This document shows positions 1 to 64,000 of a stretch of 64,000 bases of DNA, piece by piece (the stretch's first letter is position 1; the number at the start of each line of letters is the position of its first letter). Where the stretch lies: the IMG/VR virus record IMGVR_UViG_3300025133_000032, one strand, 5' to 3'. Source of the stretch: a virus. The notes below the pieces were generated by a model. The model had not been told where the DNA came from and made no database searches. It worked only from the letters and a program-made list of their open reading frames with translations. The position numbers were made by a program, and so were the translations under genes.

Positions 1-213
1 CTTGACCATCTCTTTGAACCACCAAGTAAGCTGATCAATCAGTTCTGGTGATATTCCTTGCGTTTTGTTATGAACGATATCGCCTGCTATCATGATGATA
101 TCAGGCTTTGTTACTTTTAGTTCTTCGAATAATTTTTCAAAAACTCTTCTATACTCTTCGTGGCGTTGAAGGCCCCGCCAATGCACGTCACCAATGTGTA
201 CTATGCGACACAT
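1..213 (-). CDS. Metallophosphoesterase, SbcD/Mre11/T4 gp47-like recombination nuclease subunit (5' part only, runs off the window)
   Basis: Not in the ORF track. Manual translation from ATG at 213: MCRIVHIGDVHWRGLQRHEEY...PDIIMIAGDIVHNKT. This carries calcineurin-like motifs DxH and GDxxH; GGGGA lies upstream. Confidence 0.85.
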   Translation of the reverse strand, partial: MCRIVHIGDVHWRGLQRHEEYRRVFEKLFEELKVTKPDIIMIAGDIVHNKTQGISPELIDQLTWWFKEMVK

Positions 214-310
214 AGCTTATCCCCATGTATATCAAGAGCAAATTCTTGTTTAATCATATATGATTATACATGTATATGGTAAATAGTGTTAATCAGGTAA
301 CAGACTCCAG

Positions 311-1930
311 TCAGGCACGTGAGGCGGCCCACTTGACATCTATGTCTTCATCTTTCAAAAGTGCGAACAGAACATCATCTGGTGTGTTTTTATTGAGTCC
401 TACACATGTCTTAACTGAACTATTGGGATCTTTCGCAAGTACCCTTAATATATCAGGTGATATATTGGGGTTATTCGCTAAACCCCACCTAACTCCTGCG
501 GCTTTATCTTTTATAAGAGCTTTTAAGACATCACCCGGCGTGCGGTGGTTCATCGCCACCGCACGCCGGACATTTGCACCTGGGTCTTTTGAAAGTTCTC
601 TTAAAGTCTCAGGGGGCATATTATTGGACGCAGCATTTTGCCTTGTCTGGTGATCGTTATCTTTTGCAAGCTCTTCCAGGGAGTCGGGAGGTGTATTTGG
701 GTTTGATGCTATACCACGTTTAGTCTGTTTATCTTTACTTTTCACAAGTTCTCTCAAAGTATCAACTGGTATATTTGGGTTAAGTAATGTATTGTACCGT
801 GTAGTTTCATCAGGATCTTTCGCAAGCTCTTTTAAGGAATCAACTGGTGTATTTGGGTTTGATGCTGCGCAATGCCTAACCGTTGCATCTTTATCTTTTG
901 CAAGTTCTCTCAAAGTATCAACGTGTACGCTTGTATTATAAGCTACATCTTGTCGAATGCGGACATCTTTGCTTTTTGACATTTTTGAATAGTGGTGGTT
1001 ATTTAAAACAATAATATAATCTTGAACGTCTTTTGTTGGCTTTAAGCCAGCAATATTCTTGAATTGATTTGTAGTTGCGACGAATGCGGGTGGTCTTAAG
1101 CCCTGAGCGAATTTTTTAAATCTTGGAACTGACGTTACTGCTTTCTTGATATCTCTTATTGCTGGGTGGACGTCATCGATTGCACGGCTCATTTCGATAG
1201 CCGCATGTATCTTGGGCCATTCATCACCAAAAGCTTCCTGGAAATCAAACTGTTGATTATTTTGGTTAACAGTCATTTCATTCGGGTGTGATGGTTGTAC
1301 CTCACCGCCGATTGTTCCGATTGACCACTTCTTATTTTCGTCATGTTTATCAAGAACATAATAAAGTGATGTTGTACCTTCTAAAATATAGCTATAAAAT
1401 AGATTCTCGCCCTTTGTTCTTGCAGTGCACCATGTTGTGCCCTTTCCGATTGCACAAGAAGCCTGGATGCTTCTTGGCATCAGAACAATAAAGTTGTCTG
1501 ACTCATAAACTTTGTCAGCATCGCCAGATGCTGCCTTGAAGTCTATCTTAGAGTCATCAGGAAGCTCTTCAAGCTTCCTGTGTAAATCACCGGCCGTTCT
1601 ATAACTATTAATGTCTGCGTCTTTTCCCTTTAGCTTCTGTCTGCTTTTGGCGCCATCAAAAGAAATAATGAGGGGCGAAATGTCTCTTAAAGGTTCTTGA
1701 TTTGAACGTGAAACACGTTCAAGCCACATAAGATATTGTCTTAGTTTGGCTTGAGGTAGAGCTTGAAGTTTTTCTAAAACTTCATCCCACTCTTCTGGAG
1801 ACCTGTTAGATTTTGCTTTGACATCATCAATCGCACCTTCTGAGAGTAATTGTCTGGCTAGGTCTTTTATGCGGGCCTCTACCAGCTGATTTGAAATTAT
1901 TTCCCGGAGTTCTCTAATCGTGATGAGCAT
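311..1930 (-). CDS. Putative virion-packaged protein: N-terminal leader, WCT-motif (PcfJ-like) domain, C-terminal LRV/HEAT-like repeats
   Basis: Contains GKGTTWCTART and about 9 copies of a 24-aa repeat VRxxxAxNPNTPxDxLxxLAKD. Paralog of 2593-4056. Confidence 0.7.
   Translation of the reverse strand: MLITIRELREIISNQLVEARIKDLARQLLSEGAIDDVKAKSNRSPEEWDEVLEKLQALPQAKLRQYLMWLERVSRSNQEPLRDISPLIISFDGAKSRQKLKGKDADINSYRTAGDLHRKLEELPDDSKIDFKAASGDADKVYESDNFIVLMPRSIQASCAIGKGTTWCTARTKGENLFYSYILEGTTSLYYVLDKHDENKKWSIGTIGGEVQPSHPNEMTVNQNNQQFDFQEAFGDEWPKIHAAIEMSRAIDDVHPAIRDIKKAVTSVPRFKKFAQGLRPPAFVATTNQFKNIAGLKPTKDVQDYIIVLNNHHYSKMSKSKDVRIRQDVAYNTSVHVDTLRELAKDKDATVRHCAASNPNTPVDSLKELAKDPDETTRYNTLLNPNIPVDTLRELVKSKDKQTKRGIASNPNTPPDSLEELAKDNDHQTRQNAASNNMPPETLRELSKDPGANVRRAVAMNHRTPGDVLKALIKDKAAGVRWGLANNPNISPDILRVLAKDPNSSVKTCVGLNKNTPDDVLFALLKDEDIDVKWAASRA
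560..930. repeat. ~72-bp coding repeats (LRV/HEAT-like units) with residual DNA identity
   Basis: CAAGTTCTCTCAAAGTATCAAC and GGTGTATTTGGGTTTGATGCT each occur twice; protein period is ~24 aa. Confidence 0.75.
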
Positions 1931-1936
1931 ATACGA

Positions 1937-1943
1937 TAACTAT
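1937..1943 (-). promoter_or_regulatory. Putative late-promoter element ATAGTTA, 6 nt before ATG
   Basis: The same heptamer at the same spacing occurs before 37660; variants occur before 30258 and 32767. Confidence 0.5.
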
Positions 1944-1959
1944 TGCACACACACACGAA

Positions 1960-2535
1960 TTATGCAGGATCACCCAGCCCTAGATTGCAAGCCTCAGCAA
2001 TAACGTAAGCATCAACTTTATCCAAACAATATGGCTGAACTTTCTTATTCCTATTCAGCTCCCAAACTTCATGCTTAAAAACTGAGTTGGAAAGATATTC
2101 AAACGTCTGCTCTTTTTGATTCTTACCTCCAGCTTTCTTCTTTGATAGTAATGGAATACCAATTGCTTTACGTGCCGCTGTTGCGTCTATATAGATTGGG
2201 TCAATTAAAAACAGTTCACGTGCAAAATATGATACCATGATGTTAAATTTTGCAAGCAAAGCAATCGTGTTCGCAGATGACATACCACGTCTGAATTTCT
2301 TTACTGGATCTTCTATCGCTAGTTTCGTTATTGAGAAGTTGTATAAATCAATGTCATACTTTAGAGCTTTTAATGATTCTTTCGTGATGTCAACTTTACC
2401 CCAGAAACCAGATTTAACTTTTCTAAGGTCGATATAACCCATTTTAGCCGGATACGATAGAAGCAGATTCGATTCTTCTAATATAGACCATCCGATTACG
2501 CTTGTGCTAACATCTAACGCCAGTATATAGCTCAT
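1960..2535 (-). CDS. RuvC-like Holliday junction resolvase (RNase H fold)
   Basis: ILALDVSTSVIGW (catalytic D), LAIEDP (E) and C-terminal DKVDAYVIA (DxxD). Confidence 0.85.
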   Translation of the reverse strand: MSYILALDVSTSVIGWSILEESNLLLSYPAKMGYIDLRKVKSGFWGKVDITKESLKALKYDIDLYNFSITKLAIEDPVKKFRRGMSSANTIALLAKFNIMVSYFARELFLIDPIYIDATAARKAIGIPLLSKKKAGGKNQKEQTFEYLSNSVFKHEVWELNRNKKVQPYCLDKVDAYVIAEACNLGLGDPA

Positions 2536-2540
2536 GCATA

Positions 2541-2570
2541 ATAATACACATAGGTTTGCTGGATGGTAAA
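2541..2570 (-). promoter_or_regulatory. Sigma70-like promoter (TTTACC-N18-TATTAT with TG extension), 5 nt before the resolvase ATG
   Basis: Minus strand reads TTTACCatccagcaaacctatgtgTATTATtatgcATG. Confidence 0.55.
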
Positions 2571-2592
2571 TTACCTGTGTATGTCTTTGCTG

Positions 2593-4056
2593 CTAATAAT
2601 TATTGTCTGCAGCAAATTTCACAGAATCATTTTTATCTTTTCTAAGCATAACAACAATTTCATCTGGTGTCGAGAGATTTTCGGCGACGTTGCGCCTGAC
2701 ACCTGCGTTACTACTCTTTGCTAAAATTTCGTAAATGTCAAATCCGAGGGCCGGTCGGCGTGATAGTGCGGAGGTAACAAATGGAATATCATTTGTCGCA
2801 AGTATCTTAAAAACTTCATGCGAAGCATTTTTATTATTTAAGACAGCATACTGGATCGATTGGTTGGGACGTTTGGCAAGCATGGTGATTGTTTTCGGAT
2901 CTGTAACAGTCATTGCAGCTTGAGCTAGAAGATCTTTATCATCGCCGTCTATAAATGTCATTAATACTTGCTCGGGTGTCGAAGGGTTACGAGCAACGCC
3001 GCGACGCACAAACCAGTTATCATCAGAAGCCAATGTAGCAAGAAGCTCTGGAGGTGTGCGAGAACTATGAGATGCTTCTTCTCGCACACCCTCATTTTCG
3101 CTTGTTGTCATCTTTGTTAAAGCCGGTATTATAATTTCGTTGGTATAATCACTAACTTCACCAGATAATTTATTACCTGCTGATTCTAATGAACTCAATA
3201 AAGCTAAAATTGCTGGGACTCGCATGCCTTTAACGAGCTTTTTAAATCTTGAGACTGACGTTACTGCTTTCTTGATATCTTTTATTGCTGGGTGCTCTTT
3301 TACTTTTTTTGAATGCAGTGTAATAGCATTTATAATGTCTTCTTCTTCTTCTTCGAACTCAAAACTAAAATCAAAATCATCGTTATCTTCGTCAACTGTT
3401 ACAGAACCATACTCAGGCTCTTGTACTTCGCCATTGACTGCCCCAATTGACCACTTTCTTTTTTTATCATGCTTGTCAAGAACATAATAAAGAATGACGC
3501 CATCATTTATTATGTAATTGTAAAATAAGTTCTCACCTTTGGTCCTTGCTGTGCACCATGCCGTGCCGCGCCCAAGCGCGCACGAAGCATCAAGGCTTCG
3601 GGGCATCAAAACAACAAAATTGTCTGATTCATAAACTTTGTCAGCATCGCCAGATGCTGCCTTGAAATCTATCTTAGAATCATCAGGAAGCTCTTCAAGC
3701 TTCCGATGAAGATCCCCAGGGGTCTTATAGGCGTTAATATCTGTGTCTTTTCCCTTTAACTTCTGCCTGCTTTTAGCTTTGTCGAAAGAAATGATTAAAG
3801 GTGAAATATCTCTTAGGGGCTCTTGATTTGAACGTGAAACACGTTCAAGCCACGTGAGGTATTGTTTTAGTTTAGCTTGGGGGAGGATTTGAAGTTTCTC
3901 GAAAACTTCATCCCATTCTTCAGAATGTCTATCAGATCTTGCTTTAATGTCATCAATGGTGCCTTCTGTAAGAAGGCAATTTATTAGCTCTTTCAAGCTA
4001 GTTTCTACCAGCTGATTTGAAATTGCTTCCCGAAGTTCTCTAATCGTGATGAGCAT
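2593..4056 (-). CDS. Paralog of 311-1930: leader, WCT-motif domain, divergent LRV/HEAT-like repeats
   Basis: N-terminal ~200 aa nearly identical to 311-1930 (MLITIRELRE..., GRGTAWCTART). The C-terminus has VRRGVARNPSTP and VRRNVAENLSTP repeats. Confidence 0.7.
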   Translation of the reverse strand: MLITIRELREAISNQLVETSLKELINCLLTEGTIDDIKARSDRHSEEWDEVFEKLQILPQAKLKQYLTWLERVSRSNQEPLRDISPLIISFDKAKSRQKLKGKDTDINAYKTPGDLHRKLEELPDDSKIDFKAASGDADKVYESDNFVVLMPRSLDASCALGRGTAWCTARTKGENLFYNYIINDGVILYYVLDKHDKKRKWSIGAVNGEVQEPEYGSVTVDEDNDDFDFSFEFEEEEEDIINAITLHSKKVKEHPAIKDIKKAVTSVSRFKKLVKGMRVPAILALLSSLESAGNKLSGEVSDYTNEIIIPALTKMTTSENEGVREEASHSSRTPPELLATLASDDNWFVRRGVARNPSTPEQVLMTFIDGDDKDLLAQAAMTVTDPKTITMLAKRPNQSIQYAVLNNKNASHEVFKILATNDIPFVTSALSRRPALGFDIYEILAKSSNAGVRRNVAENLSTPDEIVVMLRKDKNDSVKFAADNNY

Positions 4057-4168
4057 GTAGTATTATATATTGACGTTACATCGTAAATCATTGAATTTTA
4101 TGCCTTAGTACCCAATACATATGAGGTTAAAGTTAACTAGATGATGATACATGAACACTGGTGAAACA

Positions 4169-4742
4169 TCAGGATATATACCCCAGCCCGCCTAAAAATT
4201 TATTAACCTCACCCTGTGACATTTCTCCAAGATCGCCAAATTCTTCTGGGATTGTATGAGCTTTGTTACCATATTTTGCTAGCTTTGCTCCAGCTTTGCC
4301 CTTATCCAATATAGCAATCAATGGTCGGTTCAAGGCCATAAAAAATGATTTTAAGTAGTGGGGATCGTTAGATAACACAGCGATACAAGGGAACCCAGCA
4401 TTTAAGATTTTGATCGCATCAAAAATACCTTCAGTTATGAATATTGTAGCAGTAGACAGCTCAAGATACTCAAGACCCCAAACAAGAAGCTTTTTCTTGC
4501 CTTTTCTACGGAGTGGATCACCTTCCAAACCGGCATACGTAAAGTATTTTAGTTCACTCTTGCAAGTTACGCCTTCTATGTGTAATGATTTTGCTCGTGC
4601 TGGATTATATTGTTGGTAACCTGCAAGTTGTCCTGACATGTTCCAGATCGGAAACGTCGCTATACCCTCTATCTCATTCAAATACACATTAATAGATGTT
4701 GTGTCAACCCCCCCTGCTGAGGAGGTGATCTCTTATGCTCAC
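4169..4742 (-). pseudogene. Toprim-domain (DnaG primase-like) protein, frameshifted in a G7 tract; the track ORF 4169-4687 is the 3' part
   Basis: Toprim motif IFITEGIFDAI is present. GTG at 4742 follows GAGGAAG and gives MSIRDHLLSRG, which joins VDTTSINVYLNE only if G7 (4708-4714) is G6. Confidence 0.65.
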
Positions 4743-4795
4743 AATTTCTTCCTCACGTTGATATGACATATCATCATTGTATCACGAGTTATAAC

Positions 4796-5227
4796 TTATT
4801 GCAACAATTCTGGTGCATGATATTTTTTGGTGTAAGTATTTTTTAGAGCTTCAAAGTCATTCTTTAATAAAAGATATAAGCGATATTCAGTACAAGAATA
4901 TTCTATGTCATGTAAATAATAATAAGCATCCATGATGTAGCAATCCTTGCTCAAGACAACTTCAGCAGGACCATCTTCTCTATGGAGATTGCCGCTTCTT
5001 CTATATATTAGAAATTGTAAAGATCCATCATCGTGGTACTTGATATATGATGGCCCATGCATACGATGTAATACACCATCCATGAAATACAATAAAGCCT
5101 CTACATTTCCCGTTAAGGAAAAGCACTCAGTGACAGATGCTGCTCCAATGGCCCAGTTCCTGCGATACTTATCAGTGCTATCGCTAACCACATTTTTATG
5201 CGATTTAATCTCACAATAATAAACCAT
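4796..5227 (-). CDS. LHRxDGPA-repeat (MORN/YwqK-like) hypothetical protein
   Basis: GVLHRMHGPS and GNLHREDGPA repeats, typical of jumbo phages and giant viruses. Confidence 0.7.
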   Translation of the reverse strand: MVYYCEIKSHKNVVSDSTDKYRRNWAIGAASVTECFSLTGNVEALLYFMDGVLHRMHGPSYIKYHDDGSLQFLIYRRSGNLHREDGPAEVVLSKDCYIMDAYYYLHDIEYSCTEYRLYLLLKNDFEALKNTYTKKYHAPELLQ

Positions 5228-5259
5228 ATTATTATAACGCGGGCTATAACTTATTACAA

Positions 5260-7650
5260 CTAAAAATCGACCTTCGTTCTAAATAACAATTTATCACTAT
5301 CTCGTTTTATTATAGGCTGAGCGAAGCGCGTCTTCATGATGACATTTAAGTTATCATCATGAAAATTAAGACCAGTGATGTATACAAATTTTGCATCAGT
5401 TTCATGAGCTAAATTAGATGCTGAAACTGGTATATATGATGGATTTGATGATGAATTAAATTCGCCTGCCCTTGCTGGAACGTGAATTCTCATCATGTGA
5501 ATGTTTTGCTCACCAGCTAAACTGATTTCGTATTTATCTTTCCCAAAAAATGGAATATTCGGCGTCTTGACAACAGCTAAGCCCTCATTGTAGAAAATAT
5601 TTCCGATGTTATTCCATGTTGCATGTTTTGTCTTTGAATCTGCCCTATACAACCCGCCATTAGAATTATCGCGTATCGTTATAGAAACTTTCCCATTTGT
5701 GCCAGTTATATTTGAATCAGTCGCTATGAATGTTCCAGGGTCAATCTTATTGCCATATAAGATATTACTGATGTCAAAGAATACAACTTCATTCGATGAA
5801 TTATCTCGTGTTCTTTGGTATACAGTATGAACAGCTCCAGGTGCAATGCCTACAGCCTCTGGGTTCGCGCCGGCCATCGTTTCAAAAAATGAACCTGAGT
5901 CAAAAATTAAACCATCGAATAACGTTGATGTTGGGATCATATTATTTAGTGTTATTAAACTATAATCCAAGTTCCCAAGATCATTTACATATTTATCATG
6001 AGCGCAACCTGATTGTGGGCATACATCACTTGCTCCTGATGCAAGCAAGCTAAAATCAGGAATGAATAAGCCATTGTCGTTAGGTAGCACAGTGACATTT
6101 CTTTTCCTCAACGAGCCTGTAGCGTATGTAAACTGGTTTGCGCTTAATGCCTGTGTGGGACCAGTTATCTGTGTACCAGAGAGGTTAAGAAGGCGTGGAA
6201 AGTTGCTTGTGATTAAGTCTTTTGTAAAATTTTCTAGATTTAGCAGATGACCTGCAAGCCCAAAAGAGTACGCAGTATTAAAGGGTGTATCCGTCGTACC
6301 AGAAATCGCTATAAAGGGAGTTTGTAGTATACCTCCCCTTACCGCACCAGCTACGCTTGTCCCTTGTGGGCTTCTCGTTGGTGAGCCTTTTGTAAAAAAT
6401 GGGGGAACATAAAAAATGATACTCCCAGTTTCAGTTGAACCAGTATGGGCAGAATATTGCAGTTGTTCGCTAGTTCTGTATGTGTTATGTATCTTTAGCT
6501 CATGAACTTCGGCGTTTAGTGGGTGCGAAAATGTATATGCCTGTGGACCATCAGTTGCCGCGTTTCCGTTATCGATTAGCTGGACCAGCCCTTCGCGCTT
6601 TCGTATATTTTGATTAAAGAATAATGCTTGATTGCTGTTTCCAGAGTTGTTTCCTTCATAAAAATTGCCAACGCACAAAACGTCTGGATTACCAGCAGAA
6701 AATGGTGCTGGAGCAATAGTAGCAGAAGGAAATACAAATGTACCTTTCTCTAAGCCATCTATAACAAATGAACCTGTTCTGCTATTTGTATTTTCTGCCC
6801 ATCTAATACCAACATGATGCCAATGATTTCTTTTAAGCGAATGCTCATCAGATAAATATGTCTGATCAGGAAGTGCTGAGAGATCTATTGATGAGGGAGA
6901 TGTATCTGCGCCACCTGATACTTGTAGCAGTATTCTATAGCTTGATACACGGTTTGTTGAGTCGCGTCCAGAGCCTGATACTATTGATACTGCATAACTA
7001 GAAGACAGGTGAAATAATGTGCCTGCTGGGTATTCATCAAACTGCTTGTCCGTCGTATATCTTGGATTTATATAGAACTCGAATGTGAATGCACCATCCA
7101 ACATATAAGAACCTGATGCAGCGCTGTTAGAGCTAGCAGACGAAGAGTTTGGGTATAATAACACAGAGTCAGTCGGGACAGATGATGCAGTAAAGAAATT
7201 TAGTGTATGATAATTTGTGTATGCCCAATGTGATGAAGGCTGGATATCCCTATAATATGGAAACAGTAAATTCTTTACTATATTTTTCTTACCAGTATCA
7301 GAAGTGAACTTCGTAGAAGGTTCAAATCTAGTAATCTGGCGGGTCGTCTGCTTCGCTATAGAGCGTACACTTGCGTTTACAGAACTAAGGTATGCTGCCA
7401 TTTCACTTGAGATGTCAGATGTACCTTTATTTACCGCTGTGGCAAGAATTTGTTCTATATTATTGTCATTAAACACACTTCCAGAAAATGTTGAAAGTGT
7501 GTTTAACTCTTTTTCTATTTTTGAACTTCGAGCAAAAAGTGAAACTGATCCAGTTACACCATCAGTCGACGATGATATAAACGTTCTACGAGGGTTCGTT
7601 TGCAACGTAAATTGTTCAACATCGTCCTTTCCGACGTATTGAATAGCCAT
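5260..7650 (-). CDS. Virion structural protein with LamG/concanavalin-like domain and DUF3751-like C-terminus
   Basis: FTFEFYINP...WHHVGIRW...FVIDG...HELKIHN is LamG-like. The C-terminal FNSSSNPSY...ITGLNFHDDN...QPIIKR...VDF is shared with 8090-9316. Confidence 0.7.
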   Translation of the reverse strand: MAIQYVGKDDVEQFTLQTNPRRTFISSSTDGVTGSVSLFARSSKIEKELNTLSTFSGSVFNDNNIEQILATAVNKGTSDISSEMAAYLSSVNASVRSIAKQTTRQITRFEPSTKFTSDTGKKNIVKNLLFPYYRDIQPSSHWAYTNYHTLNFFTASSVPTDSVLLYPNSSSASSNSAASGSYMLDGAFTFEFYINPRYTTDKQFDEYPAGTLFHLSSSYAVSIVSGSGRDSTNRVSSYRILLQVSGGADTSPSSIDLSALPDQTYLSDEHSLKRNHWHHVGIRWAENTNSRTGSFVIDGLEKGTFVFPSATIAPAPFSAGNPDVLCVGNFYEGNNSGNSNQALFFNQNIRKREGLVQLIDNGNAATDGPQAYTFSHPLNAEVHELKIHNTYRTSEQLQYSAHTGSTETGSIIFYVPPFFTKGSPTRSPQGTSVAGAVRGGILQTPFIAISGTTDTPFNTAYSFGLAGHLLNLENFTKDLITSNFPRLLNLSGTQITGPTQALSANQFTYATGSLRKRNVTVLPNDNGLFIPDFSLLASGASDVCPQSGCAHDKYVNDLGNLDYSLITLNNMIPTSTLFDGLIFDSGSFFETMAGANPEAVGIAPGAVHTVYQRTRDNSSNEVVFFDISNILYGNKIDPGTFIATDSNITGTNGKVSITIRDNSNGGLYRADSKTKHATWNNIGNIFYNEGLAVVKTPNIPFFGKDKYEISLAGEQNIHMMRIHVPARAGEFNSSSNPSYIPVSASNLAHETDAKFVYITGLNFHDDNLNVIMKTRFAQPIIKRDSDKLLFRTKVDF

Positions 7651-7669
7651 TTTTTACTCCAGTGTTGTA

Positions 7670-8080
7670 TTAATCAGTTAAACCTGAGCCAGTCAACGCA
7701 GCCATATGTTTACTAGGGATTACTGTAAGTTCAGCAGCAACTTCAAATACTGCATTTGCCGAGCCATCGGCAAGTGATACCCACATCTGTTTTGCCATAA
7801 CCTTAAACGTCGAAGAATTACTTGCTGAGGGTATTGTCGCGTAGTGCAATCCCGCCTCAACTCGTCCTGACGTCAGATCATTAAAATGAACTCTGATTGC
7901 TTGATCAGATTTGTTAGTTACCCTGATCTCTTTCGTTACATAGGGAAAATCTAATCTTTGTTGGGCGTTGTTGTTGCCAAAACTTGCTGCTAGTAGTGTC
8001 GAGCCTGTCATGTATGGAACTCCAGTAACCTGGTGAGAACCAACATTAAACAGACCCGCTGAGTGCCAATTAAGTGTCAT
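7670..8080 (-). CDS. Small beta-rich putative virion protein
   Basis: Lies in the structural operon; N-terminal GLFNVGSHQVTGVP; GGA upstream. Confidence 0.5.
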   Translation of the reverse strand: MTLNWHSAGLFNVGSHQVTGVPYMTGSTLLAASFGNNNAQQRLDFPYVTKEIRVTNKSDQAIRVHFNDLTSGRVEAGLHYATIPSASNSSTFKVMAKQMWVSLADGSANAVFEVAAELTVIPSKHMAALTGSGLTD

Positions 8081-8089
8081 ACTTTTTCC

Positions 8090-9316
8090 TTAAAAATCCA
8101 ATCTGATGCGAAGAGAAAGATCCTTCTCGTCGTTTTTTTCAACTGGGCGTGACAGCTTTGCTACAGCAAGCATATTGCTATTTGCATCATAAAGCCCAAC
8201 AGATGTTATAAATGTAAATGAACGTTGCGTTTCTTCTTGCCCAACATCAATAACTGTAATCTTGTTATCAGAATCAACGAATGATGTATTCGATGAATAA
8301 TTAAACTCATCTGCCGATGCTCTAGCAAAGTACAACGTCGAATTAATGTTTGTCAAATTCTGGAATGCCATAGCAGTTTCAGAGCCAGAACTAAATCGTG
8401 TAGAGCAAAAGTGATCGATGATGTTATCAACAGAACCTGATGTTAGAAAGTCCGGAATAAATTTTGCCCGAGGATTGCCGCCCTTGGGCCCACCAATAAC
8501 AGTCTGTCCAGCTTGAGGCACAGCACCTGCACCATTCAACGCAGAAATAGCACCTGTTACTAATTGTGATGATGATATAATTTTTGCGAGGTCAAGTACA
8601 ACCACACCTTGGTCATTAAACATCAACCCAACTGTTCTTGAGGTATCAGATGAATCTACGATGTTTGATACCTGACCGCCGAAAGTTACTTCTTTCGTTA
8701 TTGCCGCACCTGTATCTGTGAAAATAACTGAGCCTGATTCTGACGTCGTCGCTAAATTAGGTGTCGTCGGTTGTGATGCACCAAGAGGAGCATAAGCAGC
8801 AGATTGAAAGAACTTCATTGCGAAGGTTTCTCTCTTTATCTGATCGCGATGAAATAAGCGTTTGTAGCATATAAAGAGAGCGTCATCTAGTTGATCAGAC
8901 GTTGACATAGAATTTAGTGGCGCAACGAATTGTGCTGTAGATTCTCCTAAAAGGTTCTGCGCAAATTGTTTATAAACACTAACTTTTTCTCTCATCATTA
9001 AAGATGTAGATGGGAACAGCAGCTTACCAGCTGAATCTTCGCCAGTTTTAGCATCTTGAACTGTAGAACCAGAGTAAAACAAGCCAACCGTCATGTCAAA
9101 AATCGGGTTTGCTGTTTGAAGTGTAAAGTCTTGATCATAGACAGTCTGAAAGAGTGATGATGTGACCCCGGGCCCCACACCTCCCGTGACAAAAACTTGA
9201 TGTCTTTGACGTGTTGTAGAACCTGATATATCTTCTTGCGTAATATCAACTAACTGGTTAAGAAAATTCTTAACTGTTTTAACGTCTGACTGCTTTAATT
9301 CTTTAAATACTGACAT
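8090..9316 (-). CDS. Baseplate/tail structural protein with DUF3751-like C-terminal half
   Basis: FNYSSNTSF...FITSVGLYDANSNMLAVAKLSRPVEK...IRLDF. Confidence 0.65.
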   Translation of the reverse strand: MSVFKELKQSDVKTVKNFLNQLVDITQEDISGSTTRQRHQVFVTGGVGPGVTSSLFQTVYDQDFTLQTANPIFDMTVGLFYSGSTVQDAKTGEDSAGKLLFPSTSLMMREKVSVYKQFAQNLLGESTAQFVAPLNSMSTSDQLDDALFICYKRLFHRDQIKRETFAMKFFQSAAYAPLGASQPTTPNLATTSESGSVIFTDTGAAITKEVTFGGQVSNIVDSSDTSRTVGLMFNDQGVVVLDLAKIISSSQLVTGAISALNGAGAVPQAGQTVIGGPKGGNPRAKFIPDFLTSGSVDNIIDHFCSTRFSSGSETAMAFQNLTNINSTLYFARASADEFNYSSNTSFVDSDNKITVIDVGQEETQRSFTFITSVGLYDANSNMLAVAKLSRPVEKNDEKDLSLRIRLDF

Positions 9317-9322
9317 TTTTTA

Positions 9323-10021
9323 TCATCCTGTTTTTGAGATTCGAACTTCGAACTCTTTAACAGTCCCGCTGTGCAAACCAGAAATTTTCACGAACGTCCT
9401 AATTTGACTTTTATCTTGTAGTGTACCGAAAACATCAAATTGTGCATCAGTAATTGCTTTAAGTTCAAGTGTGAATGTTAATCTAGAACCGCCGAGTGCT
9501 GTCTGTGCAGCATCACGTGGTAATAAGTATTTAGCACGTTGGTTTGAGTTAATGTCATCAGGTGTATTTCCTGCAACTTGTAAGAATAAATTACTTACCT
9601 CAATCTCGAATGCTTGATCTCTCAGTTCAACGTCAATTGAACTTTCATTTAAAATAGTTTGTTCTACGACCTGTCTAGTCTGCCGCGTTGATGAGCGACC
9701 CATATCTATTAAAGAAGCGCCACCAACAAGCGACATCGAGGGAAATCTAATTAAGTTTGGATTCGAAACACTTACAAGTCTATGTTTTTGTGCTAGATTA
9801 CTATTCGTAATAGCTTCAAAGATCGGTGTATTTTTTTCGATCTTTTCTTTCCCTACGGTTCTACCGAACTCTTTGATTATCCCATAATCAATTTCGTCGT
9901 CGCCGAAAGCAAACTTCACAACAGAAAATGACCCGTCGTTACGTGACAAAAATTGCCGGCCTGTATCTGTTAAAACTGCATCTAACAGTATGTTATTTGT
10001 CGCATGATTTAAAAAACCCAT
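9323..10021 (-). CDS. Baseplate/tail structural protein with DUF3751-like N-terminal half
   Basis: LDAVLTDTGRQFLS...VVKFAFGDDEIDY; GGAG RBS. Confidence 0.65.
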   Translation of the reverse strand: MGFLNHATNNILLDAVLTDTGRQFLSRNDGSFSVVKFAFGDDEIDYGIIKEFGRTVGKEKIEKNTPIFEAITNSNLAQKHRLVSVSNPNLIRFPSMSLVGGASLIDMGRSSTRQTRQVVEQTILNESSIDVELRDQAFEIEVSNLFLQVAGNTPDDINSNQRAKYLLPRDAAQTALGGSRLTFTLELKAITDAQFDVFGTLQDKSQIRTFVKISGLHSGTVKEFEVRISKTG

Positions 10022-10096
10022 GTTGTTATCGTCTCCATTTTAAAAATCTTCTTTAATATATGTACTTTACATAAAATCTATTAGATTGATAAATAA

Positions 10097-11995
10097 TTAT
10101 ATCGTCCTACGAGTTCCTTGCCCAGAATTTGCGTTTATATCTGAGGGAGTTGTGTTTCGTCGGTCTTTCACAGTTATATCTACACTTGCTTGCTTCTGCA
10201 CGTCAGTATTTATAATCTGTAGTTTGTACTTTTCGTCAGCAGGACCTGTAGCGATTAAATCTAACCCATTCCCGTTCTTGTCGTTTACCTCAAGAAATTC
10301 AGGGTCAAAAACGACAGTAACCCTGGAGTGTCCAGAGCTCTTTATTGTGTCCATGAATAAGTCAGTTGATAGCATCATATTCGGATATGCTTTCGGGGCC
10401 CCAGATGATGACACAAGTTCTTTCGTCAATTTATTTGCGAATCTATCAAATTTAACATCAAACTGCATTGAGTAATTTGATGTTAAACCATGAGCATCAA
10501 CGGAACACAATGCGTAGATAGCGGATGAATCTTTTCCAAACCCAAGATCTGTATATAATGTTGAAGGTGACTTTAATACTTCAACACTGCTAGCAGCCGG
10601 CGTCTCTAAATTTCCAAACTTGATAGCTGCATCGTTAAAATCAAGCTCATGTATAAGCTGGAATGCAGATGCTATCGTATTTCTTTTAAATACTTGGAAC
10701 TTTTTTATATCTCTCTGTGTGTTAGTTGGAAATGACCACATTAGTGTAGGCGCTCTCTGTTTGTAGTCCCATGTAATACAAAAATCGACAGGTGGTGGCG
10801 GAGGAACGTTTTCAACACAAGAAACCGTAATTCGTTTACTTCTTCTTGATGCAATTAGCCCAACTGCGTTAACGACCTCAGTAGAATCATCATTTGTCGC
10901 CCTGACTGTGACTTCTGCAATGGTTCTTATAGTATAGACATAGACTTTCCCGTATGCAACTTTAGAATCTACAGCGACGGTTGATGTATGCCCGTTAAGT
11001 ATAATCGATTCTCTTTTAACTGGCGTCAACCCATTTTGCAGTTCATACTTTTCTATGACATACCCTAGAATTCTGCTGCCTGTAATGATGTCAGTTGCAT
11101 CAACTGGTTGAACTCTTATTGCTTCGAATAATGAATCAAATTCGTCTTTGTTTATCACATTTGGTGTTGCCACTGATAGTGCATGTTGTTGTCTAGATAC
11201 GGCATCAGAAAGAATCTGCGAAAACTCATCGCTGAAGTTGCTCATATTGTCATTTACTACAGAACTAACGACAGTACCGACTATTTTATTGTTGAACTGT
11301 GCTTTGATCGTTACATCTTTAACTGCTTCGAAAGTATCATTTATCAGCTCCGTTGTTTTCTCGTCATCGATAAAAGACAACTTTAAGATTTGTATTTTGT
11401 CCAATGCTGCAGAAACCAAATTATCTGATACTTGGCCTGACGTCTGCTCTGCTAATGCTTTAGCTGCATCTAACAATGAGTGCTCATCAGTTAAACCATC
11501 TATTATTGTTGTTGTTTGGTCTTCTATTTGTGCAAGCTTAAGTCTATTATGAGATGTTACTCTTTTTGCTATTGAGCCAGATACAATCGTTTTAAACTTT
11601 CTATCAGAGTTATCATCTTGAAATGACATCCCTAGAAATGAGTTATTCGAGAATGATTCCTCAGTTTGAATTGATTGGATATTATCTTCTATGTCTGTTG
11701 CAAACCCAGCACCCGCGTGCTCTTGTGTAGTAACGAATTCATTTTGGCGAGTAGCGAATGGCTGGACTGGGCAAAAACTAAACCTCACGAACCTTGGATT
11801 CGATTTTGCGATCAAATCTATTCTCTTGTCATTCAGTACTTGACCAGGAACTTCCAGCAGTCTTGCAGGGACAGTACCCCCATCATTAGTCATCTCATCC
11901 CTAGTAAAGAAATTATACTGAAATTTTGCCCTGAATGCAGTAACTTCAGGCACGTCTGCTAATGTTACTCTTGATGATGGAAATGAAACCGTCAT
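10097..11995 (-). CDS. Putative structural protein with Fn3/Ig-like C-terminal modules
   Basis: GYVIEK...YVYTIRT and PPPPVDF...TLMWSFP...FQVFKR Fn3-like patterns; translationally coupled in the operon. Confidence 0.55.
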   Translation of the reverse strand: MTVSFPSSRVTLADVPEVTAFRAKFQYNFFTRDEMTNDGGTVPARLLEVPGQVLNDKRIDLIAKSNPRFVRFSFCPVQPFATRQNEFVTTQEHAGAGFATDIEDNIQSIQTEESFSNNSFLGMSFQDDNSDRKFKTIVSGSIAKRVTSHNRLKLAQIEDQTTTIIDGLTDEHSLLDAAKALAEQTSGQVSDNLVSAALDKIQILKLSFIDDEKTTELINDTFEAVKDVTIKAQFNNKIVGTVVSSVVNDNMSNFSDEFSQILSDAVSRQQHALSVATPNVINKDEFDSLFEAIRVQPVDATDIITGSRILGYVIEKYELQNGLTPVKRESIILNGHTSTVAVDSKVAYGKVYVYTIRTIAEVTVRATNDDSTEVVNAVGLIASRRSKRITVSCVENVPPPPPVDFCITWDYKQRAPTLMWSFPTNTQRDIKKFQVFKRNTIASAFQLIHELDFNDAAIKFGNLETPAASSVEVLKSPSTLYTDLGFGKDSSAIYALCSVDAHGLTSNYSMQFDVKFDRFANKLTKELVSSSGAPKAYPNMMLSTDLFMDTIKSSGHSRVTVVFDPEFLEVNDKNGNGLDLIATGPADEKYKLQIINTDVQKQASVDITVKDRRNTTPSDINANSGQGTRRTI

Positions 11996-14900
11996 AATAC
12001 CTCTACCAAACCTGCATCAGGTTTTGTTAAGCGTGTAATCTCTGATTTTGTAGCCATGGCGGTGCGAGTGCTGGAAGCTAAACCCTTCGCGGCGCCGTGG
12101 CTAACAGTTCTTGTAGTAGGCGTTTCTCTTGGCCCCGAATTTCCAAATGAAATCTCTGTAGCTTGAGCCGGAACTGGTGATGCAACCTGATCAGCAGCAG
12201 GCATATGCTCTATTGAAACAAAAAACTGCTGGATGCCCACAGCTCCCTTTGGACGTAATACATCATAGTTTACTTTAAATGTATCAATGGTCGTTTGCCC
12301 AGTGGTCGTGGATACTTTAGTTAACCCACTGACTATAGTATTCGAATCTAAAAATGTTCTGCCAGAAGTTGTGCTTCTCGTTTTCTCAATGTCTATTTCG
12401 AAATCGTTAGCATCGAGAGCTAGCATAAAGATTCTTTCAAACAGTTTTGGTGATAAAACCTTTTGCCGCCTAGCTCCGGCACCGAATAATACTGATTTAG
12501 AAGAAAAAACATTTAAAAATGTTACAAGATCTTGTGATATCTCTATATTAGCGGAATGAGGTTCTGCCGGAAATGAATTTGCAATCTTCTCGATGATACC
12601 AGGAAGTGATTCATCATTATCAAGTTTCGTTAAAAACCTGTCGATTGTATCACTACTGGCCCTGATCTCATCAAAGGTTAATTTTCTATTTAAGAACTGG
12701 GAGACGTGTAAGGCCAGTAACTTATTAAATTCCTCGTGTGTAGTACTGTCGACACGCATAGAAGCAACTTCATCATTTAGGAAAAAGTTGTTTTCTCGCA
12801 TGTCGACGCCGGTCAAGATTTTAATATACGTTCGCAATATATAACTCTTCGTATGATTAGTTATTAACTCTAATTTCTGTGTATCAGACAAAAATTCATA
12901 CTCTGGCGAATTTAACGCAGCAATACCAACTCCAGATTCTAGTAAAGGTGAGCCAGATAATGCTACTTTATGCTTTATTTTTGTTGTAATATTATTAAAA
13001 GCCATTACTTCTTGGACATTATTTTTAAAAGAATCAGCGCTTACGAACCTTCCCATCTCGAAAATATACTCTTTCGGCTTAAAGATAACATCATCGAACA
13101 TCGCGTCTTGCATGTATACATTCATTTTGATGATGCCGCTTAAAGAGCCCTTTATTTTTGTCGCACTTCTATCAGCAAAAAAGAAATCAAGTTTTCTTTT
13201 TAGAGCGTCATTAAATCCAGCTGGTATACCAACAGCTAGCACCTTCATACTTGTTTCAGCTGAGCCTAAAAATTCTGGTTGCTTCGCCAAAGAAAAAACT
13301 GAATTCCTTACATCTGGTGATGTCGCAGTATCATCTATAAAGGGCGAAACATCACTAGATAGAGCCCCAGCGTTCGTTTGGTCCGATGCTGCTGTTGAGC
13401 GTGCTATAATATGATCATCCAGCTCAACTCTTGCTAGTGAAACTTGGGCTGCATCGAGCGCACTAAGCTTTTCATTCGAGTCAATTGATAATGCTATTGA
13501 CTCGAGTAAAGTAGCGTTTGAACCTTTTGGATCAAAAAAACTCTTTGCTTCTGCAGCTGATGCAACAACCATATTCATGATTGATAATAAAGCGTCAACA
13601 ATATCTCTTACTAGTAAGTCTTCGTTTGATGCTTTTTGTCGTATGTTGTTTAAATCTCCTAACTGAGCGCCAATACGAAATCTCATATCTCTATCAAGCC
13701 GTAGATCTATTCCAGCACTTAAACGTGAACCTGAATCTAGAAATTGGAAGAGTGAGTGTTCCATCACTGTAAATGCATCATCATCTATGTCTATTTCTAT
13801 TCCTGGGCTACTGACTTTAAGTGCGTCACTAAATGATGTACTTGTATCTAAAGATCTCAAAGACTTAACACCAGTTATCATGATTGGTGCAAACTTAGTA
13901 TATGTAGTAATAAAGATATCTAAAACAACCATCACCATCTGATGGACACCAATATTGTTAAACTTAGTCAACCCTTTATGTGTATTAGAAAAATATGCAT
14001 CGCTATTGTCAGTGCTTTGTGTTGCTGTGATGGCCGATCTGCAAATATTATCAAGCGAGTTTAACATGCTAAACATTGACAGAAATAGGTTGTCTTGTGA
14101 CGTCCCGGCACCTAAACCAGTTAAGTGGTTAAACGCGAAGTTTCCGAGGTATGAGCTTTTTGATGGGTCGACTGTGTCTTTCCGAAATCTAAAATACACT
14201 CTTTCCATGATCATCTCAGAGATAAGTATGATGTCAGATGTATTACCGGCTCTGTCGATTAAGCCTTGTACTGGGTTAACGAATGGTTCTAAAAATGCAG
14301 CTTTTATTGCGCTTGCAACTACAGCGCGTGTCAAACCAGCCGACTGCATAGTTTCGAAAAATTTATTTTCTACACCAAATTTATCAGACTTTTCATACCC
14401 GAATATCAACATATATAAGTAGAGATAATACCGCATCGTCTGATCTGAGCTTGCTGATATTAGTAACGCGGGTATGAATGTATCCCTTGTTGAATCCTTG
14501 TCAGATATAGATTTTGCAGAATCGTGTATTGATCGAAAAGCACGGTCCATTAGATCATCTACATTCAAGCCCAGTCTATCATTATTAACAGCATTAACAT
14601 CAAGTGTACCTTCGACGATTGCTGCAAGGCCAGTAACACCAGAATTTAATGCTGTAGCATACTCATTAAGTTGCGTAGAATCAAAAATGTTATTCCCTCT
14701 GACTATTGAGTCAACATAGAAATCGCCTCCAGGGATGTATTCTTGAAACGCGTTTGTTGAAATCGCAGATTGTTCAAAGGGTAATACGACGCCATCAGCC
14801 GTCACTAAACGAAGCAAGCTACTAATTGAGTTTTCTGGTGGCGGAATTGATGACAAAACTTCATTACCGATGTTACCCAACATTTTTTCGAAAATGCTTC

Positions 14901-16011
14901 CGTCAATATTAGTCTCAGAAAAAACCGACGTTGCGATTGTCTTTATATTTTTTAAACTTAACCCTGTAGAAACCCTCAATTCTTTTGACAATAAACTAAA
15001 TAGTATCTTTAGTCTGTCATCATGGTTTGTCACTTGTGATAAAGAAGACATGTATGATGTCAGTGCATTGCTTGTAGCGCCAGATTGAACATCCGCTTGT
15101 GAACTAAGTGATAGGTTTGCAATATCAAACTCTATGGCAGAACCGATCGTTTGATCATCTATTCTTGACAACCTGGTGGGATCTAGGTCATTTTCCCTGT
15201 CTGCGTTAGGCAAATCAAAAATTTGAGGCGAGAATGATGTTAATATCGCTCTCAAATCGTCTATCAACTGCCCTATAATCTTTGTATTCGTAAATTTCGC
15301 AAACCCTTGAGACGAAAACTTTAAATCATCAACCATTAGTTCGCTAAGCGTCTTTGTGGGACGTACGTTCCTAGATATACTGGCTTTATTTCTACCCTGT
15401 ATGTCTCGCCTCGCCTGTATTTCAGCCTTAATTTTATTACTATTCAACTTAACATTAAATGAAGTTTTTGAAGCATTTAACACTCTAACCAGACTATCAA
15501 GGAACTGGATTTCTTTATTTGCCGCCTCTTCATGCTGCGAAATCTCTTCTTCTATTCGAGAAATTATGCTGCTTGTCTCTGGGTTCGTTTTTAACTCGTT
15601 GACAAGCCTCATTACATTCTCAGCCTGTAAACGTCTTGCTGCTATTTGAAAATCGAGCATTTTTCCGACGGGCCCAGGGATGTTGTTATCATCTTCGTAA
15701 ACAGGCTCGAATTGAAATGCTGCAAGGATTTCGGGTCTAAAGCTGTTAAAGCCCTTATTCATTACTGCGTTATAATTGCTTGAATCAGATGATAACTTTA
15801 CACTTTCAAGTGATTCATTTGGTATGGTGTTTGACTCTGCTGGTGGCCGAGAAAATGTTGATACACTTGCCACAGTACTTTTAACTGCGTCTGTTAGGCC
15901 ATTTACAGTTAAGTTGCTTGTCGTTCTACCTTCTCTGGGTTGTGCAGCAACATTTCCAGTTCGTGCATTCCCTGATGTTGATGTATTCCCAGTTCTTGCG
16001 CCAATAGTCAT
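11992..16011 (-). CDS. Large (1339 aa) hypothetical protein, probably virion-associated
   Basis: Long ORF with stop/start overlaps on both sides, low-complexity termini and no recognised motif. Confidence 0.55.
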   Translation of the reverse strand: MTIGARTGNTSTSGNARTGNVAAQPREGRTTSNLTVNGLTDAVKSTVASVSTFSRPPAESNTIPNESLESVKLSSDSSNYNAVMNKGFNSFRPEILAAFQFEPVYEDDNNIPGPVGKMLDFQIAARRLQAENVMRLVNELKTNPETSSIISRIEEEISQHEEAANKEIQFLDSLVRVLNASKTSFNVKLNSNKIKAEIQARRDIQGRNKASISRNVRPTKTLSELMVDDLKFSSQGFAKFTNTKIIGQLIDDLRAILTSFSPQIFDLPNADRENDLDPTRLSRIDDQTIGSAIEFDIANLSLSSQADVQSGATSNALTSYMSSLSQVTNHDDRLKILFSLLSKELRVSTGLSLKNIKTIATSVFSETNIDGSIFEKMLGNIGNEVLSSIPPPENSISSLLRLVTADGVVLPFEQSAISTNAFQEYIPGGDFYVDSIVRGNNIFDSTQLNEYATALNSGVTGLAAIVEGTLDVNAVNNDRLGLNVDDLMDRAFRSIHDSAKSISDKDSTRDTFIPALLISASSDQTMRYYLYLYMLIFGYEKSDKFGVENKFFETMQSAGLTRAVVASAIKAAFLEPFVNPVQGLIDRAGNTSDIILISEMIMERVYFRFRKDTVDPSKSSYLGNFAFNHLTGLGAGTSQDNLFLSMFSMLNSLDNICRSAITATQSTDNSDAYFSNTHKGLTKFNNIGVHQMVMVVLDIFITTYTKFAPIMITGVKSLRSLDTSTSFSDALKVSSPGIEIDIDDDAFTVMEHSLFQFLDSGSRLSAGIDLRLDRDMRFRIGAQLGDLNNIRQKASNEDLLVRDIVDALLSIMNMVVASAAEAKSFFDPKGSNATLLESIALSIDSNEKLSALDAAQVSLARVELDDHIIARSTAASDQTNAGALSSDVSPFIDDTATSPDVRNSVFSLAKQPEFLGSAETSMKVLAVGIPAGFNDALKRKLDFFFADRSATKIKGSLSGIIKMNVYMQDAMFDDVIFKPKEYIFEMGRFVSADSFKNNVQEVMAFNNITTKIKHKVALSGSPLLESGVGIAALNSPEYEFLSDTQKLELITNHTKSYILRTYIKILTGVDMRENNFFLNDEVASMRVDSTTHEEFNKLLALHVSQFLNRKLTFDEIRASSDTIDRFLTKLDNDESLPGIIEKIANSFPAEPHSANIEISQDLVTFLNVFSSKSVLFGAGARRQKVLSPKLFERIFMLALDANDFEIDIEKTRSTTSGRTFLDSNTIVSGLTKVSTTTGQTTIDTFKVNYDVLRPKGAVGIQQFFVSIEHMPAADQVASPVPAQATEISFGNSGPRETPTTRTVSHGAAKGLASSTRTAMATKSEITRLTKPDAGLVEVL

Positions 16012-18476
16012 TAAATCCTTCCATCTTTAATTATTACCGTAGCGCTGTTTGATGACAACCCTCTTTTATAATCATTTAAAACAGGTATAACTCTATAACT
16101 TATTTCGCCGATATCATCTGACTCTAATGTGTCATAAAACTCGAACGTGTTGTTCGATGTTACATGATGAACTTTTCCAGAAATAGCACTCATACCAAGA
16201 TTGTCTTTTATTATAATGTAGTGTTCAACAAATGTAACATCACCATCAATTACCCATCTTACATTAACTGTATCGGTACTAACTCTTGTAGCACTGATTT
16301 TTTTGATAGAGGGCAATGATATGCTTAGAGGAACATTAATGACTAATGGGTTGCCTATTCTACCCATAGCAAAATCATCCTGTGGATGGTTTGAAGCATG
16401 TGACTGTCTGTCAATTAACGTACCTGTCTTTAAAGTAAATGGGTGCAAAAACTTCGCGGGCTTAAATGTATATGATTTCCCCGTAGAAACATCATCAGCT
16501 GACTTAACATAATCGTCGAATGTAGTCTCTGCATCTCGTAATAATGTTGTAATAATGTAACGATAATTGTTACCTACTTTTAGAGGTTTAATTGAGGTAC
16601 TTACGCTTGCAGCACTGTCGATAAAAATTTCGTCTGTAATAGTACCAAAATCTTCTTTTTCGCCAGTAGTCAAATTTAATCTAACAATATTATGTGCGAT
16701 TAGTCTCTGCAGCTTATTTCGCTCAAGCTTTAACTCTTCGCTAAATAAGCTCGCAAGCCCTTGCTTTTCTAGTGTTTTTTTCACTGCATCTAAATCGGTG
16801 GCTTCTATTTTTGACGCAACATTAAAAGAAACATCTGTTCTCGAACTATTCTTTATAACTTGTAAATTACTAATTTTTGCTGTAACAACACCCACTGAAT
16901 GCTTTATGAACTCATGTAAAACATTCGCGCTTGAGTCTAAAACGGAACCATCATTGTAATAAAGCCTACATATATACTCATATACATGACTATCTTTTAC
17001 ATCTGAGTCAATAAATAGCGTGTTTTGCAGCCCATCATTAATTAAGATGACCCTAGTGTCTGTCTTAATGAATTGAAATTCTTTTTGAAATACTGTTTTA
17101 TCTCTCTTTAAAATGGCGACGGCTATTGGCCCAGGCGAAACATTTTCAACCAATACTTCAACACCTGAAGGTGAATTTATTGCTGAGAGTGATGCGAAGG
17201 CTTGTCTGTGCGACGCATCGCCACCTATACCTTTTTGTGCAATAGCAACGGCATTTGCAAACTCAGCACCTTGTGCATTTCCTGGACCAATAGAGATGCA
17301 CCTGTATAAGTTGATGTGTGAATTATTCGTAACGTCAGTAAACTTGACTATGCCTTCCGCTTGCGTTAACTTGAGTTCAGCGATGAACTGATAGACAGAT
17401 GATAACATATCTGGGTCTGATTTTTTTATTGAACGTCTATAAACGCCAACCTTCATGGCGATGGGATCATTCTGCTGAACTTCTAGAACATTCCTACCAG
17501 ATATTTGAGTTGGTGATATATTAATGCTTGGAGGTAGTCTAGGTGTATTAAATACTTTTGATAGAAAGCTGTGGTTTACTCTTCTTGCTTGTGACTCTAG
17601 TACTTCACCGGTGCTAGTTATAAGCTCAAAAATGACATAGAAATCTTCTAAGCCGACATCGACCTCAGGCACTAGAACAAGCTCAGAATTTCTTACGTCA
17701 ATTTGTTTTTTATTAGAAACTACTGGAACTGGTGTATTTGCTGCAAGATCACCTAATGTTATTGTTTTCTTAACATTACTTAATAATGTATCTATAAGAA
17801 ATCTTCGGCGTGAATCTTGCGCATTTACCGTGGGCGTTTCAACTTGTTCTTGTGCAATAGGAGCGACGCCACGAAATGCTTTTTCTGTCCCTACAGATGG
17901 TCTATACCTTGCAGCTACTGTAGATGGATCAACACCATCATTGAATATCATATCAACTGCCGCTACTTGATGACCTTGTCGTGATGATGTTTCTTGTGAC
18001 CGGGCTACTGAGTTTTGTATGACTGGTACATTCAAGTTTGAAGCCCTTATCTCCGTGACAGTTTTTAAGTCGACAACTTTACGAGCAGGCATTATGCTGC
18101 TTGCTGGCAAAGAGCTTAATTTTATGCTAGAGATGAGATCATTGTTTAGCTTCGACGTGATATCAGAGTTTTTTCTTACCAGTATACTTGACTCATCATC
18201 TCTTTTTGCCGACTTTTTCTTTGGTTCATAATGTAGTATATCTTCAATAAGTTCATAATTCGATTTACCAGCACTCTTGAAGATGTTATCTTCTTGCAGG
18301 GGTAAACTTTTTCTAACAGACAACCTAACTATATTTGCGCCTTTTCTAAGTGCATCGATCGTTGAAGATCTATATTCAAACTTGTAATAAAATATTCCGC
18401 CCTCTATCTTTAAAAGTTGTGCGAAATTATTATCGACCTTAAGTAATTCGGATGTTTTTTTGCTTGCGATTTTCAT
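16011..18476 (-). CDS. Putative structural protein with tandem Fn3/Ig-like domains
   Basis: Repeated FxD....YxYxx patterns (LYRCIS, YEYICR, YRYIIT, SYRVIP); AGGTGA RBS. Confidence 0.55.
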   Translation of the reverse strand: MKIASKKTSELLKVDNNFAQLLKIEGGIFYYKFEYRSSTIDALRKGANIVRLSVRKSLPLQEDNIFKSAGKSNYELIEDILHYEPKKKSAKRDDESSILVRKNSDITSKLNNDLISSIKLSSLPASSIMPARKVVDLKTVTEIRASNLNVPVIQNSVARSQETSSRQGHQVAAVDMIFNDGVDPSTVAARYRPSVGTEKAFRGVAPIAQEQVETPTVNAQDSRRRFLIDTLLSNVKKTITLGDLAANTPVPVVSNKKQIDVRNSELVLVPEVDVGLEDFYVIFELITSTGEVLESQARRVNHSFLSKVFNTPRLPPSINISPTQISGRNVLEVQQNDPIAMKVGVYRRSIKKSDPDMLSSVYQFIAELKLTQAEGIVKFTDVTNNSHINLYRCISIGPGNAQGAEFANAVAIAQKGIGGDASHRQAFASLSAINSPSGVEVLVENVSPGPIAVAILKRDKTVFQKEFQFIKTDTRVILINDGLQNTLFIDSDVKDSHVYEYICRLYYNDGSVLDSSANVLHEFIKHSVGVVTAKISNLQVIKNSSRTDVSFNVASKIEATDLDAVKKTLEKQGLASLFSEELKLERNKLQRLIAHNIVRLNLTTGEKEDFGTITDEIFIDSAASVSTSIKPLKVGNNYRYIITTLLRDAETTFDDYVKSADDVSTGKSYTFKPAKFLHPFTLKTGTLIDRQSHASNHPQDDFAMGRIGNPLVINVPLSISLPSIKKISATRVSTDTVNVRWVIDGDVTFVEHYIIIKDNLGMSAISGKVHHVTSNNTFEFYDTLESDDIGEISYRVIPVLNDYKRGLSSNSATVIIKDGRI

Positions 18477-18488
18477 ATATCACCTGTA

Positions 18489-19406
18489 TTACTCAAAAAT
18501 AAGTGTAAATATATTCACGAATGTATGAGCGCCGAAGCTATCAATAAATAGCTTCCCTATGAAATATATTCTCTTATTTGGGAAATCTTGATCTCCAGTT
18601 GAAATTTCGCCAAAATCAATAGCGTCTAACTTCAAAAGTCGATCTTGCTTAAATTCAAAAAATTGACACATTACGTTCGCTTGTAGTGTATTTTGTGAAA
18701 ACTCTATAACACGCTTTTCTTTGTTGGCCAATTCACCCATGAGCTGTGTATATGACAACTCACTCTTTTGCTGGCCAAGCAAAGGATAATCACCAAGTGA
18801 TGTGCCGTCGGTGTTTACTGGCGGTAGATATTTGAAGTTCGGAAGGTGAGACAGCCTCTTATCCTGAAACAATGTTTCAACATCATCTATATTTGCTGTC
18901 GTCATTTGTCCGGGGTTAATAGGTGCAGCATCAGAAATACTAAATTCTACTTCGTTTGTATTCACAGCGAATTCGTTTTCTGCATCAAAGAAATTATCTT
19001 CTGTTCTAATTAGTTGCAATTTTTGAAAATTGTTGACTGTTGTATCAGCAAGTACCTCTGCCAAGCTTGAAAATGCGGATCCAGTAACAACTCCAAGAAA
19101 TGATGTAGATGAACCTGATAAAATCTTGCCATCGAGAACATCAATATTTGAACCTCTTAAAGGTTTAAGCTTTCCAGAATCATCTGACTCAAATGTTATT
19201 CTATCTTGGGGCAGCGAACCAACCTCAAGGAATAATCTATCAGATGCGTCTGTTGACCCGCTGATTATGTCACTTTCATAAAATGTGTTACAATCTGTAA
19301 ACGAGACGAATTTTATTCTTAATTCGCCGGCAGCTATTTGTCTCTTGCCCTCGTCTGTAACGACGGTATCAAGCATTCTTGTTTTGCTGTCTAAAATACC
19401 TGACAT
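18489..19406 (-). CDS. Structural protein, N-terminal paralog of 9323-10021 (likely start MSGILD at 19406)
   Basis: LDTVVTDEGKRQIA...IKFVSFTD aligns with LDAVLTDTGRQFLS...VKFAFGD. Confidence 0.6.
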   Translation of the reverse strand: MSGILDSKTRMLDTVVTDEGKRQIAAGELRIKFVSFTDCNTFYESDIISGSTDASDRLFLEVGSLPQDRITFESDDSGKLKPLRGSNIDVLDGKILSGSSTSFLGVVTGSAFSSLAEVLADTTVNNFQKLQLIRTEDNFFDAENEFAVNTNEVEFSISDAAPINPGQMTTANIDDVETLFQDKRLSHLPNFKYLPPVNTDGTSLGDYPLLGQQKSELSYTQLMGELANKEKRVIEFSQNTLQANVMCQFFEFKQDRLLKLDAIDFGEISTGDQDFPNKRIYFIGKLFIDSFGAHTFVNIFTLIFE

Positions 19407-19407
19407 G

Positions 19408-22017
19408 TTAGTTCCTTGATACCCCATCAAAATAGGGTAAACTAGATGTTGCTTCGTGACTTAAGTTTGAAGAATCTGTTGTAATAGGTGTAACTGCTGT
19501 ATTCGAACCTGACGCAACGAAGCGTATAGTAATGGGGCTTGTGCGTAGAGCTGGGCCCCCAGACTTTATACCATCGCTTGTTAACCCTATAATATCATAG
19601 AATTTTGCATCTAAGCGCTGCTCAAGCATATCTCTGAAATATCCATAGTGATCTCTCTTGAAGATGGCCTTTGTAAATTGCTTTATTGGGTTCAAGATGC
19701 CATACTTGAAGCCTCTATGTACGGAGCCAAAAATATATTTATCAGACCTGACCTCAAAAGGCTTTACGCTACCAGAGAAAAAGTCGCCTGTACCATAATA
19801 ATGCAAAAGCATATCTCTTGATGAAGCTGCACTGTGATGAGTAAAATCTCCTGCTGAGCTTACCCTATCTTTAGCATTTAATAGTGAATACCTTTGAGTA
19901 GAGAATAAAAGATCATTAGATCTCTTAATGGACATCGGAGAACGCCTAGTTACACCGGGTATGAATGTTTGATCTGCCACTGTCGGTAACGTTAGATTTC
20001 TGTTTAACGATGAATATTTTGGCTCAAACGGAAAAGCTAAGGGCCACGTAGTGTCTGTGTTGCTATCACCAGTCATAACGTGACCTAAGTTAATCATGTT
20101 TTGGTTAGCCAGCGTTCCGCCGTTTGATTGCCACTCAACTAAGACACCATTCAGCGCAGTTATTTCAGCTGGATCTGGTAATAATGTATCAAAGAACCTT
20201 TCATTCTCCGATGTATGTTGAGTACCCCGAATAAATCCTGGGATAAATGAGCCAGATAAAAGTTTATGATGACTTACATTTCTGTCAAAAGAGATTGTTG
20301 ATGCTTGGACGCGCCTAGACTCCGCTAACCCGATAGTACCAGTTAAAAATCTAGCATTTATTGTACCAGAAAACTGTGTTAATTGCTCGACGTCGAACTG
20401 ATCATGAATAATCCCAGTTCCTCTCACGTCTTCATGTACAGCATTTGTCGTTAATTGCTGGTTGAGTGAATCATGAATTTCTTGAGCATCACAAATGTAT
20501 GACCCATATAATGTTAACCTACCAGACGCCGGTGGTAACGTTAGTGTTGGATTAAATGCATTTGCGACGCTTACTGGTGAACCAGGTTGAGCAACTTGCC
20601 ACCCAAAAATAAGCTTATCACCTGGCATAATGATGTACGGACTTGTACCAGAAATTACAGTAGCTTTGTTAAAATCCGTTAAGGCAATTGGTGTATTCCC
20701 GATGTTCGAAACGAATCCAGAGACAAGATCTCTTCCTGATGGCTTTCCTAAATTGCCTCGGCCACCGAAACGATAAGTTACAGGTTCTTCATTGACATCA
20801 TCGTTATCATTAAAGCTACTATGCAACCCTACCTTCGCGGGTGTTTTTGCGACGCCCGACAATATCAGTTTATCTGACCAGTTAGCTCCTGTCGTAGATA
20901 TTATATTCTTTTCCCTAAGAGCAAAGTTTGAGTGGTCAGACGAAGAAGAGTTAATGGTCGAAGAAAATGATGCAACTTGCAACCATGTAACGATATCACG
21001 CTGAGTATCAACGTATGTAGGTGAACCATTTTGTGATAAAATGATACCAGAGGGAATTGATGTTGTTAGTTGCTTGGTGTCAGTTAGTAAATATGGGCCA
21101 TTACTTATTGAAGCAGAAAATGGACCTCTCTGGTTCAAGACAAAAAATGTGTTATAGAGGCCCTCAGATTGTTCAATAAAGTCACCAGTTCCGCTAAATG
21201 ATGCAGAACATTCATATATAACCTTTTCTACTAGAAAGGGTTTGTCTATCAAGTTAGAAACTGGGTAAACTTGCGATGAAGTTGCATGAAATTTTTGGTG
21301 GGTAGGAAATCCGAATGCATCAAATGGGATTGCCGACTGCGAAGAATTGCCTATAATATTACCATCACCCAAAAATGATGGCGAAAAGCCTAACATTTGA
21401 GTTGCTAAGTTGTGATCAGGCTGTCCATCCGCTGTAGGCGAGTTTGTATTATATCCTGTCCCTTGGCCAACATTTTCCCAGGACACTTTATCAAAATTGT
21501 AATATGCCATAGGATAACTGCCGGTGCCATCTACCCTATCATTGTTTAACGATGATGATAATTGCAGTGTTGTAGTCAATGACTGGTTTAAGTTTACAGT
21601 TAGTTTAGTCTTACTTCGTAAGGGTGATGTAAACCCGAACCCTACGGTTGCTAATGTTGAACCAGTTTCATGAAAGTTATCATAGACACTTTGCTCAGGA
21701 TGTAAGCTATCATCGAAGGCAGACAGTATCTGACCAGTAGAGAATATTGCGATGCCGTCGGCGATACCTTTCCGTACGGCCCCAGTTACTGACGTGAATG
21801 AGGATGTCTGGTCAGTAATAAATGGTGATGATAAAGGTAACCCAGCGGGTAATGTGATCTGTGTAGATTCAATAAACACAATAGAGTTTGTATCATCGAA
21901 CCTGCTGCCAAATGTACCGGGGCGATCTGTACTCGTTCTAGAAATAGTAGGATAACTACCAGTCGTGTTATCCTCGTCTCGTATCTGTATACGAGATGCT
22001 AAGTTGATGTTAGTCAT
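19408..22017 (-). CDS. Ser/Thr/Gly-rich putative virion protein (869 aa)
   Basis: Structural operon context, [ST]GS motifs and a C-terminal HYGYFRDMLEQR...SSNLSHEATSSLPYFD. Confidence 0.55.
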   Translation of the reverse strand: MTNINLASRIQIRDEDNTTGSYPTISRTSTDRPGTFGSRFDDTNSIVFIESTQITLPAGLPLSSPFITDQTSSFTSVTGAVRKGIADGIAIFSTGQILSAFDDSLHPEQSVYDNFHETGSTLATVGFGFTSPLRSKTKLTVNLNQSLTTTLQLSSSLNNDRVDGTGSYPMAYYNFDKVSWENVGQGTGYNTNSPTADGQPDHNLATQMLGFSPSFLGDGNIIGNSSQSAIPFDAFGFPTHQKFHATSSQVYPVSNLIDKPFLVEKVIYECSASFSGTGDFIEQSEGLYNTFFVLNQRGPFSASISNGPYLLTDTKQLTTSIPSGIILSQNGSPTYVDTQRDIVTWLQVASFSSTINSSSSDHSNFALREKNIISTTGANWSDKLILSGVAKTPAKVGLHSSFNDNDDVNEEPVTYRFGGRGNLGKPSGRDLVSGFVSNIGNTPIALTDFNKATVISGTSPYIIMPGDKLIFGWQVAQPGSPVSVANAFNPTLTLPPASGRLTLYGSYICDAQEIHDSLNQQLTTNAVHEDVRGTGIIHDQFDVEQLTQFSGTINARFLTGTIGLAESRRVQASTISFDRNVSHHKLLSGSFIPGFIRGTQHTSENERFFDTLLPDPAEITALNGVLVEWQSNGGTLANQNMINLGHVMTGDSNTDTTWPLAFPFEPKYSSLNRNLTLPTVADQTFIPGVTRRSPMSIKRSNDLLFSTQRYSLLNAKDRVSSAGDFTHHSAASSRDMLLHYYGTGDFFSGSVKPFEVRSDKYIFGSVHRGFKYGILNPIKQFTKAIFKRDHYGYFRDMLEQRLDAKFYDIIGLTSDGIKSGGPALRTSPITIRFVASGSNTAVTPITTDSSNLSHEATSSLPYFDGVSRN

Positions 22018-22853
22018 CTCTTTAGACCGCCATAAGCGATAGAATCTGTGCCTGCAGGATTATTTGAATATGTAAATCCTGCTCCCATAGACTTATAATC
22101 GATACCAGGTATATCATCTGTCGCTGAATTGGTCATTGCTATTATTGCACTCTCTATATCGCCCGTACTTGAACCAGCGATGCTTCCTGGAATAAATACT
22201 TTACCCTGTGTAATCGTTTCATCAAATGGTGCAATTTTTTTCTCTGATTCTGGAAAATAGCCTGGAATAAGAATATCACCACCTAATGAGCCGATATGTG
22301 ACGTAGAATCGATATATAGGTCATCTGGAAGTGAATCATCAAAATTATCTATGAATTGTACAATCTTCGATGTTTTAGTAAATGAATCCTCATTTCCGTC
22401 TTGTATATGCCCTCTAATTCTATGAGGGTCATCATCAAGTGCTTGTAATGACTTTAAGAGCTCTCTAGAATCTATTGTTAATGGTTCTATAAACCCACCG
22501 AACCTCTCTGGATCTTCAAGTGATGCATTGCCAAGAACTGCGGGAAAAATTAAAGTATTTGGATTCTCTATATACGTTACTGGGTTAAAGCGTAATAATT
22601 CTTCGAACTTTTCATTCTCATTAAACTCTTTTGATTGCCCAAAAGTTGTGATTTCGATCTGCCCGTCGAGGCGACCGGTGCCCAACTTTGGTAACATACC
22701 AGAATACTTTTGTCTCTCCGTAACGACAGAAATGCCTTGCAGCACATGCTCTATAGCACTCAAATTTGAGCCTGTTTGTGTCATTACAGTAGGTGTTGTT
22801 CTTACTGTTTTAGCTTCTACAAAGGGCGTAAAATATCCAAATGAGCCTTGCAT
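22014..22853 (-). CDS. Putative virion protein (279 aa)
   Basis: Coupled in the operon; C-terminal GFTY..GTDSIAYGG. Confidence 0.5.
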   Translation of the reverse strand: MQGSFGYFTPFVEAKTVRTTPTVMTQTGSNLSAIEHVLQGISVVTERQKYSGMLPKLGTGRLDGQIEITTFGQSKEFNENEKFEELLRFNPVTYIENPNTLIFPAVLGNASLEDPERFGGFIEPLTIDSRELLKSLQALDDDPHRIRGHIQDGNEDSFTKTSKIVQFIDNFDDSLPDDLYIDSTSHIGSLGGDILIPGYFPESEKKIAPFDETITQGKVFIPGSIAGSSTGDIESAIIAMTNSATDDIPGIDYKSMGAGFTYSNNPAGTDSIAYGGLKR

Positions 22854-25800
22854 TTATTGTCTCCCCAATTGACCTGTTAGCTGCTGTACCAATATGATAC
22901 CCTTCTTGCTGTCTCTATCAGCCTCGCCCAAATAAATATCGGTCGAATGATATTCAAGCTTAGGCCTTTCAAGCATGTGGCTTTCAATAATGAAATTTGT
23001 CCCTAGAAATAGCGTCTTCCTTGGGACAAGCTGCTCTATAAATGATGATATACCCAGCATTGAATCAAACCACTTAAAAAATTCAAAAAATTGTCTCATT
23101 CTTACTTGTCCAGTTAGTCTATTAAAGTAAACATTTCTGAGCGTTTCGAGCTCTGGATAATCTGGAGAAAATAACAATTCAGGGTTACCTAAAGTGTTGT
23201 CTAAGCTATCTAGTGTTGAAAATATCTTAATGATATCGTCATTTAGAGCATCCATGATAGAAAAATCTATAGAGAACCTGGCATCATCGACAGGAGCTTC
23301 GCTTAAAGGGATCTCATAAACTGGAGCTATCTGCGTCTTAAATGATGAAGCATTTTCGAATGATTGGAAACTTCTTATTCTTACTTTATTGTTCGATGCT
23401 GCTTCATCAAACCTAGGTGATAGCTGACTAAAGAAATATCTCTCTGGTGATAGAACGTTAACAGATGGCTCAAATCCAGAAGCTGCGCCATGGAAATTAT
23501 TCTGCGAATAGTCAAAAAGTTCTATATCACCACTTGCTGAGCTCTTTGATAAGTGCTGCTCTGTCGTAATATCCAAACGAAGCTTCTCGAATGAACCTGA
23601 GAAGCCGGTTGAAAAGTTAAAATTTGAACCGGGAGTTTCTACACCAAGAGAATCATAGTTTCTTGCATGCTCAATACTTTCGCCCTTTGTAAGCCCCTTA
23701 CTCCAGAAACGTATCTGCGTAACTTTTCCACTGAACGATGTTGCTTTGGCCATTTGACCTACGGCGGAGTTGTTCAAGAACATGCCAGACTGGTTCTCAG
23801 TTAGGCTTTGCGAACCAATCACGACAAATGTACCAGAAGCATTTAGTGTAGGTGATATAACAGACTGTGCATCAGACATACCTGCTGTTGAGCCTGATGC
23901 AAGAAAAAGGCTTTGCGTTGTATAACTTTCTACTATAGATCCAAACTCTTGTCTTGCTGCTCGTAAGAAATATGAAGAGGAATTAAAGGCTCCAATTTCG
24001 TCGCCTCTATTTCTACCGAATGAAATACTCCATGGATGACCATCCATGACATCAGCACCTGATAGTGGCAGCGTCAATGTTGGAGCTGTGCCGCCTACGC
24101 CCGGAGATGCAAATAGCGTGAGCATAGATCCAGACACAGCTACTAAGTTAAATAATAAGCCGCCTGACCCTGTTACCTGAGTCGCAGAGCCTGTTGTAAA
24201 TATTCTAGCAAGGCTCTGTGTTACGGCATGTTGCCCAGTTATATAAGTGGGGTGTCTATATAGCGCTTCATATGTCCATGAACCAGATGTGAACAGGCCA
24301 TCACTGGCATCATTCGAGATACCATGGGGGCTATGCATCGAATGCTGGGTCATAAGTCCGCGAGCACCAGGGAACCCAACCTCTGTTCTTGAGCCCGAGA
24401 GATATGGCAATTTCAAAAAAGGTTTATTATTCGGAATGCCATGCGTATTAAATGATGAAACTACTGATGCTAAAGACCCACTAAAGTCCAGCATTGTTCC
24501 TACACGAGATCTATCTTCTCTTGAATCCTGCAGTGATCTTTTTGTTGCGCCGCCAAATTCGCGTATTTTGAAATTACTATTTGCGTCAATGCCCATTGAA
24601 CGTAAGAGTGACTTTATACTATGCAATGTTCCCTTTGACTTAATAATCTCGCTAATGTTCGTTAATATCCGGCGCCAAATTTGGTTTTGGACATACTGTA
24701 ATGCTAGAGCATTCGTGCTGATGTCACTACCGATATTTTCTGCATCAATAAATTGCTCGATTGATGAATTCACAAAAAATGCAGGCATTTCGAAGCCATA
24801 GTAATTTGCAAGAAACGGCAAAAACTGATCGGCTGTAAAGTTTGGCTTGTCATAATCAACATGTGTAATTGACCCAAACAAGTCAACCATCATTTTGATT
24901 TCGTCAAAAAACTTTGCCCATGTATACAAAAATGATGACATTAATTGTGATGTTCCAAACTCTGCGCTACCAGGAATACCACTACCAGCCAGTGTATCAC
25001 CTATCGAACCAGTTTCGCTACCAAGACCTTCATGTACCTGACCTTCTAAGAAGTAGTGGTCAGGTATAAGCTTCGTAATGATATTCGGATTATCACTATC
25101 ATATAAGCTGGCCGAGGCCAATAAACTTTCATTGAATGCCGCAACACCAGCGTAGCTTGGAAATAAAATTGGGTTCGCTGCTAATTTTTCCGAAAGCATA
25201 GGTACGGGAATAGAACCAGTATTTCTTAAACTGAGTGAAAAATTCGATATTTTTGAGTGTAAAGAGTTTCCAGAACTATCTAAAATCGTGCTGTCTGGAC
25301 CGATTGTTCCTGAGGGTTCATTGAACTTAAAATATAACTTTAGCTCAGGAGTTGCAAAAATTGATTTTTTTGCAAAGAGTTTTTGTTCATTCAGTGTTCT
25401 GGCGCTATGAAATACCCTGAATTCGTCTATCGCTCCAGATAATGTAGCTTCGGGTGTTACTATACCTGTGTGTAAAGAACCGCTACCTATAATCAGGGGT
25501 GAGGTAGTAAAGTCTATTAAACCCATTTCTTCAATGTTCGATGACGTTGAAACAAGCGCTTGGTTTAAAAATAGCTGTAAGTTGTTTATGCCTGGCCTTC
25601 TATCAAATGTAGCTACAACATGCGAAAACTGGCCCTTCGTAATTGGCATGCTCGTAGTAAGTGTATGCGATCCAGAACTAACCCCGAAAAGAAGACCACA
25701 TGTTGCAGTAGATGCGGAACCCGTCAAGGCAATCGATAAACCACTACTTGATCCAGAAAGTTTTTGACAGATTACTTGAGCTGTGTTTGTCTCGGCCGGC

Positions 25801-26348
25801 ACATAAATGTGGAATTCTGTAGTAAATGGGTTTAGACCAGGGTCAAGTATATTATCGCCCGACCTTGTCTTTGATACAGTCGGGTATTGATGTCCAGCAA
25901 AGTCTTTAACACTAATGTATGTTCCCTCGCTAGAAGATGGTGAGGAAGATCCAGAGAAGAATAAGTAGCCTTTATTACGTGGGAAACTATCAAATACCCA
26001 TTTCTCATAGCCCGTTAATGAATCTAGAAATACCTCAACCTCTTTTCTTGTTCCATCAAATGGGTATTCATTAATAATTCTATCAAATGCAACGTTTACA
26101 TTGACTTCAGCAGAGCTAAAAAATGTATGATTTTCAAAGCTTGAAAAGTCTGTAGGAATCTGTTGTGTCGAACGGATGCCAAGAAATGGTGGGTCATATC
26201 TGAATGAGGCTGATGAGGCGACATTTGTGTCTGCTAGATCTTGTGCGTTTTTATTGACAACAGACCCATTATCGTCGACGATGCGACGAATAGCCGTCGA
26301 TGAAAATAGCCTAGGTTTACCAAAATCGAGTGCTGTTCTTTTTGCCAT
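22854..26348 (-). CDS. Baseplate wedge protein (P2 gpI/T4 gp7-like core) with two LamG-like domains
   Basis: gpI-like segments LPFLANYYGF...IWRRI...KSKGTLHSIKSLL and IEQLVPRKT. LamG-like segments FSHVVATFD...IDEFRVF and FSGKVTQIRFW. Confidence 0.7.
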   Translation of the reverse strand: MAKRTALDFGKPRLFSSTAIRRIVDDNGSVVNKNAQDLADTNVASSASFRYDPPFLGIRSTQQIPTDFSSFENHTFFSSAEVNVNVAFDRIINEYPFDGTRKEVEVFLDSLTGYEKWVFDSFPRNKGYLFFSGSSSPSSSEGTYISVKDFAGHQYPTVSKTRSGDNILDPGLNPFTTEFHIYVPAETNTAQVICQKLSGSSSGLSIALTGSASTATCGLLFGVSSGSHTLTTSMPITKGQFSHVVATFDRRPGINNLQLFLNQALVSTSSNIEEMGLIDFTTSPLIIGSGSLHTGIVTPEATLSGAIDEFRVFHSARTLNEQKLFAKKSIFATPELKLYFKFNEPSGTIGPDSTILDSSGNSLHSKISNFSLSLRNTGSIPVPMLSEKLAANPILFPSYAGVAAFNESLLASASLYDSDNPNIITKLIPDHYFLEGQVHEGLGSETGSIGDTLAGSGIPGSAEFGTSQLMSSFLYTWAKFFDEIKMMVDLFGSITHVDYDKPNFTADQFLPFLANYYGFEMPAFFVNSSIEQFIDAENIGSDISTNALALQYVQNQIWRRILTNISEIIKSKGTLHSIKSLLRSMGIDANSNFKIREFGGATKRSLQDSREDRSRVGTMLDFSGSLASVVSSFNTHGIPNNKPFLKLPYLSGSRTEVGFPGARGLMTQHSMHSPHGISNDASDGLFTSGSWTYEALYRHPTYITGQHAVTQSLARIFTTGSATQVTGSGGLLFNLVAVSGSMLTLFASPGVGGTAPTLTLPLSGADVMDGHPWSISFGRNRGDEIGAFNSSSYFLRAARQEFGSIVESYTTQSLFLASGSTAGMSDAQSVISPTLNASGTFVVIGSQSLTENQSGMFLNNSAVGQMAKATSFSGKVTQIRFWSKGLTKGESIEHARNYDSLGVETPGSNFNFSTGFSGSFEKLRLDITTEQHLSKSSASGDIELFDYSQNNFHGAASGFEPSVNVLSPERYFFSQLSPRFDEAASNNKVRIRSFQSFENASSFKTQIAPVYEIPLSEAPVDDARFSIDFSIMDALNDDIIKIFSTLDSLDNTLGNPELLFSPDYPELETLRNVYFNRLTGQVRMRQFFEFFKWFDSMLGISSFIEQLVPRKTLFLGTNFIIESHMLERPKLEYHSTDIYLGEADRDSKKGIILVQQLTGQLGRQ

Positions 26349-27901
26349 TATGGATCTACTCTAAAAACGCCACCAACACGTTCAAAAATCTGCTTGACGC
26401 CGCCGTTATTTATTAACATATCTATCTGATAAACTCTTCCAACATCTAAATCATTCATAAATAAATCGAAGTACATTCCTGATGAGTCTGTCGATAGTTT
26501 TGTTGAATTTGTCGTTTCATCAAATTCAAAAATAGTTTCGTTGCTGTTCGTATCTCTGACTCTGTAATAAGCTTTATCAAAAATTACACTTTTTGCTTCT
26601 ATAGGTACTCTAGTGTAGCGTAATGAAAACGTGCCCTCATCTTGTGCAAATACCCTAAACCTAACTTTCTCAGTTACTTTAAAAAATTCTCTCATATTTG
26701 TGACGTTAAGCTTTAAACGCTCAGGGACATTAGAGAATGATGATTTGGGTATAGTCTTTACTACGAGCGTACCAGTATGATAACCTATCGTACCATCGAG
26801 TGAACCCCAAATTTCAGTGAATGTTGCTGACTGTGCATTTATTATTTCATCCCTAAGTGCTGGTTCAAATGAAGAGATTGATAATGATGCAGAATAGACT
26901 CCTGGGATAAAATTCGTACCAACCTGATGTTGTGATGCCGTTGTTGTCAACGAAAAATACGAATTTGCAAGAGAACCAGAGTTCGTCCCCGACGTGACGG
27001 TCAACAACAGAGAATTTAGACCTGATATTTGTGTGGCTGCGGTGCCTGACACTATATTCGATGGTTGGCCCCGAGCAAAATTATTTAAAAACAGTGATCC
27101 GCTAACATCAAACTCAAAATTTTCGTGGTTATCATGCACCGAGTCGTCCCAGCCGATGATGACCCTGGGTGTCTGCCTTGTATTAGTACTATGTCTTGAT
27201 ATGAATCTTTTTACAAACCGGGTCTTTGAATCTGTTTCCTGACTTCCTGAGAATGATATACGGAAACCATGGTCTGGAAGTTGGTTTGTCATCGTCGCCG
27301 AGATGATAGACGTAATATCCATGCTAAGATCTTCAGAGCCCTCAGCGAAATATTGTGTTGCAAACATGTTACCAAGAGACGTAGAGCCAGTAATTACGTC
27401 AACATTTTGCTGACCTGCATATCCCATTGCATTGGCACCAGACTGTGCCCAAATTGACGTTGATCCGCCTGCTGTTGATGCTGTAATGAAGTTACATGAA
27501 TCTATATCTTCATATGAAATAACATCACGCCCCAGTCCCTCATCAAATGATTTTGATAGCGGATATAATATCGCAGTAAAGTTTGAAGGTATTGTTTGCC
27601 CGCCGATTACGTCAAACATCTTTAGTGTACATTTAAATGACTGATCAGAGATATCAAGTATGCTAGATGTTAATGCATATAACGGGCTTAAATCAAATTT
27701 TAGTAAGAGTCTTGTTAGCTCAATTGGGTCTGTCGTTCCTGAGATCAGTGGACCATCAGTAGTGTATGAAGATTCACCCGCAAGCTTAAATAAATCCAAC
27801 GTTCCTGCTTGACCGACATTTGTGTCTGTCGCACGAAAAGCATTACGTATTATTCTGTTTGTTATGTAAGTATCTTTACTAGCTGATAATAGTCTTTTCA
27901 T
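26348..27901 (-). CDS. CBM96/DNRLRE-like domain structural protein
   Basis: ASKDTYI...TRLLLKFDL...TLKM...MDITSII...HGFRI...PRVIIGW pattern. Confidence 0.65.
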   Translation of the reverse strand: MKRLLSASKDTYITNRIIRNAFRATDTNVGQAGTLDLFKLAGESSYTTDGPLISGTTDPIELTRLLLKFDLSPLYALTSSILDISDQSFKCTLKMFDVIGGQTIPSNFTAILYPLSKSFDEGLGRDVISYEDIDSCNFITASTAGGSTSIWAQSGANAMGYAGQQNVDVITGSTSLGNMFATQYFAEGSEDLSMDITSIISATMTNQLPDHGFRISFSGSQETDSKTRFVKRFISRHSTNTRQTPRVIIGWDDSVHDNHENFEFDVSGSLFLNNFARGQPSNIVSGTAATQISGLNSLLLTVTSGTNSGSLANSYFSLTTTASQHQVGTNFIPGVYSASLSISSFEPALRDEIINAQSATFTEIWGSLDGTIGYHTGTLVVKTIPKSSFSNVPERLKLNVTNMREFFKVTEKVRFRVFAQDEGTFSLRYTRVPIEAKSVIFDKAYYRVRDTNSNETIFEFDETTNSTKLSTDSSGMYFDLFMNDLDVGRVYQIDMLINNGGVKQIFERVGGVFRVDP

Positions 27902-27911
27902 GACGTCTCCG

Positions 27912-29786
27912 TTAAACTGCGCTGCCGACTATGTCAAATTTGGGATATTTCATTTCGAAAATTGATCCAGGCGGCCCTATAATTAAATTCTTTCTTATAT
28001 TAGAATTAACGTCGAATGCTGTGCCGCTGTACTCTCTTTCGTTTTGTTTACCACTTAGGTTTCTAAATCTTGTTTCTAACACTGATACGACACCTGGACT
28101 ATTGAAAATTATATTTCTAACGTCATCGATCGGGATAGGTTGATCTATCTGGAAGTTTTTAATATCAAAAAAGCTTTGTAATCGAGTTATTATGTCTTGA
28201 ATGATTATATTCTTTATTGCTTGTTGCTCAGTAACGACTTTAAACTCGACGCCTATATTCAAAACTTGTGCATCAAGAATATCAATCGCATCGCTAATCA
28301 TCCTAAACTCATTGAGAAATACACGAAGGTTTTTCTTTAGTGAGTCTGGAGAAATGACGAGCCTTTGTTCAATATCTCTTGATATTATAAATAGCTGCGC
28401 GGCAAGAGGATTACTAGGGCTTGTTCTAATACCTGCACGAAAAACTCTACCAAAATTAGATGGCATCGTGTAAACTCTTGCGAGTAAATCGGATTTCGTG
28501 ACTATTCTTGACTGTGCATTCTTTGCAGCAGGTATTCTTGAACGCAATTCATCTAATGTTAATGATTCTTCGCCACCAGCGGCGCTGTGCGGATTATTGA
28601 CGGAAACAGACGCACGAATCTGTTGTGATAGCGCTGCAGCAGGAATACCGGGAAATCCCATGCGAAGTGTGGAAACTGTCTTTATAGTATTAGCGATAAC
28701 ATTATGTGATAGGCCGCCACCAAATCTATACACAACACTAATTGTTGTATTGATCGGGGATACACCTAATGTTTGAGTAGATAGTAGCTGGCCTGGATCA
28801 AGCGAAAATCTAGAAAATGTTTTTTTGCCGTATAAGGGTAGTGCTAATTCACTTGGGTCTGGAATAATATCATCATTCAATGTAGCTGCATTTCCAGCGC
28901 CAAATCGTATAGTCGTGAGCTTTGTGTCAAAGTCGGTTGTACTTGTAAACCTGTAAGGTGCTGGTATTACTTCTAAATTCTCATTAACAAGCTCATTGTC
29001 TGTCGAAATATTTCGTATACCCCTGAATATAGTATCTTGCGTCAGTGACTCTACTTCGTAGTATATATTACCCTCAGAGTCAGTAACCGAAATAATCTCT
29101 GATGCATCTTCGTTCGCTAGTGATATTTCACGAAAAGGTTGAAATGTATTTTGTATAGTAAATGTTTCTGTCGTTCGTAAACCTGACAGACAAACCCCAT
29201 CAGATGCTCTGGGTGAGTTTCCTGGGCCGCCGAGCTTTAATAAGTACGTTAATGGGCTACCATCTGCACTAGATGTTCCAACGATGACTTTGCATTTAAG
29301 ATTACCATCGGCGCCTCTACTAGAAAAATCAAGATCTTCTGTTAACTCGAAGCTAATTCCAGAGTCTGATTCAACAATGCTACCTGCATAGATAACTGGT
29401 AATGCTGATTCCATGGGTCGGTAAATCGCCCCAGTGCGCTCCGCGGGAACCTCTATAACCCATTCTTCTGCGACAGCGGCGGGCGATGCACCAGTAATGG
29501 GGACACCAGCATTTTTAAGGTGGCGCTGGATATTCTTTGACTCGACAGCGATCGTGGGATCTAATTCATTGAATTGATGGTCTAAGTAAAATGAAGTTGT
29601 ATCACCTACGTGAGCAGCGAAATCGAGGAACAAGCCCCCGACAGATGCCTCAGAAAAATCCCTAATCTTGTCAGGAAAAAATGTCCGCGCATACTGCAGC
29701 AGTTCTGATCTCAAAGAATCAAAGTCCTTATTCAGGAATGATCTGTTATTGACTTTTTTTATCTCTTTTTTGCTATTTATAACCAT
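27912..29786 (-). CDS. Baseplate wedge subunit (T4 gp6 / gpJ-like)
   Basis: KDFDSLRSELLQYARTFFP..DFSEAS.G..FLD..AHVGD..SFYLD, IRFGAG and GGEE...AQSRIVTKSD are gp6 signatures. Confidence 0.9.
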   Translation of the reverse strand: MVINSKKEIKKVNNRSFLNKDFDSLRSELLQYARTFFPDKIRDFSEASVGGLFLDFAAHVGDTTSFYLDHQFNELDPTIAVESKNIQRHLKNAGVPITGASPAAVAEEWVIEVPAERTGAIYRPMESALPVIYAGSIVESDSGISFELTEDLDFSSRGADGNLKCKVIVGTSSADGSPLTYLLKLGGPGNSPRASDGVCLSGLRTTETFTIQNTFQPFREISLANEDASEIISVTDSEGNIYYEVESLTQDTIFRGIRNISTDNELVNENLEVIPAPYRFTSTTDFDTKLTTIRFGAGNAATLNDDIIPDPSELALPLYGKKTFSRFSLDPGQLLSTQTLGVSPINTTISVVYRFGGGLSHNVIANTIKTVSTLRMGFPGIPAAALSQQIRASVSVNNPHSAAGGEESLTLDELRSRIPAAKNAQSRIVTKSDLLARVYTMPSNFGRVFRAGIRTSPSNPLAAQLFIISRDIEQRLVISPDSLKKNLRVFLNEFRMISDAIDILDAQVLNIGVEFKVVTEQQAIKNIIIQDIITRLQSFFDIKNFQIDQPIPIDDVRNIIFNSPGVVSVLETRFRNLSGKQNEREYSGTAFDVNSNIRKNLIIGPPGSIFEMKYPKFDIVGSAV

Positions 29787-29790
29787 TTAT

Positions 29791-30258
29791 TCATCCTCCG
29801 GCAAAAATTGTAACTTGCATTACTTTCCCTGTAATCTCTAGTCTAGGAACGTCATAAGTAATTTTGATATCAACTCTATCTGTACTATTTTCCATTCCTA
29901 TGAATAAATTTGACTCGAATGTTCTGGGTTCAATAACAGGCATGAACTTGCTTATTGCAGTTCTCACCCTTGTTATAGCCTCAAAATCAAATGCTTCTTG
30001 ACTAAGCTCTAAAGAAAGCTCTCTTAAATTTGCACCGAAGTTATATTGTCCTAATCGCTCTCCGTGGTTTGTTAGCAACAAATTTCTTAAATTATCTTGT
30101 ATCTGTGAAGCAACGTCAAAGTGCATGCTGAATATTCCATCGTTCGCAGATCCATATCTAAGAGGCGTCTTGATGCCTATAGGGATTTCATTTTGCTTAG
30201 CCTTGAACTTATTTGCCGAACTTTTTTCGCCAACGCTCTTAAAATCTCTAATCACCAT
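29791..30258 (-). CDS. Baseplate wedge gp25/gpW-like protein
   Basis: QIQDNLRNLLLTNHGER..QYNFGANL. Confidence 0.9.
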   Translation of the reverse strand: MVIRDFKSVGEKSSANKFKAKQNEIPIGIKTPLRYGSANDGIFSMHFDVASQIQDNLRNLLLTNHGERLGQYNFGANLRELSLELSQEAFDFEAITRVRTAISKFMPVIEPRTFESNLFIGMENSTDRVDIKITYDVPRLEITGKVMQVTIFAGG

Positions 30259-30263
30259 TCCAT

Positions 30264-30270
30264 TAATTAT
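30264..30270 (-). promoter_or_regulatory. Putative late-promoter element ATAATTA, 5 nt before the gp25 ATG
   Basis: Matches the RTARTTA motif found before other virion genes. Confidence 0.45.
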
Positions 30271-30289
30271 TGCGTACAGCTAAAGGTTG

Positions 30290-30733
30290 TCAAATTATTA
30301 TGAAGCCGCCTGGCACACGAAGATCACCCACGGGAACTAATGACACCGCCCATTGTAAAACAGCTTTCATGAAAGATGGGTTAGGGGGTAGCATAGCAAG
30401 AGCTGCAGTAGCAGTCGCTGGTGATATCGGTAAAGCTGGTAGGCCCACTGCTGCAGGAGTCTTGATGTTAACAGACCCTAGCGTCAGTGGTATCAATATA
30501 AATTTTGTGATGTCGGCAGCAATAAGGTTAATAAATGCTGCACCTGGTGGTGGTGGCGGGTGTGGTGCAGCTATTTTAACAGCAAGCGGCGTTAAAACAA
30601 GCGGTAACGCTGGGTTGGGAGCTAAGCTTATAGCTACTCGCATCAGCGCTTGACCCAAGGTATCAAAAGCGTCAATAAGCTCTGGTGAAATGCCACTAAC
30701 AGAATTGGACACAAAAAAATCAGCTATCGTCAT
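30290..30733 (-). CDS. Pro/Ala-rich hydrophobic protein between the spike and gp25 genes
   Basis: ATGA overlap with the upstream gene; PHPPPPPGAAF. Confidence 0.6.
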   Translation of the reverse strand: MTIADFFVSNSVSGISPELIDAFDTLGQALMRVAISLAPNPALPLVLTPLAVKIAAPHPPPPPGAAFINLIAADITKFILIPLTLGSVNIKTPAAVGLPALPISPATATAALAMLPPNPSFMKAVLQWAVSLVPVGDLRVPGGFIII

Positions 30734-32376
30734 TTTGTTTTCCCAACTTTCGATAAAAATTTTATTGTGTTATTCTGCAGTGTATCAGTTGAAACCTTTA
30801 TTTGAGCCTTTAATGTAGATGCAGCGCTTATAATTGCACTCAAGCCCCCAGTTAAGCCTGGGACTGGTGCCCCGAGGTTGCCAAAATTGCCAGGAGGCGC
30901 TGTGAAGGGTGTAAGTCCAGAAGTTATCGCATCGGCAAATGCAGCAATGTTGCTGTTGATATTCGCTCCGTGGGCGTCTATCAGAGTTTTAAGTTCGTCA
31001 CCCATAACCAATGGTTCCGTTGCATCTCTACCGATAATGACTTGCGCTCCCTTGCCATTTGCTTTCTCTATCCCAGAACCCAAAACTATTTTTGGACCAT
31101 CTATCATAATAGAACCATCAGGCTCTATAAGAATGACAGCCCTTCCAGTGCCTTGCTCATTGTCTTCATCACCCTCTTTTACAATTCTTATTGTACCGTC
31201 TTTTTTAGCGATAATTCTATTATGTAGCGTTTTGACTATAATAGCAGGACCGGTGTTTACTACAACTGGTTTATTACCTGCCTCAAGATTAGGTAATGGT
31301 TTTCCGAAATTTAAATCTACATCAGTATCCATGCTACCATAGATTCGAGCAGCATCATTCTCAAAACTTGGATTACCTTCATTCAAGTTATGTTGAGCCG
31401 AACGAGTTTTATTATTTTCTAATAACCCTCTAGCATTCTGGATGACATTCGGAGATGTACCCGCTGGTTGAGCTCCTGGTTGCGGAAATACGCCATCCTC
31501 ATTGAGGCCGCGGCCTACAACTAAATCAAACATTCCAGCAGAGCTGGACTTGTCTCCTGTGGGTTTTCCTATGATATTACCCTGGTTTATGTCAGCAGAT
31601 GTTCCAGTTCTATCTTCACCGAGAACAAGAAGAGAATTATTAGAACCCTCAAAAGCAATGTCACCTGGTCTCTTATTATATCTGGGGACGACTTCAGGCG
31701 TAAATACACGAGAGGCGATAGCTTCGTCATTTATTCTTTCGTAAGCGTCGACGTCGGCAAGTGTAAAAGACTCCTCCGTACTTCCGCCATTGGGGAATTG
31801 TGGCCCTGTACCTGATGTTCTCTTTATCCTCTCCTTCACATCTTGAGCTAGATTATCAAAAGCCTGAATTTCATTCAGTCTATCTAGTGTTGTTGGTGTT
31901 CTATCGCTAATAAACTTTCTATCTGCATGTGTAAAATTTGGATCATCTATGTCGCTGGGTTCTCTAATTCTTGTTATCCAAAAACCCTGGTCCAATGAAG
32001 AAGCTGGGTTTTCAAAAAAGACCCAGACGTGTTCACCTGGCTTTATAGGGACCCTAACATGCGAATGAAATGGGTAAAATATTGCAGGTGTTTGGTCTCG
32101 TCTATCTTCACCGAGTGAAACTACACGAGCTATGATACTATCATTGGGTATACTGTCTAAGAGCTCAGGTGTTAAGAGTTCGCGATCGGTAAAAATATCT
32201 GCTAACTCTTTACGTTGCGCTTGCGGATCAAAGATTACGTCGACGACGACTGCTCGCTTCATGAAAGGTGTAGGTGACGTCGAGATCAAATCATTCAATT
32301 CAGAATCACGATTCGAGCTTCCTGCGAATAGCTTTCTATCTGCTCGAAGCCCTTTCTTTGTAAGTATACCAGTCAT
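30730..32376 (-). CDS. Baseplate central spike/hub protein (gpV/gp5-like)
   Basis: N-terminal OB-fold-like AVVVDVI...PIKPGEHVWVFFE, PGDIAFEG and beta-helix-like ILIEPDGSIMIDGPKIVLG...EPLVMGD; lies upstream of gp25/gp6. Confidence 0.75.
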   Translation of the reverse strand: MTGILTKKGLRADRKLFAGSSNRDSELNDLISTSPTPFMKRAVVVDVIFDPQAQRKELADIFTDRELLTPELLDSIPNDSIIARVVSLGEDRRDQTPAIFYPFHSHVRVPIKPGEHVWVFFENPASSLDQGFWITRIREPSDIDDPNFTHADRKFISDRTPTTLDRLNEIQAFDNLAQDVKERIKRTSGTGPQFPNGGSTEESFTLADVDAYERINDEAIASRVFTPEVVPRYNKRPGDIAFEGSNNSLLVLGEDRTGTSADINQGNIIGKPTGDKSSSAGMFDLVVGRGLNEDGVFPQPGAQPAGTSPNVIQNARGLLENNKTRSAQHNLNEGNPSFENDAARIYGSMDTDVDLNFGKPLPNLEAGNKPVVVNTGPAIIVKTLHNRIIAKKDGTIRIVKEGDEDNEQGTGRAVILIEPDGSIMIDGPKIVLGSGIEKANGKGAQVIIGRDATEPLVMGDELKTLIDAHGANINSNIAAFADAITSGLTPFTAPPGNFGNLGAPVPGLTGGLSAIISAASTLKAQIKVSTDTLQNNTIKFLSKVGKTK

Positions 32377-32377
32377 A

Positions 32378-32767
32378 TTATGTTATGTCATTTTCGTTTG
32401 CAATCGTCTCGTATAGATCGTCTGCGTCTATTTCTTCGTCTTCGGGCTTAGCAGCGTTAGCCATCTCAGATATTTTTAACAATTGCTCATTTGCTTTCGA
32501 CATCTTTTCTAGATATCTTGTAATCTTATCACCATAATTTAAGTGGCCCTCCCTACTATTAGCAACAAATTTATATAGATCGAGAAATAATAAAGAAGCG
32601 TTTACTCTATCTTCAACGGCGTTGCGATAAGTTTCTTGCCACAATTTTCTAACTTCAGGCCTGACGTAACTAATTTTTGAAATTAAATCATTAAATTCTT
32701 CAACATCAGACTGGGCGCTGTCTAAAGTTGCGACGACACCCTTTGATATATCTTTTTCATTGTCCAT
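32378..32767 (-). CDS. Helical hypothetical protein heading the baseplate operon
   Basis: 129-aa ORF with an acidic tail, preceded by the GTAATTA motif. Confidence 0.6.
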   Translation of the reverse strand: MDNEKDISKGVVATLDSAQSDVEEFNDLISKISYVRPEVRKLWQETYRNAVEDRVNASLLFLDLYKFVANSREGHLNYGDKITRYLEKMSKANEQLLKISEMANAAKPEDEEIDADDLYETIANENDIT

Positions 32768-32772
32768 TTAGA

Positions 32773-32779
32773 TAATTAC
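32773..32779 (-). promoter_or_regulatory. Putative late-promoter element GTAATTA at the head of the baseplate operon
   Basis: Lies 5 nt before the ATG at 32767. Confidence 0.4.
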
Positions 32780-32787
32780 TCCGTTAT

Positions 32788-33546
32788 TCAAAATATGCCA
32801 AATTCTGGATTATGTTTTAATTCACGATAGTGTTTTTTTAAAGACGCTATGACGGTAGTAAGCTGTTTAGGCGTTAGTCCTGATATATCCCTTATGTATC
32901 TAAAGACTGCTCGTTTATTTAACATTATATCACTGCCGGGGGTTCCGTTATGATCACTTACAACATCAAAAATATGCACAATTGCATTCATACACTTAAT
33001 TTCATTCTCGTTTGTAATACGATTAGATATTTCTTTAAGCATACAGTTGATATTTTTTAAAAATTCCCACTCGAGCATTTGCTCATCCTGTGCTGGAATA
33101 ACTTGAAAGTTTTCAATTGTTTCTGAGTCTCTTCGGCCAACATGATCGCGATCGTCGATGCTTATATTCCTCTTTATACTCTTCATCCGCTGTTTTGATC
33201 TAATAATTAACCAGTTTTTCGCTACCACGTTAAAGTATGAAAAGGGCTTGGAGCCTCTACTAGCGTCAAATTTACAGATAGCCTCGTATAGAAATGATAC
33301 GCAATCATTCTTTAAATCTTCGTATGTATCATGAAGCCCTCTAAACCCATGAATAAAAATCAAGTTTTCTACTAGTTTACTAAATGCAGGTAATATTTCT
33401 GTGTTATATAGCTTTTGTCGCTCTTTCAAGTCATCCGTTGCCTGATATGCATCAATCGCGGCCGCCGTACCTTCGTGAAAATACATATTCGGCTTCTTAC
33501 CGGACTTTCGACGAGAAATTTTTCTTCTTCTTTTAATAGTTGTCAT
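32788..33546 (-). CDS. Phage RNA polymerase sigma factor (gp55-like late sigma)
   Basis: Region-2-like EDLKNDCVSFLYEAICKFDASRGSKPFSYFNVVAKN and a C-terminal HTH-like IRDISGLTPKQLTTVI. Confidence 0.8.
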   Translation of the reverse strand: MTTIKRRRKISRRKSGKKPNMYFHEGTAAAIDAYQATDDLKERQKLYNTEILPAFSKLVENLIFIHGFRGLHDTYEDLKNDCVSFLYEAICKFDASRGSKPFSYFNVVAKNWLIIRSKQRMKSIKRNISIDDRDHVGRRDSETIENFQVIPAQDEQMLEWEFLKNINCMLKEISNRITNENEIKCMNAIVHIFDVVSDHNGTPGSDIMLNKRAVFRYIRDISGLTPKQLTTVIASLKKHYRELKHNPEFGIF

Positions 33547-33617
33547 TATTCATAAAATACATCTTGTTTCACCGAAATAAAGGTGTGGTGGATATATTGA
33601 TTAAGAATATTAGATAA

Positions 33618-33941
33618 TCAGGCGTCGGCGGGTGAATTCTGGCCTGTATCCTGATCATCAGATACAGTATCATTGGCAGCATGAGCCATGATGTTCGAGA
33701 CCTGCAATATTGCACTGTGCGCATCATCTACACGCTTGACAACAAATCTAATCTCTTCGCTATCGGCGGCTACAGGCATCTCAAGAACATCATAAACTGA
33801 GTTATACACATCATCTAAAATTCTTAATGCATCTTCTGTAGCATCATTAAACTTAAAAATTCTTTTTGCAAAAACGAAGTTATACCTAACTGAGATTAGG
33901 AATAGCACCAGAATTACGCCGAATGCAATCCAACCAGTCAT
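33618..33941 (-). CDS. Membrane-anchored hypothetical protein
   Basis: N-terminal hydrophobic helix WIAFGVILVLFLISV followed by a helical soluble part. Confidence 0.6.
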   Translation of the reverse strand: MTGWIAFGVILVLFLISVRYNFVFAKRIFKFNDATEDALRILDDVYNSVYDVLEMPVAADSEEIRFVVKRVDDAHSAILQVSNIMAHAANDTVSDDQDTGQNSPADA

Positions 33942-35113
33942 TGTATATTCTCTTCAAAAAATGCATCGTATAAATTAGAGATAGCGCTGAAAGAGAACTT
34001 GGCTTTGATATCTTCCGCCAAATCTTCTGCCCATTTAAAAGGTACATCAGGCTTCTCTTTAAATTTTCTCAATTTGCGCTTAGCAGATTTCTGATTAACT
34101 TCAGCCCATTTTGATCCATTTACAAAAATCCTACCATCTACCCTTGATGGATGAATCTCTTTTAATTCGAAGTCTAACTTTATAAATTTACCCAAATTCA
34201 TAAAGTCAAGGTGGCCTGACCAATTCGTCGCGATGACAGTTAAACCCGATGCTGCAGCCTCCAGTAATGGTAAACCGAAACCTTCCCCTCGTGTCATACT
34301 CAAAAATGCATGCATTTTAGGGTGTCTGTACAGGCCTGCAATCTCTTTATCATTTAATGTCCCATGAACCAAGTGTACCTTAGGATACTCACCGGTTCTT
34401 ACTTGCTGTAGTACGCTTTTTAATAAGTTCGTCGTAATCTGTCTATCAATTTTTGTATCTCGCCCATTATTCGTTTTTAACACAAGCCCGACAGATTTGT
34501 TTCCCTTAAATTCTTCGCAGAACAACTTGATCGTATGAAATATACTTTTTCTATCGTTATCAGCGTTTTGACCGGTCGTTTGACCAACCAACAAAAAATT
34601 GAAATCTGTATCTAGTTCTAAGTCAATGCTAGCGTCTTCATCAAAAATGCTGTCAATAAATGACTCTGGAATTACGTGTATGGGTGTTGTGATTTCTTTG
34701 CCAGTTGATTGCGACGTTTTTACAAGAACGTCTTTCGTAAAGCTTGATGGTACGATAACGTGATCCATCATATTAACACTGTCTATCCAAGCTGGATTGC
34801 AAACATCAGTTTCGACGGCAGCCGTTACGCCTACATTAACACGCGCCAGCTTGTAATTCCACTCATTCGGAAGTTGTACCTGCACAGACATATCATACGT
34901 CTCATTTTCTGCAGGGCTTGCTTTCTTCATCAACTTACCAATGAGACCATCTTTTAAGTCACTGTCTAGATACCATGGTGTCGCGCCCCACTGTACAGGT
35001 TCAACAAACAATTCTACATCATCTCTACCAAGAAGCCATCTAGCAATTTGTCTAGAATGAACGCCATACCCACTTTGGCTTAATACTGGTGCTCTTAGAA
35101 TAACTTTTTTCAT
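33938..35113 (-). CDS. Glycosyltransferase, GT4 family
   Basis: SGYG motif and RGEGFGLPLLEAAASG (EX7E). Confidence 0.9.
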   Translation of the reverse strand: MKKVILRAPVLSQSGYGVHSRQIARWLLGRDDVELFVEPVQWGATPWYLDSDLKDGLIGKLMKKASPAENETYDMSVQVQLPNEWNYKLARVNVGVTAAVETDVCNPAWIDSVNMMDHVIVPSSFTKDVLVKTSQSTGKEITTPIHVIPESFIDSIFDEDASIDLELDTDFNFLLVGQTTGQNADNDRKSIFHTIKLFCEEFKGNKSVGLVLKTNNGRDTKIDRQITTNLLKSVLQQVRTGEYPKVHLVHGTLNDKEIAGLYRHPKMHAFLSMTRGEGFGLPLLEAAASGLTVIATNWSGHLDFMNLGKFIKLDFELKEIHPSRVDGRIFVNGSKWAEVNQKSAKRKLRKFKEKPDVPFKWAEDLAEDIKAKFSFSAISNLYDAFFEENIQ

Positions 35114-36375
35114 AAAACCTTATGCTCCCATGGAGAGTAAATTTCTTCCCTGTTATTTTCCCATTTATCGATTGTTGCGCTAAGTGTTTTATGCCAGTCA
35201 GAAACCGTCGTCTTCAAATCAAACTCTGAGTGTACATACTTTCTTGCTTTCTTGCCCAGGCGTTCTCGCTCATCAGGGCCCTTTTCGTACATTTCTAGCA
35301 ATGCGTCAGAAACAGCTTCATTTGTGCAATAATCTTCGTAAATGTACGGAACCATCTGTGATCCGACCAAAGAACGTTGAGTTACATCAAGTGCAATACC
35401 ATTCTCAGTATCATCTCGATAATCAACAACCTGCCTAGTTAGACCGCCTGTTTTTACAGCAATAATGGGCTTACCACATTGCATAGATTCCAATGTAGAT
35501 AGCCCAAAACCTTCAGCAGATGAAATATTAAGACAACAGTCAGATATATTATGTAATATATTCATTTGCTCGAAAGATAGTCTCTCTTTAGAAAAAAACA
35601 CACTTTCATTTATATCAAGCATCTCTGACGTCTTTAGCAAATTTGAGCCTTGGTCATCCAGTGGGTCGGTATGCATCACCATTGTTGCATTCCTGTGACC
35701 ATGCTTTAGCTCTAGTTTATCAAGAAAAAGCTTCCATGAGACTAAAACATCATTTGGCCGCTTCCTCTTCGCGTTCCTGTTTACCCATAATACAGTAAAT
35801 GCATCAGCATTTTTCTTTCCCAACAGGTTAATCTTGTTTTCCCTGATTACGCCAGCGGGTAATACGTTGAATAACTCTTTCGGAAGAGCATGTGGTATAA
35901 AGTTTGTCTTTTTTGGGAAATGCTCTTTTACCATATTATATGTCAAATGTGAATGGCAATTTACTAAGTCGGTAGACTCATACAGTACCTTATTATACGC
36001 TGGCCATGGGCCGTTATCCCAAACATGCCAATAAGCTATTGGGCAAATTTGATGAATTTCTTCTTCCATCTCCCAGACCCAAATAAAGAATCTAGGATCT
36101 GTAAATAAGAATAATACATCAGGCTTCTCAGTCGCTAGAGCTAATCTAAGCATATCCCTATTACCAAAGCCGTCGATCGGTTTGATAATAAAATCATCGC
36201 TTACCTTTACTACGTCATAATTTGAATGTTTGACAGCAGCGCCGAAACACCTAAATGAATATTCGCCAGTTTCTAAAAGACCATTGATCAGGTAGCGAGA
36301 TTGCACGCCGACGCCCGAGGTAGATAACGGGTGGTCCGACAGCACTAAAACCTTTTTCTTTTTTCTAGTGTTCAT
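35110..36375 (-). CDS. Glycosyltransferase, GT4 family
   Basis: NRNAKRK and SAEGFGLSTLESMQCG (EX7E). Confidence 0.9.
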   Translation of the reverse strand: MNTRKKKKVLVLSDHPLSTSGVGVQSRYLINGLLETGEYSFRCFGAAVKHSNYDVVKVSDDFIIKPIDGFGNRDMLRLALATEKPDVLFLFTDPRFFIWVWEMEEEIHQICPIAYWHVWDNGPWPAYNKVLYESTDLVNCHSHLTYNMVKEHFPKKTNFIPHALPKELFNVLPAGVIRENKINLLGKKNADAFTVLWVNRNAKRKRPNDVLVSWKLFLDKLELKHGHRNATMVMHTDPLDDQGSNLLKTSEMLDINESVFFSKERLSFEQMNILHNISDCCLNISSAEGFGLSTLESMQCGKPIIAVKTGGLTRQVVDYRDDTENGIALDVTQRSLVGSQMVPYIYEDYCTNEAVSDALLEMYEKGPDERERLGKKARKYVHSEFDLKTTVSDWHKTLSATIDKWENNREEIYSPWEHKVL

Positions 36376-36417
36376 TTGTTATTGATTATAACTGTATATG
36401 TAGTGCTTGTATTTAAA

Positions 36418-36963
36418 TTAAGCTGTAGCAGATTCCATCGTCTCAAGATCAATAAACGTTATTGTCGTAGGCACTTTAACAGGCAAAAAAATGTAAAGGT
36501 ACCCAAGGTCTTTTAAAGCCTGCGAAAATATTCTTTCCTGGTAGTCTTTCATGAAATCGGTGATAAGCTCAGTTGCTATACATGACACGTCAACTTTTAC
36601 GACAACAACCTTGCTTATATCTTCATTAGACTCATTTTCAAATTCATTCATGTTAGGATTATAACTTGCTTTGTTTTGTTGTTTACTTCCAAAGCGAATT
36701 ATAATTTCATCATCATCGACATACCACCTGTAGTCCGTATATGCCATATCATGTGCCCCAATGTCACGCCACTCAGCAGTCTCGCCTGATTCATTATCCC
36801 ATCTTTCATCACCTGGAAGAACTTCTTCTCCACTGTTAAGTCTATAATATCCTTCTGGGATTGGGGGCGATGAGTGACATGCTCTGCAGGGTAGTATGTG
36901 TTTACCTGATCCAAAATCTATGATAGTAGGTTCTTTTTCACAGTAATAACAAATTGATATCAT
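36418..36963 (-). CDS. Hypothetical protein with N-terminal CxxC...CxxC zinc finger
   Basis: CYYC...CRAC, then PEGYYRL..GE....GD. Confidence 0.55.
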   Translation of the reverse strand: MISICYYCEKEPTIIDFGSGKHILPCRACHSSPPIPEGYYRLNSGEEVLPGDERWDNESGETAEWRDIGAHDMAYTDYRWYVDDDEIIIRFGSKQQNKASYNPNMNEFENESNEDISKVVVVKVDVSCIATELITDFMKDYQERIFSQALKDLGYLYIFLPVKVPTTITFIDLETMESATA

Positions 36964-36982
36964 AGTTCATATTAGCATAAAG

Positions 36983-37660
36983 TTAACAAAATGTATCACT
37001 AAATTGATATAGCTCGTTTTGGCTGTCGACTTGAGTAACATTTGCAGTGCATCTAACATCGCCGAATAATAATACTTCATCTTGGCCAATATCGAATAGC
37101 ATCGGAACCTCTTTCCAATTTAAATAAAATCCGTTATTTTGTATTGGCGCAGAAAACACTACCACCCAAGCAGGGTAATCCCACTCATCTTCGTCTTTAT
37201 ACCCAGATGGATTATAGTATTCCGAATGAAAATTGCTATGCAGCATTGCAAGATCACCAATTTTTTTATATGATGTAGTCCAAGATGAAACATCTTCCGT
37301 TTGTGACATTCCGCCGCCGCCACCTGCTTTATAGTTAAACGTTTGGTGGCCGGCGTGGAGCTTAAGCTTTTCTAATTCTTCCAATTTCGTAATAAGTATT
37401 ACTCGGTATGCAGTTTTAAACTCTTGTGCCGGCTTGAGAACATTAGGATAATCATCAGCCATATCACGTATTAAAGCTATTGTCTCTTTTGATATGCCCC
37501 CGCCTCCATCTACGTAACGCTCCAGCTGATGTGATGCCCTTCTCTCTGATGGTACATCTAATTCACCAGTGCCCCTTTCTTGACCTAAGGCATGCTTTTC
37601 CCACTCTGGTTCGGCGGCATCTTCTTTAAGAAATACTCTAATAAATTCTTGTAATAACAT
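36983..37660 (-). CDS. Putative ADP-ribosyltransferase (R-S-E clade) with a capsid-targeting-like leader
   Basis: AYRV (R), VSSWTTS (S) and GQDEVLL (QxE) occur in the correct order; leader MLLQEFIRVFLKE. Confidence 0.65.
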   Translation of the reverse strand: MLLQEFIRVFLKEDAAEPEWEKHALGQERGTGELDVPSERRASHQLERYVDGGGGISKETIALIRDMADDYPNVLKPAQEFKTAYRVILITKLEELEKLKLHAGHQTFNYKAGGGGGMSQTEDVSSWTTSYKKIGDLAMLHSNFHSEYYNPSGYKDEDEWDYPAWVVVFSAPIQNNGFYLNWKEVPMLFDIGQDEVLLFGDVRCTANVTQVDSQNELYQFSDTFC

Positions 37661-37666
37661 TAATAC

Positions 37667-37673
37667 TAACTAT
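37667..37673 (-). promoter_or_regulatory. Putative late-promoter element ATAGTTA, 6 nt before the ART ATG
   Basis: Identical heptamer and spacing to the one at 1937-1943. Confidence 0.5.
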
Positions 37674-37677
37674 TATA

Positions 37678-38565
37678 TCACATGCTATTTTTGCAATGCT
37701 CCGTATTTTCAAAATCACAAAACCTGCATGAATCCCTATTTTTCAAAAAGAACCCTTTCTTAACAGCCTTCGCATGATTCTTAATAATATTTAATCCTTT
37801 AGCTTCAGCTTTTGGACCTACTGAAACTGGCACTAATTGCACTGCCGGTGATCCTATCTTTGCATCTCTCTTAAGCAAAGCAAAAGCACACCTAATATCT
37901 TTTAGAGGAATATTATGCTTTTTTGCCCAAAAGCTCTTATACAAAATCAATTGCAGCTGTACTTTAAAATCTTGCTTTTTATGACGTGTCCATCCCCAAC
38001 CGCATGTTTTCCAGTCAATAATCCAGTAAATTACCTTACCATTCTTCTTCATGACCTTAAAGACTGCATCAATAAAACCTTTCAATGATATAGGTAATCC
38101 TTCGATGGGTTCGTATAACCTTTCTTCAGCACCAAAGCACTCCCAACCAGGAAATTCTTTATTTAGGAATTTTGGAATGCTGTTAAGGATATTGTCTGCT
38201 TTTTTGAGCCAATCATCTACATTACCATATCCCCCTGGAGACCAATCAGGAAAGGGCCCATTCATAAATGCTTCATGATTATCTTTCCAGTCTTTACGAA
38301 TAAAGTCAAATGCTATCTGTTTATTCATTGTTCCTTTAGAGATGAAATATTCATTTGCATTATGACATGCAGTCCCTAACCCAACATGGGGTGTAGTTGA
38401 AAATGTACCAAGCTTTTCGATATATAAGAGTTTGTGCCTCCAACTACACTCAAGCCAGTTGGCGAGCTCAGAATACGAGACGTGGGGTTTACCAGTAGGC
38501 CAATCTACCTCTGTGGATTTAAAGTCTACTGGTAAACCTGTACTGGGATCAATAATCGCTGACAT
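37678..38565 (-). CDS. PD-(D/E)XK exonuclease (RecB/AddB/Cas4-like) with an Fe-S Cys cluster
   Basis: SYSEL..W.EC, GFID, IIDWKT, QLILY and CRFC.....HC. Confidence 0.9.
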   Translation of the reverse strand: MSAIIDPSTGLPVDFKSTEVDWPTGKPHVSYSELANWLECSWRHKLLYIEKLGTFSTTPHVGLGTACHNANEYFISKGTMNKQIAFDFIRKDWKDNHEAFMNGPFPDWSPGGYGNVDDWLKKADNILNSIPKFLNKEFPGWECFGAEERLYEPIEGLPISLKGFIDAVFKVMKKNGKVIYWIIDWKTCGWGWTRHKKQDFKVQLQLILYKSFWAKKHNIPLKDIRCAFALLKRDAKIGSPAVQLVPVSVGPKAEAKGLNIIKNHAKAVKKGFFLKNRDSCRFCDFENTEHCKNSM

Positions 38566-38631
38566 ATAAATTATTATATGTCAGCGTGTGTTTTAAGTTT
38601 AAATTTAGTGATTTATGAATTCATGCTTACA

Positions 38632-39048
38632 CTATTTTAAATCTAAAACTTCTACTGTGCCTGTTTGCAGTGTTCCAAATTCATCATTTACGTTCAATTC
38701 GACTATTGCTCCATTCTGAGTAGAACACAATACATCTAAACTACTATCATCGAATGAAAACTTCCCAGCAATAACCCCCGTAGATAGCTGGCCAGAACCA
38801 GCAGATGTATACTGACTGCAGTTCTTAAAAATCTTTAAAACAGCTGGCGAAGCATAGATCGTACCCTGCGCAAAATTTTTAGTGAGTTGCCTCTGTACAT
38901 CGTAAATAATTTCTTGTAATGTTGATAACCAGTGTTCTGGTTTACCAGTCCAGCTTGGTCCTCGAGCTGGACTGACTGGTGCTGTTCGTATACCTGTCAG
39001 TTTATTAACAAACTGCCCAGGGGTACTTGACCAATAATATTTTACCAT
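38632..39048 (-). CDS. Stand-alone fragment resembling the axial (A) domain of gp23-family major capsid protein
   Basis: WLSTLQEIIYDVQRQL...IYASPAVLKIF...GVIAGKF aligns by eye with T4 gp23 FKALLFQIDKEAVEI...IIASRNVVNVL...GVLGGKY (recalled sequence). Confidence 0.6.
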   Translation of the reverse strand: MVKYYWSSTPGQFVNKLTGIRTAPVSPARGPSWTGKPEHWLSTLQEIIYDVQRQLTKNFAQGTIYASPAVLKIFKNCSQYTSAGSGQLSTGVIAGKFSFDDSSLDVLCSTQNGAIVELNVNDEFGTLQTGTVEVLDLK

Positions 39049-39049
39049 C

Positions 39050-39810
39050 TTACTTTTTCTCCTTACTCATTTCTTTAAGAACCTCTGCGAGCATTTCATG
39101 CTTTTCATCATAAACGTCAAGGTGGTTATCACCCAATACAAACTTTGCCTTAATATTTCGTGTCATTAATTTCTCCTCAAATGAAAATATCATTTGAAAT
39201 AATCCAACACCTCTATGTGTTGTGTGATGCGCACCCGCATCATATTCATAATTTACCAACTTAAATGGTTCTAGAGTGCTGAAGTCTTTTAGGAATTCTG
39301 GCGTCTCTTCGAATCTTCGAATCTTTTTGCGTTATTTGTGTCCATTAGATGAAAGATCGAACAATGATTTTCATCTAACTCTGCCAATCCTGGATACACA
39401 GGCAGATCAAGAAAAACACCAAGCTTAGCAACTTTCCTAAAGTTCTTCAACACAAGCTCTGTATCATGCATATGCTCGATTGCATCGACACAATATATAA
39501 CATCAAAGCTGTCTTCTTCGTAAATGTCTGTCAAGAGATGAGCATCGCCTTGCAATATCAGAGGTGATTTATTAGAAATGTCAAGCCCAGAAGCAACGAA
39601 GCCCCTATCAATAAAGCTCTGGACCTCAGAATCATCTCTACACCCTACGCATAAAACAGATTCAAACTTTGGTAATGACGAAATCATTAAGTCAATCTCT
39701 TTTTCTCGCTTTGGTGCACGCTTTTTTGTCATGGCACGACGCCTAGGAAGACTATGCTTTTTTGCTTGTCCAGCTACCTGTAGATCAGACTCGATTTCGT
39801 ATCTTCTCAT
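39050..39810 (-). pseudogene. Class I SAM methyltransferase split by an 8-bp tandem duplication (track ORFs 39289-39810 and 39050-39259)
   Basis: Motifs VLCVGCR, GLDIS, GDAH and FDVIYC..AIEH. Removing one copy of (CTTCGAAT)2 at ~39307-39322 gives ...KRFEETPEFLKDFSTLEPFKLVNYEY, in frame with 39050-39259. Confidence 0.65.
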
Positions 39811-40439
39811 ATCAGTTCCCTAAAGTCATTTATCAAAATTGCGTTATTATCTCTAAACCATGACGTATTTTCTTCTTGAGAGGCACATTGAACAAAAACA
39901 AAATTATTAACGTGATCAATAGATGATGAATAATCTAGTTTAGAATCGCCGATTGATAACCTTTTAGCGCCCGGAGACTTGTGTTTAATCATAAAAAAAT
40001 GATCAAACTTCGATTTTTCGCCGTCATAAATTGCTTCAAACTCGCCAAGCAGACTATGCTTCTTGAGTAATGCAGCTATCTCAGACTCTTTGCCTCCAGA
40101 CACAATGAATTTCCGCTTTCCTTTTATTTTCTTCAAAAAATTGGCTGCGCCAGGTATAAATTCTGCATTCATAAAACTTTCGCTTATTATACTTTCATAT
40201 TTTTTAATGCATTTTTCTACAAAAGTATATCTACATTCTGGTTCAATGACATCAGCTAATACATCAAATTTTATACGTCGAGTCATTTCATTATATGTAT
40301 TTAACTTCTTCATGTAGCGGCGCAAGTATCTTTGTGGACATACTTCTTTTATAACACACTCAAAAGCGTCATTTTTGATCTTATTTGTGTCAAAAATTGT
40401 ACCATCAAAATCAAAAATGTACAAATCATAATCTAGCAT
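39807..40439 (-). CDS. HAD-superfamily phosphatase
   Basis: IFDFDGT (motif I), IVSG, K and IGDS..D. Confidence 0.9.
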   Translation of the reverse strand: MLDYDLYIFDFDGTIFDTNKIKNDAFECVIKEVCPQRYLRRYMKKLNTYNEMTRRIKFDVLADVIEPECRYTFVEKCIKKYESIISESFMNAEFIPGAANFLKKIKGKRKFIVSGGKESEIAALLKKHSLLGEFEAIYDGEKSKFDHFFMIKHKSPGAKRLSIGDSKLDYSSSIDHVNNFVFVQCASQEENTSWFRDNNAILINDFRELI

Positions 40440-42180
40440 TTAAAATACCTTCGACAATTGGAATGTCTTCTGGATAATCAACAGCATGCGTAAAAACATT
40501 TTCTTCAATAACAACTTTAACTGGTATGCCTAATTCAAGAAAACGTAATATTTCTATATCTTCCTGTGCTTCAAGGCGTGTTTTTGACATAATACTTGCA
40601 TACCGCTCAAGTTGTATATTAGTGAAAGCGTATACACACACTTGTTTCATCGTTAGCAAAGTACCAACGTTATCATTTATTATACCCTTTTTGTTTCCTG
40701 GGATTGGAGAACGTGATGCATAGAGCAATTCATTTTCGTTATTTAAAACCATCTTGGGCATCTTGGGGTCTGAAGGCGTTTGATTGTTTGGATCTAGTTT
40801 AGATGCGCAATTAATTACATGTCCAGGAAATTGTGTCTTAGCAGCCAACACCCTAGTTATCAGCCCAGGTTCTAACAGCGGTTCATCGCCTTGTACACTT
40901 ATGATAGTGCTAGCGTTTATTTTCTTCGCAGCTTCTGCAACCCTATCCGTTCCTGTCATACAATTCTTACTCGTCAAAATCACATTAAATTTTCTTTCTT
41001 CGACATGTTCCCTAATTTCTTCTGAGTCTGTAGCGATATAAACATTTTCTTTGCCCACTGCCTTAGAAACAAGCTCAGCAACCCTGATTATCATTCGCGT
41101 GCCGTTAATCTTAACGAGTGGCTTTCCTGGAAATCTTGTTGACTCAAATCTTGCAGGAATGATAACAGCAACTTCCTTCTTATTATTGCAGTCAATTAAT
41201 TCTTGCAAATATGCTGGATCGAATGATACTTTTCTTTCATCAACCCTGCTTAAAATTTTGCATGACGTAAAATCGTCAAAACCCCGTTGCTTTAACTTCA
41301 TACAATAAAATGGGTGGATGTCATTTAAGCCTGACAGTTGGTATGCTTGGCTCCATCCCCAGTCGTATTTTTGTTTTAGCGACTCAAAATCATGAATCGT
41401 ATGTTCCAAATATGCTATGTCAGTATCAGGTCTTAAACTTTTTACTAGTGGTAGGAATTGCTCTAAACGTAAATTTCCTACGCCGCGCCCCATCCCTGCA
41501 ATCGTGCCATCTATATATCTGATATTAGGTGTACTCAAAGACTGTATCGCTGTTGCCAATGATGTGCCTAAATTATCATGTAAGTGCAAACCCATGGGAC
41601 TATACTTACCAAAATCATTCATAATCTCTGTTAAACCGGCTGTGCTTAATGACCCATATGAGTCAGCTAGATATAGTACGTCAGCATAACTTCGACATGA
41701 AAATGCGTCTTGAACAACACGTAACTCCTTACTAGTCAACTGTGATATACACATCACATTTAATGCAACGTTATACCCTTTTCTCTTTAGTAAAAAGCAA
41801 ACTTTAGCAGCCGTCTCGATGTCCTTATATCTTGTGGCTACCCTACACCAACTGAATATTGAGCATTTTTCGTCGGGTACAAGAGCATCAATTTGTGTTA
41901 TTTCATGATAAGAAGAGAAATCTTTTAAATCAATCATGAAGCAATACTTTGAGTGTTCAAGTTTCGGTAGATAAGCTAAATCTTTTTCTTCGCACCTTCT
42001 AAAGATACCGCCTTCTAATCTTGACTTATATCCAAGTTCTATAATATCTACTTTTGCTTCGTCAAGTGACGTTACTAGCCGCTCTGTTATATCTCTATCG
42101 AAATTCCAACCAGTGTAGTATCCACCATCTCTCAATGTGCAATCTAAAATTTTTAATCCGAGTTGTGCTAATCGTCCCAT
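40426..42180 (-). CDS. Fusion: DRE-TIM pyruvate aldolase (4-hydroxy-2-oxovalerate aldolase-like) + CMP-Kdo synthetase (KdsB-like)
   Basis: Aldolase half: LDCTLRDGGY, ADSYG, GLHLHDNLG, GMGRGVGN. KdsB half: IIPARFESTRFPGKPL, GTDRVAEA, QGDEPL, LE..E..E.LRFLE.G, AVD.PED. Confidence 0.9.
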   Translation of the reverse strand: MGRLAQLGLKILDCTLRDGGYYTGWNFDRDITERLVTSLDEAKVDIIELGYKSRLEGGIFRRCEEKDLAYLPKLEHSKYCFMIDLKDFSSYHEITQIDALVPDEKCSIFSWCRVATRYKDIETAAKVCFLLKRKGYNVALNVMCISQLTSKELRVVQDAFSCRSYADVLYLADSYGSLSTAGLTEIMNDFGKYSPMGLHLHDNLGTSLATAIQSLSTPNIRYIDGTIAGMGRGVGNLRLEQFLPLVKSLRPDTDIAYLEHTIHDFESLKQKYDWGWSQAYQLSGLNDIHPFYCMKLKQRGFDDFTSCKILSRVDERKVSFDPAYLQELIDCNNKKEVAVIIPARFESTRFPGKPLVKINGTRMIIRVAELVSKAVGKENVYIATDSEEIREHVEERKFNVILTSKNCMTGTDRVAEAAKKINASTIISVQGDEPLLEPGLITRVLAAKTQFPGHVINCASKLDPNNQTPSDPKMPKMVLNNENELLYASRSPIPGNKKGIINDNVGTLLTMKQVCVYAFTNIQLERYASIMSKTRLEAQEDIEILRFLELGIPVKVVIEENVFTHAVDYPEDIPIVEGILNARL

Positions 42181-42959
42181 GACGTCTCCTTAGGATCAAA
42201 TAGTGGCTTCTTTAGCTCAATAAAGAAATTCGAAAACCTTCTTGATACCTTTGTAGGCTCTCTAGGAGTTAAGCCATGAATACTCCGTAATGTATTTAGA
42301 CCTAAGACAAGAGTGTTTTTTTCGTATTTAACAGTATCAACAAGCTCTATATATTTTGCATCTATGTGCCTGCCATTTCTCTCAAATTTAAAACTCTTCT
42401 TATTTTTTAGCTTATAAATTTCTAAATCGCCACCAGGTGTGGTATCTTCGGGAGGCCTTAGATATAGCAACCCGAAAATCAATTTATTAGGTTGATCTAA
42501 ATGAGGGCCTCTTTGTACTGAAGAGGTTTTTAATACGGGACTGTTAATATCTGCAGCTACGTTGATCCCACCATCATGCTGTGTATTAGCGCCCCAAATG
42601 CCTGTTTTGAATGCATTGTTTAAAATGTACTTCTTGTAGAATGCTGGGTATTCCACTTTTAATGCATCACCAAAAATGTCAACAAAGTCTTCAAAAAAAT
42701 CTTTGCCCGTGTTTGCTTGAACGTACTTCTTCCAGTGTTCATTAATCTGGGAATCATTCAATATATCAAATGATGAATAATTGAAACGCTGATTGCTACC
42801 CAAGTTTGCGCTCTTTGCGATAGTGTGATCTGCGGGAAACTCGTCAACTAGCTTGTCACATTCTGCGGATGGCAATGCATTTTTAATAACAACATGGGGA
42901 TACGGATCCAGCCTCAGATCGTCCTTTGTCACATTCTGTAATAATTTATATGACATCAC
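42168..42959 (-). CDS. 2OG-Fe(II) dioxygenase
   Basis: DPYPHVVI, GPHLD (HxD), GGDLEIY and SIHG.....R. Confidence 0.85.
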   Translation of the reverse strand: MMSYKLLQNVTKDDLRLDPYPHVVIKNALPSAECDKLVDEFPADHTIAKSANLGSNQRFNYSSFDILNDSQINEHWKKYVQANTGKDFFEDFVDIFGDALKVEYPAFYKKYILNNAFKTGIWGANTQHDGGINVAADINSPVLKTSSVQRGPHLDQPNKLIFGLLYLRPPEDTTPGGDLEIYKLKNKKSFKFERNGRHIDAKYIELVDTVKYEKNTLVLGLNTLRSIHGLTPREPTKVSRRFSNFFIELKKPLFDPKETSWDD

Positions 42960-43635
42960 TCTTGCCGTCTGTTATTTCGAAAGGGTATAACAATTTTAAT
43001 GTGCCTTCATTATATAGCTTATTAGCATGCTCTTTTTCAAGTGCACCCTTATGATGATCACCTCTGACAACATTCTTATTGTCAGCTAATGCTTGCTTGA
43101 ATATCTCACGCTCTTCTTCGTCCTTTGCCCAATTACCCTTTATAAAAAATTTCTTGTAATATTCTTTCAGCGCTACATCTTCATAATAATGTTTATAAAA
43201 TCCATCATCTGTATCTGTAAAAAATGTAAAACCAAAAGCAGTAACATCTTTATAGTAGTGCAGCGCATGAGCAATGGCTCTAAAACCTATAGATGGGTTG
43301 GGTTCATTCATAGTTGCAAATCTTTCGTCCCATTGATCTGGATCAAGCATCCTGATTACTGATTTGGGCTGGTGCATTTTTGCAGCAAGTTTATGTGCTG
43401 GCTGATTTTTGTGCCATACCTCTTTATACACCCGACAATCACGGCGTTTTGTGCTGCGTGATGTATTAATTGCCCAAATGTCAGTTTTGCTTCCAACGTA
43501 TTGCTCAAATCCTGATGTGGTGTAATTGTTACATCGGACAACTAAATCAAAAGCGTCAACAAGTGAACCAAGCTTGACGTCTTTTACAGTTGGTGCACCG
43601 CCAATAATTACTACTTTAGTTTTTTCGTCAATCAT
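42946..43635 (-). CDS. GT29-family sialyltransferase-like protein
   Basis: Sialylmotif L (VIIGG...G..VD.FD.VVRCN...GFEQYVGSKT), motif S (PSIG...V..FGF), motif III (HYYE) and motif VS (HxxxxE: HKGALE). Confidence 0.85.
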   Translation of the reverse strand: MIDEKTKVVIIGGAPTVKDVKLGSLVDAFDLVVRCNNYTTSGFEQYVGSKTDIWAINTSRSTKRRDCRVYKEVWHKNQPAHKLAAKMHQPKSVIRMLDPDQWDERFATMNEPNPSIGFRAIAHALHYYKDVTAFGFTFFTDTDDGFYKHYYEDVALKEYYKKFFIKGNWAKDEEEREIFKQALADNKNVVRGDHHKGALEKEHANKLYNEGTLKLLYPFEITDGKSDVI

Positions 43636-44282
43636 GCCCTTTGTAATCTCTCATCGTATATAGCGACGTTTGCTATATCATTTGTCCTATTATCATTATG
43701 TTTTCTGTATCTGTAAAAAGGCATCGGCATATAATAGATGTTATGCCTTTTTACATATCTTTTTAATAACTCATGACCTTCTCTCATCTTGTATGTCTTG
43801 TCATAAAACCCAACATCACATAACGATTCATACGTAAACATTATGCCACAGGCTATAGGATCATCCTCAGAATGCTTACGAGCCAAAGTTTTCCCCAAAT
43901 TATCTACTTCGTTATAATCACATGCAACAGCTTGATAGTCTCTATTCATATCTAAAAATAATGAAAGGACATATAGTGTATGTTTAGAAATATAATCATC
44001 AGCATCAACTCGAAAAAAATATCTACCACGAGAATTTTCTAAAGCTACATTTAATGATGCTGGGAGCCCTATATTTACATCATTATTGAAAAGCCTAATG
44101 TTCATAATATCAGACCATGATTTTATGATTGCAGTTAAATCATCATCAGGATCATCATTTACTACTATTATTTCGAATTTGCCGCTTCCAATTGTTTGAT
44201 CTGCCAAACTGCGGAGGCATCTGTGGATCCATTTTTTTTGCTTAAAATTACAAATCGCGATTGTTATATTAAAAGCATTCAT
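43632..44282 (-). CDS. Glycosyltransferase, GT2 family
   Basis: IIVVND, NIGLPASLN and RVDADD (DxD). Confidence 0.9.
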   Translation of the reverse strand: MNAFNITIAICNFKQKKWIHRCLRSLADQTIGSGKFEIIVVNDDPDDDLTAIIKSWSDIMNIRLFNNDVNIGLPASLNVALENSRGRYFFRVDADDYISKHTLYVLSLFLDMNRDYQAVACDYNEVDNLGKTLARKHSEDDPIACGIMFTYESLCDVGFYDKTYKMREGHELLKRYVKRHNIYYMPMPFYRYRKHNDNRTNDIANVAIYDERLQRA

Positions 44283-45199
44283 TACATTAGGCTTAATATG
44301 CCCTCGAGCGCTATTTTTTGGCTATCAACGGTGGCACCTGCGACATGAGGTGTAATATGAAGTTCCATAGAGGGATCATTAGCAAGTTTGAAAATTCTTG
44401 TTTTGCCTAGCAATGCAGCATTCTGTTCGTTTCTAACAACATCACATGAGTAAATTATCTTTTTAGCCTCGACTAAATCGCATATGTAATCTTCATCAAT
44501 AACTTCACCACGTGAAGTATTCACTATGACCAGCCCATCTTTAAAGTTTTCGAATGTTCCACGAGAAATGAGATTCGTTGAAGACTCATTTAATGAACAG
44601 TTGATAGAAATAATATCACATGTCGCCAAGTCGGCAATTGAGTACTCTTTTGTGGCATTGTGACGTTGTCTGTATATATGCGGATCATAAAACTTTACGC
44701 GCATACCAAAAGCTAATGCATATCTTGCGATATTTTGCCCGATACGACCAAAGCCTATAATCCCAATCGTCGCACCTGATAGCTGTCTGCTTCTTAGTTT
44801 GCTTTCATTTGCAGTCTCGCGCCAAGAAGCAGTTCCAGCTAAAGCTGCAAGAAACATTCTATAAGCGCTCATAATATGTAACCATGTAAACTCTGAAGAT
44901 GCTGTTATTTTTGTGAGCTCATCCCTATTATCAAGTAAGCTACTAAATTTTACCCGCTTTTTTGCTAACAAATCAGTGTCGACGTGGTTTTTGCCCGTCG
45001 AAGGTGTTCCTACATGGACTAGCGTGGGATAATCGCTAAAGTAATCTTCGCCCAAAAATCTATCAGTCCCTGGATTAACGACAAGATAGTTTGGGCTAGA
45101 GTTATCTATCATAAACCCATGAGAGTTTAGATACAAATTTAAATCTTCTTCCAACCAATCAATTGGGCAATCTAGCTTAATTCTTTTATAATTTTTCAT
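44282..45199 (-). CDS. D-isomer-specific 2-hydroxyacid dehydrogenase (SerA-like)
   Basis: GIIGFGRIG, VNTSRGEVIDE and ITPHVAG. Confidence 0.9.
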   Translation of the reverse strand: MKNYKRIKLDCPIDWLEEDLNLYLNSHGFMIDNSSPNYLVVNPGTDRFLGEDYFSDYPTLVHVGTPSTGKNHVDTDLLAKKRVKFSSLLDNRDELTKITASSEFTWLHIMSAYRMFLAALAGTASWRETANESKLRSRQLSGATIGIIGFGRIGQNIARYALAFGMRVKFYDPHIYRQRHNATKEYSIADLATCDIISINCSLNESSTNLISRGTFENFKDGLVIVNTSRGEVIDEDYICDLVEAKKIIYSCDVVRNEQNAALLGKTRIFKLANDPSMELHITPHVAGATVDSQKIALEGILSLM

Positions 45200-45917
45200 T
45201 TAATAGTAGTTCCGCAATCTTCATGTCAAGTTTAGTATCGATGTTTACTGATTCCATTTCTGGCATAATGTACGCTAAACACCTTTTGCCATGCCTAGAA
45301 AATTCATTGATGATCGTATCTCTTGTCATAGAATAAATAGCACCATTTCTAATGTAACATGGCTCTAAGTCTTGCCTTCTAGAACCCTCACCTTCAGGAA
45401 ATTCTTTGCAAAAATCCGTAAATGTTCCATCATCCAGTATTCTTTTCATTCTGCGTGGATGCTTATCTTGCATCATTGTTACTGATGTCACGCCAGTAAT
45501 GTCAGGAGAAGAGAATAGAAGTTCCGCAGCTTCATTAATATGCTTTTTATTTCTTAGTGGTGCGACGCATGGCAGCTCGAACACGTAGTCGTATGTATCG
45601 CAATTAGTGAGCAATGTTTTTTCTGCCTCAAGAACAGCATGCTTTAATGCATCTCGTGACCAAACATTATCGCCAGCCAATTCTTTTGGTCTGTCGATGA
45701 TTTTAACCTCTTGTGTCGATGTCTTAACAGCTAATGCAATATTTTCATCGTCTGTACTGACTACAATGTCAGAAAAAATGCCGGAGTCTAGTGCGGCCTC
45801 TAGCGTCCATTGGATCAAATATTTTCCCGCGATAGGGTATATATTTTTGTAAGGGATTCCTTTAGAACCGCCCCTAGCTAATACGACACATAGTACTTTT
45901 TTATCTTTTGATTGCAT
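45186..45917 (-). CDS. neuA: Acylneuraminate (CMP-nonulosonate) cytidylyltransferase; likely start MQSK at 45917
   Basis: ARGGSKGIPYKNI, VSTDD, DRP.ELA.D, RRQD, NGAIY and SVNIDT..D. Confidence 0.9.
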   Translation of the reverse strand: MQSKDKKVLCVVLARGGSKGIPYKNIYPIAGKYLIQWTLEAALDSGIFSDIVVSTDDENIALAVKTSTQEVKIIDRPKELAGDNVWSRDALKHAVLEAEKTLLTNCDTYDYVFELPCVAPLRNKKHINEAAELLFSSPDITGVTSVTMMQDKHPRRMKRILDDGTFTDFCKEFPEGEGSRRQDLEPCYIRNGAIYSMTRDTIINEFSRHGKRCLAYIMPEMESVNIDTKLDMKIAELLLNEKL

Positions 45918-46614
45918 TTCTTGCTCTCTGTATTTCGTTGCCATAAGTTCTTAAACCTTTTAATTCATCTGGTGTCATAGAACCTAGATGATCACGACCA
46001 CTCATTGTTTTATTTAGTGTAAAGTGCTTCTCTATAACATCAGCACCTTGTGCAATATGATAAAGCGGCGCACCCAAACCAAAAGAGTGATCACTTAAGC
46101 CGATAACATTGCCGACGTAATCCCTAAGGGGTGCTTGATCAATAAACGTCGTAGGGTATTTAGAGATGCAGTTTAAGAACTTTGTATATCCAGATAATTT
46201 AAAAGGTAAAGCTTCATTATCATGCATCCCTAGAGAAACATAGACATCTTTTTCCAATTTTTTTGCTAAACTCGTTACTAATGATGCAAGAGCAGGGTCA
46301 TGCTTGACTGTCCTGCTGGCGACCTTATACGCATCGATATCAAGTAAACCGCACCACCCTAATCGGATCTTATCAAATGCAGATATCATCAATTTAATAT
46401 CATAGTGCTCACAAAACTTCTTTATTTTTTCTAGTTGTCCAAAAGTTAATTCATTATGAGCCCTTGAACTGTCACCAAATAAGCTTTGCGATGAGTATAG
46501 TTGAAACTTTGCAAAATCTGCACCTGATAGTGAAGCTTGGCGAATGAGTTCGGGAATAAGGTCAAAATTTCCATTCCAATTAATCCCTATTTCTGCTATA
46601 ATCTTAATTGACAT
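45901..46614 (-). CDS. neuB: N-acetylneuraminate/nonulosonate synthase lacking the C-terminal SAF domain
   Basis: IIAEIGIN.NG, KFQ, YKVAS, C.S.YP, GLSDHS and IEKHFTL...G.DH; only 237 aa. Confidence 0.9.
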   Translation of the reverse strand: MSIKIIAEIGINWNGNFDLIPELIRQASLSGADFAKFQLYSSQSLFGDSSRAHNELTFGQLEKIKKFCEHYDIKLMISAFDKIRLGWCGLLDIDAYKVASRTVKHDPALASLVTSLAKKLEKDVYVSLGMHDNEALPFKLSGYTKFLNCISKYPTTFIDQAPLRDYVGNVIGLSDHSFGLGAPLYHIAQGADVIEKHFTLNKTMSGRDHLGSMTPDELKGLRTYGNEIQRARNAIKR

Positions 46615-46637
46615 TAATTTAATTTACCCCTTATTGC

Positions 46638-47711
46638 TTAGATGTTTAAAAAAGACGTAACAATATTATCTACTGCATTTTCTTTCAAAATATAGTCTGA
46701 CATGCCACTATAATCAATTCGTGGACATGGACCGAGCATTTTGTCGATAGAATCTATGTGTATATTAACAAGATCATCAGGATATACCACATATTCTGGA
46801 AGATAACTTACTCCTTTGTGGTAAGACTTGCCCACCATATTCATAGCGTAACAAGGAACACCCGTAAAATAAGTTTCCCAAGAAATATGGCTTCCAGACA
46901 TATTGAAAATTTTCTCACATTTTGACATCACTTCAAAGTGATTTTGGCTGTCGACTATCGAAAATGTAGGAAACATACTCTTCAGCATTTCATATTGCGG
47001 TTTATTACCGATAGGTCTTCTATAAACGCCAGTATACTTTCTCTCACTTTCATAAAAAAGATAGTCATGGGGATATGTTTTAACGTATACTTTTATATTT
47101 TTCTCATGACTCAACTGCGTGAGCACATGCATATTTTGCTTAAACTGCTCTTGATGGCTTTTTGGATTTGACGGAACGACTAAGATAGAACCCTTCTCTG
47201 TTTTTGTGTTACATCCTAAGTATGGATCATAGTGGGGAGAACCAGTGACGAAAATATTATTTTCATTATAACCCATTCTAACAAGCCAATTTTTCCATAT
47301 GTTACCCTTTACAAAAAAATGCGTAGCAAAGTGTGTAGCGTTTGTTAGAATATCTGCACCGCCAATATCCCAGGCACATAAGTTACATTGCACAGCATCA
47401 CGGAGACCTTTCGGAAACCTTATCTTCGGTGCTATATGAGAAGAACACAAAATCGATTCGTAATTTGCAGACTTTTTTACAAAATCTGACCAATCTTTTA
47501 ATAGAATAGGCCTTCTACTAGTGAACTCCGCAATATCAAAATGGAACTTTTCATTTCCAGTAAACTTTTTATTTAGTCTAATATCATCCTTGAACATCAA
47601 TAAATCACACGATGTTACTTTACTTAGCTTGTCATAAAGGCGCAGGCCATCATACGGAACTGTACTCCAAAAGAAGTCACTAATTAAAACAGCATTCTTT
47701 TTTATAAACAT
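46638..47711 (-). CDS. GT-B-fold protein (possible ulosonate transferase or NeuC/TagF-like)
   Basis: NIFVTGSPHYD, VYVKTYPHD (K.HP-like) and SHISWETYF.GVP; adjacent to neuB. Confidence 0.55.
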   Translation of the reverse strand: MFIKKNAVLISDFFWSTVPYDGLRLYDKLSKVTSCDLLMFKDDIRLNKKFTGNEKFHFDIAEFTSRRPILLKDWSDFVKKSANYESILCSSHIAPKIRFPKGLRDAVQCNLCAWDIGGADILTNATHFATHFFVKGNIWKNWLVRMGYNENNIFVTGSPHYDPYLGCNTKTEKGSILVVPSNPKSHQEQFKQNMHVLTQLSHEKNIKVYVKTYPHDYLFYESERKYTGVYRRPIGNKPQYEMLKSMFPTFSIVDSQNHFEVMSKCEKIFNMSGSHISWETYFTGVPCYAMNMVGKSYHKGVSYLPEYVVYPDDLVNIHIDSIDKMLGPCPRIDYSGMSDYILKENAVDNIVTSFLNI

Positions 47712-47902
47712 GTGACGCGCCCTAGGACAATATCACGTTGTGTATTTACGCGCTTGCGCCTTAATGAATATACACGCGTACAATTATACTCCTTTATTGG
47801 GTCACCAGCGCTTATCTTAATGTCATATAGGTAAATGACATATCCCAGCCAGTGATAATTAATAATTGTACACAAATCTCCGAATTTTAATATATTGCTC
47901 AT
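47702..47902 (-). CDS. Small SH3/KOW-like hypothetical protein
   Basis: LKFGDLC...LGYVI; ATGA-coupled. Confidence 0.5.
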   Translation of the reverse strand: MSNILKFGDLCTIINYHWLGYVIYLYDIKISAGDPIKEYNCTRVYSLRRKRVNTQRDIVLGRVTCL

Positions 47903-48108
47903 AAAGTTGCCACGACTGTTAAATCACCAGAGAAATAAGTCATCATAGAACTCGTTTCTATATCAAACAATGTAACATAGCATTCATTGAATCCGACGGT
48001 CACCAGGCGGGGGTTTATAGCGGATACGACGATGCCATAGCGACCTACACGGCTGTGCACTCTGTGAAAACACAATACGCCTGCTACAAAATCTGTGGCT
48101 TTATTCAT
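47899..48108 (-). CDS. Small SH3/KOW-like hypothetical protein (paralog family)
   Basis: YGIVV...NECYVTLFDIET...VVATL. Confidence 0.55.
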   Translation of the reverse strand: MNKATDFVAGVLCFHRVHSRVGRYGIVVSAINPRLVTVGFNECYVTLFDIETSSMMTYFSGDLTVVATL

Positions 48109-48740
48109 TTGTACATTACCATTATGTACAGTTGCGGTGAGTCAGGCCATAAAAATTTAACACTAATTTTGGTTATCCTATCATCAAATTCGTCTGTTAT
48201 TAAAGCAGGCGTCTCTGCTTTAATAACAGATTGTAAATCGTCTTCATCAGTGTAGTTGCCGACATTTTTTGCATATTTCCAGAATTGTTTTACATCATAT
48301 AACCCATTTAAGTCTGGATGCCAATAGCCAGAATGTAAAAAATTATCTGGCTTATATGCAAATTCATGCTCCCCATCTCTTACCCATCCAACCTTAAAAT
48401 CTTTAAAGCGCCAATGATCGCCGAAGCCCCAATCAATAAAAAGTCGGCCATCAGAGTTAAGATGGTTCAGGCATTTATCAACTAGCCCAACTGGATCTTT
48501 CGCAAAGTAAGCAACTCTTGTACATACTATAAGATCATATTTTCTTTTTAATGACCAAGGTTCATTAACATCCCAATTTCTTAATGTGAGGTCATAAAAA
48601 TCACGATACTCTGAATGGATCGTCTTTGTGTAGGCATTTTCGCCGCTAAACCCTAAAAACGCTACACTTTTAGGTGCTAACGTGTCACATGTCATTTTGT
48701 AATATTCTTTGAATATTATTGGATCACTTTTTCCCATCAT
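48105..48740 (-). CDS. Class I SAM methyltransferase-like protein (likely start MMGK)
   Basis: VAFLGF, KYDLIVC and HLNSDGRLFID; GGAG RBS. Confidence 0.65.
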   Translation of the reverse strand: MMGKSDPIIFKEYYKMTCDTLAPKSVAFLGFSGENAYTKTIHSEYRDFYDLTLRNWDVNEPWSLKRKYDLIVCTRVAYFAKDPVGLVDKCLNHLNSDGRLFIDWGFGDHWRFKDFKVGWVRDGEHEFAYKPDNFLHSGYWHPDLNGLYDVKQFWKYAKNVGNYTDEDDLQSVIKAETPALITDEFDDRITKISVKFLWPDSPQLYIMVMYK

Positions 48741-48941
48741 AATCTCCATAGCTCAAACCTGGCTCAGTTAAACATATACTTGCTGTTGCGAATATAGCTG
48801 ATAACCTTATTATTTGTGGACGTCTTGTATGCTTACGCTACTTGTGTCAAATGATGCCACATTATACATAATGTATGGCCTTTTCATTTCATGATGAACG
48901 TCATGTATAATGTCATTGATGATGCTATGTGTTTTTTTCAT
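48724..48941 (-). pseudogene. Frameshifted paralog of 49484-49798 (not in the ORF track)
   Basis: MKKTHS...RPYIMYNVASFD...VHK* continues in another frame as IIRLSAIFATASICLTEPGLSYG. The paralog reads QPNIIYDVAYFD...YKFIVKLVTLVTASICFTEPDIIYG. Confidence 0.7.
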
Positions 48942-49252
48942 GATTGTGACAGCACCTCATCCCTAAAATTGCATAATGCTTTTTTCATCAATTCATATTC
49001 AAGGATCTTCTGATCAAAGAATTCTACATCTAAAACTCTGCAAAAATGTTCATCACAACTATTCTTTCTTTTTGAACATTTTTTAAGATTAGCATCAAGT
49101 ACTTTCGTATAAAAAATTAAATCTCCCGGTGCATCGCCATCCCTGTTCTGGACAGAATCTACACGCCAATACCCTTTATGATAAGCCATAATATAGTCAC
49201 CAGCTTTAATTTTTTTCTGTCTTGATTCTCTATCATCCATAGCTTTCTTCAT
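48938..49252 (-). CDS. Small hypothetical protein, SH3-like (start uncertain, 49240-49297)
   Basis: IKAGDYIMAYHKGYWRVDSV. Confidence 0.55.
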   Translation of the reverse strand: MKKAMDDRESRQKKIKAGDYIMAYHKGYWRVDSVQNRDGDAPGDLIFYTKVLDANLKKCSKRKNSCDEHFCRVLDVEFFDQKILEYELMKKALCNFRDEVLSQS

Positions 49253-49496
49253 CTCCCAGGGAAGCAATAATGCACCGAATATTACAATAATGAACACAAG
49301 TAGTTGTTCTAGAGCCTAGAATACCTAAGGTTAACATATGCTCATTATTAGTCCAACCAGTGTGCTGCTCTGTTTGTAAAATTACGCCAAAAGCATCTTT
49401 ATATTCAGTTATATATGATCGAAATAACACTAGATCAAATTTTCTTAACAAAGCTTTACTGCTTAGTTGTTCATCTGGACTGATTAAAGATGACAT
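49233..49496 (-). CDS. Small SH3/KOW-like hypothetical protein (paralog family)
   Basis: FDLVLF...FGVILQTEQHTGWTNNEHMLT...IIASL, close to 50323-50553. Confidence 0.6.
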   Translation of the reverse strand: MSSLISPDEQLSSKALLRKFDLVLFRSYITEYKDAFGVILQTEQHTGWTNNEHMLTLGILGSRTTTCVHYCNIRCIIASLGDEESYG

Positions 49497-49798
49497 GTCA
49501 ACTTTCCGTATATTATATCCGGTTCCGTAAAGCAAATACTAGCTGTTACAAGAGTAACAAGCTTTACTATGAATTTATAAGCTTCATCTGGTGTATCAAA
49601 TTCTGCTTCGTCGAAGTAAGCAACGTCATATATGATATTCGGTTGCAAAAAGGTATTATACACAGCAGCTACTGCTTTATGCACTACAGTATATAAGCCA
49701 TGACTTATCTGCATGTCAACTGTAGTCATACCAGACATATATAGGATATCATGTGATACAGTATGTCCAGAGACTATTGAAAATTTTGCTTTTTGCAT
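49484..49798 (-). CDS. Hypothetical protein (intact paralog of 48724-48941)
   Basis: Shares YxVAxFD and TASICxTEP with the pseudogene. Confidence 0.6.
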   Translation of the reverse strand: MQKAKFSIVSGHTVSHDILYMSGMTTVDMQISHGLYTVVHKAVAAVYNTFLQPNIIYDVAYFDEAEFDTPDEAYKFIVKLVTLVTASICFTEPDIIYGKLTCHL

Positions 49799-49799
49799 C

Positions 49800-50042
49800 T
49801 TATATTGAACCTAGCAGTTTTAGCTCTATATCTTTAAATGTGCATTTAGATTTATCATAGATAACTGTTTTGCTTTTATAGCTAAAAATATAACGGATGC
49901 TATGAGATTCTAGGTCATATACAGTATATTTTGTTTTTTTAAAAAGGTTCACATATCCAATACCAATTATAATAAACCTATTTTCTATAAATGAACAAGA
50001 AGCATTTTTATCCGTATATGCGACTAAATCTAACACTTTCAT
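49800..50042 (-). CDS. Small SH3/KOW-like hypothetical protein
   Basis: MKVLDLV...YTVYDLES; ATGA overlap and AGGAG upstream. Confidence 0.55.
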   Translation of the reverse strand: MKVLDLVAYTDKNASCSFIENRFIIIGIGYVNLFKKTKYTVYDLESHSIRYIFSYKSKTVIYDKSKCTFKDIELKLLGSI

Positions 50043-50326
50043 GCTCCTAAACACAACCTTATAACAATTTGCGTAAAATCGTATATCATGTTGTATAGCT
50101 CTTCATCGCTTATTGAACCTTGCTCGAACTGTTCTATACGGTATTTAACAATAGGGTGACCAGCTGCTTGATGTGCCGCTTGCAAGGCATGTATAACGAT
50201 ACGTAATGATGGTTCTTTAACGTTATTTGGTAATCTTATCATGCCCCGAATTGTCGGGTGGTTTGTACATGTACACACGCTTACAATGGATAACTTTGAG
50301 GCTGCATATCCCTTAGGGCCAGTCAT
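50039..50326 (-). CDS. Hypothetical protein (likely start MTGPKG)
   Basis: ATGA overlap with the stop at 50323 and an AAGGAG RBS. Confidence 0.55.
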   Translation of the reverse strand: MTGPKGYAASKLSIVSVCTCTNHPTIRGMIRLPNNVKEPSLRIVIHALQAAHQAAGHPIVKYRIEQFEQGSISDEELYNMIYDFTQIVIRLCLGA

Positions 50327-50553
50327 AAAGGCTCCTTCATAGATGCGACAACATTTACACGCCGGAAATCTGTGCGGTGCGGTCTGTGTGTTTTGATATC
50401 GTACACTGTGATCATGCATTCATTCATAACCCACCCGTGATGATCATCAGTCTGTACAACTATGCCGATGGTATTGTTGCCCCAAACGTGAAATGATACT
50501 AGATCAAGCAATTTTATTGAAGATTTCTTATAAACCACTCCAGCCAAGCTCAT
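50323..50553 (-). CDS. Small SH3/KOW-like hypothetical protein (paralog family)
   Basis: LDLVSF...IGIVVQTDDHHGWVMNECMITVYDIKT...VVASM. Confidence 0.6.
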   Translation of the reverse strand: MSLAGVVYKKSSIKLLDLVSFHVWGNNTIGIVVQTDDHHGWVMNECMITVYDIKTHRPHRTDFRRVNVVASMKEPL

Positions 50554-51266
50554 AGCAACCCTTCAATAAAAGAAAATTTATATTGCCCTTCATGATCTTT
50601 TAAAAACTGTATCAACTCTATAGTAAGTATATCAGACAATAGATTCGCGTCCCATTCGCAAGCATGAAACACGATCTCTGTTTTTTCACTAAGTTCAAGT
50701 GGTTTAAATGGCGGAGCGCAAGTATAATAGATAACCTTATCTTTCCAGTGGTCCGTCTTATCTCTATCGCCGTATGTAACATTAGCATACTCATCAGCAC
50801 TCAAAGCAAGAGTATTTATTCCTGTGTCTTTACATGCATCAAAGACATTAGGTGACATGCGCCATGCAGGAGGCCTCAGGACATCTTTAAATACACTCGA
50901 TAGGCCTGACTTATTAACCATACCCCTCATTAATTCGATGCATTTAAGAGCTTCTTGATAACCCATCGTTTGCAGCTCGTCATTATTTGATTTACCAGGA
51001 ATCCCGTGATGAAATCCATGATAACATACCTCGAATGTATTTTTATCTAATTCTTGTAGCTCTTGACAAAACTCTGGATAAAGATCCAATTGCAGAGGTT
51101 GTGGTGTTGCAGTAGGCCCGATCGTTCTCCAATATGAAACAGGCACGAACAGTGTAAACTTTGCATCAGGGAATACACTTAATATATCATAGCAATTATG
51201 AAGTACCTTTGTAGATGATTGCGGATGAGGCGAAACATCATCGATTGATATATTAACTTTATACAC
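50550..51266 (-). CDS. Polysaccharide deacetylase (NodB/DUF2334-like)
   Basis: ISIDDVSP, TLFV, YHGFHH, RPPAWR and VFH. Confidence 0.85.
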   Translation of the reverse strand: MYKVNISIDDVSPHPQSSTKVLHNCYDILSVFPDAKFTLFVPVSYWRTIGPTATPQPLQLDLYPEFCQELQELDKNTFEVCYHGFHHGIPGKSNNDELQTMGYQEALKCIELMRGMVNKSGLSSVFKDVLRPPAWRMSPNVFDACKDTGINTLALSADEYANVTYGDRDKTDHWKDKVIYYTCAPPFKPLELSEKTEIVFHACEWDANLLSDILTIELIQFLKDHEGQYKFSFIEGLL

Positions 51267-51267
51267 T

Positions 51268-52176
51268 TCACTGCCCTTCTATGATATCAACATATGACAA
51301 AGCCATATCATCTATAAATCTGTTACGTGCCGAAAGCCTGGATTTTATTACGTCATTGTAGGTTTCTCTTAAAAGCAAAACAGCGGTGTTAAATGATTCA
51401 ATAGTGCCATCAAATGATGTGCCATATCCCGTACAATACTCGGGTATGCTACCTCCCTGCTCATGATAAATCACTGGTAAACCCATTGCTAATGCTTCCA
51501 ATACATGGTTAGCTCCGGCTTCGTGAAGTGAGGCAGTAACATATACGTTATGCTTGCTCACTTCATTAACAAGAGATTCTCCATCCATTGGTCCTATTTG
51601 ATTTTTATATTTTATATCTTGTGGAGCTCTGCCTACATACGTAAAATTGCTAATTTTATCCAGCTCTTTGTAAAAAGAGAATCCCTTGAATGCGTTCGTT
51701 GACCAGTGATGTGTAACGAATGAAATGTCAACGGGTAAATCTTCTTTTGGCTTGCAGTCAAAGTGCCTCATCGGCTCATTTTGAATGACAAACCAATCTT
51801 TCCCCATTGGAATATGTGCTTTCTGCATTTTCTCAAGAACTGATTCACATGCCCAGGTACTGGGAAAAATTACACAATCAGATTGCTGAACTGTCTTTTT
51901 CACTAATTCGGTGAGTTCAGGTTTGGAGTGCGTTCCTAAATCTCCGACACGTTGAACTATCTTTGCGTCATAGATACGTGATATGTTGTGTATCATGTCA
52001 TAGTTATTATCGTTTGTTGGTCGTGGGTCGACGATTAATGCTACATCAAACTTTTTTGACATGTCAAACGTGATATTATGTCCTGCATCTATTAACGCAA
52101 GTATTATCGAGTTTAAACTTTTCGTCCCGCCGCCCCAAGGGCCTGCAACGGGCTTGCGATTAACGTACACGAGCAT
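51268..52176 (-). CDS. Glycosyltransferase, GT4 family
   Basis: GPWGGG, KG and ASLHEAGANHVLEALAMGLPV. Confidence 0.85.
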   Translation of the reverse strand: MLVYVNRKPVAGPWGGGTKSLNSIILALIDAGHNITFDMSKKFDVALIVDPRPTNDNNYDMIHNISRIYDAKIVQRVGDLGTHSKPELTELVKKTVQQSDCVIFPSTWACESVLEKMQKAHIPMGKDWFVIQNEPMRHFDCKPKEDLPVDISFVTHHWSTNAFKGFSFYKELDKISNFTYVGRAPQDIKYKNQIGPMDGESLVNEVSKHNVYVTASLHEAGANHVLEALAMGLPVIYHEQGGSIPEYCTGYGTSFDGTIESFNTAVLLLRETYNDVIKSRLSARNRFIDDMALSYVDIIEGQ

Positions 52177-53119
52177 TTAAATAAACCTCATCTAATAAAT
52201 CATCATACATGGTGATTACTTTTGTCATCTCGTACTTTTTAACATTGTTAAAGTTGTACTCGATTGTATGTTCGATAGCGTCATTACTGATTTTATCAAC
52301 AAAATCTTGCTCAGAAGAACATATACAATCTGGGTGAAGTATATCAGATGCGATACCAACGTCTGTTGATAGAATCTTTGTTTTTGTCCTTGCTGCCTCT
52401 AAAATTGCTTGTGGGCCGCCTTCGTAACGAGATGTAACAAGATAATAGCCATTATATTTTCTAATTACGTTATATGCTGCATTCATAGAAGTTTCGTCAA
52501 TCCTCATCGATGAAACTATATAATCCTTATCTAGCTCTTTCAAGAGATAGTCTCTACGCCAACCGCCTAAAAACACTGCCATCTCTTTTGGCGTAAACTC
52601 TTTTACTATTCTTGCAAGTATGTCCGGTCCCTTTTCGAGCTTAGGCAAAAACACACCGCTATTGATACTTGCACCCTCAGTATCTCGTTGAAATGAGGCT
52701 ATAAGCTTACGATCACCTACATGAAGGTTAACAGGGATTTTTGCTGGTTGTTCAACAGGAAACCACCTTTCTGAGTTCACCCAATATGGCAATTTCTTTA
52801 TGTGTACATTTGGAACAAAATTTTTCAACATGCTGCCTGTTTTCTCATTTGAGACATGAAATACATTTGTGAACTGGCTTAGCGCTATATAGTCTACTGC
52901 CCGAGCTTTAGTAGGTACAATATGGTGAACTGTCGTCACAACGGGCTTCATACAGAGCTGCATGATAGGAAAGTGGTTTGCAATCCACTTAGCATACAAG
53001 AAAACAATATCACTTTTTTTAATGTCATATACAATATCATGACGTGTGTTTTTCTCGAATTCGCCGATTATCGTATCACAAACCCAATTCTCTCCTGGCT
53101 TCGGTATAAAAACTTTCAT
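52160..53119 (-). CDS. Glycosyltransferase, GT4 family
   Basis: SFQRDTEG, EKGPD, SRYEGGPQAILEA and STDVG. Confidence 0.85.
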   Translation of the reverse strand: MKVFIPKPGENWVCDTIIGEFEKNTRHDIVYDIKKSDIVFLYAKWIANHFPIMQLCMKPVVTTVHHIVPTKARAVDYIALSQFTNVFHVSNEKTGSMLKNFVPNVHIKKLPYWVNSERWFPVEQPAKIPVNLHVGDRKLIASFQRDTEGASINSGVFLPKLEKGPDILARIVKEFTPKEMAVFLGGWRRDYLLKELDKDYIVSSMRIDETSMNAAYNVIRKYNGYYLVTSRYEGGPQAILEAARTKTKILSTDVGIASDILHPDCICSSEQDFVDKISNDAIEHTIEYNFNNVKKYEMTKVITMYDDLLDEVYLNARVR

Positions 53120-54078
53120 CTCCGCAGGTCCTCTCTGACCATTTCTTTTACAAGATCATTAAATGTATACTCAGGCTTCCACCCTAAAATAGATAATGCT
53201 TTTGATGCATCACCCCTTAGTGTGTGTACGTCTGTGGGGCGATAATATGTCTCATCTACGTATATATGTTTTCCATAGCTACTAATTCCTGCTTCTTTAA
53301 ATGCAATATCAGCAAAAGCATCGATTGTATGAGACTCACCAGTAGCCAAGACGTAATCATCAGGTTCACTGTGTTGCATCATCATCCACATTCCTCTAAC
53401 GTAGTCTTTTGCATGGCCCCAATCACGAGCAGAATTTAAGTTTCCCATCCCGACCCTGAATGTGGGATCGTTTGCGGCTGCTGCTGCAGCCAATGTTAGC
53501 TTTCTAGTTACAAATGTGGATCCCCTTCGAGGTGATTCATGATTAAATAATATACCACAGCATGCGAACATATTATATGATTCTCTGTACATTTTTGTTA
53601 TATTATGTGCGAATAACTTTGCACAGGCATACGGTGATACTGGACCGAATGTCGAATTCTCATTTAGAAGATCATTTGACGTAGCATTTCCATATAGCTC
53701 AGATGTAGACGCTTGATAGAACTTCGAGTTAAAGCCAGACAATCTTATTGATTCAAGTAACGAAAGTACTGCGCTACCTGTCACCTTCGCTGTATATTCA
53801 GGAATCTGGAATGATTTTCCTACATGAGATTGCGCTGCCAAGTTGTATACTTCATGTGGCTTAATTAATCTTAGCGTTTTGTCTAGTAGCGTGCGATCAG
53901 TAACGTCACCCTCGATAATATTCAAATCACGAATATGCGCTATATTTACATCGGACGAGCTGGTCGTTGAAAACCTTTTTAAACCGTAGACATCATATCC
54001 CTTTTCAAGCAAAAGCTCAGCTAAATAACTACCATCCTGGCCAGCAACGCCTGTAATAAGTGCTTTACGCTTTTGCAT
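53116..54078 (-). CDS. gmd: GDP-mannose 4,6-dehydratase
   Basis: ALITGVAGQDGSYLAE, YNLAAQSHV, FYQASTSELYG, SPYACAK, GILFNHESPRRG and RDWGHAKDY. Confidence 0.95.
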   Translation of the reverse strand: MQKRKALITGVAGQDGSYLAELLLEKGYDVYGLKRFSTTSSSDVNIAHIRDLNIIEGDVTDRTLLDKTLRLIKPHEVYNLAAQSHVGKSFQIPEYTAKVTGSAVLSLLESIRLSGFNSKFYQASTSELYGNATSNDLLNENSTFGPVSPYACAKLFAHNITKMYRESYNMFACCGILFNHESPRRGSTFVTRKLTLAAAAAANDPTFRVGMGNLNSARDWGHAKDYVRGMWMMMQHSEPDDYVLATGESHTIDAFADIAFKEAGISSYGKHIYVDETYYRPTDVHTLRGDASKALSILGWKPEYTFNDLVKEMVREDLRR

Positions 54079-54961
54079 TTTCTAAAACCCTCGTGTATTT
54101 AACAGCAGTATTTCTAATATCAAGTTCTGATTCTTCTAAGTTTGGTGATTTTCTTGAAAAATCCATTTGAGGCGGGTTATATAAATTGCAAGGCTTAAAA
54201 TCCCATGGCGCTTCGTTTATCACAACAGAATTCTTGCCCGCAATTTCTCTTGTACCACCAGATGAGGAACAAATAATCTGGCATCCTGCGGCTCTGGCAT
54301 CAACGACGCAATTTGGACAATGATCTAACCAGGCCAGATGCAAGAAATAATCAGTTGCTTTGTATAAAGATACTAACGTCTTATAGTCTAAATCACCAGC
54401 ATAAAATATTCTTGGATCAACCACTTTGTAGTCTGGGTTTGCGCCGGCAATGATTAAGCAATCTTTATGGCCAGCATGCTCTTTAAAATATCTCACGTTT
54501 TCGCTTAGCCGCTTATGCGGCCTCCATGAAGCTGCACATGACCACACTTTATCAACGGACTGTAGCGTAGGAGCATACATTGGATCAATGCTATCGATGT
54601 AGTCAATATTGGTACCATTACGTATAATTTCCGACGATTCATGAGGCCCAAAAAACGTTTCTACTAACTTTTTATCAAAACTAGATTGAAAGACTACCGA
54701 TTTTGCTTTATTATACGTATCTTTTATTTTTAGATTCTGTGTTTTCCAATCTTGTGTGTTGTTAAACCAAATCCCATCCAAACGTTGGACCATCGGCGAT
54801 TTAGTAGAAAGGGCTTGAATAAACGACAGTTGAACATCTGGTGATTCATCTTCGTTTACTATAATGTGCCCATTTTTTGATAGCTGGGTTGCTAGCTTAT
54901 GGCCGAACGCATTTGGTCCAGTTCTTGATAAAAAGTTTACGTTATCGAATAGAATTCGCAT
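54065..54961 (-). CDS. Glycosyltransferase, GT4-like
   Basis: QRLDG, WRPHKR and DHCPNCVVDARAAG (D-for-E variant of EX7E). Confidence 0.8.
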   Translation of the reverse strand: MRILFDNVNFLSRTGPNAFGHKLATQLSKNGHIIVNEDESPDVQLSFIQALSTKSPMVQRLDGIWFNNTQDWKTQNLKIKDTYNKAKSVVFQSSFDKKLVETFFGPHESSEIIRNGTNIDYIDSIDPMYAPTLQSVDKVWSCAASWRPHKRLSENVRYFKEHAGHKDCLIIAGANPDYKVVDPRIFYAGDLDYKTLVSLYKATDYFLHLAWLDHCPNCVVDARAAGCQIICSSSGGTREIAGKNSVVINEAPWDFKPCNLYNPPQMDFSRKSPNLEESELDIRNTAVKYTRVLENAKA

Positions 54962-55751
54962 TTAACCAATCCCTCACATTTTTTTCCCATATAATTGCAT
55001 TTGAATCTTTACCAAAGCATCTTGTAAATGATCTGCCTATATGTGTAAAAACAGGTTCACCGAATAATTGGTATTCTTCTCCCCGTGTATCTTGTTTCAT
55101 GAAAACTGCGCTAGATGATTTCGCTCTATGCAAATGCATATGCTTTCCTGCTAAACCTGCTTGTATAATTTTTCTTGGAAGCTCTGAGCCTGTATCTAGC
55201 AATATTTGCTCGGCGACTTCTCTCTTGTACCACGCGTTGTTAGTCTCTGTAATAGTTACCATACCCTCAGGTTTAAAACTTACATTTAAACTTTTGATAA
55301 TGTCTCTTCTGAACATTGCACATATCACGTTGGGGAATTCAGAGTACTTCTTTCCGTCATACTCGGCGCCTACAATTACAACATCACCAACTAGTGTCTG
55401 TAACATTTTATTGTCCCAATCATTTTGTAGAAAAGCAACATCACAGTCCATTAAAATGCAAATATCCTCTGTCATTCGCTGGAATACTTCATCTAGTGAT
55501 AGGCCATGATGCATGCTACCATATTCACTCTTGCTTTTTAATATAAAAGTAGAATTATCTCTATAGAGTCCTGCTTGTTTTAAAATGTCTTTGGTTTCTT
55601 TTTCATCGACTTCAAAAGAATCTACGCCAATTATAAAAGTGAATCTATTAAAGTCATTTACTGTTCGCTTTAGTGTTTCTATCAGAAAGCGAAGGTATGC
55701 ATTTCCGTTACGCGATAGTGCTATACCTATTTCTATTTTTTTCATATTCAT
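54942..55751 (-). CDS. Glycosyltransferase, GT-A/GT2-like
   Basis: GSMHHG..LD, ILMDCD (DxD) and LDTG. Confidence 0.7.
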   Translation of the reverse strand: MNMKKIEIGIALSRNGNAYLRFLIETLKRTVNDFNRFTFIIGVDSFEVDEKETKDILKQAGLYRDNSTFILKSKSEYGSMHHGLSLDEVFQRMTEDICILMDCDVAFLQNDWDNKMLQTLVGDVVIVGAEYDGKKYSEFPNVICAMFRRDIIKSLNVSFKPEGMVTITETNNAWYKREVAEQILLDTGSELPRKIIQAGLAGKHMHLHRAKSSSAVFMKQDTRGEEYQLFGEPVFTHIGRSFTRCFGKDSNAIIWEKNVRDWLNANSIR

Positions 55752-56265
55752 CCCTAAGCACTGACATCAGTATATAGTCGATAAACTTACCGTCCCTATA
55801 AATTGCCTGACGCTCAATACCTTCTTGGATAAACCCGAGCTTTTCGTAAATTCGTTTTGCTCCAAGATTTGTTTCAAGAACTTTTAATGAAATCCTATTC
55901 ATTTCAAGCTTATCAAAGAAGAATGTCAACAAATATTTATATACCTTTGTCGCAATGCCCTGTCGGCGGTGAGCCGAGGCGATATCGAGGCCAATTTGTA
56001 CACTCGAATTCTTATAGTCTTTGTTGTCAATACGAACAACACCCACTGGAACGTCCCCAGCTGGTGCCTTGCATGTAATGACCCATCTAGATGACGTCGG
56101 AGATATACATAGTTTTTTGAACCACATGTGTTGTTGCACCTGACTTACTGGCTCGTTATTAGTAAGCATACAAAGTGTCGATGGTTCATTATGTAGTAAA
56201 CGGGCCCACTCTAAGTCCTTTTTTTCGAGTACTCGAAGGCTTATTCCATCATTGAGAGTATGCAT
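55708..56265 (-). CDS. GNAT N-acetyltransferase (RimL/PseH-like), probably acting on an amino sugar
   Basis: HRRQGIA and NLGAKRIYEKLGF..EG..R; directly downstream of DegT. Confidence 0.9.
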   Translation of the reverse strand: MHTLNDGISLRVLEKKDLEWARLLHNEPSTLCMLTNNEPVSQVQQHMWFKKLCISPTSSRWVITCKAPAGDVPVGVVRIDNKDYKNSSVQIGLDIASAHRRQGIATKVYKYLLTFFFDKLEMNRISLKVLETNLGAKRIYEKLGFIQEGIERQAIYRDGKFIDYILMSVLRDEYEKNRNRYSTIA

Positions 56266-57355
56266 TTACTGCCTCAATGACCCTTGTTACATCATCATCA
56301 CTTAAATGGGCGCCCACAGGTATATTTGTCATATGTGCACAAAATGCTGATACGCCGGGTAAACTATCATTACCTTTGCAGTGACTTCTAAAAACCGTGT
56401 ACTTATCATTCCTCATATGAACCTGATCTACTTGTATATCCCGCTCATTCATAAATGTTTTAAAAGCTTTAGGGTCTTCAACATGGATAGTAAATAACCA
56501 ATCTGCTGATCTTGTGCCAAATTCTTTGCTGCGGCGAACCTGGTATTCTGTCTTTAGCTCACGACGATAACGGTTAGCATTGTTGACATGGCGCGACAAA
56601 ATCATGTTTATATTCTTTAGTTGCTCAAGACCTACTGCTGCATTTACATTATTCATATGAAACTTATAACCAGCAAGAGAGATATCTTGTTCCCACTTTG
56701 ACCCTGGGTATTTTCTGTCTAAACCAAACCACCTAAGCAATTTTACTTTTTCGAAATCAAGCTTGTTTCTACAGGCTAGTGCACCACCGTCGATTGTTGT
56801 TAAGTGCTTTATTGCCTGAAAGGAATAACATGTGTAGTCCGCCCAGTGTGAAATATCAACCCCTTTGTATTTCGCACAAAGGGCGTGCGCTGCGTCAGCA
56901 ACGAGTGGCACATTCGCTTTCCCACAAATCTCCTTCAGGCCTGACAAGCAAACTGGTTCACCGGCCCAATGAACGCAGACAACGGCTTTCACTTTCCCTT
57001 TGTGTTTCTTTAATAATTCCTCAACGGACCGGCAGCTAATATTGCCAGTTTGTTTACTGACATCCGCCCATGCTAATTTTGCTCCGAGGTTATGGAGTGG
57101 AACGTTTGTTGCCATACATGTCATAGGCGTTGTGATAACTACATCACCCTGTTGTACATCACATAATTTATATGCTAATGTAAGCGCAGACGTGCAGCTG
57201 TTTGTTAATGCAGTATATGGATTATCAATTAATTTGGAAAACTTTTCCTCAAATTCATCAGATAAAGCACCCTCAGTTAACATCCCAGAATCAAAAACCT
57301 TTTGCAGTGTCACACCCAAGTTTTTAGGAATATTAGGCTTAAATAAAGGAATCAT
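56249..57355 (-). CDS. DegT/DnrJ/EryC1/StrS sugar aminotransferase
   Basis: NSCTSAL, DAAHA and SFQAIKHLTTIDGG (PLP lysine). Confidence 0.92.
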   Translation of the reverse strand: MIPLFKPNIPKNLGVTLQKVFDSGMLTEGALSDEFEEKFSKLIDNPYTALTNSCTSALTLAYKLCDVQQGDVVITTPMTCMATNVPLHNLGAKLAWADVSKQTGNISCRSVEELLKKHKGKVKAVVCVHWAGEPVCLSGLKEICGKANVPLVADAAHALCAKYKGVDISHWADYTCYSFQAIKHLTTIDGGALACRNKLDFEKVKLLRWFGLDRKYPGSKWEQDISLAGYKFHMNNVNAAVGLEQLKNINMILSRHVNNANRYRRELKTEYQVRRSKEFGTRSADWLFTIHVEDPKAFKTFMNERDIQVDQVHMRNDKYTVFRSHCKGNDSLPGVSAFCAHMTNIPVGAHLSDDDVTRVIEAVNAYSQ

Positions 57356-57361
57356 TTTTTA

Positions 57362-58330
57362 TTATATGTCATCACAGTAATATTGTATTAAATTCTTTAA
57401 TTGTTTGTCGAATGTATGACGTGGAGCCCAGCCTAATGCTTTAGTCTTTGAACAATCTAAAGCATATCTCAAATCACACCCAGAACGGTCATTACTTGAG
57501 TCAACGACATCATCATACTTTAGCTTTCTAAACTTGCAGACCTTTTCAACAATTTCTTTCACGCTAAATTCTTCAGGTGAAGCTATATGATAAGACTCAT
57601 TGCAGTTACCCTCGCTTATTATCTTGTAAAGAGCCTCTACATTATCATCAACATGGATCCAGTTTCTGATGTATGAACCATCACCATGAACTAGCGCTTT
57701 TTTGCCAGTTACTAACTTCGTGATCACGTTAGGAATCAATTTTTCGACGTGTTGCCGAGGCCCATAATTATTTGTTGTTCTTGTTATAATATATGGGAGA
57801 CCGTACGTTCTGCCCCAAGACACGACAAGCTGTTCGGCCATCGATTTTGTTGCTGCATACGGGTTGCTTGGCATATGCCTATCATCTTCTTTGAAAAACC
57901 CATGTAAGATATCCCCGAATACTTCATCAGTTGATATCTGGATGAATAGTGGGGGTTTATATGACCAAGACGACATCATATTCTTTATTTTTTTGTTCTT
58001 TATTATCTCCAAAAGATTATGAACACCTAAAACATTCGAATTTAAAAATACGTCATTGCCAGAAATAGAGTTATCCACATGAGACTCAGCAGCAAAATTT
58101 ACTATAACATCACAATGAGGAATATCATCTAATTTGCTAATGTCTGCTTTCTTATATGCATACTCGCCTGTTGAACAAACAAGCTTCATCCCAGTATTTG
58201 CTGCATATGTCTCTTTGTCTATGTTTATTACCTTATGTCCATGTCTCAAGCATAGATCAACGAAATGTGAGCCAATGAAACCAAGGCCTCCAGTACATAG
58301 AATAACTTTCTTTCTTTCTAGCCTGTTCAT
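57362..58330 (-). CDS. rfbB: dTDP-glucose 4,6-dehydratase
   Basis: TGGLGFIGS, NFAAESHVDNSI, ISTDEV, PSNPYAATK, NNYGPRQ..EKLIP and R.W.HV.D. Confidence 0.92.
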   Translation of the reverse strand: MNRLERKKVILCTGGLGFIGSHFVDLCLRHGHKVINIDKETYAANTGMKLVCSTGEYAYKKADISKLDDIPHCDVIVNFAAESHVDNSISGNDVFLNSNVLGVHNLLEIIKNKKIKNMMSSWSYKPPLFIQISTDEVFGDILHGFFKEDDRHMPSNPYAATKSMAEQLVVSWGRTYGLPYIITRTTNNYGPRQHVEKLIPNVITKLVTGKKALVHGDGSYIRNWIHVDDNVEALYKIISEGNCNESYHIASPEEFSVKEIVEKVCKFRKLKYDDVVDSSNDRSGCDLRYALDCSKTKALGWAPRHTFDKQLKNLIQYYCDDI

Positions 58331-58740
58331 TTACTTAAATTATACTCTTCCCAGTTATCAAATTTAACAGAATCATCAGTTTTTTCATGCCAGGCGATAT
58401 TAGGCATACAAAGAATAATACCTTCAGCAGACATACATTTATACTGCGCTGGTACACCCGCAATAATCTTTGCTAATATAGACTTCCCAGCTCTGTCTCT
58501 TAGCATTATCTCTTCTTTTATGCCATTAACTTCAGTGACAAGCATAACTACACCAGAAATCGCAGTGACAAGACTATCTCTTTTAGTATGTACGATGGGG
58601 CCTTTGACAGAATGAAGTGACATTGAGGTTGTATATACCATCTTTACTTCATGATTCTCATGCCAAGCGTCGTAATCTTTAAAGATGGGCGTCATATAAC
58701 CCTCTTTTGTTCTAAACTTTTGTATGACATGATTATTCAT
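58327..58740 (-). CDS. Cupin, RmlC/FdtA-like NDP-keto-sugar isomerase/epimerase
   Basis: R..EG.M.P, MVY.T, VKGPIVH and a GVP strand; upstream of rfbB. Confidence 0.6.
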   Translation of the reverse strand: MNNHVIQKFRTKEGYMTPIFKDYDAWHENHEVKMVYTTSMSLHSVKGPIVHTKRDSLVTAISGVVMLVTEVNGIKEEIMLRDRAGKSILAKIIAGVPAQYKCMSAEGIILCMPNIAWHEKTDDSVKFDNWEEYNLSK

Positions 58741-59422
58741 GCAAGAACCCGCGTGACCTCACAAAATTAATCGTCTGTAACTGCTTTGCCTCGGCCCAGT
58801 CTCTATCAGAGATTGAGCATGATTCAATGTTATAAAGATAGCATACTTCAGATACATACTTCTTTGATGAAGCGACAGTGAGTAAAGGTAACATTAACGC
58901 TTGATCATATCCCCTTTTAAACCAATCACCAACGTTATCCTGAAAATTTGACTCTGGGATTTGATCTAGTAGTGATGCTTTGAAAGTTCTCAGATGTGAT
59001 GACACCCAGGGAGTTTGGTATGGATCACGAGGAAGTAAGTCTCTTGATATGTTTAACCCGTTTATATCCCACTTATGTGCTGTCCAAACTACATCATGAC
59101 CGGCTTCATATTCATTCATCAAAATATCAACAGTATTTACATTACATAATGAGTCATCGCCATCAATTACAGCGATAATATCATCTTTTGATGAATGAGC
59201 CTTAACAGCACTAATGATGTTTTTCAATGCGTATTGTCTTTCGTCATTTCTTATCAAATGAAATTTTAATGTACAATAATCAGGTAATACAAGGGGTGAC
59301 TCTGAGCAATCATCAATAACAACAGCACGCCAATCTTGCGACTGCTGCGAAATAATTGAGTATGTTAATGCTTCTATATTCTCTTGTGCGTTATAGCTCG
59401 GTATAATAAATAAAACTGTCAC
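58733..59422 (-). CDS. Glycosyltransferase, GT2 family
   Basis: IIPSYNA, VIDDCS, IDGDD and SHLRTF. Confidence 0.9.
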   Translation of the reverse strand: MTVLFIIPSYNAQENIEALTYSIISQQSQDWRAVVIDDCSESPLVLPDYCTLKFHLIRNDERQYALKNIISAVKAHSSKDDIIAVIDGDDSLCNVNTVDILMNEYEAGHDVVWTAHKWDINGLNISRDLLPRDPYQTPWVSSHLRTFKASLLDQIPESNFQDNVGDWFKRGYDQALMLPLLTVASSKKYVSEVCYLYNIESCSISDRDWAEAKQLQTINFVRSRGFLHE

Positions 59423-60151
59423 TTACCACCCCACAAGATCAGAAATATCATAATCAGGGTGCTTTATTAAAACTTGGCCATAATCAATTTCTTCATCAGG
59501 GATTCGGCGATCGTCAAAAAATATTCGGCGATCACTGATTATAAGCTCTTTTTCAAGAGGGATTTCATCGATAAGCTTTTTACACTCGATATCTTTAGTC
59601 TCAGCCTCATTATAATCATCGAAGAGCACAAACTTTGTGTATATGTCTTTAACAGATTCCCAGTCATGTTTTACGGCATCATATCTATGATCACCATCGA
59701 TATAAACCATGTCAATACTCTCAGGAATGTGTTGCAAAGCTTCAGTTACAGTACCTTTCATTAGCATTAAGTGATCGAACCAATCTTTTGGAAAAATCTT
59801 TGTTAAATTTTCTATATGAGCTTGGTCGACGTTCGGATCCACTGAGTACACTCTTGCATCGGACCATCCCATATCGGACATAGCTTTTGCAGCACAAAAT
59901 GCACCGTAGCCTCGTCCGAAGCCAATTTCAAAAAATGATTTTATTTCGAAACGCTTGACCATGTGATAGATTAGTAAACCACGCTCATAATTTGGTCTAA
60001 AAAAACAGCCTGCAGTTTTATATAGCTCGCTACCTGGGCTTCTATTTTTCTTTGCCGTAAACTCACCGATGTAATCAAAATCACCAAGCGTGATATCGCA
60101 TACAGGGAAGTCAATTTCTTCTAGCTTTTGTTTAATGCTTGTTGTTTTCAT
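59423..60151 (-). CDS. SAM methyltransferase (Methyltransf_24-like, O-methyltransferase)
   Basis: FEIGFGRGY, SVD, DMVYIDGDH.Y..V..D and FDDY. Confidence 0.85.
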   Translation of the reverse strand: MKTTSIKQKLEEIDFPVCDITLGDFDYIGEFTAKKNRSPGSELYKTAGCFFRPNYERGLLIYHMVKRFEIKSFFEIGFGRGYGAFCAAKAMSDMGWSDARVYSVDPNVDQAHIENLTKIFPKDWFDHLMLMKGTVTEALQHIPESIDMVYIDGDHRYDAVKHDWESVKDIYTKFVLFDDYNEAETKDIECKKLIDEIPLEKELIISDRRIFFDDRRIPDEEIDYGQVLIKHPDYDISDLVGW

Positions 60152-62112
60152 TACTTGTTTCTCTCTATCCAGGTAGTCATATTAGCAGGTGATTTAATTT
60201 TAACACACAAATGTTTCGTAGGTTTGCTAAAATCGATTTTGTTATGAAAAACCCAACCGCCCATCTTAGTTTTTAATCGTAATGATAAGTCTTTGATGTC
60301 TGTGTCAGTAACATCTTTCCAAGCTTTATCAAAAAACATATTCTGTTCTGGAGTGTCATCTTGTTTAACATCAAAAAGACTTTCCCAATGCTTACTCCAA
60401 TACAGCTTGTATGTTTTTATTTTTCTGTTAAGGTTAAACCATGAATAATGATGGACACTGGGCATCGCATCTATAACTTGATCAAACCACCCATTTAAAC
60501 TGCTCAAGGCACCAGCATTCGTATGAGACGCCTGCTGTGCTTGATATACGTCAGGCGTTACAAAGTTTATGCATGGGATAGGCTCGTAATTATCAAACCT
60601 AATATAGTCACACCCATCAGACCCCGGCGCAGAGTATAATTTTCCATTTTCATCGAATTTTCTAAGCTTGGCAGGTATTCCATGAGTTATATAAGGCTTA
60701 TTTCTACTCAGGCGCCACTTCCACAAATTAACATCACATCTAACTTTTTCTTCACTTCCCCAGTATTCAATCATCGGGAGAGCTAATAAATCAGCGCTCT
60801 TAGGTATCTCATGAATTATTGCTTTGATTTTTGTATAGTCATCTTCATGAACTATCTCGTCAGAATCCATCTGCCAGCAAAAATCTTTCGTGCATAATGA
60901 TCTAGCAAGAGCTTTTTGTTGGCCATCATGAACAGCAAATCTTTTTTCTAGCCAATCTCTTTTTTGCTGATGCACTATTAATTTTGGTTCTGTTTTAGCA
61001 AGGGCTTCTAAGGCTTCCATAGTGCCATCTGTTGAGCCGCCGTCAACTACGATCACTTCATCACAAAACCCAAGCATTGATTCGATGCTTTCCTGAAAAG
61101 GATAATCTTGTGTTATGCAGTCTTTGGTGGTCGTATATCCTGAAATTGTTGGTTCAAATGACATGTCAAACCTTGTGCCATTCCAGAATCTTTCTTTTGA
61201 TAAATAGAGATAGGATTCTGTGTCAAGCATCTCATCAGTATCAAACCAAATCTCATCTTTGTGCTGGACGTTTTTATTTAAATGAAGCTTGCAGCCCAGG
61301 AGTTTAGCTTCGATTACCAGTCTTGGACAAGTGTCCATCCCTGAGGGCATAAACACTAAACCTTGTGCTGCTGCTAGTTTGGCTAGCATTTCATCATAAC
61401 TAACATTCCATACAACATCATACTCTAGATTATTTTTAATGCAAAAATCTTCGGCAGCCTTGGTACCTTTAATCCAAGAAGGAGAGCCTAATACAATCCA
61501 ACGATCTGTTTTTATAGTTTTCTCTCTTAACGTCTTTATTTTTGCGAAAGTAAGATCATCAAACACAGATGAAAGAACAGTATTTTTTCCATTCTTCAAA
61601 AATGGAAACTTACTGTGGTATAACTCCATCTGACCTTCAGACATCCACCATAATGAGGCGGCAGCATGCATAAATGCAGAAACCATCTTTCCGTTATTAG
61701 AATCTTCGCAATTACATGGTGCTTGTTCTATTTCTGCGTGCTTTTCTATTGATCTATATTTACAGTACTTATAATCATATTCTATAATAGAAAAATTTAT
61801 GTTTGCACAGATACTAGGAATTAAGTTTATATCTAGATTAGAATAATTTCCAAAGATCCAGAAAAGTTTATGCCCTGATTCTAATAACTTAAGACTAACA
61901 TCACTAGATTTTAACTTAAAAACATTAAATGGGCTAGATGTTATTAAAGCTTCACTAGTAAGTTCTGCACCACCAGAATAATCATCTATAAAATTATCAG
62001 AGACAAAGACTACATCAATATTATTAGGTATAGTAATAGAGTTAAAGAGTGAAGCCCCTAAATTAATAAAAGACATTGAATATTTCCTTGTTTCCGGACA
62101 AACCAGATCCAT
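60151..62112 (-). CDS. Bifunctional glycosyltransferase (GT4-like N-terminal + GT2 C-terminal)
   Basis: N-terminal GGAEL...KG...DTCPRLVIEAKLLG; C-terminal DEVIVVDGGSTDGT...QMDSDE. Confidence 0.85.
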   Translation of the reverse strand: MDLVCPETRKYSMSFINLGASLFNSITIPNNIDVVFVSDNFIDDYSGGAELTSEALITSSPFNVFKLKSSDVSLKLLESGHKLFWIFGNYSNLDINLIPSICANINFSIIEYDYKYCKYRSIEKHAEIEQAPCNCEDSNNGKMVSAFMHAAASLWWMSEGQMELYHSKFPFLKNGKNTVLSSVFDDLTFAKIKTLREKTIKTDRWIVLGSPSWIKGTKAAEDFCIKNNLEYDVVWNVSYDEMLAKLAAAQGLVFMPSGMDTCPRLVIEAKLLGCKLHLNKNVQHKDEIWFDTDEMLDTESYLYLSKERFWNGTRFDMSFEPTISGYTTTKDCITQDYPFQESIESMLGFCDEVIVVDGGSTDGTMEALEALAKTEPKLIVHQQKRDWLEKRFAVHDGQQKALARSLCTKDFCWQMDSDEIVHEDDYTKIKAIIHEIPKSADLLALPMIEYWGSEEKVRCDVNLWKWRLSRNKPYITHGIPAKLRKFDENGKLYSAPGSDGCDYIRFDNYEPIPCINFVTPDVYQAQQASHTNAGALSSLNGWFDQVIDAMPSVHHYSWFNLNRKIKTYKLYWSKHWESLFDVKQDDTPEQNMFFDKAWKDVTDTDIKDLSLRLKTKMGGWVFHNKIDFSKPTKHLCVKIKSPANMTTWIERNK

Positions 62113-62176
62113 TTTTATATTAATGCCTATTATTAAAATGTTTAATCAGGAGCTCACAAAGTTAACTTTTTTTATT

Positions 62177-63484
62177 CTATAAGATCTCTGCAGCTAGTGA
62201 AGCTAGTCTTGATCTTTCGCCCTTAAGCATTGTAATATGACCAGCAATGTCATAATGCTTAAATTTCTCTACTGCATACGTTAAACCATTACTTACAGCA
62301 TCAATAAGATTGTTATCAATCTGGTCAATATCACCTGTCAAGACAATTTTAGTACCCTCAGCACATCGTGTTATTATTGTCTTTAGTTCATGCACTGAAA
62401 GGTTCTGTGCTTCATCGATTATGATAAACGCTTTTGGAATGGATCTTCCTCTAATATACGTCATAGCCTCAACTTCAATTGTCCCTTGTTCAAACAACAT
62501 ATTTAGTGTATCGTTTTGTTCACTTCCTATGAGGAATTCTAGGTTGTCACGAATGGGTTGAATCCAGGGAGCCATTTTTTCTTCTTTGGTACCGGGTAAG
62601 TAGCCGATATCTTTTCCGACGGGGATGACTGGCTTGCTAACGATAAGTTTTTTATAAATGCCCTTTTCGAGTGTTTGTTCTAAGCCGGCTGCCAAAGCAA
62701 GAAGCGTTTTACCAGTACCTGCAGGTCCAATCAACGATACTAAGTCGACACCAGCGTCTAATAGAATATCTGTCGCGAATGTTTGCTCTTTATTCTTTGG
62801 CTTTATTCCCCAGAATTCTCTATTATTATATACGAGAGGCTTTAGCATGTTACCACGATTTCTTGCCAAAGCTGATCCTGAGGACCCGTCATGATTCTTC
62901 AGCACAACAAATTCATTAGGCAAAAGCTCAGGACAATTTTCTATAGATTCAACTTTTAACTCACTAGAAGCATAAAACTTATCGATATTATTACCTGAAG
63001 TCAGAATGACTTGTAGACCGCCAAATATCTGCTCAGCACCACCAGCGACTCTATGCTTTAGATAATCTTCACATGGAACACCCAGAGCGTCACACTTAAG
63101 ACGCATACTAATATCTTTCGTTATTAGAAATACTCCATTTATTTTCTTGCTTATCTCTAGCGCATGCGAGATAATAAGATTATCATTCTTCCCACCATCA
63201 AGCTCTGGAGGAATAATGTCATCACTAAAGTTTTTAGTGACAATTTTTAAAGTGCCACCAGAATCAAGTTTAATGCCAGAAGAAAGATTCCCCTTCGTTC
63301 TTAGATCATCTAAGATTCTGTTGGTCGTTCTTGCATTTTTTCCAACTTCGTCTTGTCTCGTTTTCTGTTTATCTAGTTCTTCTAGTACAACAAGGGGGAT
63401 AATTACGTCATTATCGCCAAAAGAAAAAATTGATCTCGGATCGTAAAGTAAGACATTAGTATCTAGGCAAAATGTTTTTTTCAA
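62177..63484 (-). CDS. phoH: PIN-PhoH (PhoH2-type) ATPase
   Basis: PIN motif LDTNVLL; Walker A GPAGTGKT; GYLPG, YIRGRS, IIDEAQN and GDIDQID; GAGG RBS before the TTG start. Confidence 0.95.
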   Translation of the reverse strand: MKKTFCLDTNVLLYDPRSIFSFGDNDVIIPLVVLEELDKQKTRQDEVGKNARTTNRILDDLRTKGNLSSGIKLDSGGTLKIVTKNFSDDIIPPELDGGKNDNLIISHALEISKKINGVFLITKDISMRLKCDALGVPCEDYLKHRVAGGAEQIFGGLQVILTSGNNIDKFYASSELKVESIENCPELLPNEFVVLKNHDGSSGSALARNRGNMLKPLVYNNREFWGIKPKNKEQTFATDILLDAGVDLVSLIGPAGTGKTLLALAAGLEQTLEKGIYKKLIVSKPVIPVGKDIGYLPGTKEEKMAPWIQPIRDNLEFLIGSEQNDTLNMLFEQGTIEVEAMTYIRGRSIPKAFIIIDEAQNLSVHELKTIITRCAEGTKIVLTGDIDQIDNNLIDAVSNGLTYAVEKFKHYDIAGHITMLKGERSRLASLAAEIL

Positions 63485-63537
63485 TGTAACCTCATTTATT
63501 TACTGTACTTTTTTTCATCCATTTGTTAAGATAATAA

Positions 63538-63810
63538 ATGGATGAAAAAATTGTTGAAGGTGATACCTGTTTTTCTGCGAGAGAACGATATAAGTCAGAT
63601 TGTAAAGAGTCTTCTTGTAAATATTGGATAGATCATGATTCTTCTCACAATTGTGCGTTGATTGCAACGAACCAACACAAGGGAATGACCTTGGAACAAA
63701 TTGGTGATGTATTTGGGTTAACACGAATGAGAGTTTGCCAAATAGAGAAGAATATAAAAAGAAAATTATTGCCTATTCTGTCTGATCTGGATTTGCCTTC
63801 CGAGCCCTAG
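63538..63810 (+). CDS. Stand-alone sigma-70 region 4 HTH protein with Cys-rich N-terminus
   Basis: MTLEQIGDVFGLTRMRVCQIEK matches the sigma 4.2 consensus TLEEIG..F.VTRERIRQIE. Four Cys lie N-terminal. Divergent from phoH. Confidence 0.85.
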   Translation: MDEKIVEGDTCFSARERYKSDCKESSCKYWIDHDSSHNCALIATNQHKGMTLEQIGDVFGLTRMRVCQIEKNIKRKLLPILSDLDLPSEP

Positions 63811-64000
63811 GGGTTGTTCTTGGTTTCACTTTTCCACGTTGAACCTTTTTAGCAATTGGTTTTTTAACAATTGGTTTTTTAACAATCGGCTTAGCTTCAA
63901 CAGCTTCAACAGCTTCAACAGCTTCAACAGCTTCAACAGCTTCAACAGCTTCAACAGCTTCAACAGCTTCAACAGCTTCAACAGCTTCAACAGCTTCAAC
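63773..64000 (-). CDS. 3' end of a low-complexity protein: (VEA)n followed by a Lys/Pro-rich basic tail (partial)
   Basis: Manual translation: (VEA)12-KPIVKKPIVKKPIAKKVQRGKVKPRTTPRARKANPDQTE*. Confidence 0.6.
   Translation of the reverse strand, partial: VEAVEAVEAVEAVEAVEAVEAVEAVEAVEAVEAVEAKPIVKKPIVKKPIAKKVQRGKVKPRTTPRARKANPDQTE
63893..64000. repeat. Perfect 9-bp tandem repeat (AGCTTCAAC)x12, continuing past the window end
   Basis: Directly visible; 108 bp with no mismatches. Confidence 0.95.

Follow-up and report, generated by a model that had tools for sequence, protein, structure and literature searches.

To our knowledge, glycosylation of phage virion proteins is known from very few systems, none of them with a defined acceptor motif. 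Freeman et al., writing in Cell Host Microbe in 2023, are said to have shown the chemistry by which mycobacteriophage virions are glycosylated by phage-encoded glycosyltransferases, and the glycans reportedly decorate Ser/Thr-rich extensions at the C-termini of capsid and tail-tube subunits. In Gram-positive bacteria, the adjacent GT4-type proteins GtfA and GtfB form a cytoplasmic complex that primes the serines of serine-rich-repeat adhesins; GtfB is non-catalytic, and the substrate is a long disordered Ser-rich repeat. The autotransporter heptosyltransferases of the TibC/TibA and Aah/AIDA-I systems O-glycosylate a beta-rich surface protein in the cytoplasm. Their acceptor Ser lies in a short inter-strand loop, the enzyme reads structure together with a short sequence, and the donor is ADP-heptose.

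We analyzed a 64-kb stretch of DNA (the window) from a large uncultured aquatic phage, in which the tripeptide [ST]-G-S recurs in proteins of the tail module and is probably a sugar attachment tag on them. The candidate enzymes and the presumed source of the glycan are encoded as follows.

35110..36375, minus strand: GT421, a soluble GT4 glycosyltransferase, first gene of the pair (Pfam Glycos_transf_1, 1.9e-14)
33938..35113, minus strand: GT391, a soluble GT4 glycosyltransferase, second gene of the pair (Pfam Glycos_transf_1, 8.2e-09)
39289..62112, minus strand: island of sugar-nucleotide and glycosyltransferase genes (Pfam)

As in the mycobacteriophages, the glycosyltransferases (GTs) are the phage's own, and O-glycosylation of virion proteins would take place in the cytoplasm, ahead of assembly or in its course. 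Unlike in that system, the tripeptides proposed as sites lie internally in baseplate and fibre proteins and, in Flavobacterium phage immuto, in the sheath; the capsid protein shows no enrichment (1 motif vs 0.59 expected for the major capsid protein of immuto), and the enzymes are a distinct GT4 pair, known from sequence and model. The pair resembles GtfA/GtfB in consisting of two adjacent GT4-type proteins whose complex is supported by a model, but both phage enzymes keep EX7E, leaving no catalytically dead partner by sequence, and the candidate substrate is a folded beta domain with isolated tripeptides. Searches of the PDB with the pair, by sequence and by profile, gave generic matches to the GT4 C-domain and no GtfA or GtfB chain. 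With the autotransporter heptosyltransferases, the locus shares the proposed cytoplasmic O-glycosylation of a beta-rich surface protein at sites near strand ends; however, enzyme family, donor and oligomer differ, and Pfam and PDB searches found no homology between the pair and these enzymes.

Phage sugar clusters may also act on DNA. Pyle et al. tied clusters for sugar hypermodification of phage DNA to 5mYOX or ThyS-type base-modifying enzymes, with mono- to trisaccharides as products (bioRxiv 10.1101/2023.12.21.572611). Like those clusters, which sometimes lie near structural genes, the locus combines phage GT-A/GT-B genes with sugar-modifying genes, and would have a cytoplasmic acceptor and no exporter. 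In contrast, the island here is far larger. It contains NeuB, two CMP-transferases, a GT29-like gene, GT2 and GT4 genes, Gmd, dehydratase, DegT, GNAT and FdtA genes, and methyltransferases, with about 11 GTs in all. Families of the 5mYOX/TET, ThyS-type hydroxymethylase and C5 methyltransferase kinds had no Pfam match in the 58 ORFs of the window, which covers 64 kb of a genome of ~308 kb, and DNA glycosylation would leave the protein motif unexplained. Because the island has about 11 GTs and no Pfam match to flippase, polymerase or oligosaccharyltransferase families, the acceptor is probably cytoplasmic. In size, the source sequence of the window (308,593 bp) is similar to the Moraphages, aquatic jumbo phages with genomes up to 307 kb and predicted Bacteroidota hosts, which carry gp6, gp25, PhoH and four core glycosyltransferase orthogroups (PMC12619734). 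In the available parts of that paper, virion glycosylation is given as one possibility and an acceptor motif is absent.

We next counted the tripeptide in each translated ORF and compared the counts with 2000 composition-preserving shuffles per protein. The proteins of the tail module are listed below.

5260..7650, minus strand: 796-aa distal tail or fibre protein; 9 [ST]GS, z = 6.8; 12 [ST]G[ST]
7670..8080, minus strand: 136-aa protein; 2 [ST]GS, z = 4.1, p = 0.02
8090..9316, minus strand: 408-aa distal tail or fibre protein; 5 [ST]GS, z = 5.5
16011..18476, minus strand: 821-aa Fn3-like, Ser-rich tail-module protein; 0 motifs
18489..19430, minus strand: 313-aa tail-module protein; 3 [ST]GS, z = 4.9
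19408..22017, minus strand: 869-aa tail-module protein; 6 [ST]GS and 10 [ST]G[ST], z = 3.1 and 3.7
22854..26348, minus strand: 1164-aa baseplate protein; 15 [ST]GS vs 2.5 expected, z = 8.0; 17 [ST]G[ST]
26348..27901, minus strand: 517-aa all-beta baseplate protein; 4 [ST]GS, z = 2.9; 8 [ST]G[ST]
27912..29786, minus strand: gp6-like 624-aa inner baseplate wedge protein (PHROG baseplate wedge, 4.5e-15); 0 motifs

Pooled, the seven enriched proteins contained 44 [ST]GS vs 8.0 expected (Poisson P = 9e-19), about fivefold over chance, and the remaining 51 ORFs of the window contained 11 vs 9.2 expected, which is chance level. The excess claimed by the original prediction for a subset of structural proteins was thus confirmed, and it survived shuffling in every one of them (z = 2.9 to 8.0). 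The recount also reproduced the counts first given for the 1164-, 796-, 408-, 517- and 136-aa proteins (15, 9, 5, 4 and 2) and for the 313-aa protein (3; its length was then put at ~305 aa), as well as the absence of the motif from the gp6-like protein, the 548-aa spike and the 821-aa protein and the two copies in the 1339-aa protein, which is not enriched. Two details needed correction: the 869-aa protein has six motifs and not five, and the LamG label placed on the 796-aa protein, which has no Pfam match, belongs to the 1164-aa protein, where Laminin_G_3 (PF13385) matched at 4.7e-16. The AF2 model of the latter (pLDDT 79) has two LamG/ConA-like jelly rolls and a helical core, and Foldseek matched it to a laminin LG pair (LG4-5) and to other LamG-type and pentraxin-type domains with a probability of 1.00. 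The 517-aa protein (AF2 pLDDT 86) is encoded directly downstream of the gp6-like gene, whose motif-free product served as an internal negative control. The 821-aa protein has Fn3 look-alikes in the Atlas at 0.92. The C-terminal ~80 aa are common to the 796- and 408-aa proteins, and the 408-aa protein has weak homology to fibre-module proteins of immuto and Microcystis phage Mel-JY01. The motif had been proposed to recur across unrelated folds; the enriched proteins indeed have no detectable paralogy.

Among all tripeptides in the seven proteins, SGS (27 vs 4.7 expected) and TGS (17 vs 3.5 expected) ranked first and second by over-representation. Their permutations GSS, SSG, STG and TSG occurred at expectation. 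When shuffling was confined to blocks of 10, 20 or 40 residues, z stayed at 9-10 and about 7. The codons used at the motif are diverse, so the motif is not a DNA word; with the flat permutations and the signal retained after local shuffling, this places the signal in the protein. The motif is short, order-specific and in excess beyond composition in the seven proteins, as a sequon would be. A looser form of the code is [ST]-[G>A,S]-[S>T,A]. The hydrophobic residue said to precede the motif often was recovered, since hydrophobic residues were raised at -2, -1 and +3 (0.5 vs a background of 0.32). A search for a published description of this [ST]GS motif found none.

We then examined the two GTs. 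The C-terminal GT-B domains scored 54 bits (GT421) and 35.7 bits (GT391) against PF00534, whose gathering cut-off is 26.4. The EX7E motif reads EGFGLSTLE at residue 288 of GT421 and EGFGLPLLE at residue 277 of GT391, and neither glutamate varies in the alignments of the two families. No transmembrane segment was found in either sequence. Both enzymes are thus predicted to be soluble with intact catalytic motifs. The best PDB sequence match of GT421 was chlorovirus B736L, and environmental homologues of GT391 number more than 3400; when the acceptor domains of both enzymes were searched against the PDB by sequence and by profile, no known protein O-glycosyltransferase matched. The model of the GT421-GT391 complex reached an ipSAE of 0.89 vs 0.00 for the best control, a mark attained by 58 of 80 solved complexes and 2 of 110 mismatched pairs, with 100% contact agreement between runs and a partner pLDDT of at least 89. 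This model supports a GT421-GT391 heterodimer.

Next, we compared distant phages. The motif was in excess in the tail proteins of immuto (62 vs 14.5 expected) and Mel-JY01 (49 vs 7.4 expected) and in one gene cluster of Rhodothermus phage RM378 (21 vs 3.3 expected), in proteins whose homology to the distal proteins of the window is barely or not detectable. The three phages share a common code, with S/T at position 1, G and then A at position 2, and S at position 3, and in each of them orthologues of GT421 and GT391 lie side by side. Enrichment in immuto was seen in the exposed sheath (7 vs 1.28 expected) and in a 373-aa protein (12 vs 1.26 expected), but not in the tape measure, hub, portal or terminase. 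That the motif marks outward-facing proteins gains indirect support from this pattern. The Fn3-like 821-aa protein of the window, in the same module as the enriched proteins, has no motif. No excess was observed in T4 (8 vs 11.9 expected), and none was clear in VH7D (7 vs 6.0), SenALZ1 (12 vs 9.3) or Bellamy (19 vs 12.6), all without a GT391 orthologue. LR756508, which falls in the same gp6 clade as the window (support 100/100), has a GT421 orthologue but no GT391 orthologue in all of its 484 kb, and showed no clear excess over 141 kb (28 vs 20.8 expected).

In the phages compared, GT391 tracks enrichment, which is present in all four lineages with the pair and is not clear in any of the five phages without GT391. 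The co-occurrence with a particular GT orthologue that the original prediction would expect was found, but since the pair-bearing phages form one lineage, it amounts to one or two independent contrasts and is, on these sequences, confounded by phylogeny. Gene order gave a divided answer on the proposed neighbouring glycosylation machinery. In the clade of the window, the pair (50-59% identical) lies upstream of the baseplate operon at all loci with a flank long enough to include it, but in immuto, Mel-JY01 and RM378 its neighbours are a PD-(D/E)XK nuclease or replication genes, and the tail genes are distant.

Among metagenomic relatives, the excess recurred in the families of the 1164-aa protein (840 vs 136 expected in 76 orthologues, 6.2x), the 517-aa protein (431 vs 68.8 in 79, 6.3x), the 313-aa protein (48 vs 8.5 in 20, 5.7x) and the 869-aa protein (345 vs 91 in 46, 3.8x). 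The gp6-like family (19 vs 45.9 in 78 orthologues, 0.41x), the gp25 family (0.23x) and the 821-aa family (1 vs 15.8 in 13 orthologues, 0.06x) fell below expectation. These comparisons indicate that a candidate [ST]-G-S tag is kept on peripheral baseplate and fibre proteins in a deep lineage of T4-like aquatic phages and, in immuto, on the tail sheath as well.

We consider it an even call that [ST]GS is the acceptor tag of cytoplasmic O-glycosylation by the GT4 pair, a reading in which we infer the attachment itself. The soluble heterodimer of the 421- and 391-aa GT4 proteins would recognize the tripeptide on folded or folding tail proteins and link one or more initial sugars to the hydroxyl at position 1, and the variable transferases and sugar-nucleotide enzymes of the island would extend the glycan before tail assembly.

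The excess could also be explained by structure. The tripeptide might be an unmodified, clade-specific beta-strand ending or tight hairpin (an ST-turn followed by Gly) in jelly-roll or beta-sandwich domains from old families, with the pair and island acting elsewhere, for example on DNA, for which phage GT clusters are documented (bioRxiv 10.1101/2023.12.21.572611), or on host glycans. Family excess was concentrated in about 30 recurrent alignment columns, which in the 1164-aa model often fall at strand ends or the tips of hairpins, and motifs in rare, lineage-specific columns were at chance (1.1-2.2 vs 1.8); by these alignments, the sites that make up the excess are old and fixed in position, as those of a structural element would also be. 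Conservation of the glycine (0.74) is about as high as that of the hydroxyl (0.80), which is kept at position 1 with S and T freely exchanged at several sites. Mapping onto predicted structures gave a similar picture for one of two proteins. In the 1164-aa model, motif sites were confined to the beta-rich parts, position 1 coincided with a strand's C-terminal end at 8 of 17 sites vs a 12% background, two of these sites were in tight (two-residue) hairpins, and at least two sites occupied homologous hairpin positions in the duplicated LamG-like domains; in the 517-aa model, no strand-end or edge bias was found. The lack of linkage between pair and tail genes in three of the four lineages also suits a structural role. 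However, the beta-rich tail proteins of T4, VH7D, SenALZ1, Bellamy and LR756508 lack such an excess, as do the Fn3-like and gp6-like proteins of the same phage. Asn and Asp, the usual turn formers, are almost absent at position 1, and Ser is specific at position 3. Moreover, the tripeptide persists past detectable homology and in the unrelated fold of the immuto sheath, and eleven GTs with rare-sugar pathways far exceed the mono- to trisaccharides of known DNA glycans (bioRxiv 10.1101/2023.12.21.572611). A purely structural motif is accordingly possible but, in our view, rather unlikely.

Behaving like a code across unrelated proteins and lineages, the motif calls for a reader but names none, and that reader could be something other than a GT: a phosphorylating enzyme, a candidate ADP-ribosyltransferase near the pair, a tail-assembly chaperone, or a host surface polymer for which the motif is a repeated contact site. 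We regard this as improbable. GT391, the sole candidate reader examined, co-distributes with the motif in the phages compared; the 225-aa ORF that is the candidate ADP-ribosyltransferase has no Pfam match, and the module yielded neither a kinase family nor a dedicated chaperone family. An artefact of composition, suggested by the higher S, T and G content of the enriched proteins relative to the rest of the window, is already refuted, given z values of up to 10 in global and local composition-preserving shuffles, flat permutations of the same composition, the lack of enrichment in the equally Ser-rich 1339- and 821-aa proteins, and the excess in hundreds of orthologues. For the sequon reading itself, an excess that withstands shuffling, its spread over unrelated proteins, the strand-end sites of the 1164-aa model and the co-occurrence with the GT pair stand in favor; the age and fixed positions of the sites and the unlinked pair in three phages stand against, and the glycan is a candidate.

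Slightly below even confidence, we propose a three-residue O-glycosylation code, [ST]-G-S, read by a phage heterodimer of two active GT4s. Its conservation would span a thermophilic Rhodothermus phage, a Flavobacterium phage, a cyanophage and abundant marine jumbo phages, and it would direct a lineage-variable, phage-made glycan, here including nonulosonic acids, to exposed tail-protein tips. Prokaryotic viruses would thereby gain their first defined sequon for cytoplasmic glycosylation of proteins by virus-encoded enzymes. Motif and enzyme pair occur together in three phages that are in culture (immuto, Mel-JY01 and RM378), which makes the idea directly testable. If it is true, a compact two-enzyme, three-residue cytoplasmic glycosylation system would be useful for glyco-engineering, and for thousands of abundant aquatic phages, glycosylated virion surfaces could be predicted by sequence alone. 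The sequon would also explain the large, variable sugar islands of these phages and would place a glycan coat on the organ of host recognition, bearing on host range, evasion of defences or grazers, and the stickiness of particles in the sea.

The minus strand carries every gene of the window. Two baseplate genes are followed downstream by a run of large unannotated proteins, and an adjoining pair of GT4 glycosyltransferases (GT421 and GT391) and a sugar gene island lie upstream.

5260-27901, minus strand, run of large unannotated proteins downstream of the gp25-like and gp6-like genes
27912-29786, minus strand, gp6-like baseplate wedge protein (Pfam and PHROGs)
29791-30258, minus strand, gp25-like protein (Pfam and PHROGs)
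33938-35113, minus strand, GT391, GT4 glycosyltransferase of 391 aa, adjoining GT421
35110-36375, minus strand, GT421, GT4 glycosyltransferase of 421 aa
~39 to 62 kb, minus strand, island of sugar-nucleotide and transferase genes, further upstream than the GT pair (Pfam)
40426-42180, minus strand, 584-aa fusion of HMGL-like aldolase-type and CMP-sugar cytidylyltransferase domains (Pfam)
42946-43635, minus strand, GT29-like sialyltransferase homologue

Just past the fibre genes, two paralogues with leucine-rich-repeat-variant (LRV/HEAT) arrays (311-1930 and 2593-4056, minus strand; 49% identity over ~480 aa) flank a 191-aa ORF.

We counted the tripeptide Ser/Thr-Gly-Ser ([ST]GS), a candidate O-glycosylation tag. 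The counts of the original prediction were reproduced, except that the 869-aa protein contains six copies, not five. The seven motif-rich proteins of the tail module (1164, 517, 869, 313, 796, 408, and 136 aa), for none of which PHROGs gave an annotation, contain 44 [ST]GS against 8.0 expected (P = 9e-19). The remaining 51 ORFs of the window contain 11 against 9.2 expected, which lends no support to a general depletion outside the targets; depletion was seen only in some orthologue families. SGS (27 versus 4.7) and TGS (17 versus 3.5) had the highest z-scores of any tripeptide in the seven proteins, and the permutations GSS, SSG, STG, and TSG were at expectation. The predicted enrichment persisted when residues were shuffled inside 10- to 40-residue blocks, ruling out local low-complexity composition as its cause. 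Codons at the three positions were diverse, indicating that the signal resides in the protein and not in a DNA-level motif.

A hydrophobic residue had been proposed to precede the motif often; a preference was observed at positions -2 and -1, and also at +3, but it was only mild. No longer repeat was found in the flanking positions. The motif is also not a repeat unit of one domain, in agreement with the original prediction: in all-against-all BLAST of the window proteins, the seven showed no detectable paralogy except for the C-terminal ~80 aa common to the 796-aa and 408-aa proteins (5260-5500 and 8090-8330, respectively). These ~80 aa also end several fibre-module proteins of Flavobacterium phage immuto and Microcystis phage Mel-JY01, and may represent a tip or attachment domain that all of these proteins share. 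The Fn3-like 821-aa protein of the same tail module contains no motif; thus, not every presumably exposed protein carries the tag that had been proposed to mark outward-facing proteins.

We examined 80 IMG/VR loci found with the 1164-aa protein as the query (40-61% identity), whose ORFs were assigned to the window's protein families before motif scoring.

Table. [ST]GS in protein families of the IMG/VR relatives (family; orthologues; observed versus expected; ratio)
1164-aa; 76; 840 versus 136; 6.2x
517-aa; 79; 431 versus 69; 6.3x
313-aa; 20; 48 versus 8.5; 5.7x
869-aa; 46; 345 versus 91; 3.8x
gp6-like; 78; 19 versus 45.9; 0.41x
gp25-like; 78; 2 versus 8.7; 0.23x
821-aa; 13; 1 versus 15.8; 0.06x

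Because orthologues are non-independent, the depletion in the gp6-like, gp25-like, and 821-aa families is only suggestive. In the alignments, the excess was concentrated in recurrent columns (~18 in the 1164-aa family and ~12 in the 517-aa family). SGS occupies one site in 76 of 77 sequences, other sites show 25-80% conservation, and motifs in rare columns occur at approximately the chance rate. These results indicate that the sites are old and position-specific; rapid turnover of the glycan-shield type was not supported. Position 1 holds S or T in 80% of sequences at the recurrent sites; the two exchange freely at several of them, and Asn and Asp are nearly absent. The second residue is G in 74% of sequences (90% when A and S are counted with it), and the third is S in 67% (84% with T and A included).

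AlphaFold models were built from the family alignments of the 517-aa (pLDDT 86) and 1164-aa (pLDDT 79) proteins. In the latter, a helical core accompanies two LamG/ConA-like jelly rolls; all 17 of its [ST]G[ST] sites are confined to the beta-rich parts, and the core is free of them. In 8 of the 17, position 1 falls on the last strand residue or 1-2 residues after it, compared with an S/T background of 12% (P = 3e-4). The strand-edge bias was not significant in the 517-aa model. Two sites of the 1164-aa model form two-residue hairpins: one at 225-227, joining strands 216-225 and 228-237, and one at 739-741, joining strands 730-738 and 742-747. Each hairpin has a TGS upstream, and the two appear to occupy corresponding positions in the two LamG-like domains, suggesting that some sites were inherited with the domain.

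Motif counts and GT content were then compared across phages.

Table. [ST]GS and the GT pair in other phages (phage; genes scored; observed versus expected; GTs)
immuto; genes around and downstream of gp6; 62 versus 14.5; GT421 and GT391, adjacent
Mel-JY01; genes around and downstream of gp6; 49 versus 7.4; GT421 and GT391, adjacent
Rhodothermus phage RM378; six adjacent genes, 64.8-76 kb; 21 versus 3.3; GT421 and GT391, adjacent, more diverged
T4; baseplate, fibre, and other structural genes; 8 versus 11.9; neither GT matched
Vibrio phage VH7D; baseplate and fibre genes; 7 versus 6.0; neither GT matched
Salmonella phage SenALZ1; baseplate and fibre genes; 12 versus 9.3; neither GT matched
Synechococcus phage Bellamy; baseplate and fibre genes; 19 versus 12.6; neither GT matched
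uncultured phage LR756508; 141 kb around the baseplate; 28 versus 20.8; GT421-like only

The four control phages (T4, VH7D, SenALZ1, and Bellamy) rule out the motif as a generic property of T4-like tails. No single protein in the 141 kb of LR756508 had more than three motifs, and immuto and Mel-JY01 had none in their gp6-like and gp25-like proteins. The enriched proteins of immuto, Mel-JY01, and RM378 share short stretches of homology or none with the distal proteins of the window. The preferred residue at each motif position is identical in the four enriched lineages; T4 shows none. RM378 gave no match to HMMs built for the gp6-like, gp25, 517-aa, and 1164-aa families, and its enriched gene cluster is therefore not assignable as baseplate. 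In this cluster (34826-45969 of segment L100), [ST]-Y-S is over-represented (14 versus 4.2), and in immuto D-G-S is raised (11 versus 2.6); both may be lineage-specific tag variants. Within the head and tail module of immuto, the sheath is enriched (7 versus 1.28), and no enrichment was observed in the major capsid protein, portal, terminase, hub, or tape measure. The densest case seen is immuto gene 214, a 373-aa hypothetical protein of the head/neck region (31032-32153 of segment L106; 12 [ST]GS versus 1.26 expected), which would make it a good first target for mass spectrometry.

No DNA-level similarity of the window to isolated phages was found. Its gp6-like protein is ~29% identical to those of immuto, Mel-JY01, and the 484-kb LR756508, and the gp6 tree places LR756508, the window clade, and immuto/Mel-JY01 in one 100/100 clade as a trichotomy. 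GT391 of the window is recorded on a contig of 308,593 bp. The moraphages of PMC12619734 are aquatic phages of up to 307 kb with predicted Bacteroidota hosts and four core GT orthogroups; the window phage resembles them, a likeness only.

Among 50,697 phage records, GT421 matched only immuto, Mel-JY01, LR756508, RM378, and, weakly, Tetrasphaera phage TJE1. Good GT391 matches were limited to immuto and Mel-JY01, with seven actinophages at 22-32% identity. A profile search found the GT391 N-terminal domain in RM378, and no GT391-family match was present in the whole 484 kb of LR756508. The pair is adjacent and in the same gene order in immuto, Mel-JY01, and RM378. In the window clade, both GTs are 50-59% identical, and the order GT421, GT391, three small genes, spike, gp25, gp6, 517-aa, and 1164-aa is invariant at every locus with a long enough flank. 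Enrichment had been expected to accompany a particular transferase of the neighbouring glycosylation machinery: the pair-bearing phages are enriched and LR756508, without GT391, has 28 motifs versus 20.8, which with the other controls amounts to one or two independent evolutionary contrasts. The pair is distant from the tail genes of immuto, Mel-JY01, and RM378, where it is found beside a PD-(D/E)XK nuclease or replication genes.

The order PD-(D/E)XK nuclease, GT421, GT391, with one or two small genes between, is common to the window, immuto, and Mel-JY01, the latter two on segments L102 and L103.

37678-38565 with 33938-36375, window, nuclease-GT pair locus
7965-11884, L102, nuclease-GT pair locus
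7376-12303, L103, nuclease-GT pair locus

The sugar island is upstream of the nuclease in the window and downstream of the GT pair in immuto and Mel-JY01. A 225-aa ORF (36983-37660, minus strand) two genes upstream of GT421 had no Pfam match.

Both GTs contain an EX7E motif and neither has a hydrophobic segment; judging from these features, both should be soluble, cytoplasmic, and active. The GT421-GT391 complex model scored 0.89 versus 0.00 for the best control, a score of model confidence and not a measurement. Of the solved complexes, 58 of 80 attained the mark for such models, as did 2 of 110 mismatched pairs. Contacts agreed 100% over three runs, partner pLDDT was at least 89, and the GT421 C-terminal tail packed against GT391 residues 245-253. 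The model supports a predicted heterodimer. PDB sequence and profile searches reached no further than the generic GT4 donor domain. With its single sequence as the query, GT421 had its best match in the chlorovirus NY-2A transferase B736L; the acceptor domains of both GTs had no known match in these searches.

The island contains NeuB, two CMP-transferases (one fused to the HMGL-like domain), the GT29-like gene, several GT2 and GT4 genes, GDP-mannose dehydratase, methyltransferases, and a dehydratase/DegT/GNAT/FdtA set. The 584-aa fusion adjoins the second cytidylyltransferase, NeuB, and the GT29-like gene, a nonulosonic-acid toolkit unusual for a phage. Pfam recovered no 2OG oxygenase in the island, and the Pfam scan of the window ORFs gave no match to flippase, polymerase, or oligosaccharyltransferase families. 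A 435-aa PIN-PhoH fusion (62177-63484, minus strand) lies at the upstream edge of the island.

An order-specific tripeptide in proteins without detectable homology calls for a factor that reads it in trans or for a highly specific structural function, the more so because the motif outlasts the divergence of the tail proteins and is absent in equally beta-rich tails of other phages. The GT4 pair is the sole candidate reader examined that co-distributes with the motif. Since this pair is co-distributed, apparently soluble, modelled as a complex, and at the head of a sugar island without export machinery, our preferred explanation is cytoplasmic O-glycosylation at the tag, to which we give roughly an even chance. 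The pair would then read the tag, with glycosylation taking place in the cytoplasm.

The main rival, which we consider possible but rather unlikely, is that the motif caps strands and hairpins as a structural element particular to this clade and unrelated to the transferases. The age of the sites, the conservation of Gly about as strongly as the hydroxyl, the recurrence of the motif at equivalent positions of duplicated domains, and the location of the GT pair away from the tail genes in three lineages are all in its favour. The GTs might then act on DNA, as phage GT clusters are known to glycosylate DNA (bioRxiv 10.1101/2023.12.21.572611). However, the known DNA glycans are mono- to trisaccharides, whereas the island encodes approximately eleven transferases plus rare-sugar pathways, and DNA glycosylation would leave the protein motif unexplained.

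We found no published description of the motif in the literature, and nothing relevant on Mel-JY01 or on glycosylated tail fibres. If cytoplasmic O-glycosylation at the tag is true, it would add a new variant to the known systems of phage virion glycosylation and bacterial cytoplasmic O-glycosylation, one that joins a defined tripeptide sequon, a distinct, predicted heterodimeric GT4 enzyme, and targets in the tail instead of the capsid.

Follow-up and report, generated by a model that had tools for sequence, protein, structure and literature searches.

The island described here most likely provides the phage's own proteins with a glycan that forms a strain-variable coat. It occupies positions 33938-62112 (~28 kb) of the 64,000-nucleotide stretch of DNA analysed (the window), which belongs to the 308.6-kb genome of a metagenomic jumbo myovirus, an aquatic phage. 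We interpret it as a two-tier, cytoplasmic, virus-encoded glycosylation system with phage-encoded acceptors, in the first place virion surface proteins, and put the probability of this reading at roughly 0.5. All island genes are located on the minus strand, as are the baseplate and tail genes; this co-orientation had been pointed out in an earlier annotation made from the letters alone (the sequence-only reading). The island and its flank contain the following features (GT, glycosyltransferase):

60151..62112 (-), 653-aa two-domain GT, boundary gene; Pfam GT2, C-terminal GT-A/GT2 half with DSDE motif
59423..60151 (-), Methyltransf_24 (TylF-like) SAM methyltransferase, Pfam 54.9 bits
58733..59422 (-), GT2 above Pfam cut-off, semi-conserved (28-54% identity in relatives)
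58327-58740 (-), FdtA-like cupin (Pfam)
57362-58330 (-), dTDP-glucose 4,6-dehydratase-like (RmlB-like); NCBIfam dTDP_gluc_dehyt 316 bits, below equivalog cut-off
56249-57355 (-), DegT aminotransferase (Pfam)
55708-56265 (-), GNAT acetyltransferase (Pfam)
54942-55751 (-), GT2-like, weak or below Pfam cut-off
54065-54961 (-), GT4-like, weak or below Pfam cut-off
53116-54078 (-), GDP-mannose 4,6-dehydratase, NCBIfam gmd 383 bits
52160-53119 (-), GT4-like, weak or below Pfam cut-off
51268-52176 (-), GT4-like, above Pfam cut-off
50550-51266 (-), DUF2334 deacetylase-like (Pfam)
47702..50553 (-), interruption of the island by five or six small paralogous ORFs (66-126 aa)
48105-48749 (-), weak methyltransferase within the interruption
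42946..47711 (-), CMP-ulosonate module 1 (next six lines)
46638-47711 (-), TagF/KpsS/polysialyltransferase-like GT-B
45901-46614 (-), short NeuB-like synthase
45186-45944 (-), PseF/NeuA-like cytidylyltransferase
44282-45199 (-), D-2-hydroxyacid dehydrogenase
43632-44282 (-), GT2, above Pfam cut-off
42946-43635 (-), anchor-less GT29-type sialyltransferase-like enzyme, 67 bits (cut-off 23)
39289..42959 (-), CMP-ulosonate module 2 (next four lines)
42168-42959 (-), P4H-type 2OG-Fe(II) oxygenase
40426-42180 (-), HMGL-type aldolase::KdsB-like cytidylyltransferase fusion
39807-40439 (-), HAD phosphatase
39289-39810 (-), SAM methyltransferase
38632-39048 (-), capsid-like fragment, non-glycan
37678-38565 (-), PD-(D/E)XK nuclease, conserved
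36983-37660 and 36418-36963 (-), two orphan ORFs, absent from relatives
35110-36375 and 33938-35113 (-), boundary GT4 pair (421 and 391 aa), above Pfam cut-off
33618..33941 (-), 107 aa, a single N-terminal membrane helix, outside the island, conserved in relatives
32788..33546 (-), divergent sigma-70-family factor, 252 aa

Eleven GT candidates were found in the span, where about 11 GT genes had been proposed, and seven of them exceed the Pfam cut-offs. Both ulosonic-acid activation modules claimed by the sequence-only reading were confirmed as CMP-ulosonate modules by profile matches, and its Gmd, its deacetylase (a deacetylase-like protein) and its RfbB-DegT-GNAT set (RmlB-like, DegT and GNAT) were recovered as well, the last joined by the FdtA-like cupin; from 55708..58740 a module for a sugar of the 3-acetamido-3,6-dideoxyhexose type is predicted. 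Two of its three methyltransferases are solid and the third is weak; the product of 59423..60151 is a probable sugar O-methyltransferase. Its 2OG oxygenase yielded a weak Pfam match, and an Atlas search supports the P4H type. For the protein at 46638-47711, NeuC epimerase was rejected in favour of the assignment listed above. Sialylmotifs L and S of the GT29-type enzyme align to ST3Gal1. The non-glycan content of the span comprises the PD-(D/E)XK nuclease, the two orphan ORFs, the capsid-like fragment and the 2.8-kb run of small paralogous ORFs, for which no family match was found.

Both ends of the island are conserved, with the 653-aa GT at one and the PD-(D/E)XK nuclease-GT4-GT4 triad at the other. 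The former combines an N-terminal Rossmann-type alpha/beta (GT-B-like) half with a C-terminal GT-A half in an AF2 model (pLDDT 87.5); its Foldseek matches were SunS/ThuS, K4CP, RmlT, TarS and EXT1/2, and 25 relatives with 45-60% identity occur in IMG/VR phage contigs. Compared with a complete relative (a 293-kb genome with DTR), the GT4 pair represents the best-conserved proteins of the window (65% and 54% identity); the 653-aa GT reaches 57% and the baseplate proteins 31-49%. Conservation of the core GTs equals or exceeds that of structural proteins. The triad is also present in the cultured Flavobacterium phage immuto and in Microcystis phage Mel-JY01, and the GT4 without the rest of the triad in a phage of Rhodothermus, the hosts thus spanning three phyla. 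This recurrence favours a phage-encoded acceptor, because an acceptor common to hosts of three phyla is more simply explained if the phage itself supplies it.

The central part of the island has a mosaic make-up: the islands of three relatives offer no homologue for 20 of the 35 island ORFs. The immuto-like lineage has cassettes in common with it; the fusion enzyme there is 43-44% identical, and phage contigs of that lineage hold the same 2-Hacid_dh/CTP_transf_3/NeuB/GT29 gene set. The HMGL-aldolase::KdsB-like fusion belongs to a family of more than 1,200 members, whose sampled contexts (three of three) were phage contigs. Many families of the island look phage-resident rather than recently acquired from hosts. 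In immuto-like relatives an MptE/Maf-like gene adjoins the CMP-ulosonate genes; characterised Maf proteins put nonulosonic acids directly onto flagellin in the cytoplasm. A Maf-like gene was found neither in the window nor in the relative G002.

What we infer is the order of the steps, which sugars are made and, most of all, what the acceptor is. Phage enzymes would turn NDP-hexoses of the host (dTDP-Glc, GDP-Man, UDP-sugars) into rare donor sugars, presumably a GDP-6-deoxyhexose, a dTDP-3-acetamido-3,6-dideoxyhexose and two CMP-activated ulosonic acids. The lineage-wide core GTs (both boundary GT4 enzymes and the two-domain GT of 653 aa) would build a conserved inner glycan on a conserved phage acceptor. 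Some eight further GTs, the methyltransferases, the deacetylase-like protein and the oxygenase, cassette-like and horizontally exchanged, would add a strain-specific outer part, which the GT29-type enzyme would probably cap with an ulosonic acid. A weak hint at glycosylated tail or baseplate proteins is the motif [ST]G[ST], which is 3-5 times more frequent than the shuffled expectation in five of these proteins and absent from the island enzymes; runs of this motif are common also in fibre-like beta-structures.

The enzymes look soluble, as previously proposed: none of the island ORFs showed a convincing membrane helix in a Kyte-Doolittle scan (threshold 1.6), where a marginal 1.61 in the FdtA-like cupin was the sole value above the threshold. 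Each ORF of the window has at most one hydrophobic segment, and the only clear membrane helix near the island is that of the 107-aa protein. Its start and the stop of the second GT4 overlap, and it could serve as a membrane anchor for the GT4 pair, with which it appears to be coupled in translation. Genes for lipid-carrier initiation, flipping, polymerisation or export were not found in the window, and the reported absence of Wzx, Wzy, ABC exporter and initiating transferase holds there. Beyond the window, none of five relatives, the complete genome among them, yielded an initiating phosphoglycosyl transferase, a WecA-type enzyme, a Wzx, a Wzy/ligase or an ABC-2 permease, and the only polytopic ORF of the complete relative encodes a 1585-aa tape-measure-like protein. 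Gene content and the lack of export genes agree with a complex glycan being made directly on virion proteins, as the sequence-only reading had it, the acceptor being the conjectural part. Its term 'autonomous' was too strong, since neither the window nor the complete relative contains a hexose-1-phosphate nucleotidyltransferase and the primary NDP-hexoses must therefore be supplied by the host.

The main rival, remodelling of the host envelope, is possible but doubtful. Phage enzymes would act at the inner membrane face on undecaprenyl-linked intermediates of the host, whose initiating transferase, flippase and ligase/polymerase would complete a change of LPS, capsule or O-glycome, e.g. blocking superinfection or keeping progeny off debris during a long jumbo-phage infection. 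Gmd, RmlB/FdtA/DegT/acetyltransferase, NeuB with CMP-synthetase, a Kdo-type cytidylyltransferase, O-methyltransferases and GT2/GT4 enzymes form the repertoire of O-antigen and capsule clusters, which share these families and their hypervariability between strains with the island and its related phages; unlike the island, they include an initiating transferase, flippase, polymerase/ligase or ABC exporter. The absence of such carrier and export genes from the window and the complete relative argues against remodelling, although the host could provide initiating enzyme, flippase and ligase. Solubility, earlier taken as an argument against a lipid-linked pathway, does not discriminate, as Und-PP-linked pathways likewise employ soluble or peripheral GT2 and GT4 enzymes. 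The host-derived NDP-hexoses and the single-pass protein coupled to the GT4 pair would also suit envelope remodelling, whereas the apparently phage-resident families speak against it, and retention of the core GTs across host phyla, above that of structural genes, would be unexpected if they were fitted to host-specific lipid-linked acceptors.

It is improbable that the glycan goes to a glycoconjugate (soluble or secreted), to a glycolipid or to some protein of phage or host that is made during infection but is no part of the virion, serving e.g. as decoy or protective matrix. The sequence fixes no acceptor, and the P4H-type oxygenase and TagF/KpsS-like enzyme would suit protein hydroxyproline or phosphodiester-linked polymers, but a secreted product has no export route, no precedent is known in tailed phages, and lineage-wide conservation of the core favours a function linked to the particle or to viral replication.

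DNA is improbable as the acceptor, and little credence is given to a T-even-like hypermodification in which some or all island GTs would glycosylate hydroxymethylated pyrimidines for restriction evasion. The relatives G001-G003 do encode a thymidylate-synthase-fold enzyme that carries Asp at the position of cytosine specificity and, among solved structures, matches CMP/dCMP hydroxymethylases best, and all their Pfam-detected GT2 and GT4 genes sit in the island; moreover, phage enzymes of the GT-A and GT-B types are able to attach mono- to trisaccharides to 5hmC (Pyle et al., bioRxiv 10.1101/2023.12.21.572611). The sugar-hypermodification clusters of that study resemble the present case in GT-A/GT-B enzymes related to LPS and teichoic-acid enzymes and, regarding the window's relatives, in a dCMP-hydroxymethylase-like gene. 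However, the hydroxymethylase is 110-140 kb away from the island and belongs to a DNA-modification module of its own (with a 5-hmdU-DNA-kinase-like protein, FkbM methyltransferase and C5 methylase in G002; with SDR epimerase, TK and dCMP deaminase in G001 and a TARA relative), so that, unlike in the clusters of Pyle et al., the island GTs are >110 kb away from ThyS/5mYOX genes; no ThyS or TET gene was found in the window. No known DNA glycan comes near eleven GTs with two ulosonic acids. Published LC-UV-MS/MS of virion DNA from the cultured relative immuto showed only dA, dC, dT and fdPreQ1 and no sugar-bearing base, despite a homologous GT core and sugar genes. These data from relatives make DNA improbable as the acceptor in the window's phage, but the dCMP-hydroxymethylase-like enzyme of relatives leaves it some probability.

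Glycosylation of the phage's own virion proteins would resemble the machineries of giant viruses, such as those for the capsid glycans of chlorovirus PBCV-1 and the fibril glycan clusters of Mimivirus and Megavirinae. These too have virus-encoded pathways for rare bacterial-type sugars, many soluble and partly multi-domain GTs and sugar methyltransferases, lack a lipid-carrier or export step, and have clade-specific clusters that vary between related viruses, like the mosaic middle of the island. The island differs in belonging to a tailed bacterial phage, in primary NDP-hexoses that are not phage-made, and in the putative status of its acceptor. Precedent for virion glycosylation by phage GTs exists in mycobacteriophages (Freeman et al. 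2023, as summarised in PMC12619734), where the GTs are encoded in a lytic-cycle genome, as here, and glycans on capsid and tail-tube subunits shield the particle. Those phages encode two to four GTs and are not known to have donor-sugar pathways, in contrast to 11 GT candidates and four donor pathways here, and the layout of conserved core and variable cassettes is the island's.

The putative sigma factor separates the GT4 operon from the baseplate genes. It matched no Pfam or PHROG HMM; its top 50 Foldseek hits were all sigma factors, all weak (E 0.014-0.4), which supports the sigma-family part of the earlier assignment. The baseplate adjacency is seen here, but is not conserved in immuto or Mel-JY01. 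Co-orientation does not amount to co-regulation: a TATAAT element is found on the GT4 operon and two inner genes, whereas ATA[AG]TTA precedes gp25, so that late co-expression of the island with the structural genes is putative and unproven.

The virus fits, and probably belongs with the same genes to, the 'moraphages', a jumbo-phage lineage with Flavobacteriia as predicted hosts (Perez-Hernandez et al. 2025, PMC12619734), with which it shares genome size (about 307 kb) and Flavobacteriia-type relatives. The four core GT orthogroups of the moraphages probably include the core GTs of the island; possible roles are given in that paper and left undecided, and the island, its boundaries, the ulosonate/GT29 modules and their variability are absent from it. 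Another common feature is a gene for an Hc1 histone-like protein, which adjoins the glycan island. The PD-(D/E)XK-GT-GT synteny of the island is found in Flavobacterium phage immuto (NC_055915, gp181-gp169 annotated glycan genes), and this cultured relative makes the glycan reading open to experiment.

The window, placed through its PhoH protein, belongs to a 308,593-bp ENA metagenome contig (ERZ27249009 k141_306648) and has an even GC content (35-43%). Its genes form one co-directional minus-strand block, so that the co-orientation of island and structural genes claimed by the sequence-only reading holds. In transcription order, PhoH/PIN is followed by the island and then by the baseplate genes, with the core glycosyltransferases (GTs) at the two ends of the island:

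62177-63484, minus strand: PhoH/PIN
33938-62112, minus strand: glycan island
60151-62112, minus strand: core GT of 653 aa with two domains
33938-36375, minus strand: core GT4 pair
27912-30258, minus strand: baseplate genes (gp6-like wedge and gp25)

The observation of the island is confirmed, nearly all items of the earlier inventory being recovered with Pfam and NCBIfam. Among the 11 GT candidates, seven scored above Pfam cut-offs and three were weak GT2- or GT4-like matches; the eleventh (46638-47711) is a GT-B protein closest to TagF/KpsS/polysialyltransferase-like clusters, and an identity as NeuC was dropped because these transferase clusters were closer. There are four donor pathways. 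One is Gmd (383 bits) and another an RmlB-like/FdtA-like/DegT/GNAT set; in the third, a D-2-hydroxyacid dehydrogenase accompanies a short NeuB-like synthase and its PseF/NeuA-like cytidylyltransferase; the fourth is a fusion of an HMGL-type aldolase and a KdsB-like cytidylyltransferase that has a HAD phosphatase and a P4H-type 2OG oxygenase next to it. Not all of the span is devoted to glycans: a PD-(D/E)XK nuclease lies in it as well, as do a capsid-like fragment, a pair of orphan ORFs and small paralogues that occupy a 2.8-kb stretch. Megablast of the window against GenBank phages returned nothing except a 100-bp Gmd match, and a tRNA/Rfam search of the window found none.

Moraphages, a jumbo-phage lineage with 25 published genomes, have genome sizes of 200-307 kb, an Hc1 histone-like gene, core GT orthogroups and no phage RNA polymerase (PMC12619734); Perez-Hernandez et al. 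reported four core GT orthogroups and left their role open (PMC12619734). Traits seen here that would fit a moraphage are the 308,593-bp contig, an Hc1 gene (PF07432) directly past PhoH, the GT core and affinities to Flavobacterium phages. By protein identity the window stands far from its cultured relatives: its gp6-like protein shares about 29% identity with those of Flavobacterium phage immuto and Microcystis phage Mel-JY01, and also with that of an uncultured 484-kb phage. The 653-aa GT has 25 relatives (45-60% identity) on IMG/VR contigs, the longest of them 293 kb, and no tblastn match in GenBank phages. Among these, the genome of G002 is complete, has direct terminal repeats and shows the same gene order as the window. 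In three long relatives all Pfam-detectable GT2/GT4 genes lie in one 25-35 kb block, which ends in a GT of about 650 aa toward PhoH and in PD-(D/E)XK-GT4-GT4 toward the baseplate genes. Identity to G002 is 65% and 54% for the GT4 pair and 57% for the 653-aa GT, versus 31-49% for baseplate proteins. The interior is a mosaic: 20 of the 35 window ORFs have no homologue in three other islands, both ulosonate modules among them, and these modules recur in another branch, the immuto-like phage contigs. Both immuto (gp183-gp169) and Mel-JY01 carry the PD-(D/E)XK-GT-GT triad, after which come GTs, aminotransferases and methyltransferases. On these comparisons the glycan system is old in the phage lineage and built of a conserved core and exchangeable cassettes; many island families appear to be phage-resident. 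The genes are visible in published genomes, and the literature searched gave no description of the bounded variable island, of the ulosonate/GT29 cassettes or of their lineage-wide distribution.

A late sigma factor had been placed beside the island. The 252-aa product of 32788-33546 (minus strand) had no Pfam or PHROG match, and its AF2 model (pLDDT 69) gave weak Foldseek matches (E 0.014-0.4); since all of the top 50 are sigma factors and relatives have kept the gene between their GT4 operon and baseplate genes, it is probably a divergent phage sigma factor. Two promoter-like elements occur 9-17 nt before starts, far over chance: ATA[AG]TTA within 25 nt of a start codon (4 observed, 0.2 expected) and TATAAT near start codons (7 observed, 1.0 expected). 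The starts concerned are:

1930, 30258, 37660: starts preceded by a promoter-like element
4056, 5227, 36375, 38565, 57355, 58330: further starts of this kind

These elements suggest leaderless transcripts and two promoter classes. TATAAT stands 9-17 nt before the GT4 operon, the PD-(D/E)XK nuclease, DegT and RmlB, and ATA[AG]TTA before gp25.

The reading preferred here is that the island glycosylates phage proteins, probably those of the virion. We give it a probability of about one half; the interpretation is plausible and has been somewhat strengthened. Several comparisons favour an acceptor encoded by the phage: conservation of the core GTs resembles that of structural genes and spans phages with hosts in three phyla, many island families look phage-resident, and relatives carry Maf-like genes. 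A further hint, and the sole, indirect pointer to a glycan on virion structural proteins, is [ST]G[ST], which reaches 3-5 times the composition-shuffled expectation (p <= 0.012; for example 17 observed versus 3.8 expected) in five tail/baseplate proteins:

5260-7650, minus strand: tail/baseplate protein enriched in [ST]G[ST]
8090-9316, minus strand: the same
19408-22017, minus strand: the same
22854-26348, minus strand: the same
26348-27901, minus strand: the same

The motif is absent from the island enzymes, and the gp6-like, spike, 821-aa and 1339-aa proteins show no excess of it; it could be a glycosylation motif or merely a fibre-type turn motif. Peptide S-glycosyltransferases (SunS/ThuS) among the Foldseek neighbours of the 653-aa GT were dropped as evidence of a protein acceptor, because generic GT-A enzymes match too and the fold neighbours are generic. 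Counting against a phage-encoded acceptor are the differing promoter-like elements and the position of the island in immuto and Mel-JY01: the claimed adjacency to the baseplate genes stands in the window, but in these two phages the island is not beside them.

Remodelling of the host envelope is a doubtful alternative that still carries some weight. Soluble GTs are equally the norm in lipid-linked assembly, which counts against a phage-encoded acceptor, as does a conserved single-pass membrane protein overlapping the end of the GT4 operon. This 107-aa protein (33618-33941, minus strand) has one N-terminal membrane helix, is conserved in relatives, and its start codon overlaps the second GT4 stop (ATGA); it may serve to anchor the GT4 pair at the membrane or have an unrelated role, e.g., a holin-like one. 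Against envelope remodelling, the island shares with O-antigen/capsule loci its clustered NDP-sugar pathways and several GT2/GT4 genes but not, as far as searched, their membrane steps: neither an initiating transferase nor a flippase, polymerase, ligase or ABC-2 permease was found. No island ORF had a Pfam match to an initiating phosphoglycosyl transferase, and in five relatives, one of them complete, searches that gave matches in control genomes found no PF02397 (Bac_transf), PF00953 (WecA/MraY type), PF01943, PF04932 or PF01061 (the Wzx, Wzy_C and ABC-2 families). A hydropathy scan found no convincing membrane segment in the island ORFs (a cupin, 58327-58740, was barely at threshold) and no ORF with at least two hydrophobic segments in the window or in four islands; in G002, with ORFs called here, the sole polytopic ORF encodes a tape-measure-like protein of 1585 aa. 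The proposed lack of a Wzx/Wzy/ABC exporter and an initiating transferase is thereby upheld for the window and the five relatives, as is the expectation of an island free of membrane segments.

The phage autonomy claimed for the system extends to the transfer steps but not to sugar activation. A hexose-1-phosphate nucleotidyltransferase is present in neither the window nor G002 and was found only in the island of one relative, G003, so that the phages need dTDP-Glc, GDP-Man and UDP-sugars from the host. As in giant viruses, the donor pathways are virus-encoded and the multiple soluble GTs vary by clade; host-independent sugar activation, also looked for as a giant-virus trait, was not found. 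The island would otherwise work like the virion glycosylation of giant viruses and mycobacteriophages.

Acceptors other than phage proteins, the host envelope or DNA are improbable.

DNA is an unlikely acceptor, and that the island glycan is built on it is highly improbable. In its favour, relatives G001-G003 code for an enzyme of the thymidylate-synthase fold, matched best among solved structures by the hydroxymethylases MilA and T4 gp42 and carrying Asp where ThyA has the uracil-specifying Asn. The corresponding regions of the relatives are:

L031, 1342-2187: hydroxymethylase-region locus
L033, 8302-15866: hydroxymethylase-region locus
L032, 7363-10699: hydroxymethylase-region locus
L059, 6969-12009: hydroxymethylase-region locus

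Homologue searches also gave matches on other jumbo contigs, including a 307,969-bp TARA scaffold. In G002 the module holds a 5-hmdU-DNA-kinase-like gene, an inositol-1-P-synthase-like gene, an FkbM methyltransferase and a C5 DNA methylase, and in G001 and a TARA relative an SDR epimerase, TK and a dCMP deaminase; the ORFs of unassigned function beside the hydroxymethylase, which might include a dedicated DNA GT, had no PDB sequence match. Given the dCMP-hydroxymethylase-like enzyme, its cytosine-specificity Asp and these neighbours, the lineage probably has hypermodified cytosine in its DNA. However, a distance of 110-140 kb separates the gene from all GT2/GT4 genes; it sits in the replication region, as part of a module of its own. 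The virion DNA of immuto, analyzed by LC-UV-MS/MS, contained only dA, dC, dT and fdPreQ1 (10.1101/2023.04.13.536721), with no sugar-bearing base, though immuto has the homologous GT core. The island differs from DNA-hypermodification clusters in having no GT within about 10 kb of a ThyS-like, 5mYOX or TET gene; the window holds neither a ThyS-like hydroxymethylase nor 5mYOX/TET, and a Tet_JBP search gave no match, its control being uninformative (no positive control).

Several island enzymes are interesting in their own right, and taken together they point toward ulosonic acids not yet described: a minimal GT29 that is soluble, an HMGL-aldolase::KdsB fusion that is widespread, and the conserved NeuB-like/cytidylyltransferase/2-hydroxyacid-dehydrogenase triad. 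The GT29-like protein (42946-43635) scores 67.3 bits against PF00777 (cut-off 23); its sialylmotifs L and S could be aligned with ST3Gal1 (2wml), the HY of motif III does not vary among four phage homologues, and HxxxxE (motif VS) is present. It comprises 229 aa, with motif L beginning at residue 8 and no hydrophobic segment, and has neither the N-terminal membrane anchor/stem nor the disulfide-bonded Golgi lumenal domain of GT29. The fusion (40426-42180, minus strand) has more than 1,200 metagenomic homologues and no full-length tblastn match among GenBank phages. All three genomic contexts sampled (L037-L039) are immuto-like phage contigs, which also show PD-(D/E)XK-GT-GT, an MptE/Maf-like gene, a GT29-like gene and the triad; the fusion may be a phage-borne route to a new CMP-ulosonic acid. 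The window has no Maf/MptE-like transferase beside its CMP-nonulosonate genes (no PF01973 match in the window, and BLAST found a homologue neither there nor in G002), and the MptE/Maf-like gene is present in immuto-like relatives. A literature search found no relevant paper on phage nonulosonic-acid pathways, phage GT29 or Mel-JY01.

In a more specific form, held tentatively as somewhat short of an even chance, an entire lineage of aquatic myoviruses, from immuto-like phages of about 160 kb to moraphages of about 300 kb, would coat its virions with a virus-made glycan. The inner part of the glycan would be laid down by the conserved core transferases, and its outer part, with a ulosonic-acid cap, would be traded among phages as cassettes; assembly would be wholly cytoplasmic, using an anchor-less eukaryote-type GT29 and the uncharacterised aldolase::cytidylyltransferase fusion. 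Such a glycan would be the viral equivalent of an LPS core with its O-antigen. If it is on the virion, the viruses that make their own particle glycocalyx would include, beside giant viruses and mycobacteriophages, tailed phages of abundant aquatic Bacteroidota, here with O-antigen-like diversity; this would have bearing on adsorption, particle survival and grazing in water, and the evolution of phage 'serotypes'. The question is directly testable at the bench, because the cultured phage immuto (host Flavobacterium sp. LMO8) carries the core.

Some ORFs of the island fall outside the glycan functions. The orphans 36983-37660 and 36418-36963 (minus strand), which separate the GT4 pair from the PD-(D/E)XK nuclease, are missing from G001-G003 and had no match in Pfam or PHROGs; PHROGs also gave none for most tail proteins. 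The 138-aa product of 38632-39048 (minus strand) shows 33% identity over 96 residues to a 629-aa G002 ORF (178261-180150). Mid-island, 47702-50553 (minus strand) holds five or six ORFs of 66-126 aa with no family match and a shared motif of the type 'DLV.F...G..GIVV.T...GW..NE.M.T.YD..T'; they look like a small paralogous gene family, possibly selfish, that breaks up the glycan operons.

What the first reader, a model, noticed from the sequence alone, without database searches (positions are those of the whole stretch)
38632..39048. Stand-alone 138-aa copy of the major-capsid A-domain outside the head module
Seen: an intact small ORF YYWSSTPGQFVNKLTG...PSWTGKPEHWLSTLQEIIYDVQRQL...IYASPAVLKIF...GVIAGKF. 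From recall, this follows the gp23-family axial-domain succession (helix xxLxxxIxxxxxxI, strand IxASxxV, then GxLxG[KR][FY]) but lacks the N-arm, E-loop and P-domain needed to assemble a shell. Established: several anti-phage systems (CapRel, Lit) are triggered by major capsid protein. Inference: a capsid-mimic decoy for capsid-sensing defences, an assembly modulator, or an adaptor for capsid-modifying enzymes of the surrounding island.
Basis: partly seen in the sequence, partly recalled or inferred. Interest (0 to 1): 0.7.

Follow-up and report, generated by a model that had tools for sequence, protein, structure and literature searches.

The report
Stand-alone capsid A-domain gene
A giant marine phage carries, inside its sugar-synthesis gene cluster, a small intact gene that is a fast-evolving copy of only the central "A-domain" of a T4-type shell protein; it belongs to a sizeable family I could not find described, and its job is unknown.

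Summary
Observation confirmed. ORF 38632-39048 (-) is an intact 138-aa gene with no Pfam or PHROG hit. It is a homologue of the axial (A) domain of gp23-type major capsid proteins (MCPs):
- An exhaustive phmmer search reaches full-length PF07068 MCPs.
- hhalign of its family against MCPs gives 99.95% probability, E 3e-38.
- An MCP-only profile hits this ORF alone in the window (E 2e-12).
- The AF2 model (pLDDT 86) aligns to T4 gp23 residues 315-521 and to other HK97-fold capsids (Z about 10).

It lacks the N-arm, E-loop, spine helix and P-domain hairpin, so it cannot build a shell.

It is not a decaying fragment. Dozens of intact relatives exist, 116-170 aa or about 235 aa with an N-terminal extension, many on phage contigs of 100-350 kb, and they share its boundaries and motifs. 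On a tree they group together inside one marine clade of ~640-aa MCPs, on branches roughly 10-fold or more longer than the MCP branches.

In 7 of 9 phage lineages examined, the window included, the gene lies in a glycan-biosynthesis island. Here it is the last gene of an overlapping glycan operon. Four related genomes keep the island's GT4 gene but lack the A-domain gene, so it is accessory.

Function is untested. I favour a soluble capsid-surface mimic acting with the island's enzymes (about 0.35) over an immune decoy or an assembly factor. This scan has noted similar genes on other DNA.

The parts
38632..39048 (-). 138-aa gene: stand-alone, diverged copy of the gp23-type MCP A-domain
   Evidence: ORF list. 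phmmer reaches PF07068 MCPs. hhalign E 2.8e-38. MCP-only HMM E 2.2e-12. AF2 pLDDT 86, pTM 0.79. VIA-align Z 9.3-10.1 to the S6, T4 gp23 and P1 capsids. ESM-Atlas shape TM 0.84 to a Gp23 cluster.
38992..39039 (-). Residues 4-19, motif YYWSSTPGQFVNKLTG: first strand and loop of the A-domain, the most conserved block shared with MCPs
   Evidence: W6, P10, G11 and G19 are invariant in alignment A1; S7, F13, N15, K16 and T18 are at least 90% conserved. The block aligns to MCP W447-G460, where W, S, R, P, G, F, K and G are invariant.
38884..38940 (-). Residues 37-55: long A-domain helix (query HWLSTLQEIIYDVQRQL; family consensus REWYETLxETIxD)
   Evidence: Helix 37-55 in the AF2 model. W40 is invariant; T43, L44, E46 and D50 are at least 90% conserved. 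The helix aligns to MCP 480-495.
38641..38670 (-). Residues 127-136: C-terminal strand ending VEVLDLK, the counterpart of the MCP C-terminus (TVTCLDMNVI)
   Evidence: Strand 127-135 in the model. The family consensus GxVxVLD has D136 at least 90% conserved. The MCP consensus ends in the same motif. The roughly 50 MCP residues between VLVGYKG and this strand are absent from the small proteins.
39050..39259 (-). Upstream 69-aa ORF of unknown function; its stop lies one base before the A-domain gene's ATG
   Evidence: No family hit. Called as a gene in two independent metagenome contigs.
39289..47711 (-). Upstream run of overlapping or closely spaced glycan genes (methyltransferase, HAD, aldolase-like/cytidylyltransferase fusion, 2OG oxygenase, GT29, GT2, dehydrogenase, cytidylyltransferase, epimerase-like). 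The ORF is the last gene of this run.
   Evidence: Pfam hits. Gene overlaps of 1-44 nt, and no TATAAT-like motif in front of the ORF or of the 69-aa ORF.
38557..38586 (-). 13-bp hairpin just after the ORF. It is terminator-like and includes the start codon of the next gene.
   Evidence: strand folding -23.4 kcal/mol, z -7.3. Terminator-like hit.
37678..38565 (-). Downstream PD-(D/E)XK nuclease; a neighbour of the A-domain gene in related phages as well
   Evidence: PF12705 E 3e-14. 41% identical to the G002 gene that also adjoins an A-domain copy. The same family lies 4-7 kb downstream of the copies in L087, L117 and L119.
33938..36375 (-). Pair of GT4 glycosyltransferases that marks the end of the island in all related phages
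   Evidence: PF00534. Homologues 58-64% identical in G002, G003, G004, G005 and G009. The same pair is present in L087, L100 and L119.

Best explanation
Identity (confidence about 0.95). The gene encodes a soluble, single-domain protein descended from the A-domain of a gp23-type major capsid protein. It kept the A-domain core: the first strand and loop, the long helix, the strand-helix unit, the small sheet and the C-terminal strand. It lost the N-terminal two-thirds of the MCP (propeptide, N-arm, E-loop, insertion domain, spine helix) and the P-domain hairpin that interrupts the A-domain in the MCP sequence. It therefore cannot be a shell subunit. It belongs to an accessory, fast-evolving family found on large contigs of marine phages whose MCPs form one ~640-aa clade.

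Mechanism (inferred, about 0.35). The protein is made together with the phage's glycan-synthesis enzymes and acts as a free look-alike of the capsid's A-domain, which forms the centre of each capsomer. It would serve either as an acceptor or carrier that the island's glycosyltransferases modify, or as an adaptor that links them to the capsid. The variable enzyme sets of these islands would explain its rapid divergence.

Shown: homology, fold, family, location and operon structure. Inferred: that it binds anything, what it binds, and that the island glycosylates virions.
For: Homology and fold:
- phmmer hits include full MCPs that score PF07068 at E 1e-64 to 1e-72.
- hhalign of the small family against MCPs gives 99.95% probability, E 2.8e-38.
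- An MCP-only HMM hits this ORF alone in the window, E 2.2e-12.
- BLASTP to an MCP: 38% identity, E 3e-15.
- The AF2 model has pLDDT 86 and aligns with Z 9.3-10.1 to the C-terminal A-domain part of the T4 gp23, S6 and P1 capsid proteins. TM is 0.84 to a Gp23 cluster.

A maintained family:
- Shared start and end boundaries and invariant W6, P10, G11, G19, G35, W40 and G91 across 23 proteins about 30% identical to the query.
- 322 short hits to the family profile, many on contigs of 100-350 kb.
- The identical protein occurs in contigs from several marine samples.

Origin and rate:
- All 42 truncated forms fall on one side of a branch inside the MCP clade. Their end branches are 0.4-6.6, against 0.02-0.35 for MCPs.
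- Between this phage and G002, GT4 is 64% identical, the nuclease 41% and the A-domain copy 25%.

Link to glycan genes:
- This ORF is the distal gene of an overlapping glycan operon and has no TATAAT-like motif of its own.
- Homologues in L087, L088, G002/L100, P0242/L117, P0004 and P0191/L119 also lie inside glycan islands. They are often adjacent to a UDP-sugar dehydrogenase, in one case with the stop and start overlapping.
Against: - No direct evidence shows that the island glycosylates the virion or that this protein is glycosylated or binds a transferase.
- The shared location may simply be inherited gene order within one phage lineage.
- Four related genomes keep the GT4 gene but have no A-domain copy at E <= 0.01; two of them are 93% and 100% complete. 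The island can therefore work without it.
- Other family members lie elsewhere: beside UvsX and dUTPase, beside denV, and in head or tail modules of G001 and G002.
- Fast evolution, patchy distribution and multiple copies also fit conflict genes.
- The immediate neighbours differ between phages.
Confidence: 0.35

Rival explanations
1. Anti-defence capsid mimic. The free A-domain binds host immune sensors that recognise the MCP A-domain. It would act as a non-activating competitor or sponge that protects newly made MCP from detection.
For: [quoted passage not shown]
- The family is accessory, patchy, multi-copy in some genomes and evolves far faster than the MCP. This is typical of conflict genes.
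- Some copies sit among DNA-metabolism or accessory genes.
Against: - Known capsid sensors are switched on by binding their target, so a mimic would more likely trigger than block them. I found no described capsid-fragment inhibitor.
- The conserved placement inside glycan operons is not explained.
- The host and its defences are unknown.
- The MCP loop HRKTLRGSANF, invariant in MCPs, is not conserved in the small proteins, so part of the MCP surface is not mimicked.
Confidence: 0.2
2. Head-assembly or virion accessory protein. The free A-domain docks on capsomers or on unassembled MCP, for example as a decoration, a plug at capsomer centres, a chaperone-like cap, or a size or vertex modulator.
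For: - It derives from the domain that makes intra-capsomer contacts (established knowledge of the HK97 fold).
- Paralogous copies in G001 and G002 lie within head or tail structural modules.
- Variants with an added N-terminal domain, loop insertions or two copies in one chain resemble the modular add-ons of decoration proteins.
- Small proteins of the same fold are predicted in cultured jumbo phages: Noxifer, Motura and Y3.
Against: - The MCP A-domain is almost invariant in this clade while the small proteins diverge rapidly. That is unexpected for a partner of a fixed surface.
- The gene is absent from several complete relatives.
- It has no capsid-targeting leader and this copy is not in the head module.
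Confidence: 0.2
3. Weapon against competing phages: a dominant-negative A-domain that poisons the capsomer assembly of co-infecting relatives.
For: Truncated subunits of self-assembling proteins often act as dominant negatives (general principle). The family evolves fast and is distributed patchily.
Against: The MCP A-domain is so conserved across the clade that the phage's own MCP would be poisoned too. There is no supporting context.
Confidence: 0.05
4. Non-functional remnant of a duplicated capsid gene.
For: It matches only part of an MCP. Its closest relative is only about 40% identical.
Against: - The frame is intact, and dozens of intact relatives share the same boundaries and conserved motifs at about 30% identity to the query.
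- It gives a confident compact fold.
- It is translationally coupled within an operon.
- The only difference among three copies over 740 nt is one synonymous change.
Confidence: 0.03

Closest known systems
Major capsid protein gp23 of T4-type phages (Pfam PF07068; PDB 5VF3, 7VRT, 6UZC), and specifically the ~640-aa marine clade whose closest cultured member here is Flavobacterium phage vB_FspM_immuto
   Same: Homologous sequence and fold over the A-domain. The ORF aligns to MCP residues about 444-570 plus the C-terminal strand: 38% identity over 84 aa, hhalign E 3e-38, Z about 10 to gp23 315-521.
   Different: It is about a fifth of the length. It has no propeptide, N-arm, E-loop, insertion domain, spine helix or P-domain hairpin, so it cannot form a lattice. 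It evolves roughly 10-fold or more faster. It scores below any Pfam threshold on its own.
T4 gp24 head vertex protein (PDB 1YUE), the classic MCP paralogue
   Same: A second gene derived from the MCP within the same phage. The A-domains superpose: Z 8.0, 107 residues.
   Different: gp24 is a full-length HK97-fold subunit that builds the pentameric vertices. This protein keeps one domain only and lies in a glycan operon.
Other exapted HK97-fold proteins: encapsulin shell proteins, and the satellite capsid-size protein Ccm of SaPIbov5 (the latter from my recall)
   Same: They show that the capsid fold can be reused for other jobs. Encapsulin A-domains appear in the structure hits at Z 6-7.5.
   Different: Those proteins keep the whole fold and still assemble into shells. 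Here only the A-domain survives.
Stand-alone capsid-piece genes noted earlier in this scan on other giant phages (e1-5632988, e1-5642376, e1-5643893, e1-5408875)
   Same: Small accessory genes that copy the MCP core or A-domain. They sit among sugar, DNA-metabolism or early genes and their function is unknown.
   Different: These are unchecked AI notes on other genomes. A word look-up with a family member (P0020) found no look-alike stretch in other windows, so they may be separate lineages of the same phenomenon.

Membership tests
gp23-type major capsid protein (PF07068, HK97 fold) | A-domain with homologous sequence and fold | tested here: met
   hhalign E 2.8e-38. MCP-only HMM E 2.2e-12. 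VIA-align Z 9.8-10.0 to gp23. TM 0.84 to a Gp23 cluster.
gp23-type major capsid protein (PF07068, HK97 fold) | P-domain with spine helix and the beta-hairpin inserted in the A-domain sequence | tested here: not met
   The ORF starts 3 residues before the first A-domain strand. The MCP segment between VLVGYKG and the C-terminal strand has no counterpart.
gp23-type major capsid protein (PF07068, HK97 fold) | N-arm, E-loop and cleavable N-terminal propeptide needed for lattice contacts and assembly | tested here: not met
   The protein has 138 aa in total and only MCP columns about 435-570 are matched. No leader is present.
gp23-type major capsid protein (PF07068, HK97 fold) | Scores above the Pfam gathering threshold | tested here: not met
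   No Pfam family at E <= 1 for the ORF. Relatives P0002 and P0004 score 13.6-15.2 bits against a cut-off of 24.4. The two-copy protein P0047 passes with 41.5 bits.
gp24-type vertex paralogue | Full-length HK97-fold subunit able to form pentons | tested here: not met
   Only the A-domain is present.
Stand-alone A-domain family defined here (alignment A1) | Start within a few residues of the [YF]WS motif, the shared motifs in order, and an end at the VLD strand | tested here: met
   The ORF matches the family HMM end to end (positions 1-131 of 133), E 8e-36. Alignment.
Stand-alone A-domain family defined here (alignment A1) | Coexists with a separate full-length MCP in the same genome | tested here: inconclusive
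   Shown for G001 and G002.
Phage anti-defence decoys or sponges for capsid sensors | Binds or neutralises a host sensor of the MCP | not testable with these tools
   The host and its defence genes are unknown, and no known anti-defence family matched. The PADLOC library was not searched because it holds defence proteins, not counter-defence proteins.
Capsid decoration proteins (Hoc, Soc, gpD-like) | Fold or sequence similarity to a known decoration protein | tested here: inconclusive
   No such protein appeared among the PDB or BFVD matches, which were dominated by MCPs. Absence from a list does not exclude a decoration role.

The most novel reading that the evidence does not exclude
Giant marine phages have turned the exposed A-domain of their shell protein into a free-standing module that works by molecular mimicry of the capsid. 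One possibility is an acceptor or adaptor that couples a phage-encoded glycosylation pathway to the virion. The other is a competitive antagonist of host receptors that sense the A-domain interface (Avs7/8/10-type). Either would be a new functional class of phage protein built from a capsid piece.
Probability: 0.2. Interest if true: 0.85.

Novelty: new variant of a known kind. Interest (0 to 1): 0.6.

Why it matters
Full-length capsid paralogues such as gp24 are textbook. A widespread family that keeps only the A-domain, sits in glycan operons and evolves much faster than its parent is something I could not find described (no Pfam or PHROG family).

The A-domain forms the centre of each capsomer, and several bacterial immune receptors have just been reported to grip its penton/hexon-forming interface. 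A free copy is therefore a natural probe for two open questions: how phage virions get glycosylated, and how phages cope with capsid-sensing immunity.

The family also gives a clean example of domain-level exaptation of a virion protein. It supplies testable candidates, including similar small proteins predicted in cultured jumbo phages.

Tried and rejected
- **Own MCP.** I could not fetch it. The first window gene was not on record, and the next gene gave only short contigs. An exact 40-mer is absent from IMG/VR. An MCP on a 308,639-bp contig (P0121) proved to be another phage and came without DNA. MCPs of related phages were used instead.
- **Phage collection.** blastn and tblastn of the ORF and its region found nothing.
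- **Sequence search of solved structures.** A profile search of PDB sequences gave only chance-level hits, E >= 0.45.
- **Structure without an alignment.** Single-sequence AF2 was useless, pLDDT 35.
- **Complex prediction.** The ORF with the G002 MCP gave no verdict: score 0.01, below the mark of 0.32. This is not evidence either way, and the pair was not cognate.
- **Expression.** No RNA holder was listed among public runs, only marine DNA metagenomes. This is no evidence on expression.
- **dN/dS.** Not possible. The three DNA copies of the ORF differ by one synonymous base. The G001, G006 and G007 copies are identical. Other relatives are too diverged.
- **Spurious hits.** P0011 and P0022 from the phmmer list are repeat proteins and were discarded.
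- **Shared C-terminal tail.** A search for a C-terminal VLD-type tail on other window proteins found only the ORF itself.
- **N-terminal extension.** The extension of the ~235-aa forms shows no match to any MCP part.
- **Split MCP gene.** Rejected, because full-length MCPs coexist with the small genes in G001 and G002.

Full report
**1. The observation**

The window has an intact ATG-started ORF at 38632-39048 on the minus strand. Almost every sizeable ORF in the window lies on the minus strand.

The window holds three kinds of gene:
- a baseplate and tail module at about 5-33 kb (gp6-like wedge, PHROG 6);
- two LRV-repeat proteins at its start;
- a glycan-biosynthesis island of roughly 28 kb from 33.9 kb onward.

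The island includes GT4, GT2 and GT29 transferases, two cytidylyltransferases, GDP-mannose dehydratase, an aminotransferase, methyltransferases, HAD and a 2OG oxygenase.

The ORF has no Pfam or PHROG hit, even at E <= 1. It has no match in 50,697 phage records. In the 5.8-billion-cluster protein collection it matches only itself, and the longest contig carrying it is 308,593 bp. The same protein occurs on short contigs from other marine samples. Those DNA copies differ from the window by one synonymous base in 740 nt. Marine metagenome runs filed under seven studies hold all or part of this stretch.

**2. What it is**

An exhaustive phmmer search of 1.84 billion representatives found 48 further proteins at E <= 1e-3; two of them are spurious repeat hits. 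Most of the rest are 116-176 aa, with the match beginning at or near their own N-terminus. Seven are 232-241 aa with the match in their C-terminal part.

Several hits are long proteins. Pfam identifies these as gp23-type major capsid proteins (PF07068, E 1e-64 to 1e-72).

The 23-member alignment of short forms (A1) shows one pattern throughout:
- a start 1-20 residues before the block [YF]WSRxPGKFVNKxTG;
- a variable loop;
- GPxFTGTVREWYETLxETIxD;
- VSPxVxxILE;
- a second variable loop;
- GxL..RF.V;
- an end at GxVxVLDMNI.

Full MCPs of the same clade contain the same blocks in the same order and end with TVTCLDMNVI. Between VLVGYKG and that last strand, however, they carry about 50 further residues that the small proteins lack. 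In the HK97 fold, a P-domain hairpin interrupts the A-domain in the sequence (established knowledge). The small proteins are therefore the A-domain with its P-domain insert removed.

Statistics and structure agree:
- hhalign of the small family against six MCPs gives 99.95% probability and E 2.8e-38 over 121 columns.
- A profile made only from 25 full-length MCPs finds this ORF and nothing else in a six-frame ORF set of the window (E 2.2e-12).
- BLASTP of the ORF against one MCP gives 38% identity over 84 residues (E 3e-15).
- With the family alignment, AlphaFold2 gives a confident compact model: pLDDT 86, pTM 0.79. The single-sequence model was useless.
- Foldseek puts capsid proteins first, ahead of low-probability unrelated chains.
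- In the VIA-align re-alignment of Foldseek's matches, the first 39 rows are all HK97-fold capsid or encapsulin chains except one de novo design.
- The best rows are the S6 jumbo-phage MCP residues 357-528 (Z 10.1), T4 gp23 315-521 (Z 10.0), gp24 222-422 (Z 8.0-9.8) and the P1 MCP 375-550 (Z 9.3). Each aligns 104-116 residues at 2.6-3.4 A and covers the C-terminal A-domain part of the target.
- The ESM Atlas shape search gives TM 0.84 to a Gp23 cluster. Its own feature and structure searches also point to capsid proteins.

**3. Not a remnant, but a family**

A profile search restricted to proteins of 63-280 aa found 322 hits at E <= 1e-5. Some are contig-end fragments of MCPs; these carry PF07068 and sit on contigs of about 1 kb. 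About half of the 120 listed hits have no Pfam family. They fall into two size classes, about 116-180 aa and about 224-251 aa, and many lie on contigs of 100-350 kb.

In IMG/VR, the shared motif picks up at least 594 loci. The best 80 are all full MCPs, 608-716 aa where the gene is whole. The closest cultured relative of this MCP clade is Flavobacterium phage immuto, at 43% identity.

Whole-record searches show that small copies coexist with a full MCP:
- G002 (318 kb) has two small copies.
- G001 (391 kb, terminal repeats) has a tandem pair plus a split copy. G006 and G007 are the same phage.
- G003, G004, G005, G008 and G009 have the MCP only.

A maximum-likelihood tree of the A-domain segment has 69 rows and is rooted on a T4-type gp23. 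All 42 truncated forms fall on one side of a branch (SH-aLRT 80) inside the marine MCP clade. A single origin is therefore compatible with the data but only weakly supported.

MCP end branches are 0.02-0.35 substitutions per column. Those of the small proteins are 0.4-6.6, and the query's is 2.76. The forms with an N-terminal extension are the slowest and most basal of the truncated forms. Their A-domain part matches MCPs at E 2e-50, while the extension matches no MCP region.

Between this phage and G002, the GT4 is 64% identical, the nuclease 41% and the A-domain copy 25%. Intact frames, fixed boundaries, invariant Trp, Pro and Gly positions and a confident fold across this divergence all argue against a decaying fragment.

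**4. Surroundings**

In the window, the ORF's ATG follows the stop of a 69-aa ORF by one base. Upstream, the genes from 39289 to about 46600 overlap by 1-44 nt. Several neighbouring transcription units carry a TATAAT-like motif 5-12 nt before their ATG, but the ORF and the 69-aa ORF do not.

A 13-bp hairpin (z -7.3) follows the ORF and includes the start codon of the next gene, a PD-(D/E)XK nuclease. The ORF thus looks like the last gene of a glycan operon.

Homologues in other phages occupy the same neighbourhood:
- L087: between a methyltransferase and a UDP-sugar dehydrogenase, with the nuclease and the GT4 pair about 6 kb downstream.
- L088: directly after the dehydrogenase.
- G002 (L100): between the GT4 pair and the nuclease, on the opposite strand.
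- P0242 (L117): its stop overlaps the dehydrogenase start.
- P0004, a 232-aa form: among epimerases, transferases and dehydrogenases.
- P0191 (L119): upstream of the dehydrogenase, nuclease and GT4 pair.

Counting the window, that is 7 of 9 phage lineages examined. The exceptions are a copy beside UvsX and dUTPase and one beside denV, both on contigs of about 3 kb. The extra copies of G001 and G002 lie in structural modules.

G003, G004, G005 and G009 carry the conserved GT4 (58-61% identity) but no small A-domain gene at E <= 0.01. The gene is therefore an accessory part of the island, not a core part.

**5. How it most likely works**

Shown: the protein is a soluble copy of the capsid domain that forms the centre of each capsomer. 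It cannot join a lattice. It is maintained, diverges fast, and is usually encoded and probably transcribed with glycan enzymes.

Inferred: it acts by resembling the capsid surface.

I rank the options as follows.
- **Partner of the island's enzymes (about 0.35).** It could be an acceptor or carrier that is itself glycosylated, or an adaptor between transferases and the capsid. This explains the recurrent location, the operon coupling, and the rapid change alongside variable enzyme sets.
[quoted passage not shown] Such sensors are activated by binding, however, so a mimic would have to bind without activating. The MCP-invariant loop HRKTLRGSANF is not kept in the small proteins.
- **Head-assembly or decoration protein (about 0.2).** Copies in structural modules and modular add-ons fit this. 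The contrast between a nearly frozen MCP surface and a fast-changing partner does not.
- **Dominant-negative weapon against rival phages (0.05).**
- **Dead remnant (0.03).**

**6. Comparison with what is known, and novelty**

The closest known proteins are gp23-type MCPs and the gp24 vertex paralogue. The ORF shares one domain with them and fails every other defining feature of a shell subunit (see the membership table).

I found no Pfam or PHROG family for it. None of the 23 members of alignment A1 matched a PHROG family. Three full-text literature searches found no paper describing a stand-alone A-domain protein.

BFVD contains small uncharacterised proteins with the same predicted fold. They come from an uncultured marine phage and from the cultured jumbo phages Noxifer, Motura and Y3. 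These are leads only.

This scan has noted comparable genes on other giant-phage genomes (e1-5632988, e1-5642376, e1-5643893, e1-5408875). Those are unchecked AI notes and add no independent support, but they suggest the phenomenon is general.

I class the finding as a new variant of a known kind: a domain-level capsid paralogue.

**7. Limits**

- The phage's own MCP could not be read.
- The complex prediction gave no verdict.
- No RNA data were found.
- dN/dS could not be computed.
- The tree rests on about 138 columns and has many long branches.
- That the island glycosylates virions is itself an inference.

Noticed in passing
window 38557-38586 (-): A perfect 13-bp hairpin (-23.4 kcal/mol, z -7.3) lies between the ORF and the PD-(D/E)XK nuclease gene. 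Its 3' arm contains the nuclease start codon, and its loop region holds a TATAAT-like motif. It could be a terminator, a translational block on the nuclease, or both.
   Followed up: partly
window, upstream of genes ending at 1930, 4056, 5227, 30258, 36375, 37660, 38565, 57355: A TATAAT-like element (for example CATATAATAAT, GATATAATAGTTAG) sits only 5-12 nt before the ATG of genes that follow an intergenic gap. This suggests promoters with very short leaders and no Shine-Dalgarno sequence, as expected for a phage with a Bacteroidota-type host.
   Followed up: no
P0047 (432 aa); G001 L101 9181-9681 and 9674-10252; L102 10125-10337: The family also occurs as a two-copy protein (P0047, whose C-terminal copy passes the Pfam Gp23 threshold), as a tandem gene pair, and as a copy split over two frames of 72 and 106 aa in G001. 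The split copy may be a frameshift or a pseudogene.
   Followed up: partly
P0006, P0024, P0036, P0043 (alignment A1, columns about 120-135): Some family members carry a Cys-rich insert with CxxC-type pairs in the second variable loop. It looks like a small zinc knuckle grafted onto the A-domain.
   Followed up: no
P0004, P0009, P0015, P0023 and others (alignment A5, residues 1-95): The ~235-aa forms share an N-terminal domain of about 95 residues (consensus FIxKKRD...PADxY...) that matches no part of the MCP and no Pfam family. These are the slowest-evolving truncated forms.
   Followed up: partly
BFVD entries A0A1Y0SV83 (Pseudomonas phage Noxifer, 138 aa), A0A514CSE5 (Achromobacter phage Motura, 116 aa), A0A2H4IBH4 (Erwinia phage Y3, 125 aa): Small uncharacterised proteins of cultured jumbo phages have predicted structures similar to this A-domain model (Foldseek probability 0.63-0.98, TM by target 0.48-0.54). 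They are possible experimental stand-ins.
   Followed up: no
L087 4042-8700; L117 10451-14727: In related phages, the stretch between the A-domain gene and the nuclease holds NAD-salvage and stress genes: NAMPT, NMNAT-Nudix, an HD-domain protein, PTH2 and a dual-specificity phosphatase. All of these are missing at this position in the window.
   Followed up: no
window 311-1930 and 2593-4056 (-): Two paralogous proteins share an N-terminal region and carry LRV/HEAT-type repeats (PF01816, E 6e-31 and 1e-11). Earlier notes of this scan call them a dispersed effector-like family.
   Followed up: no
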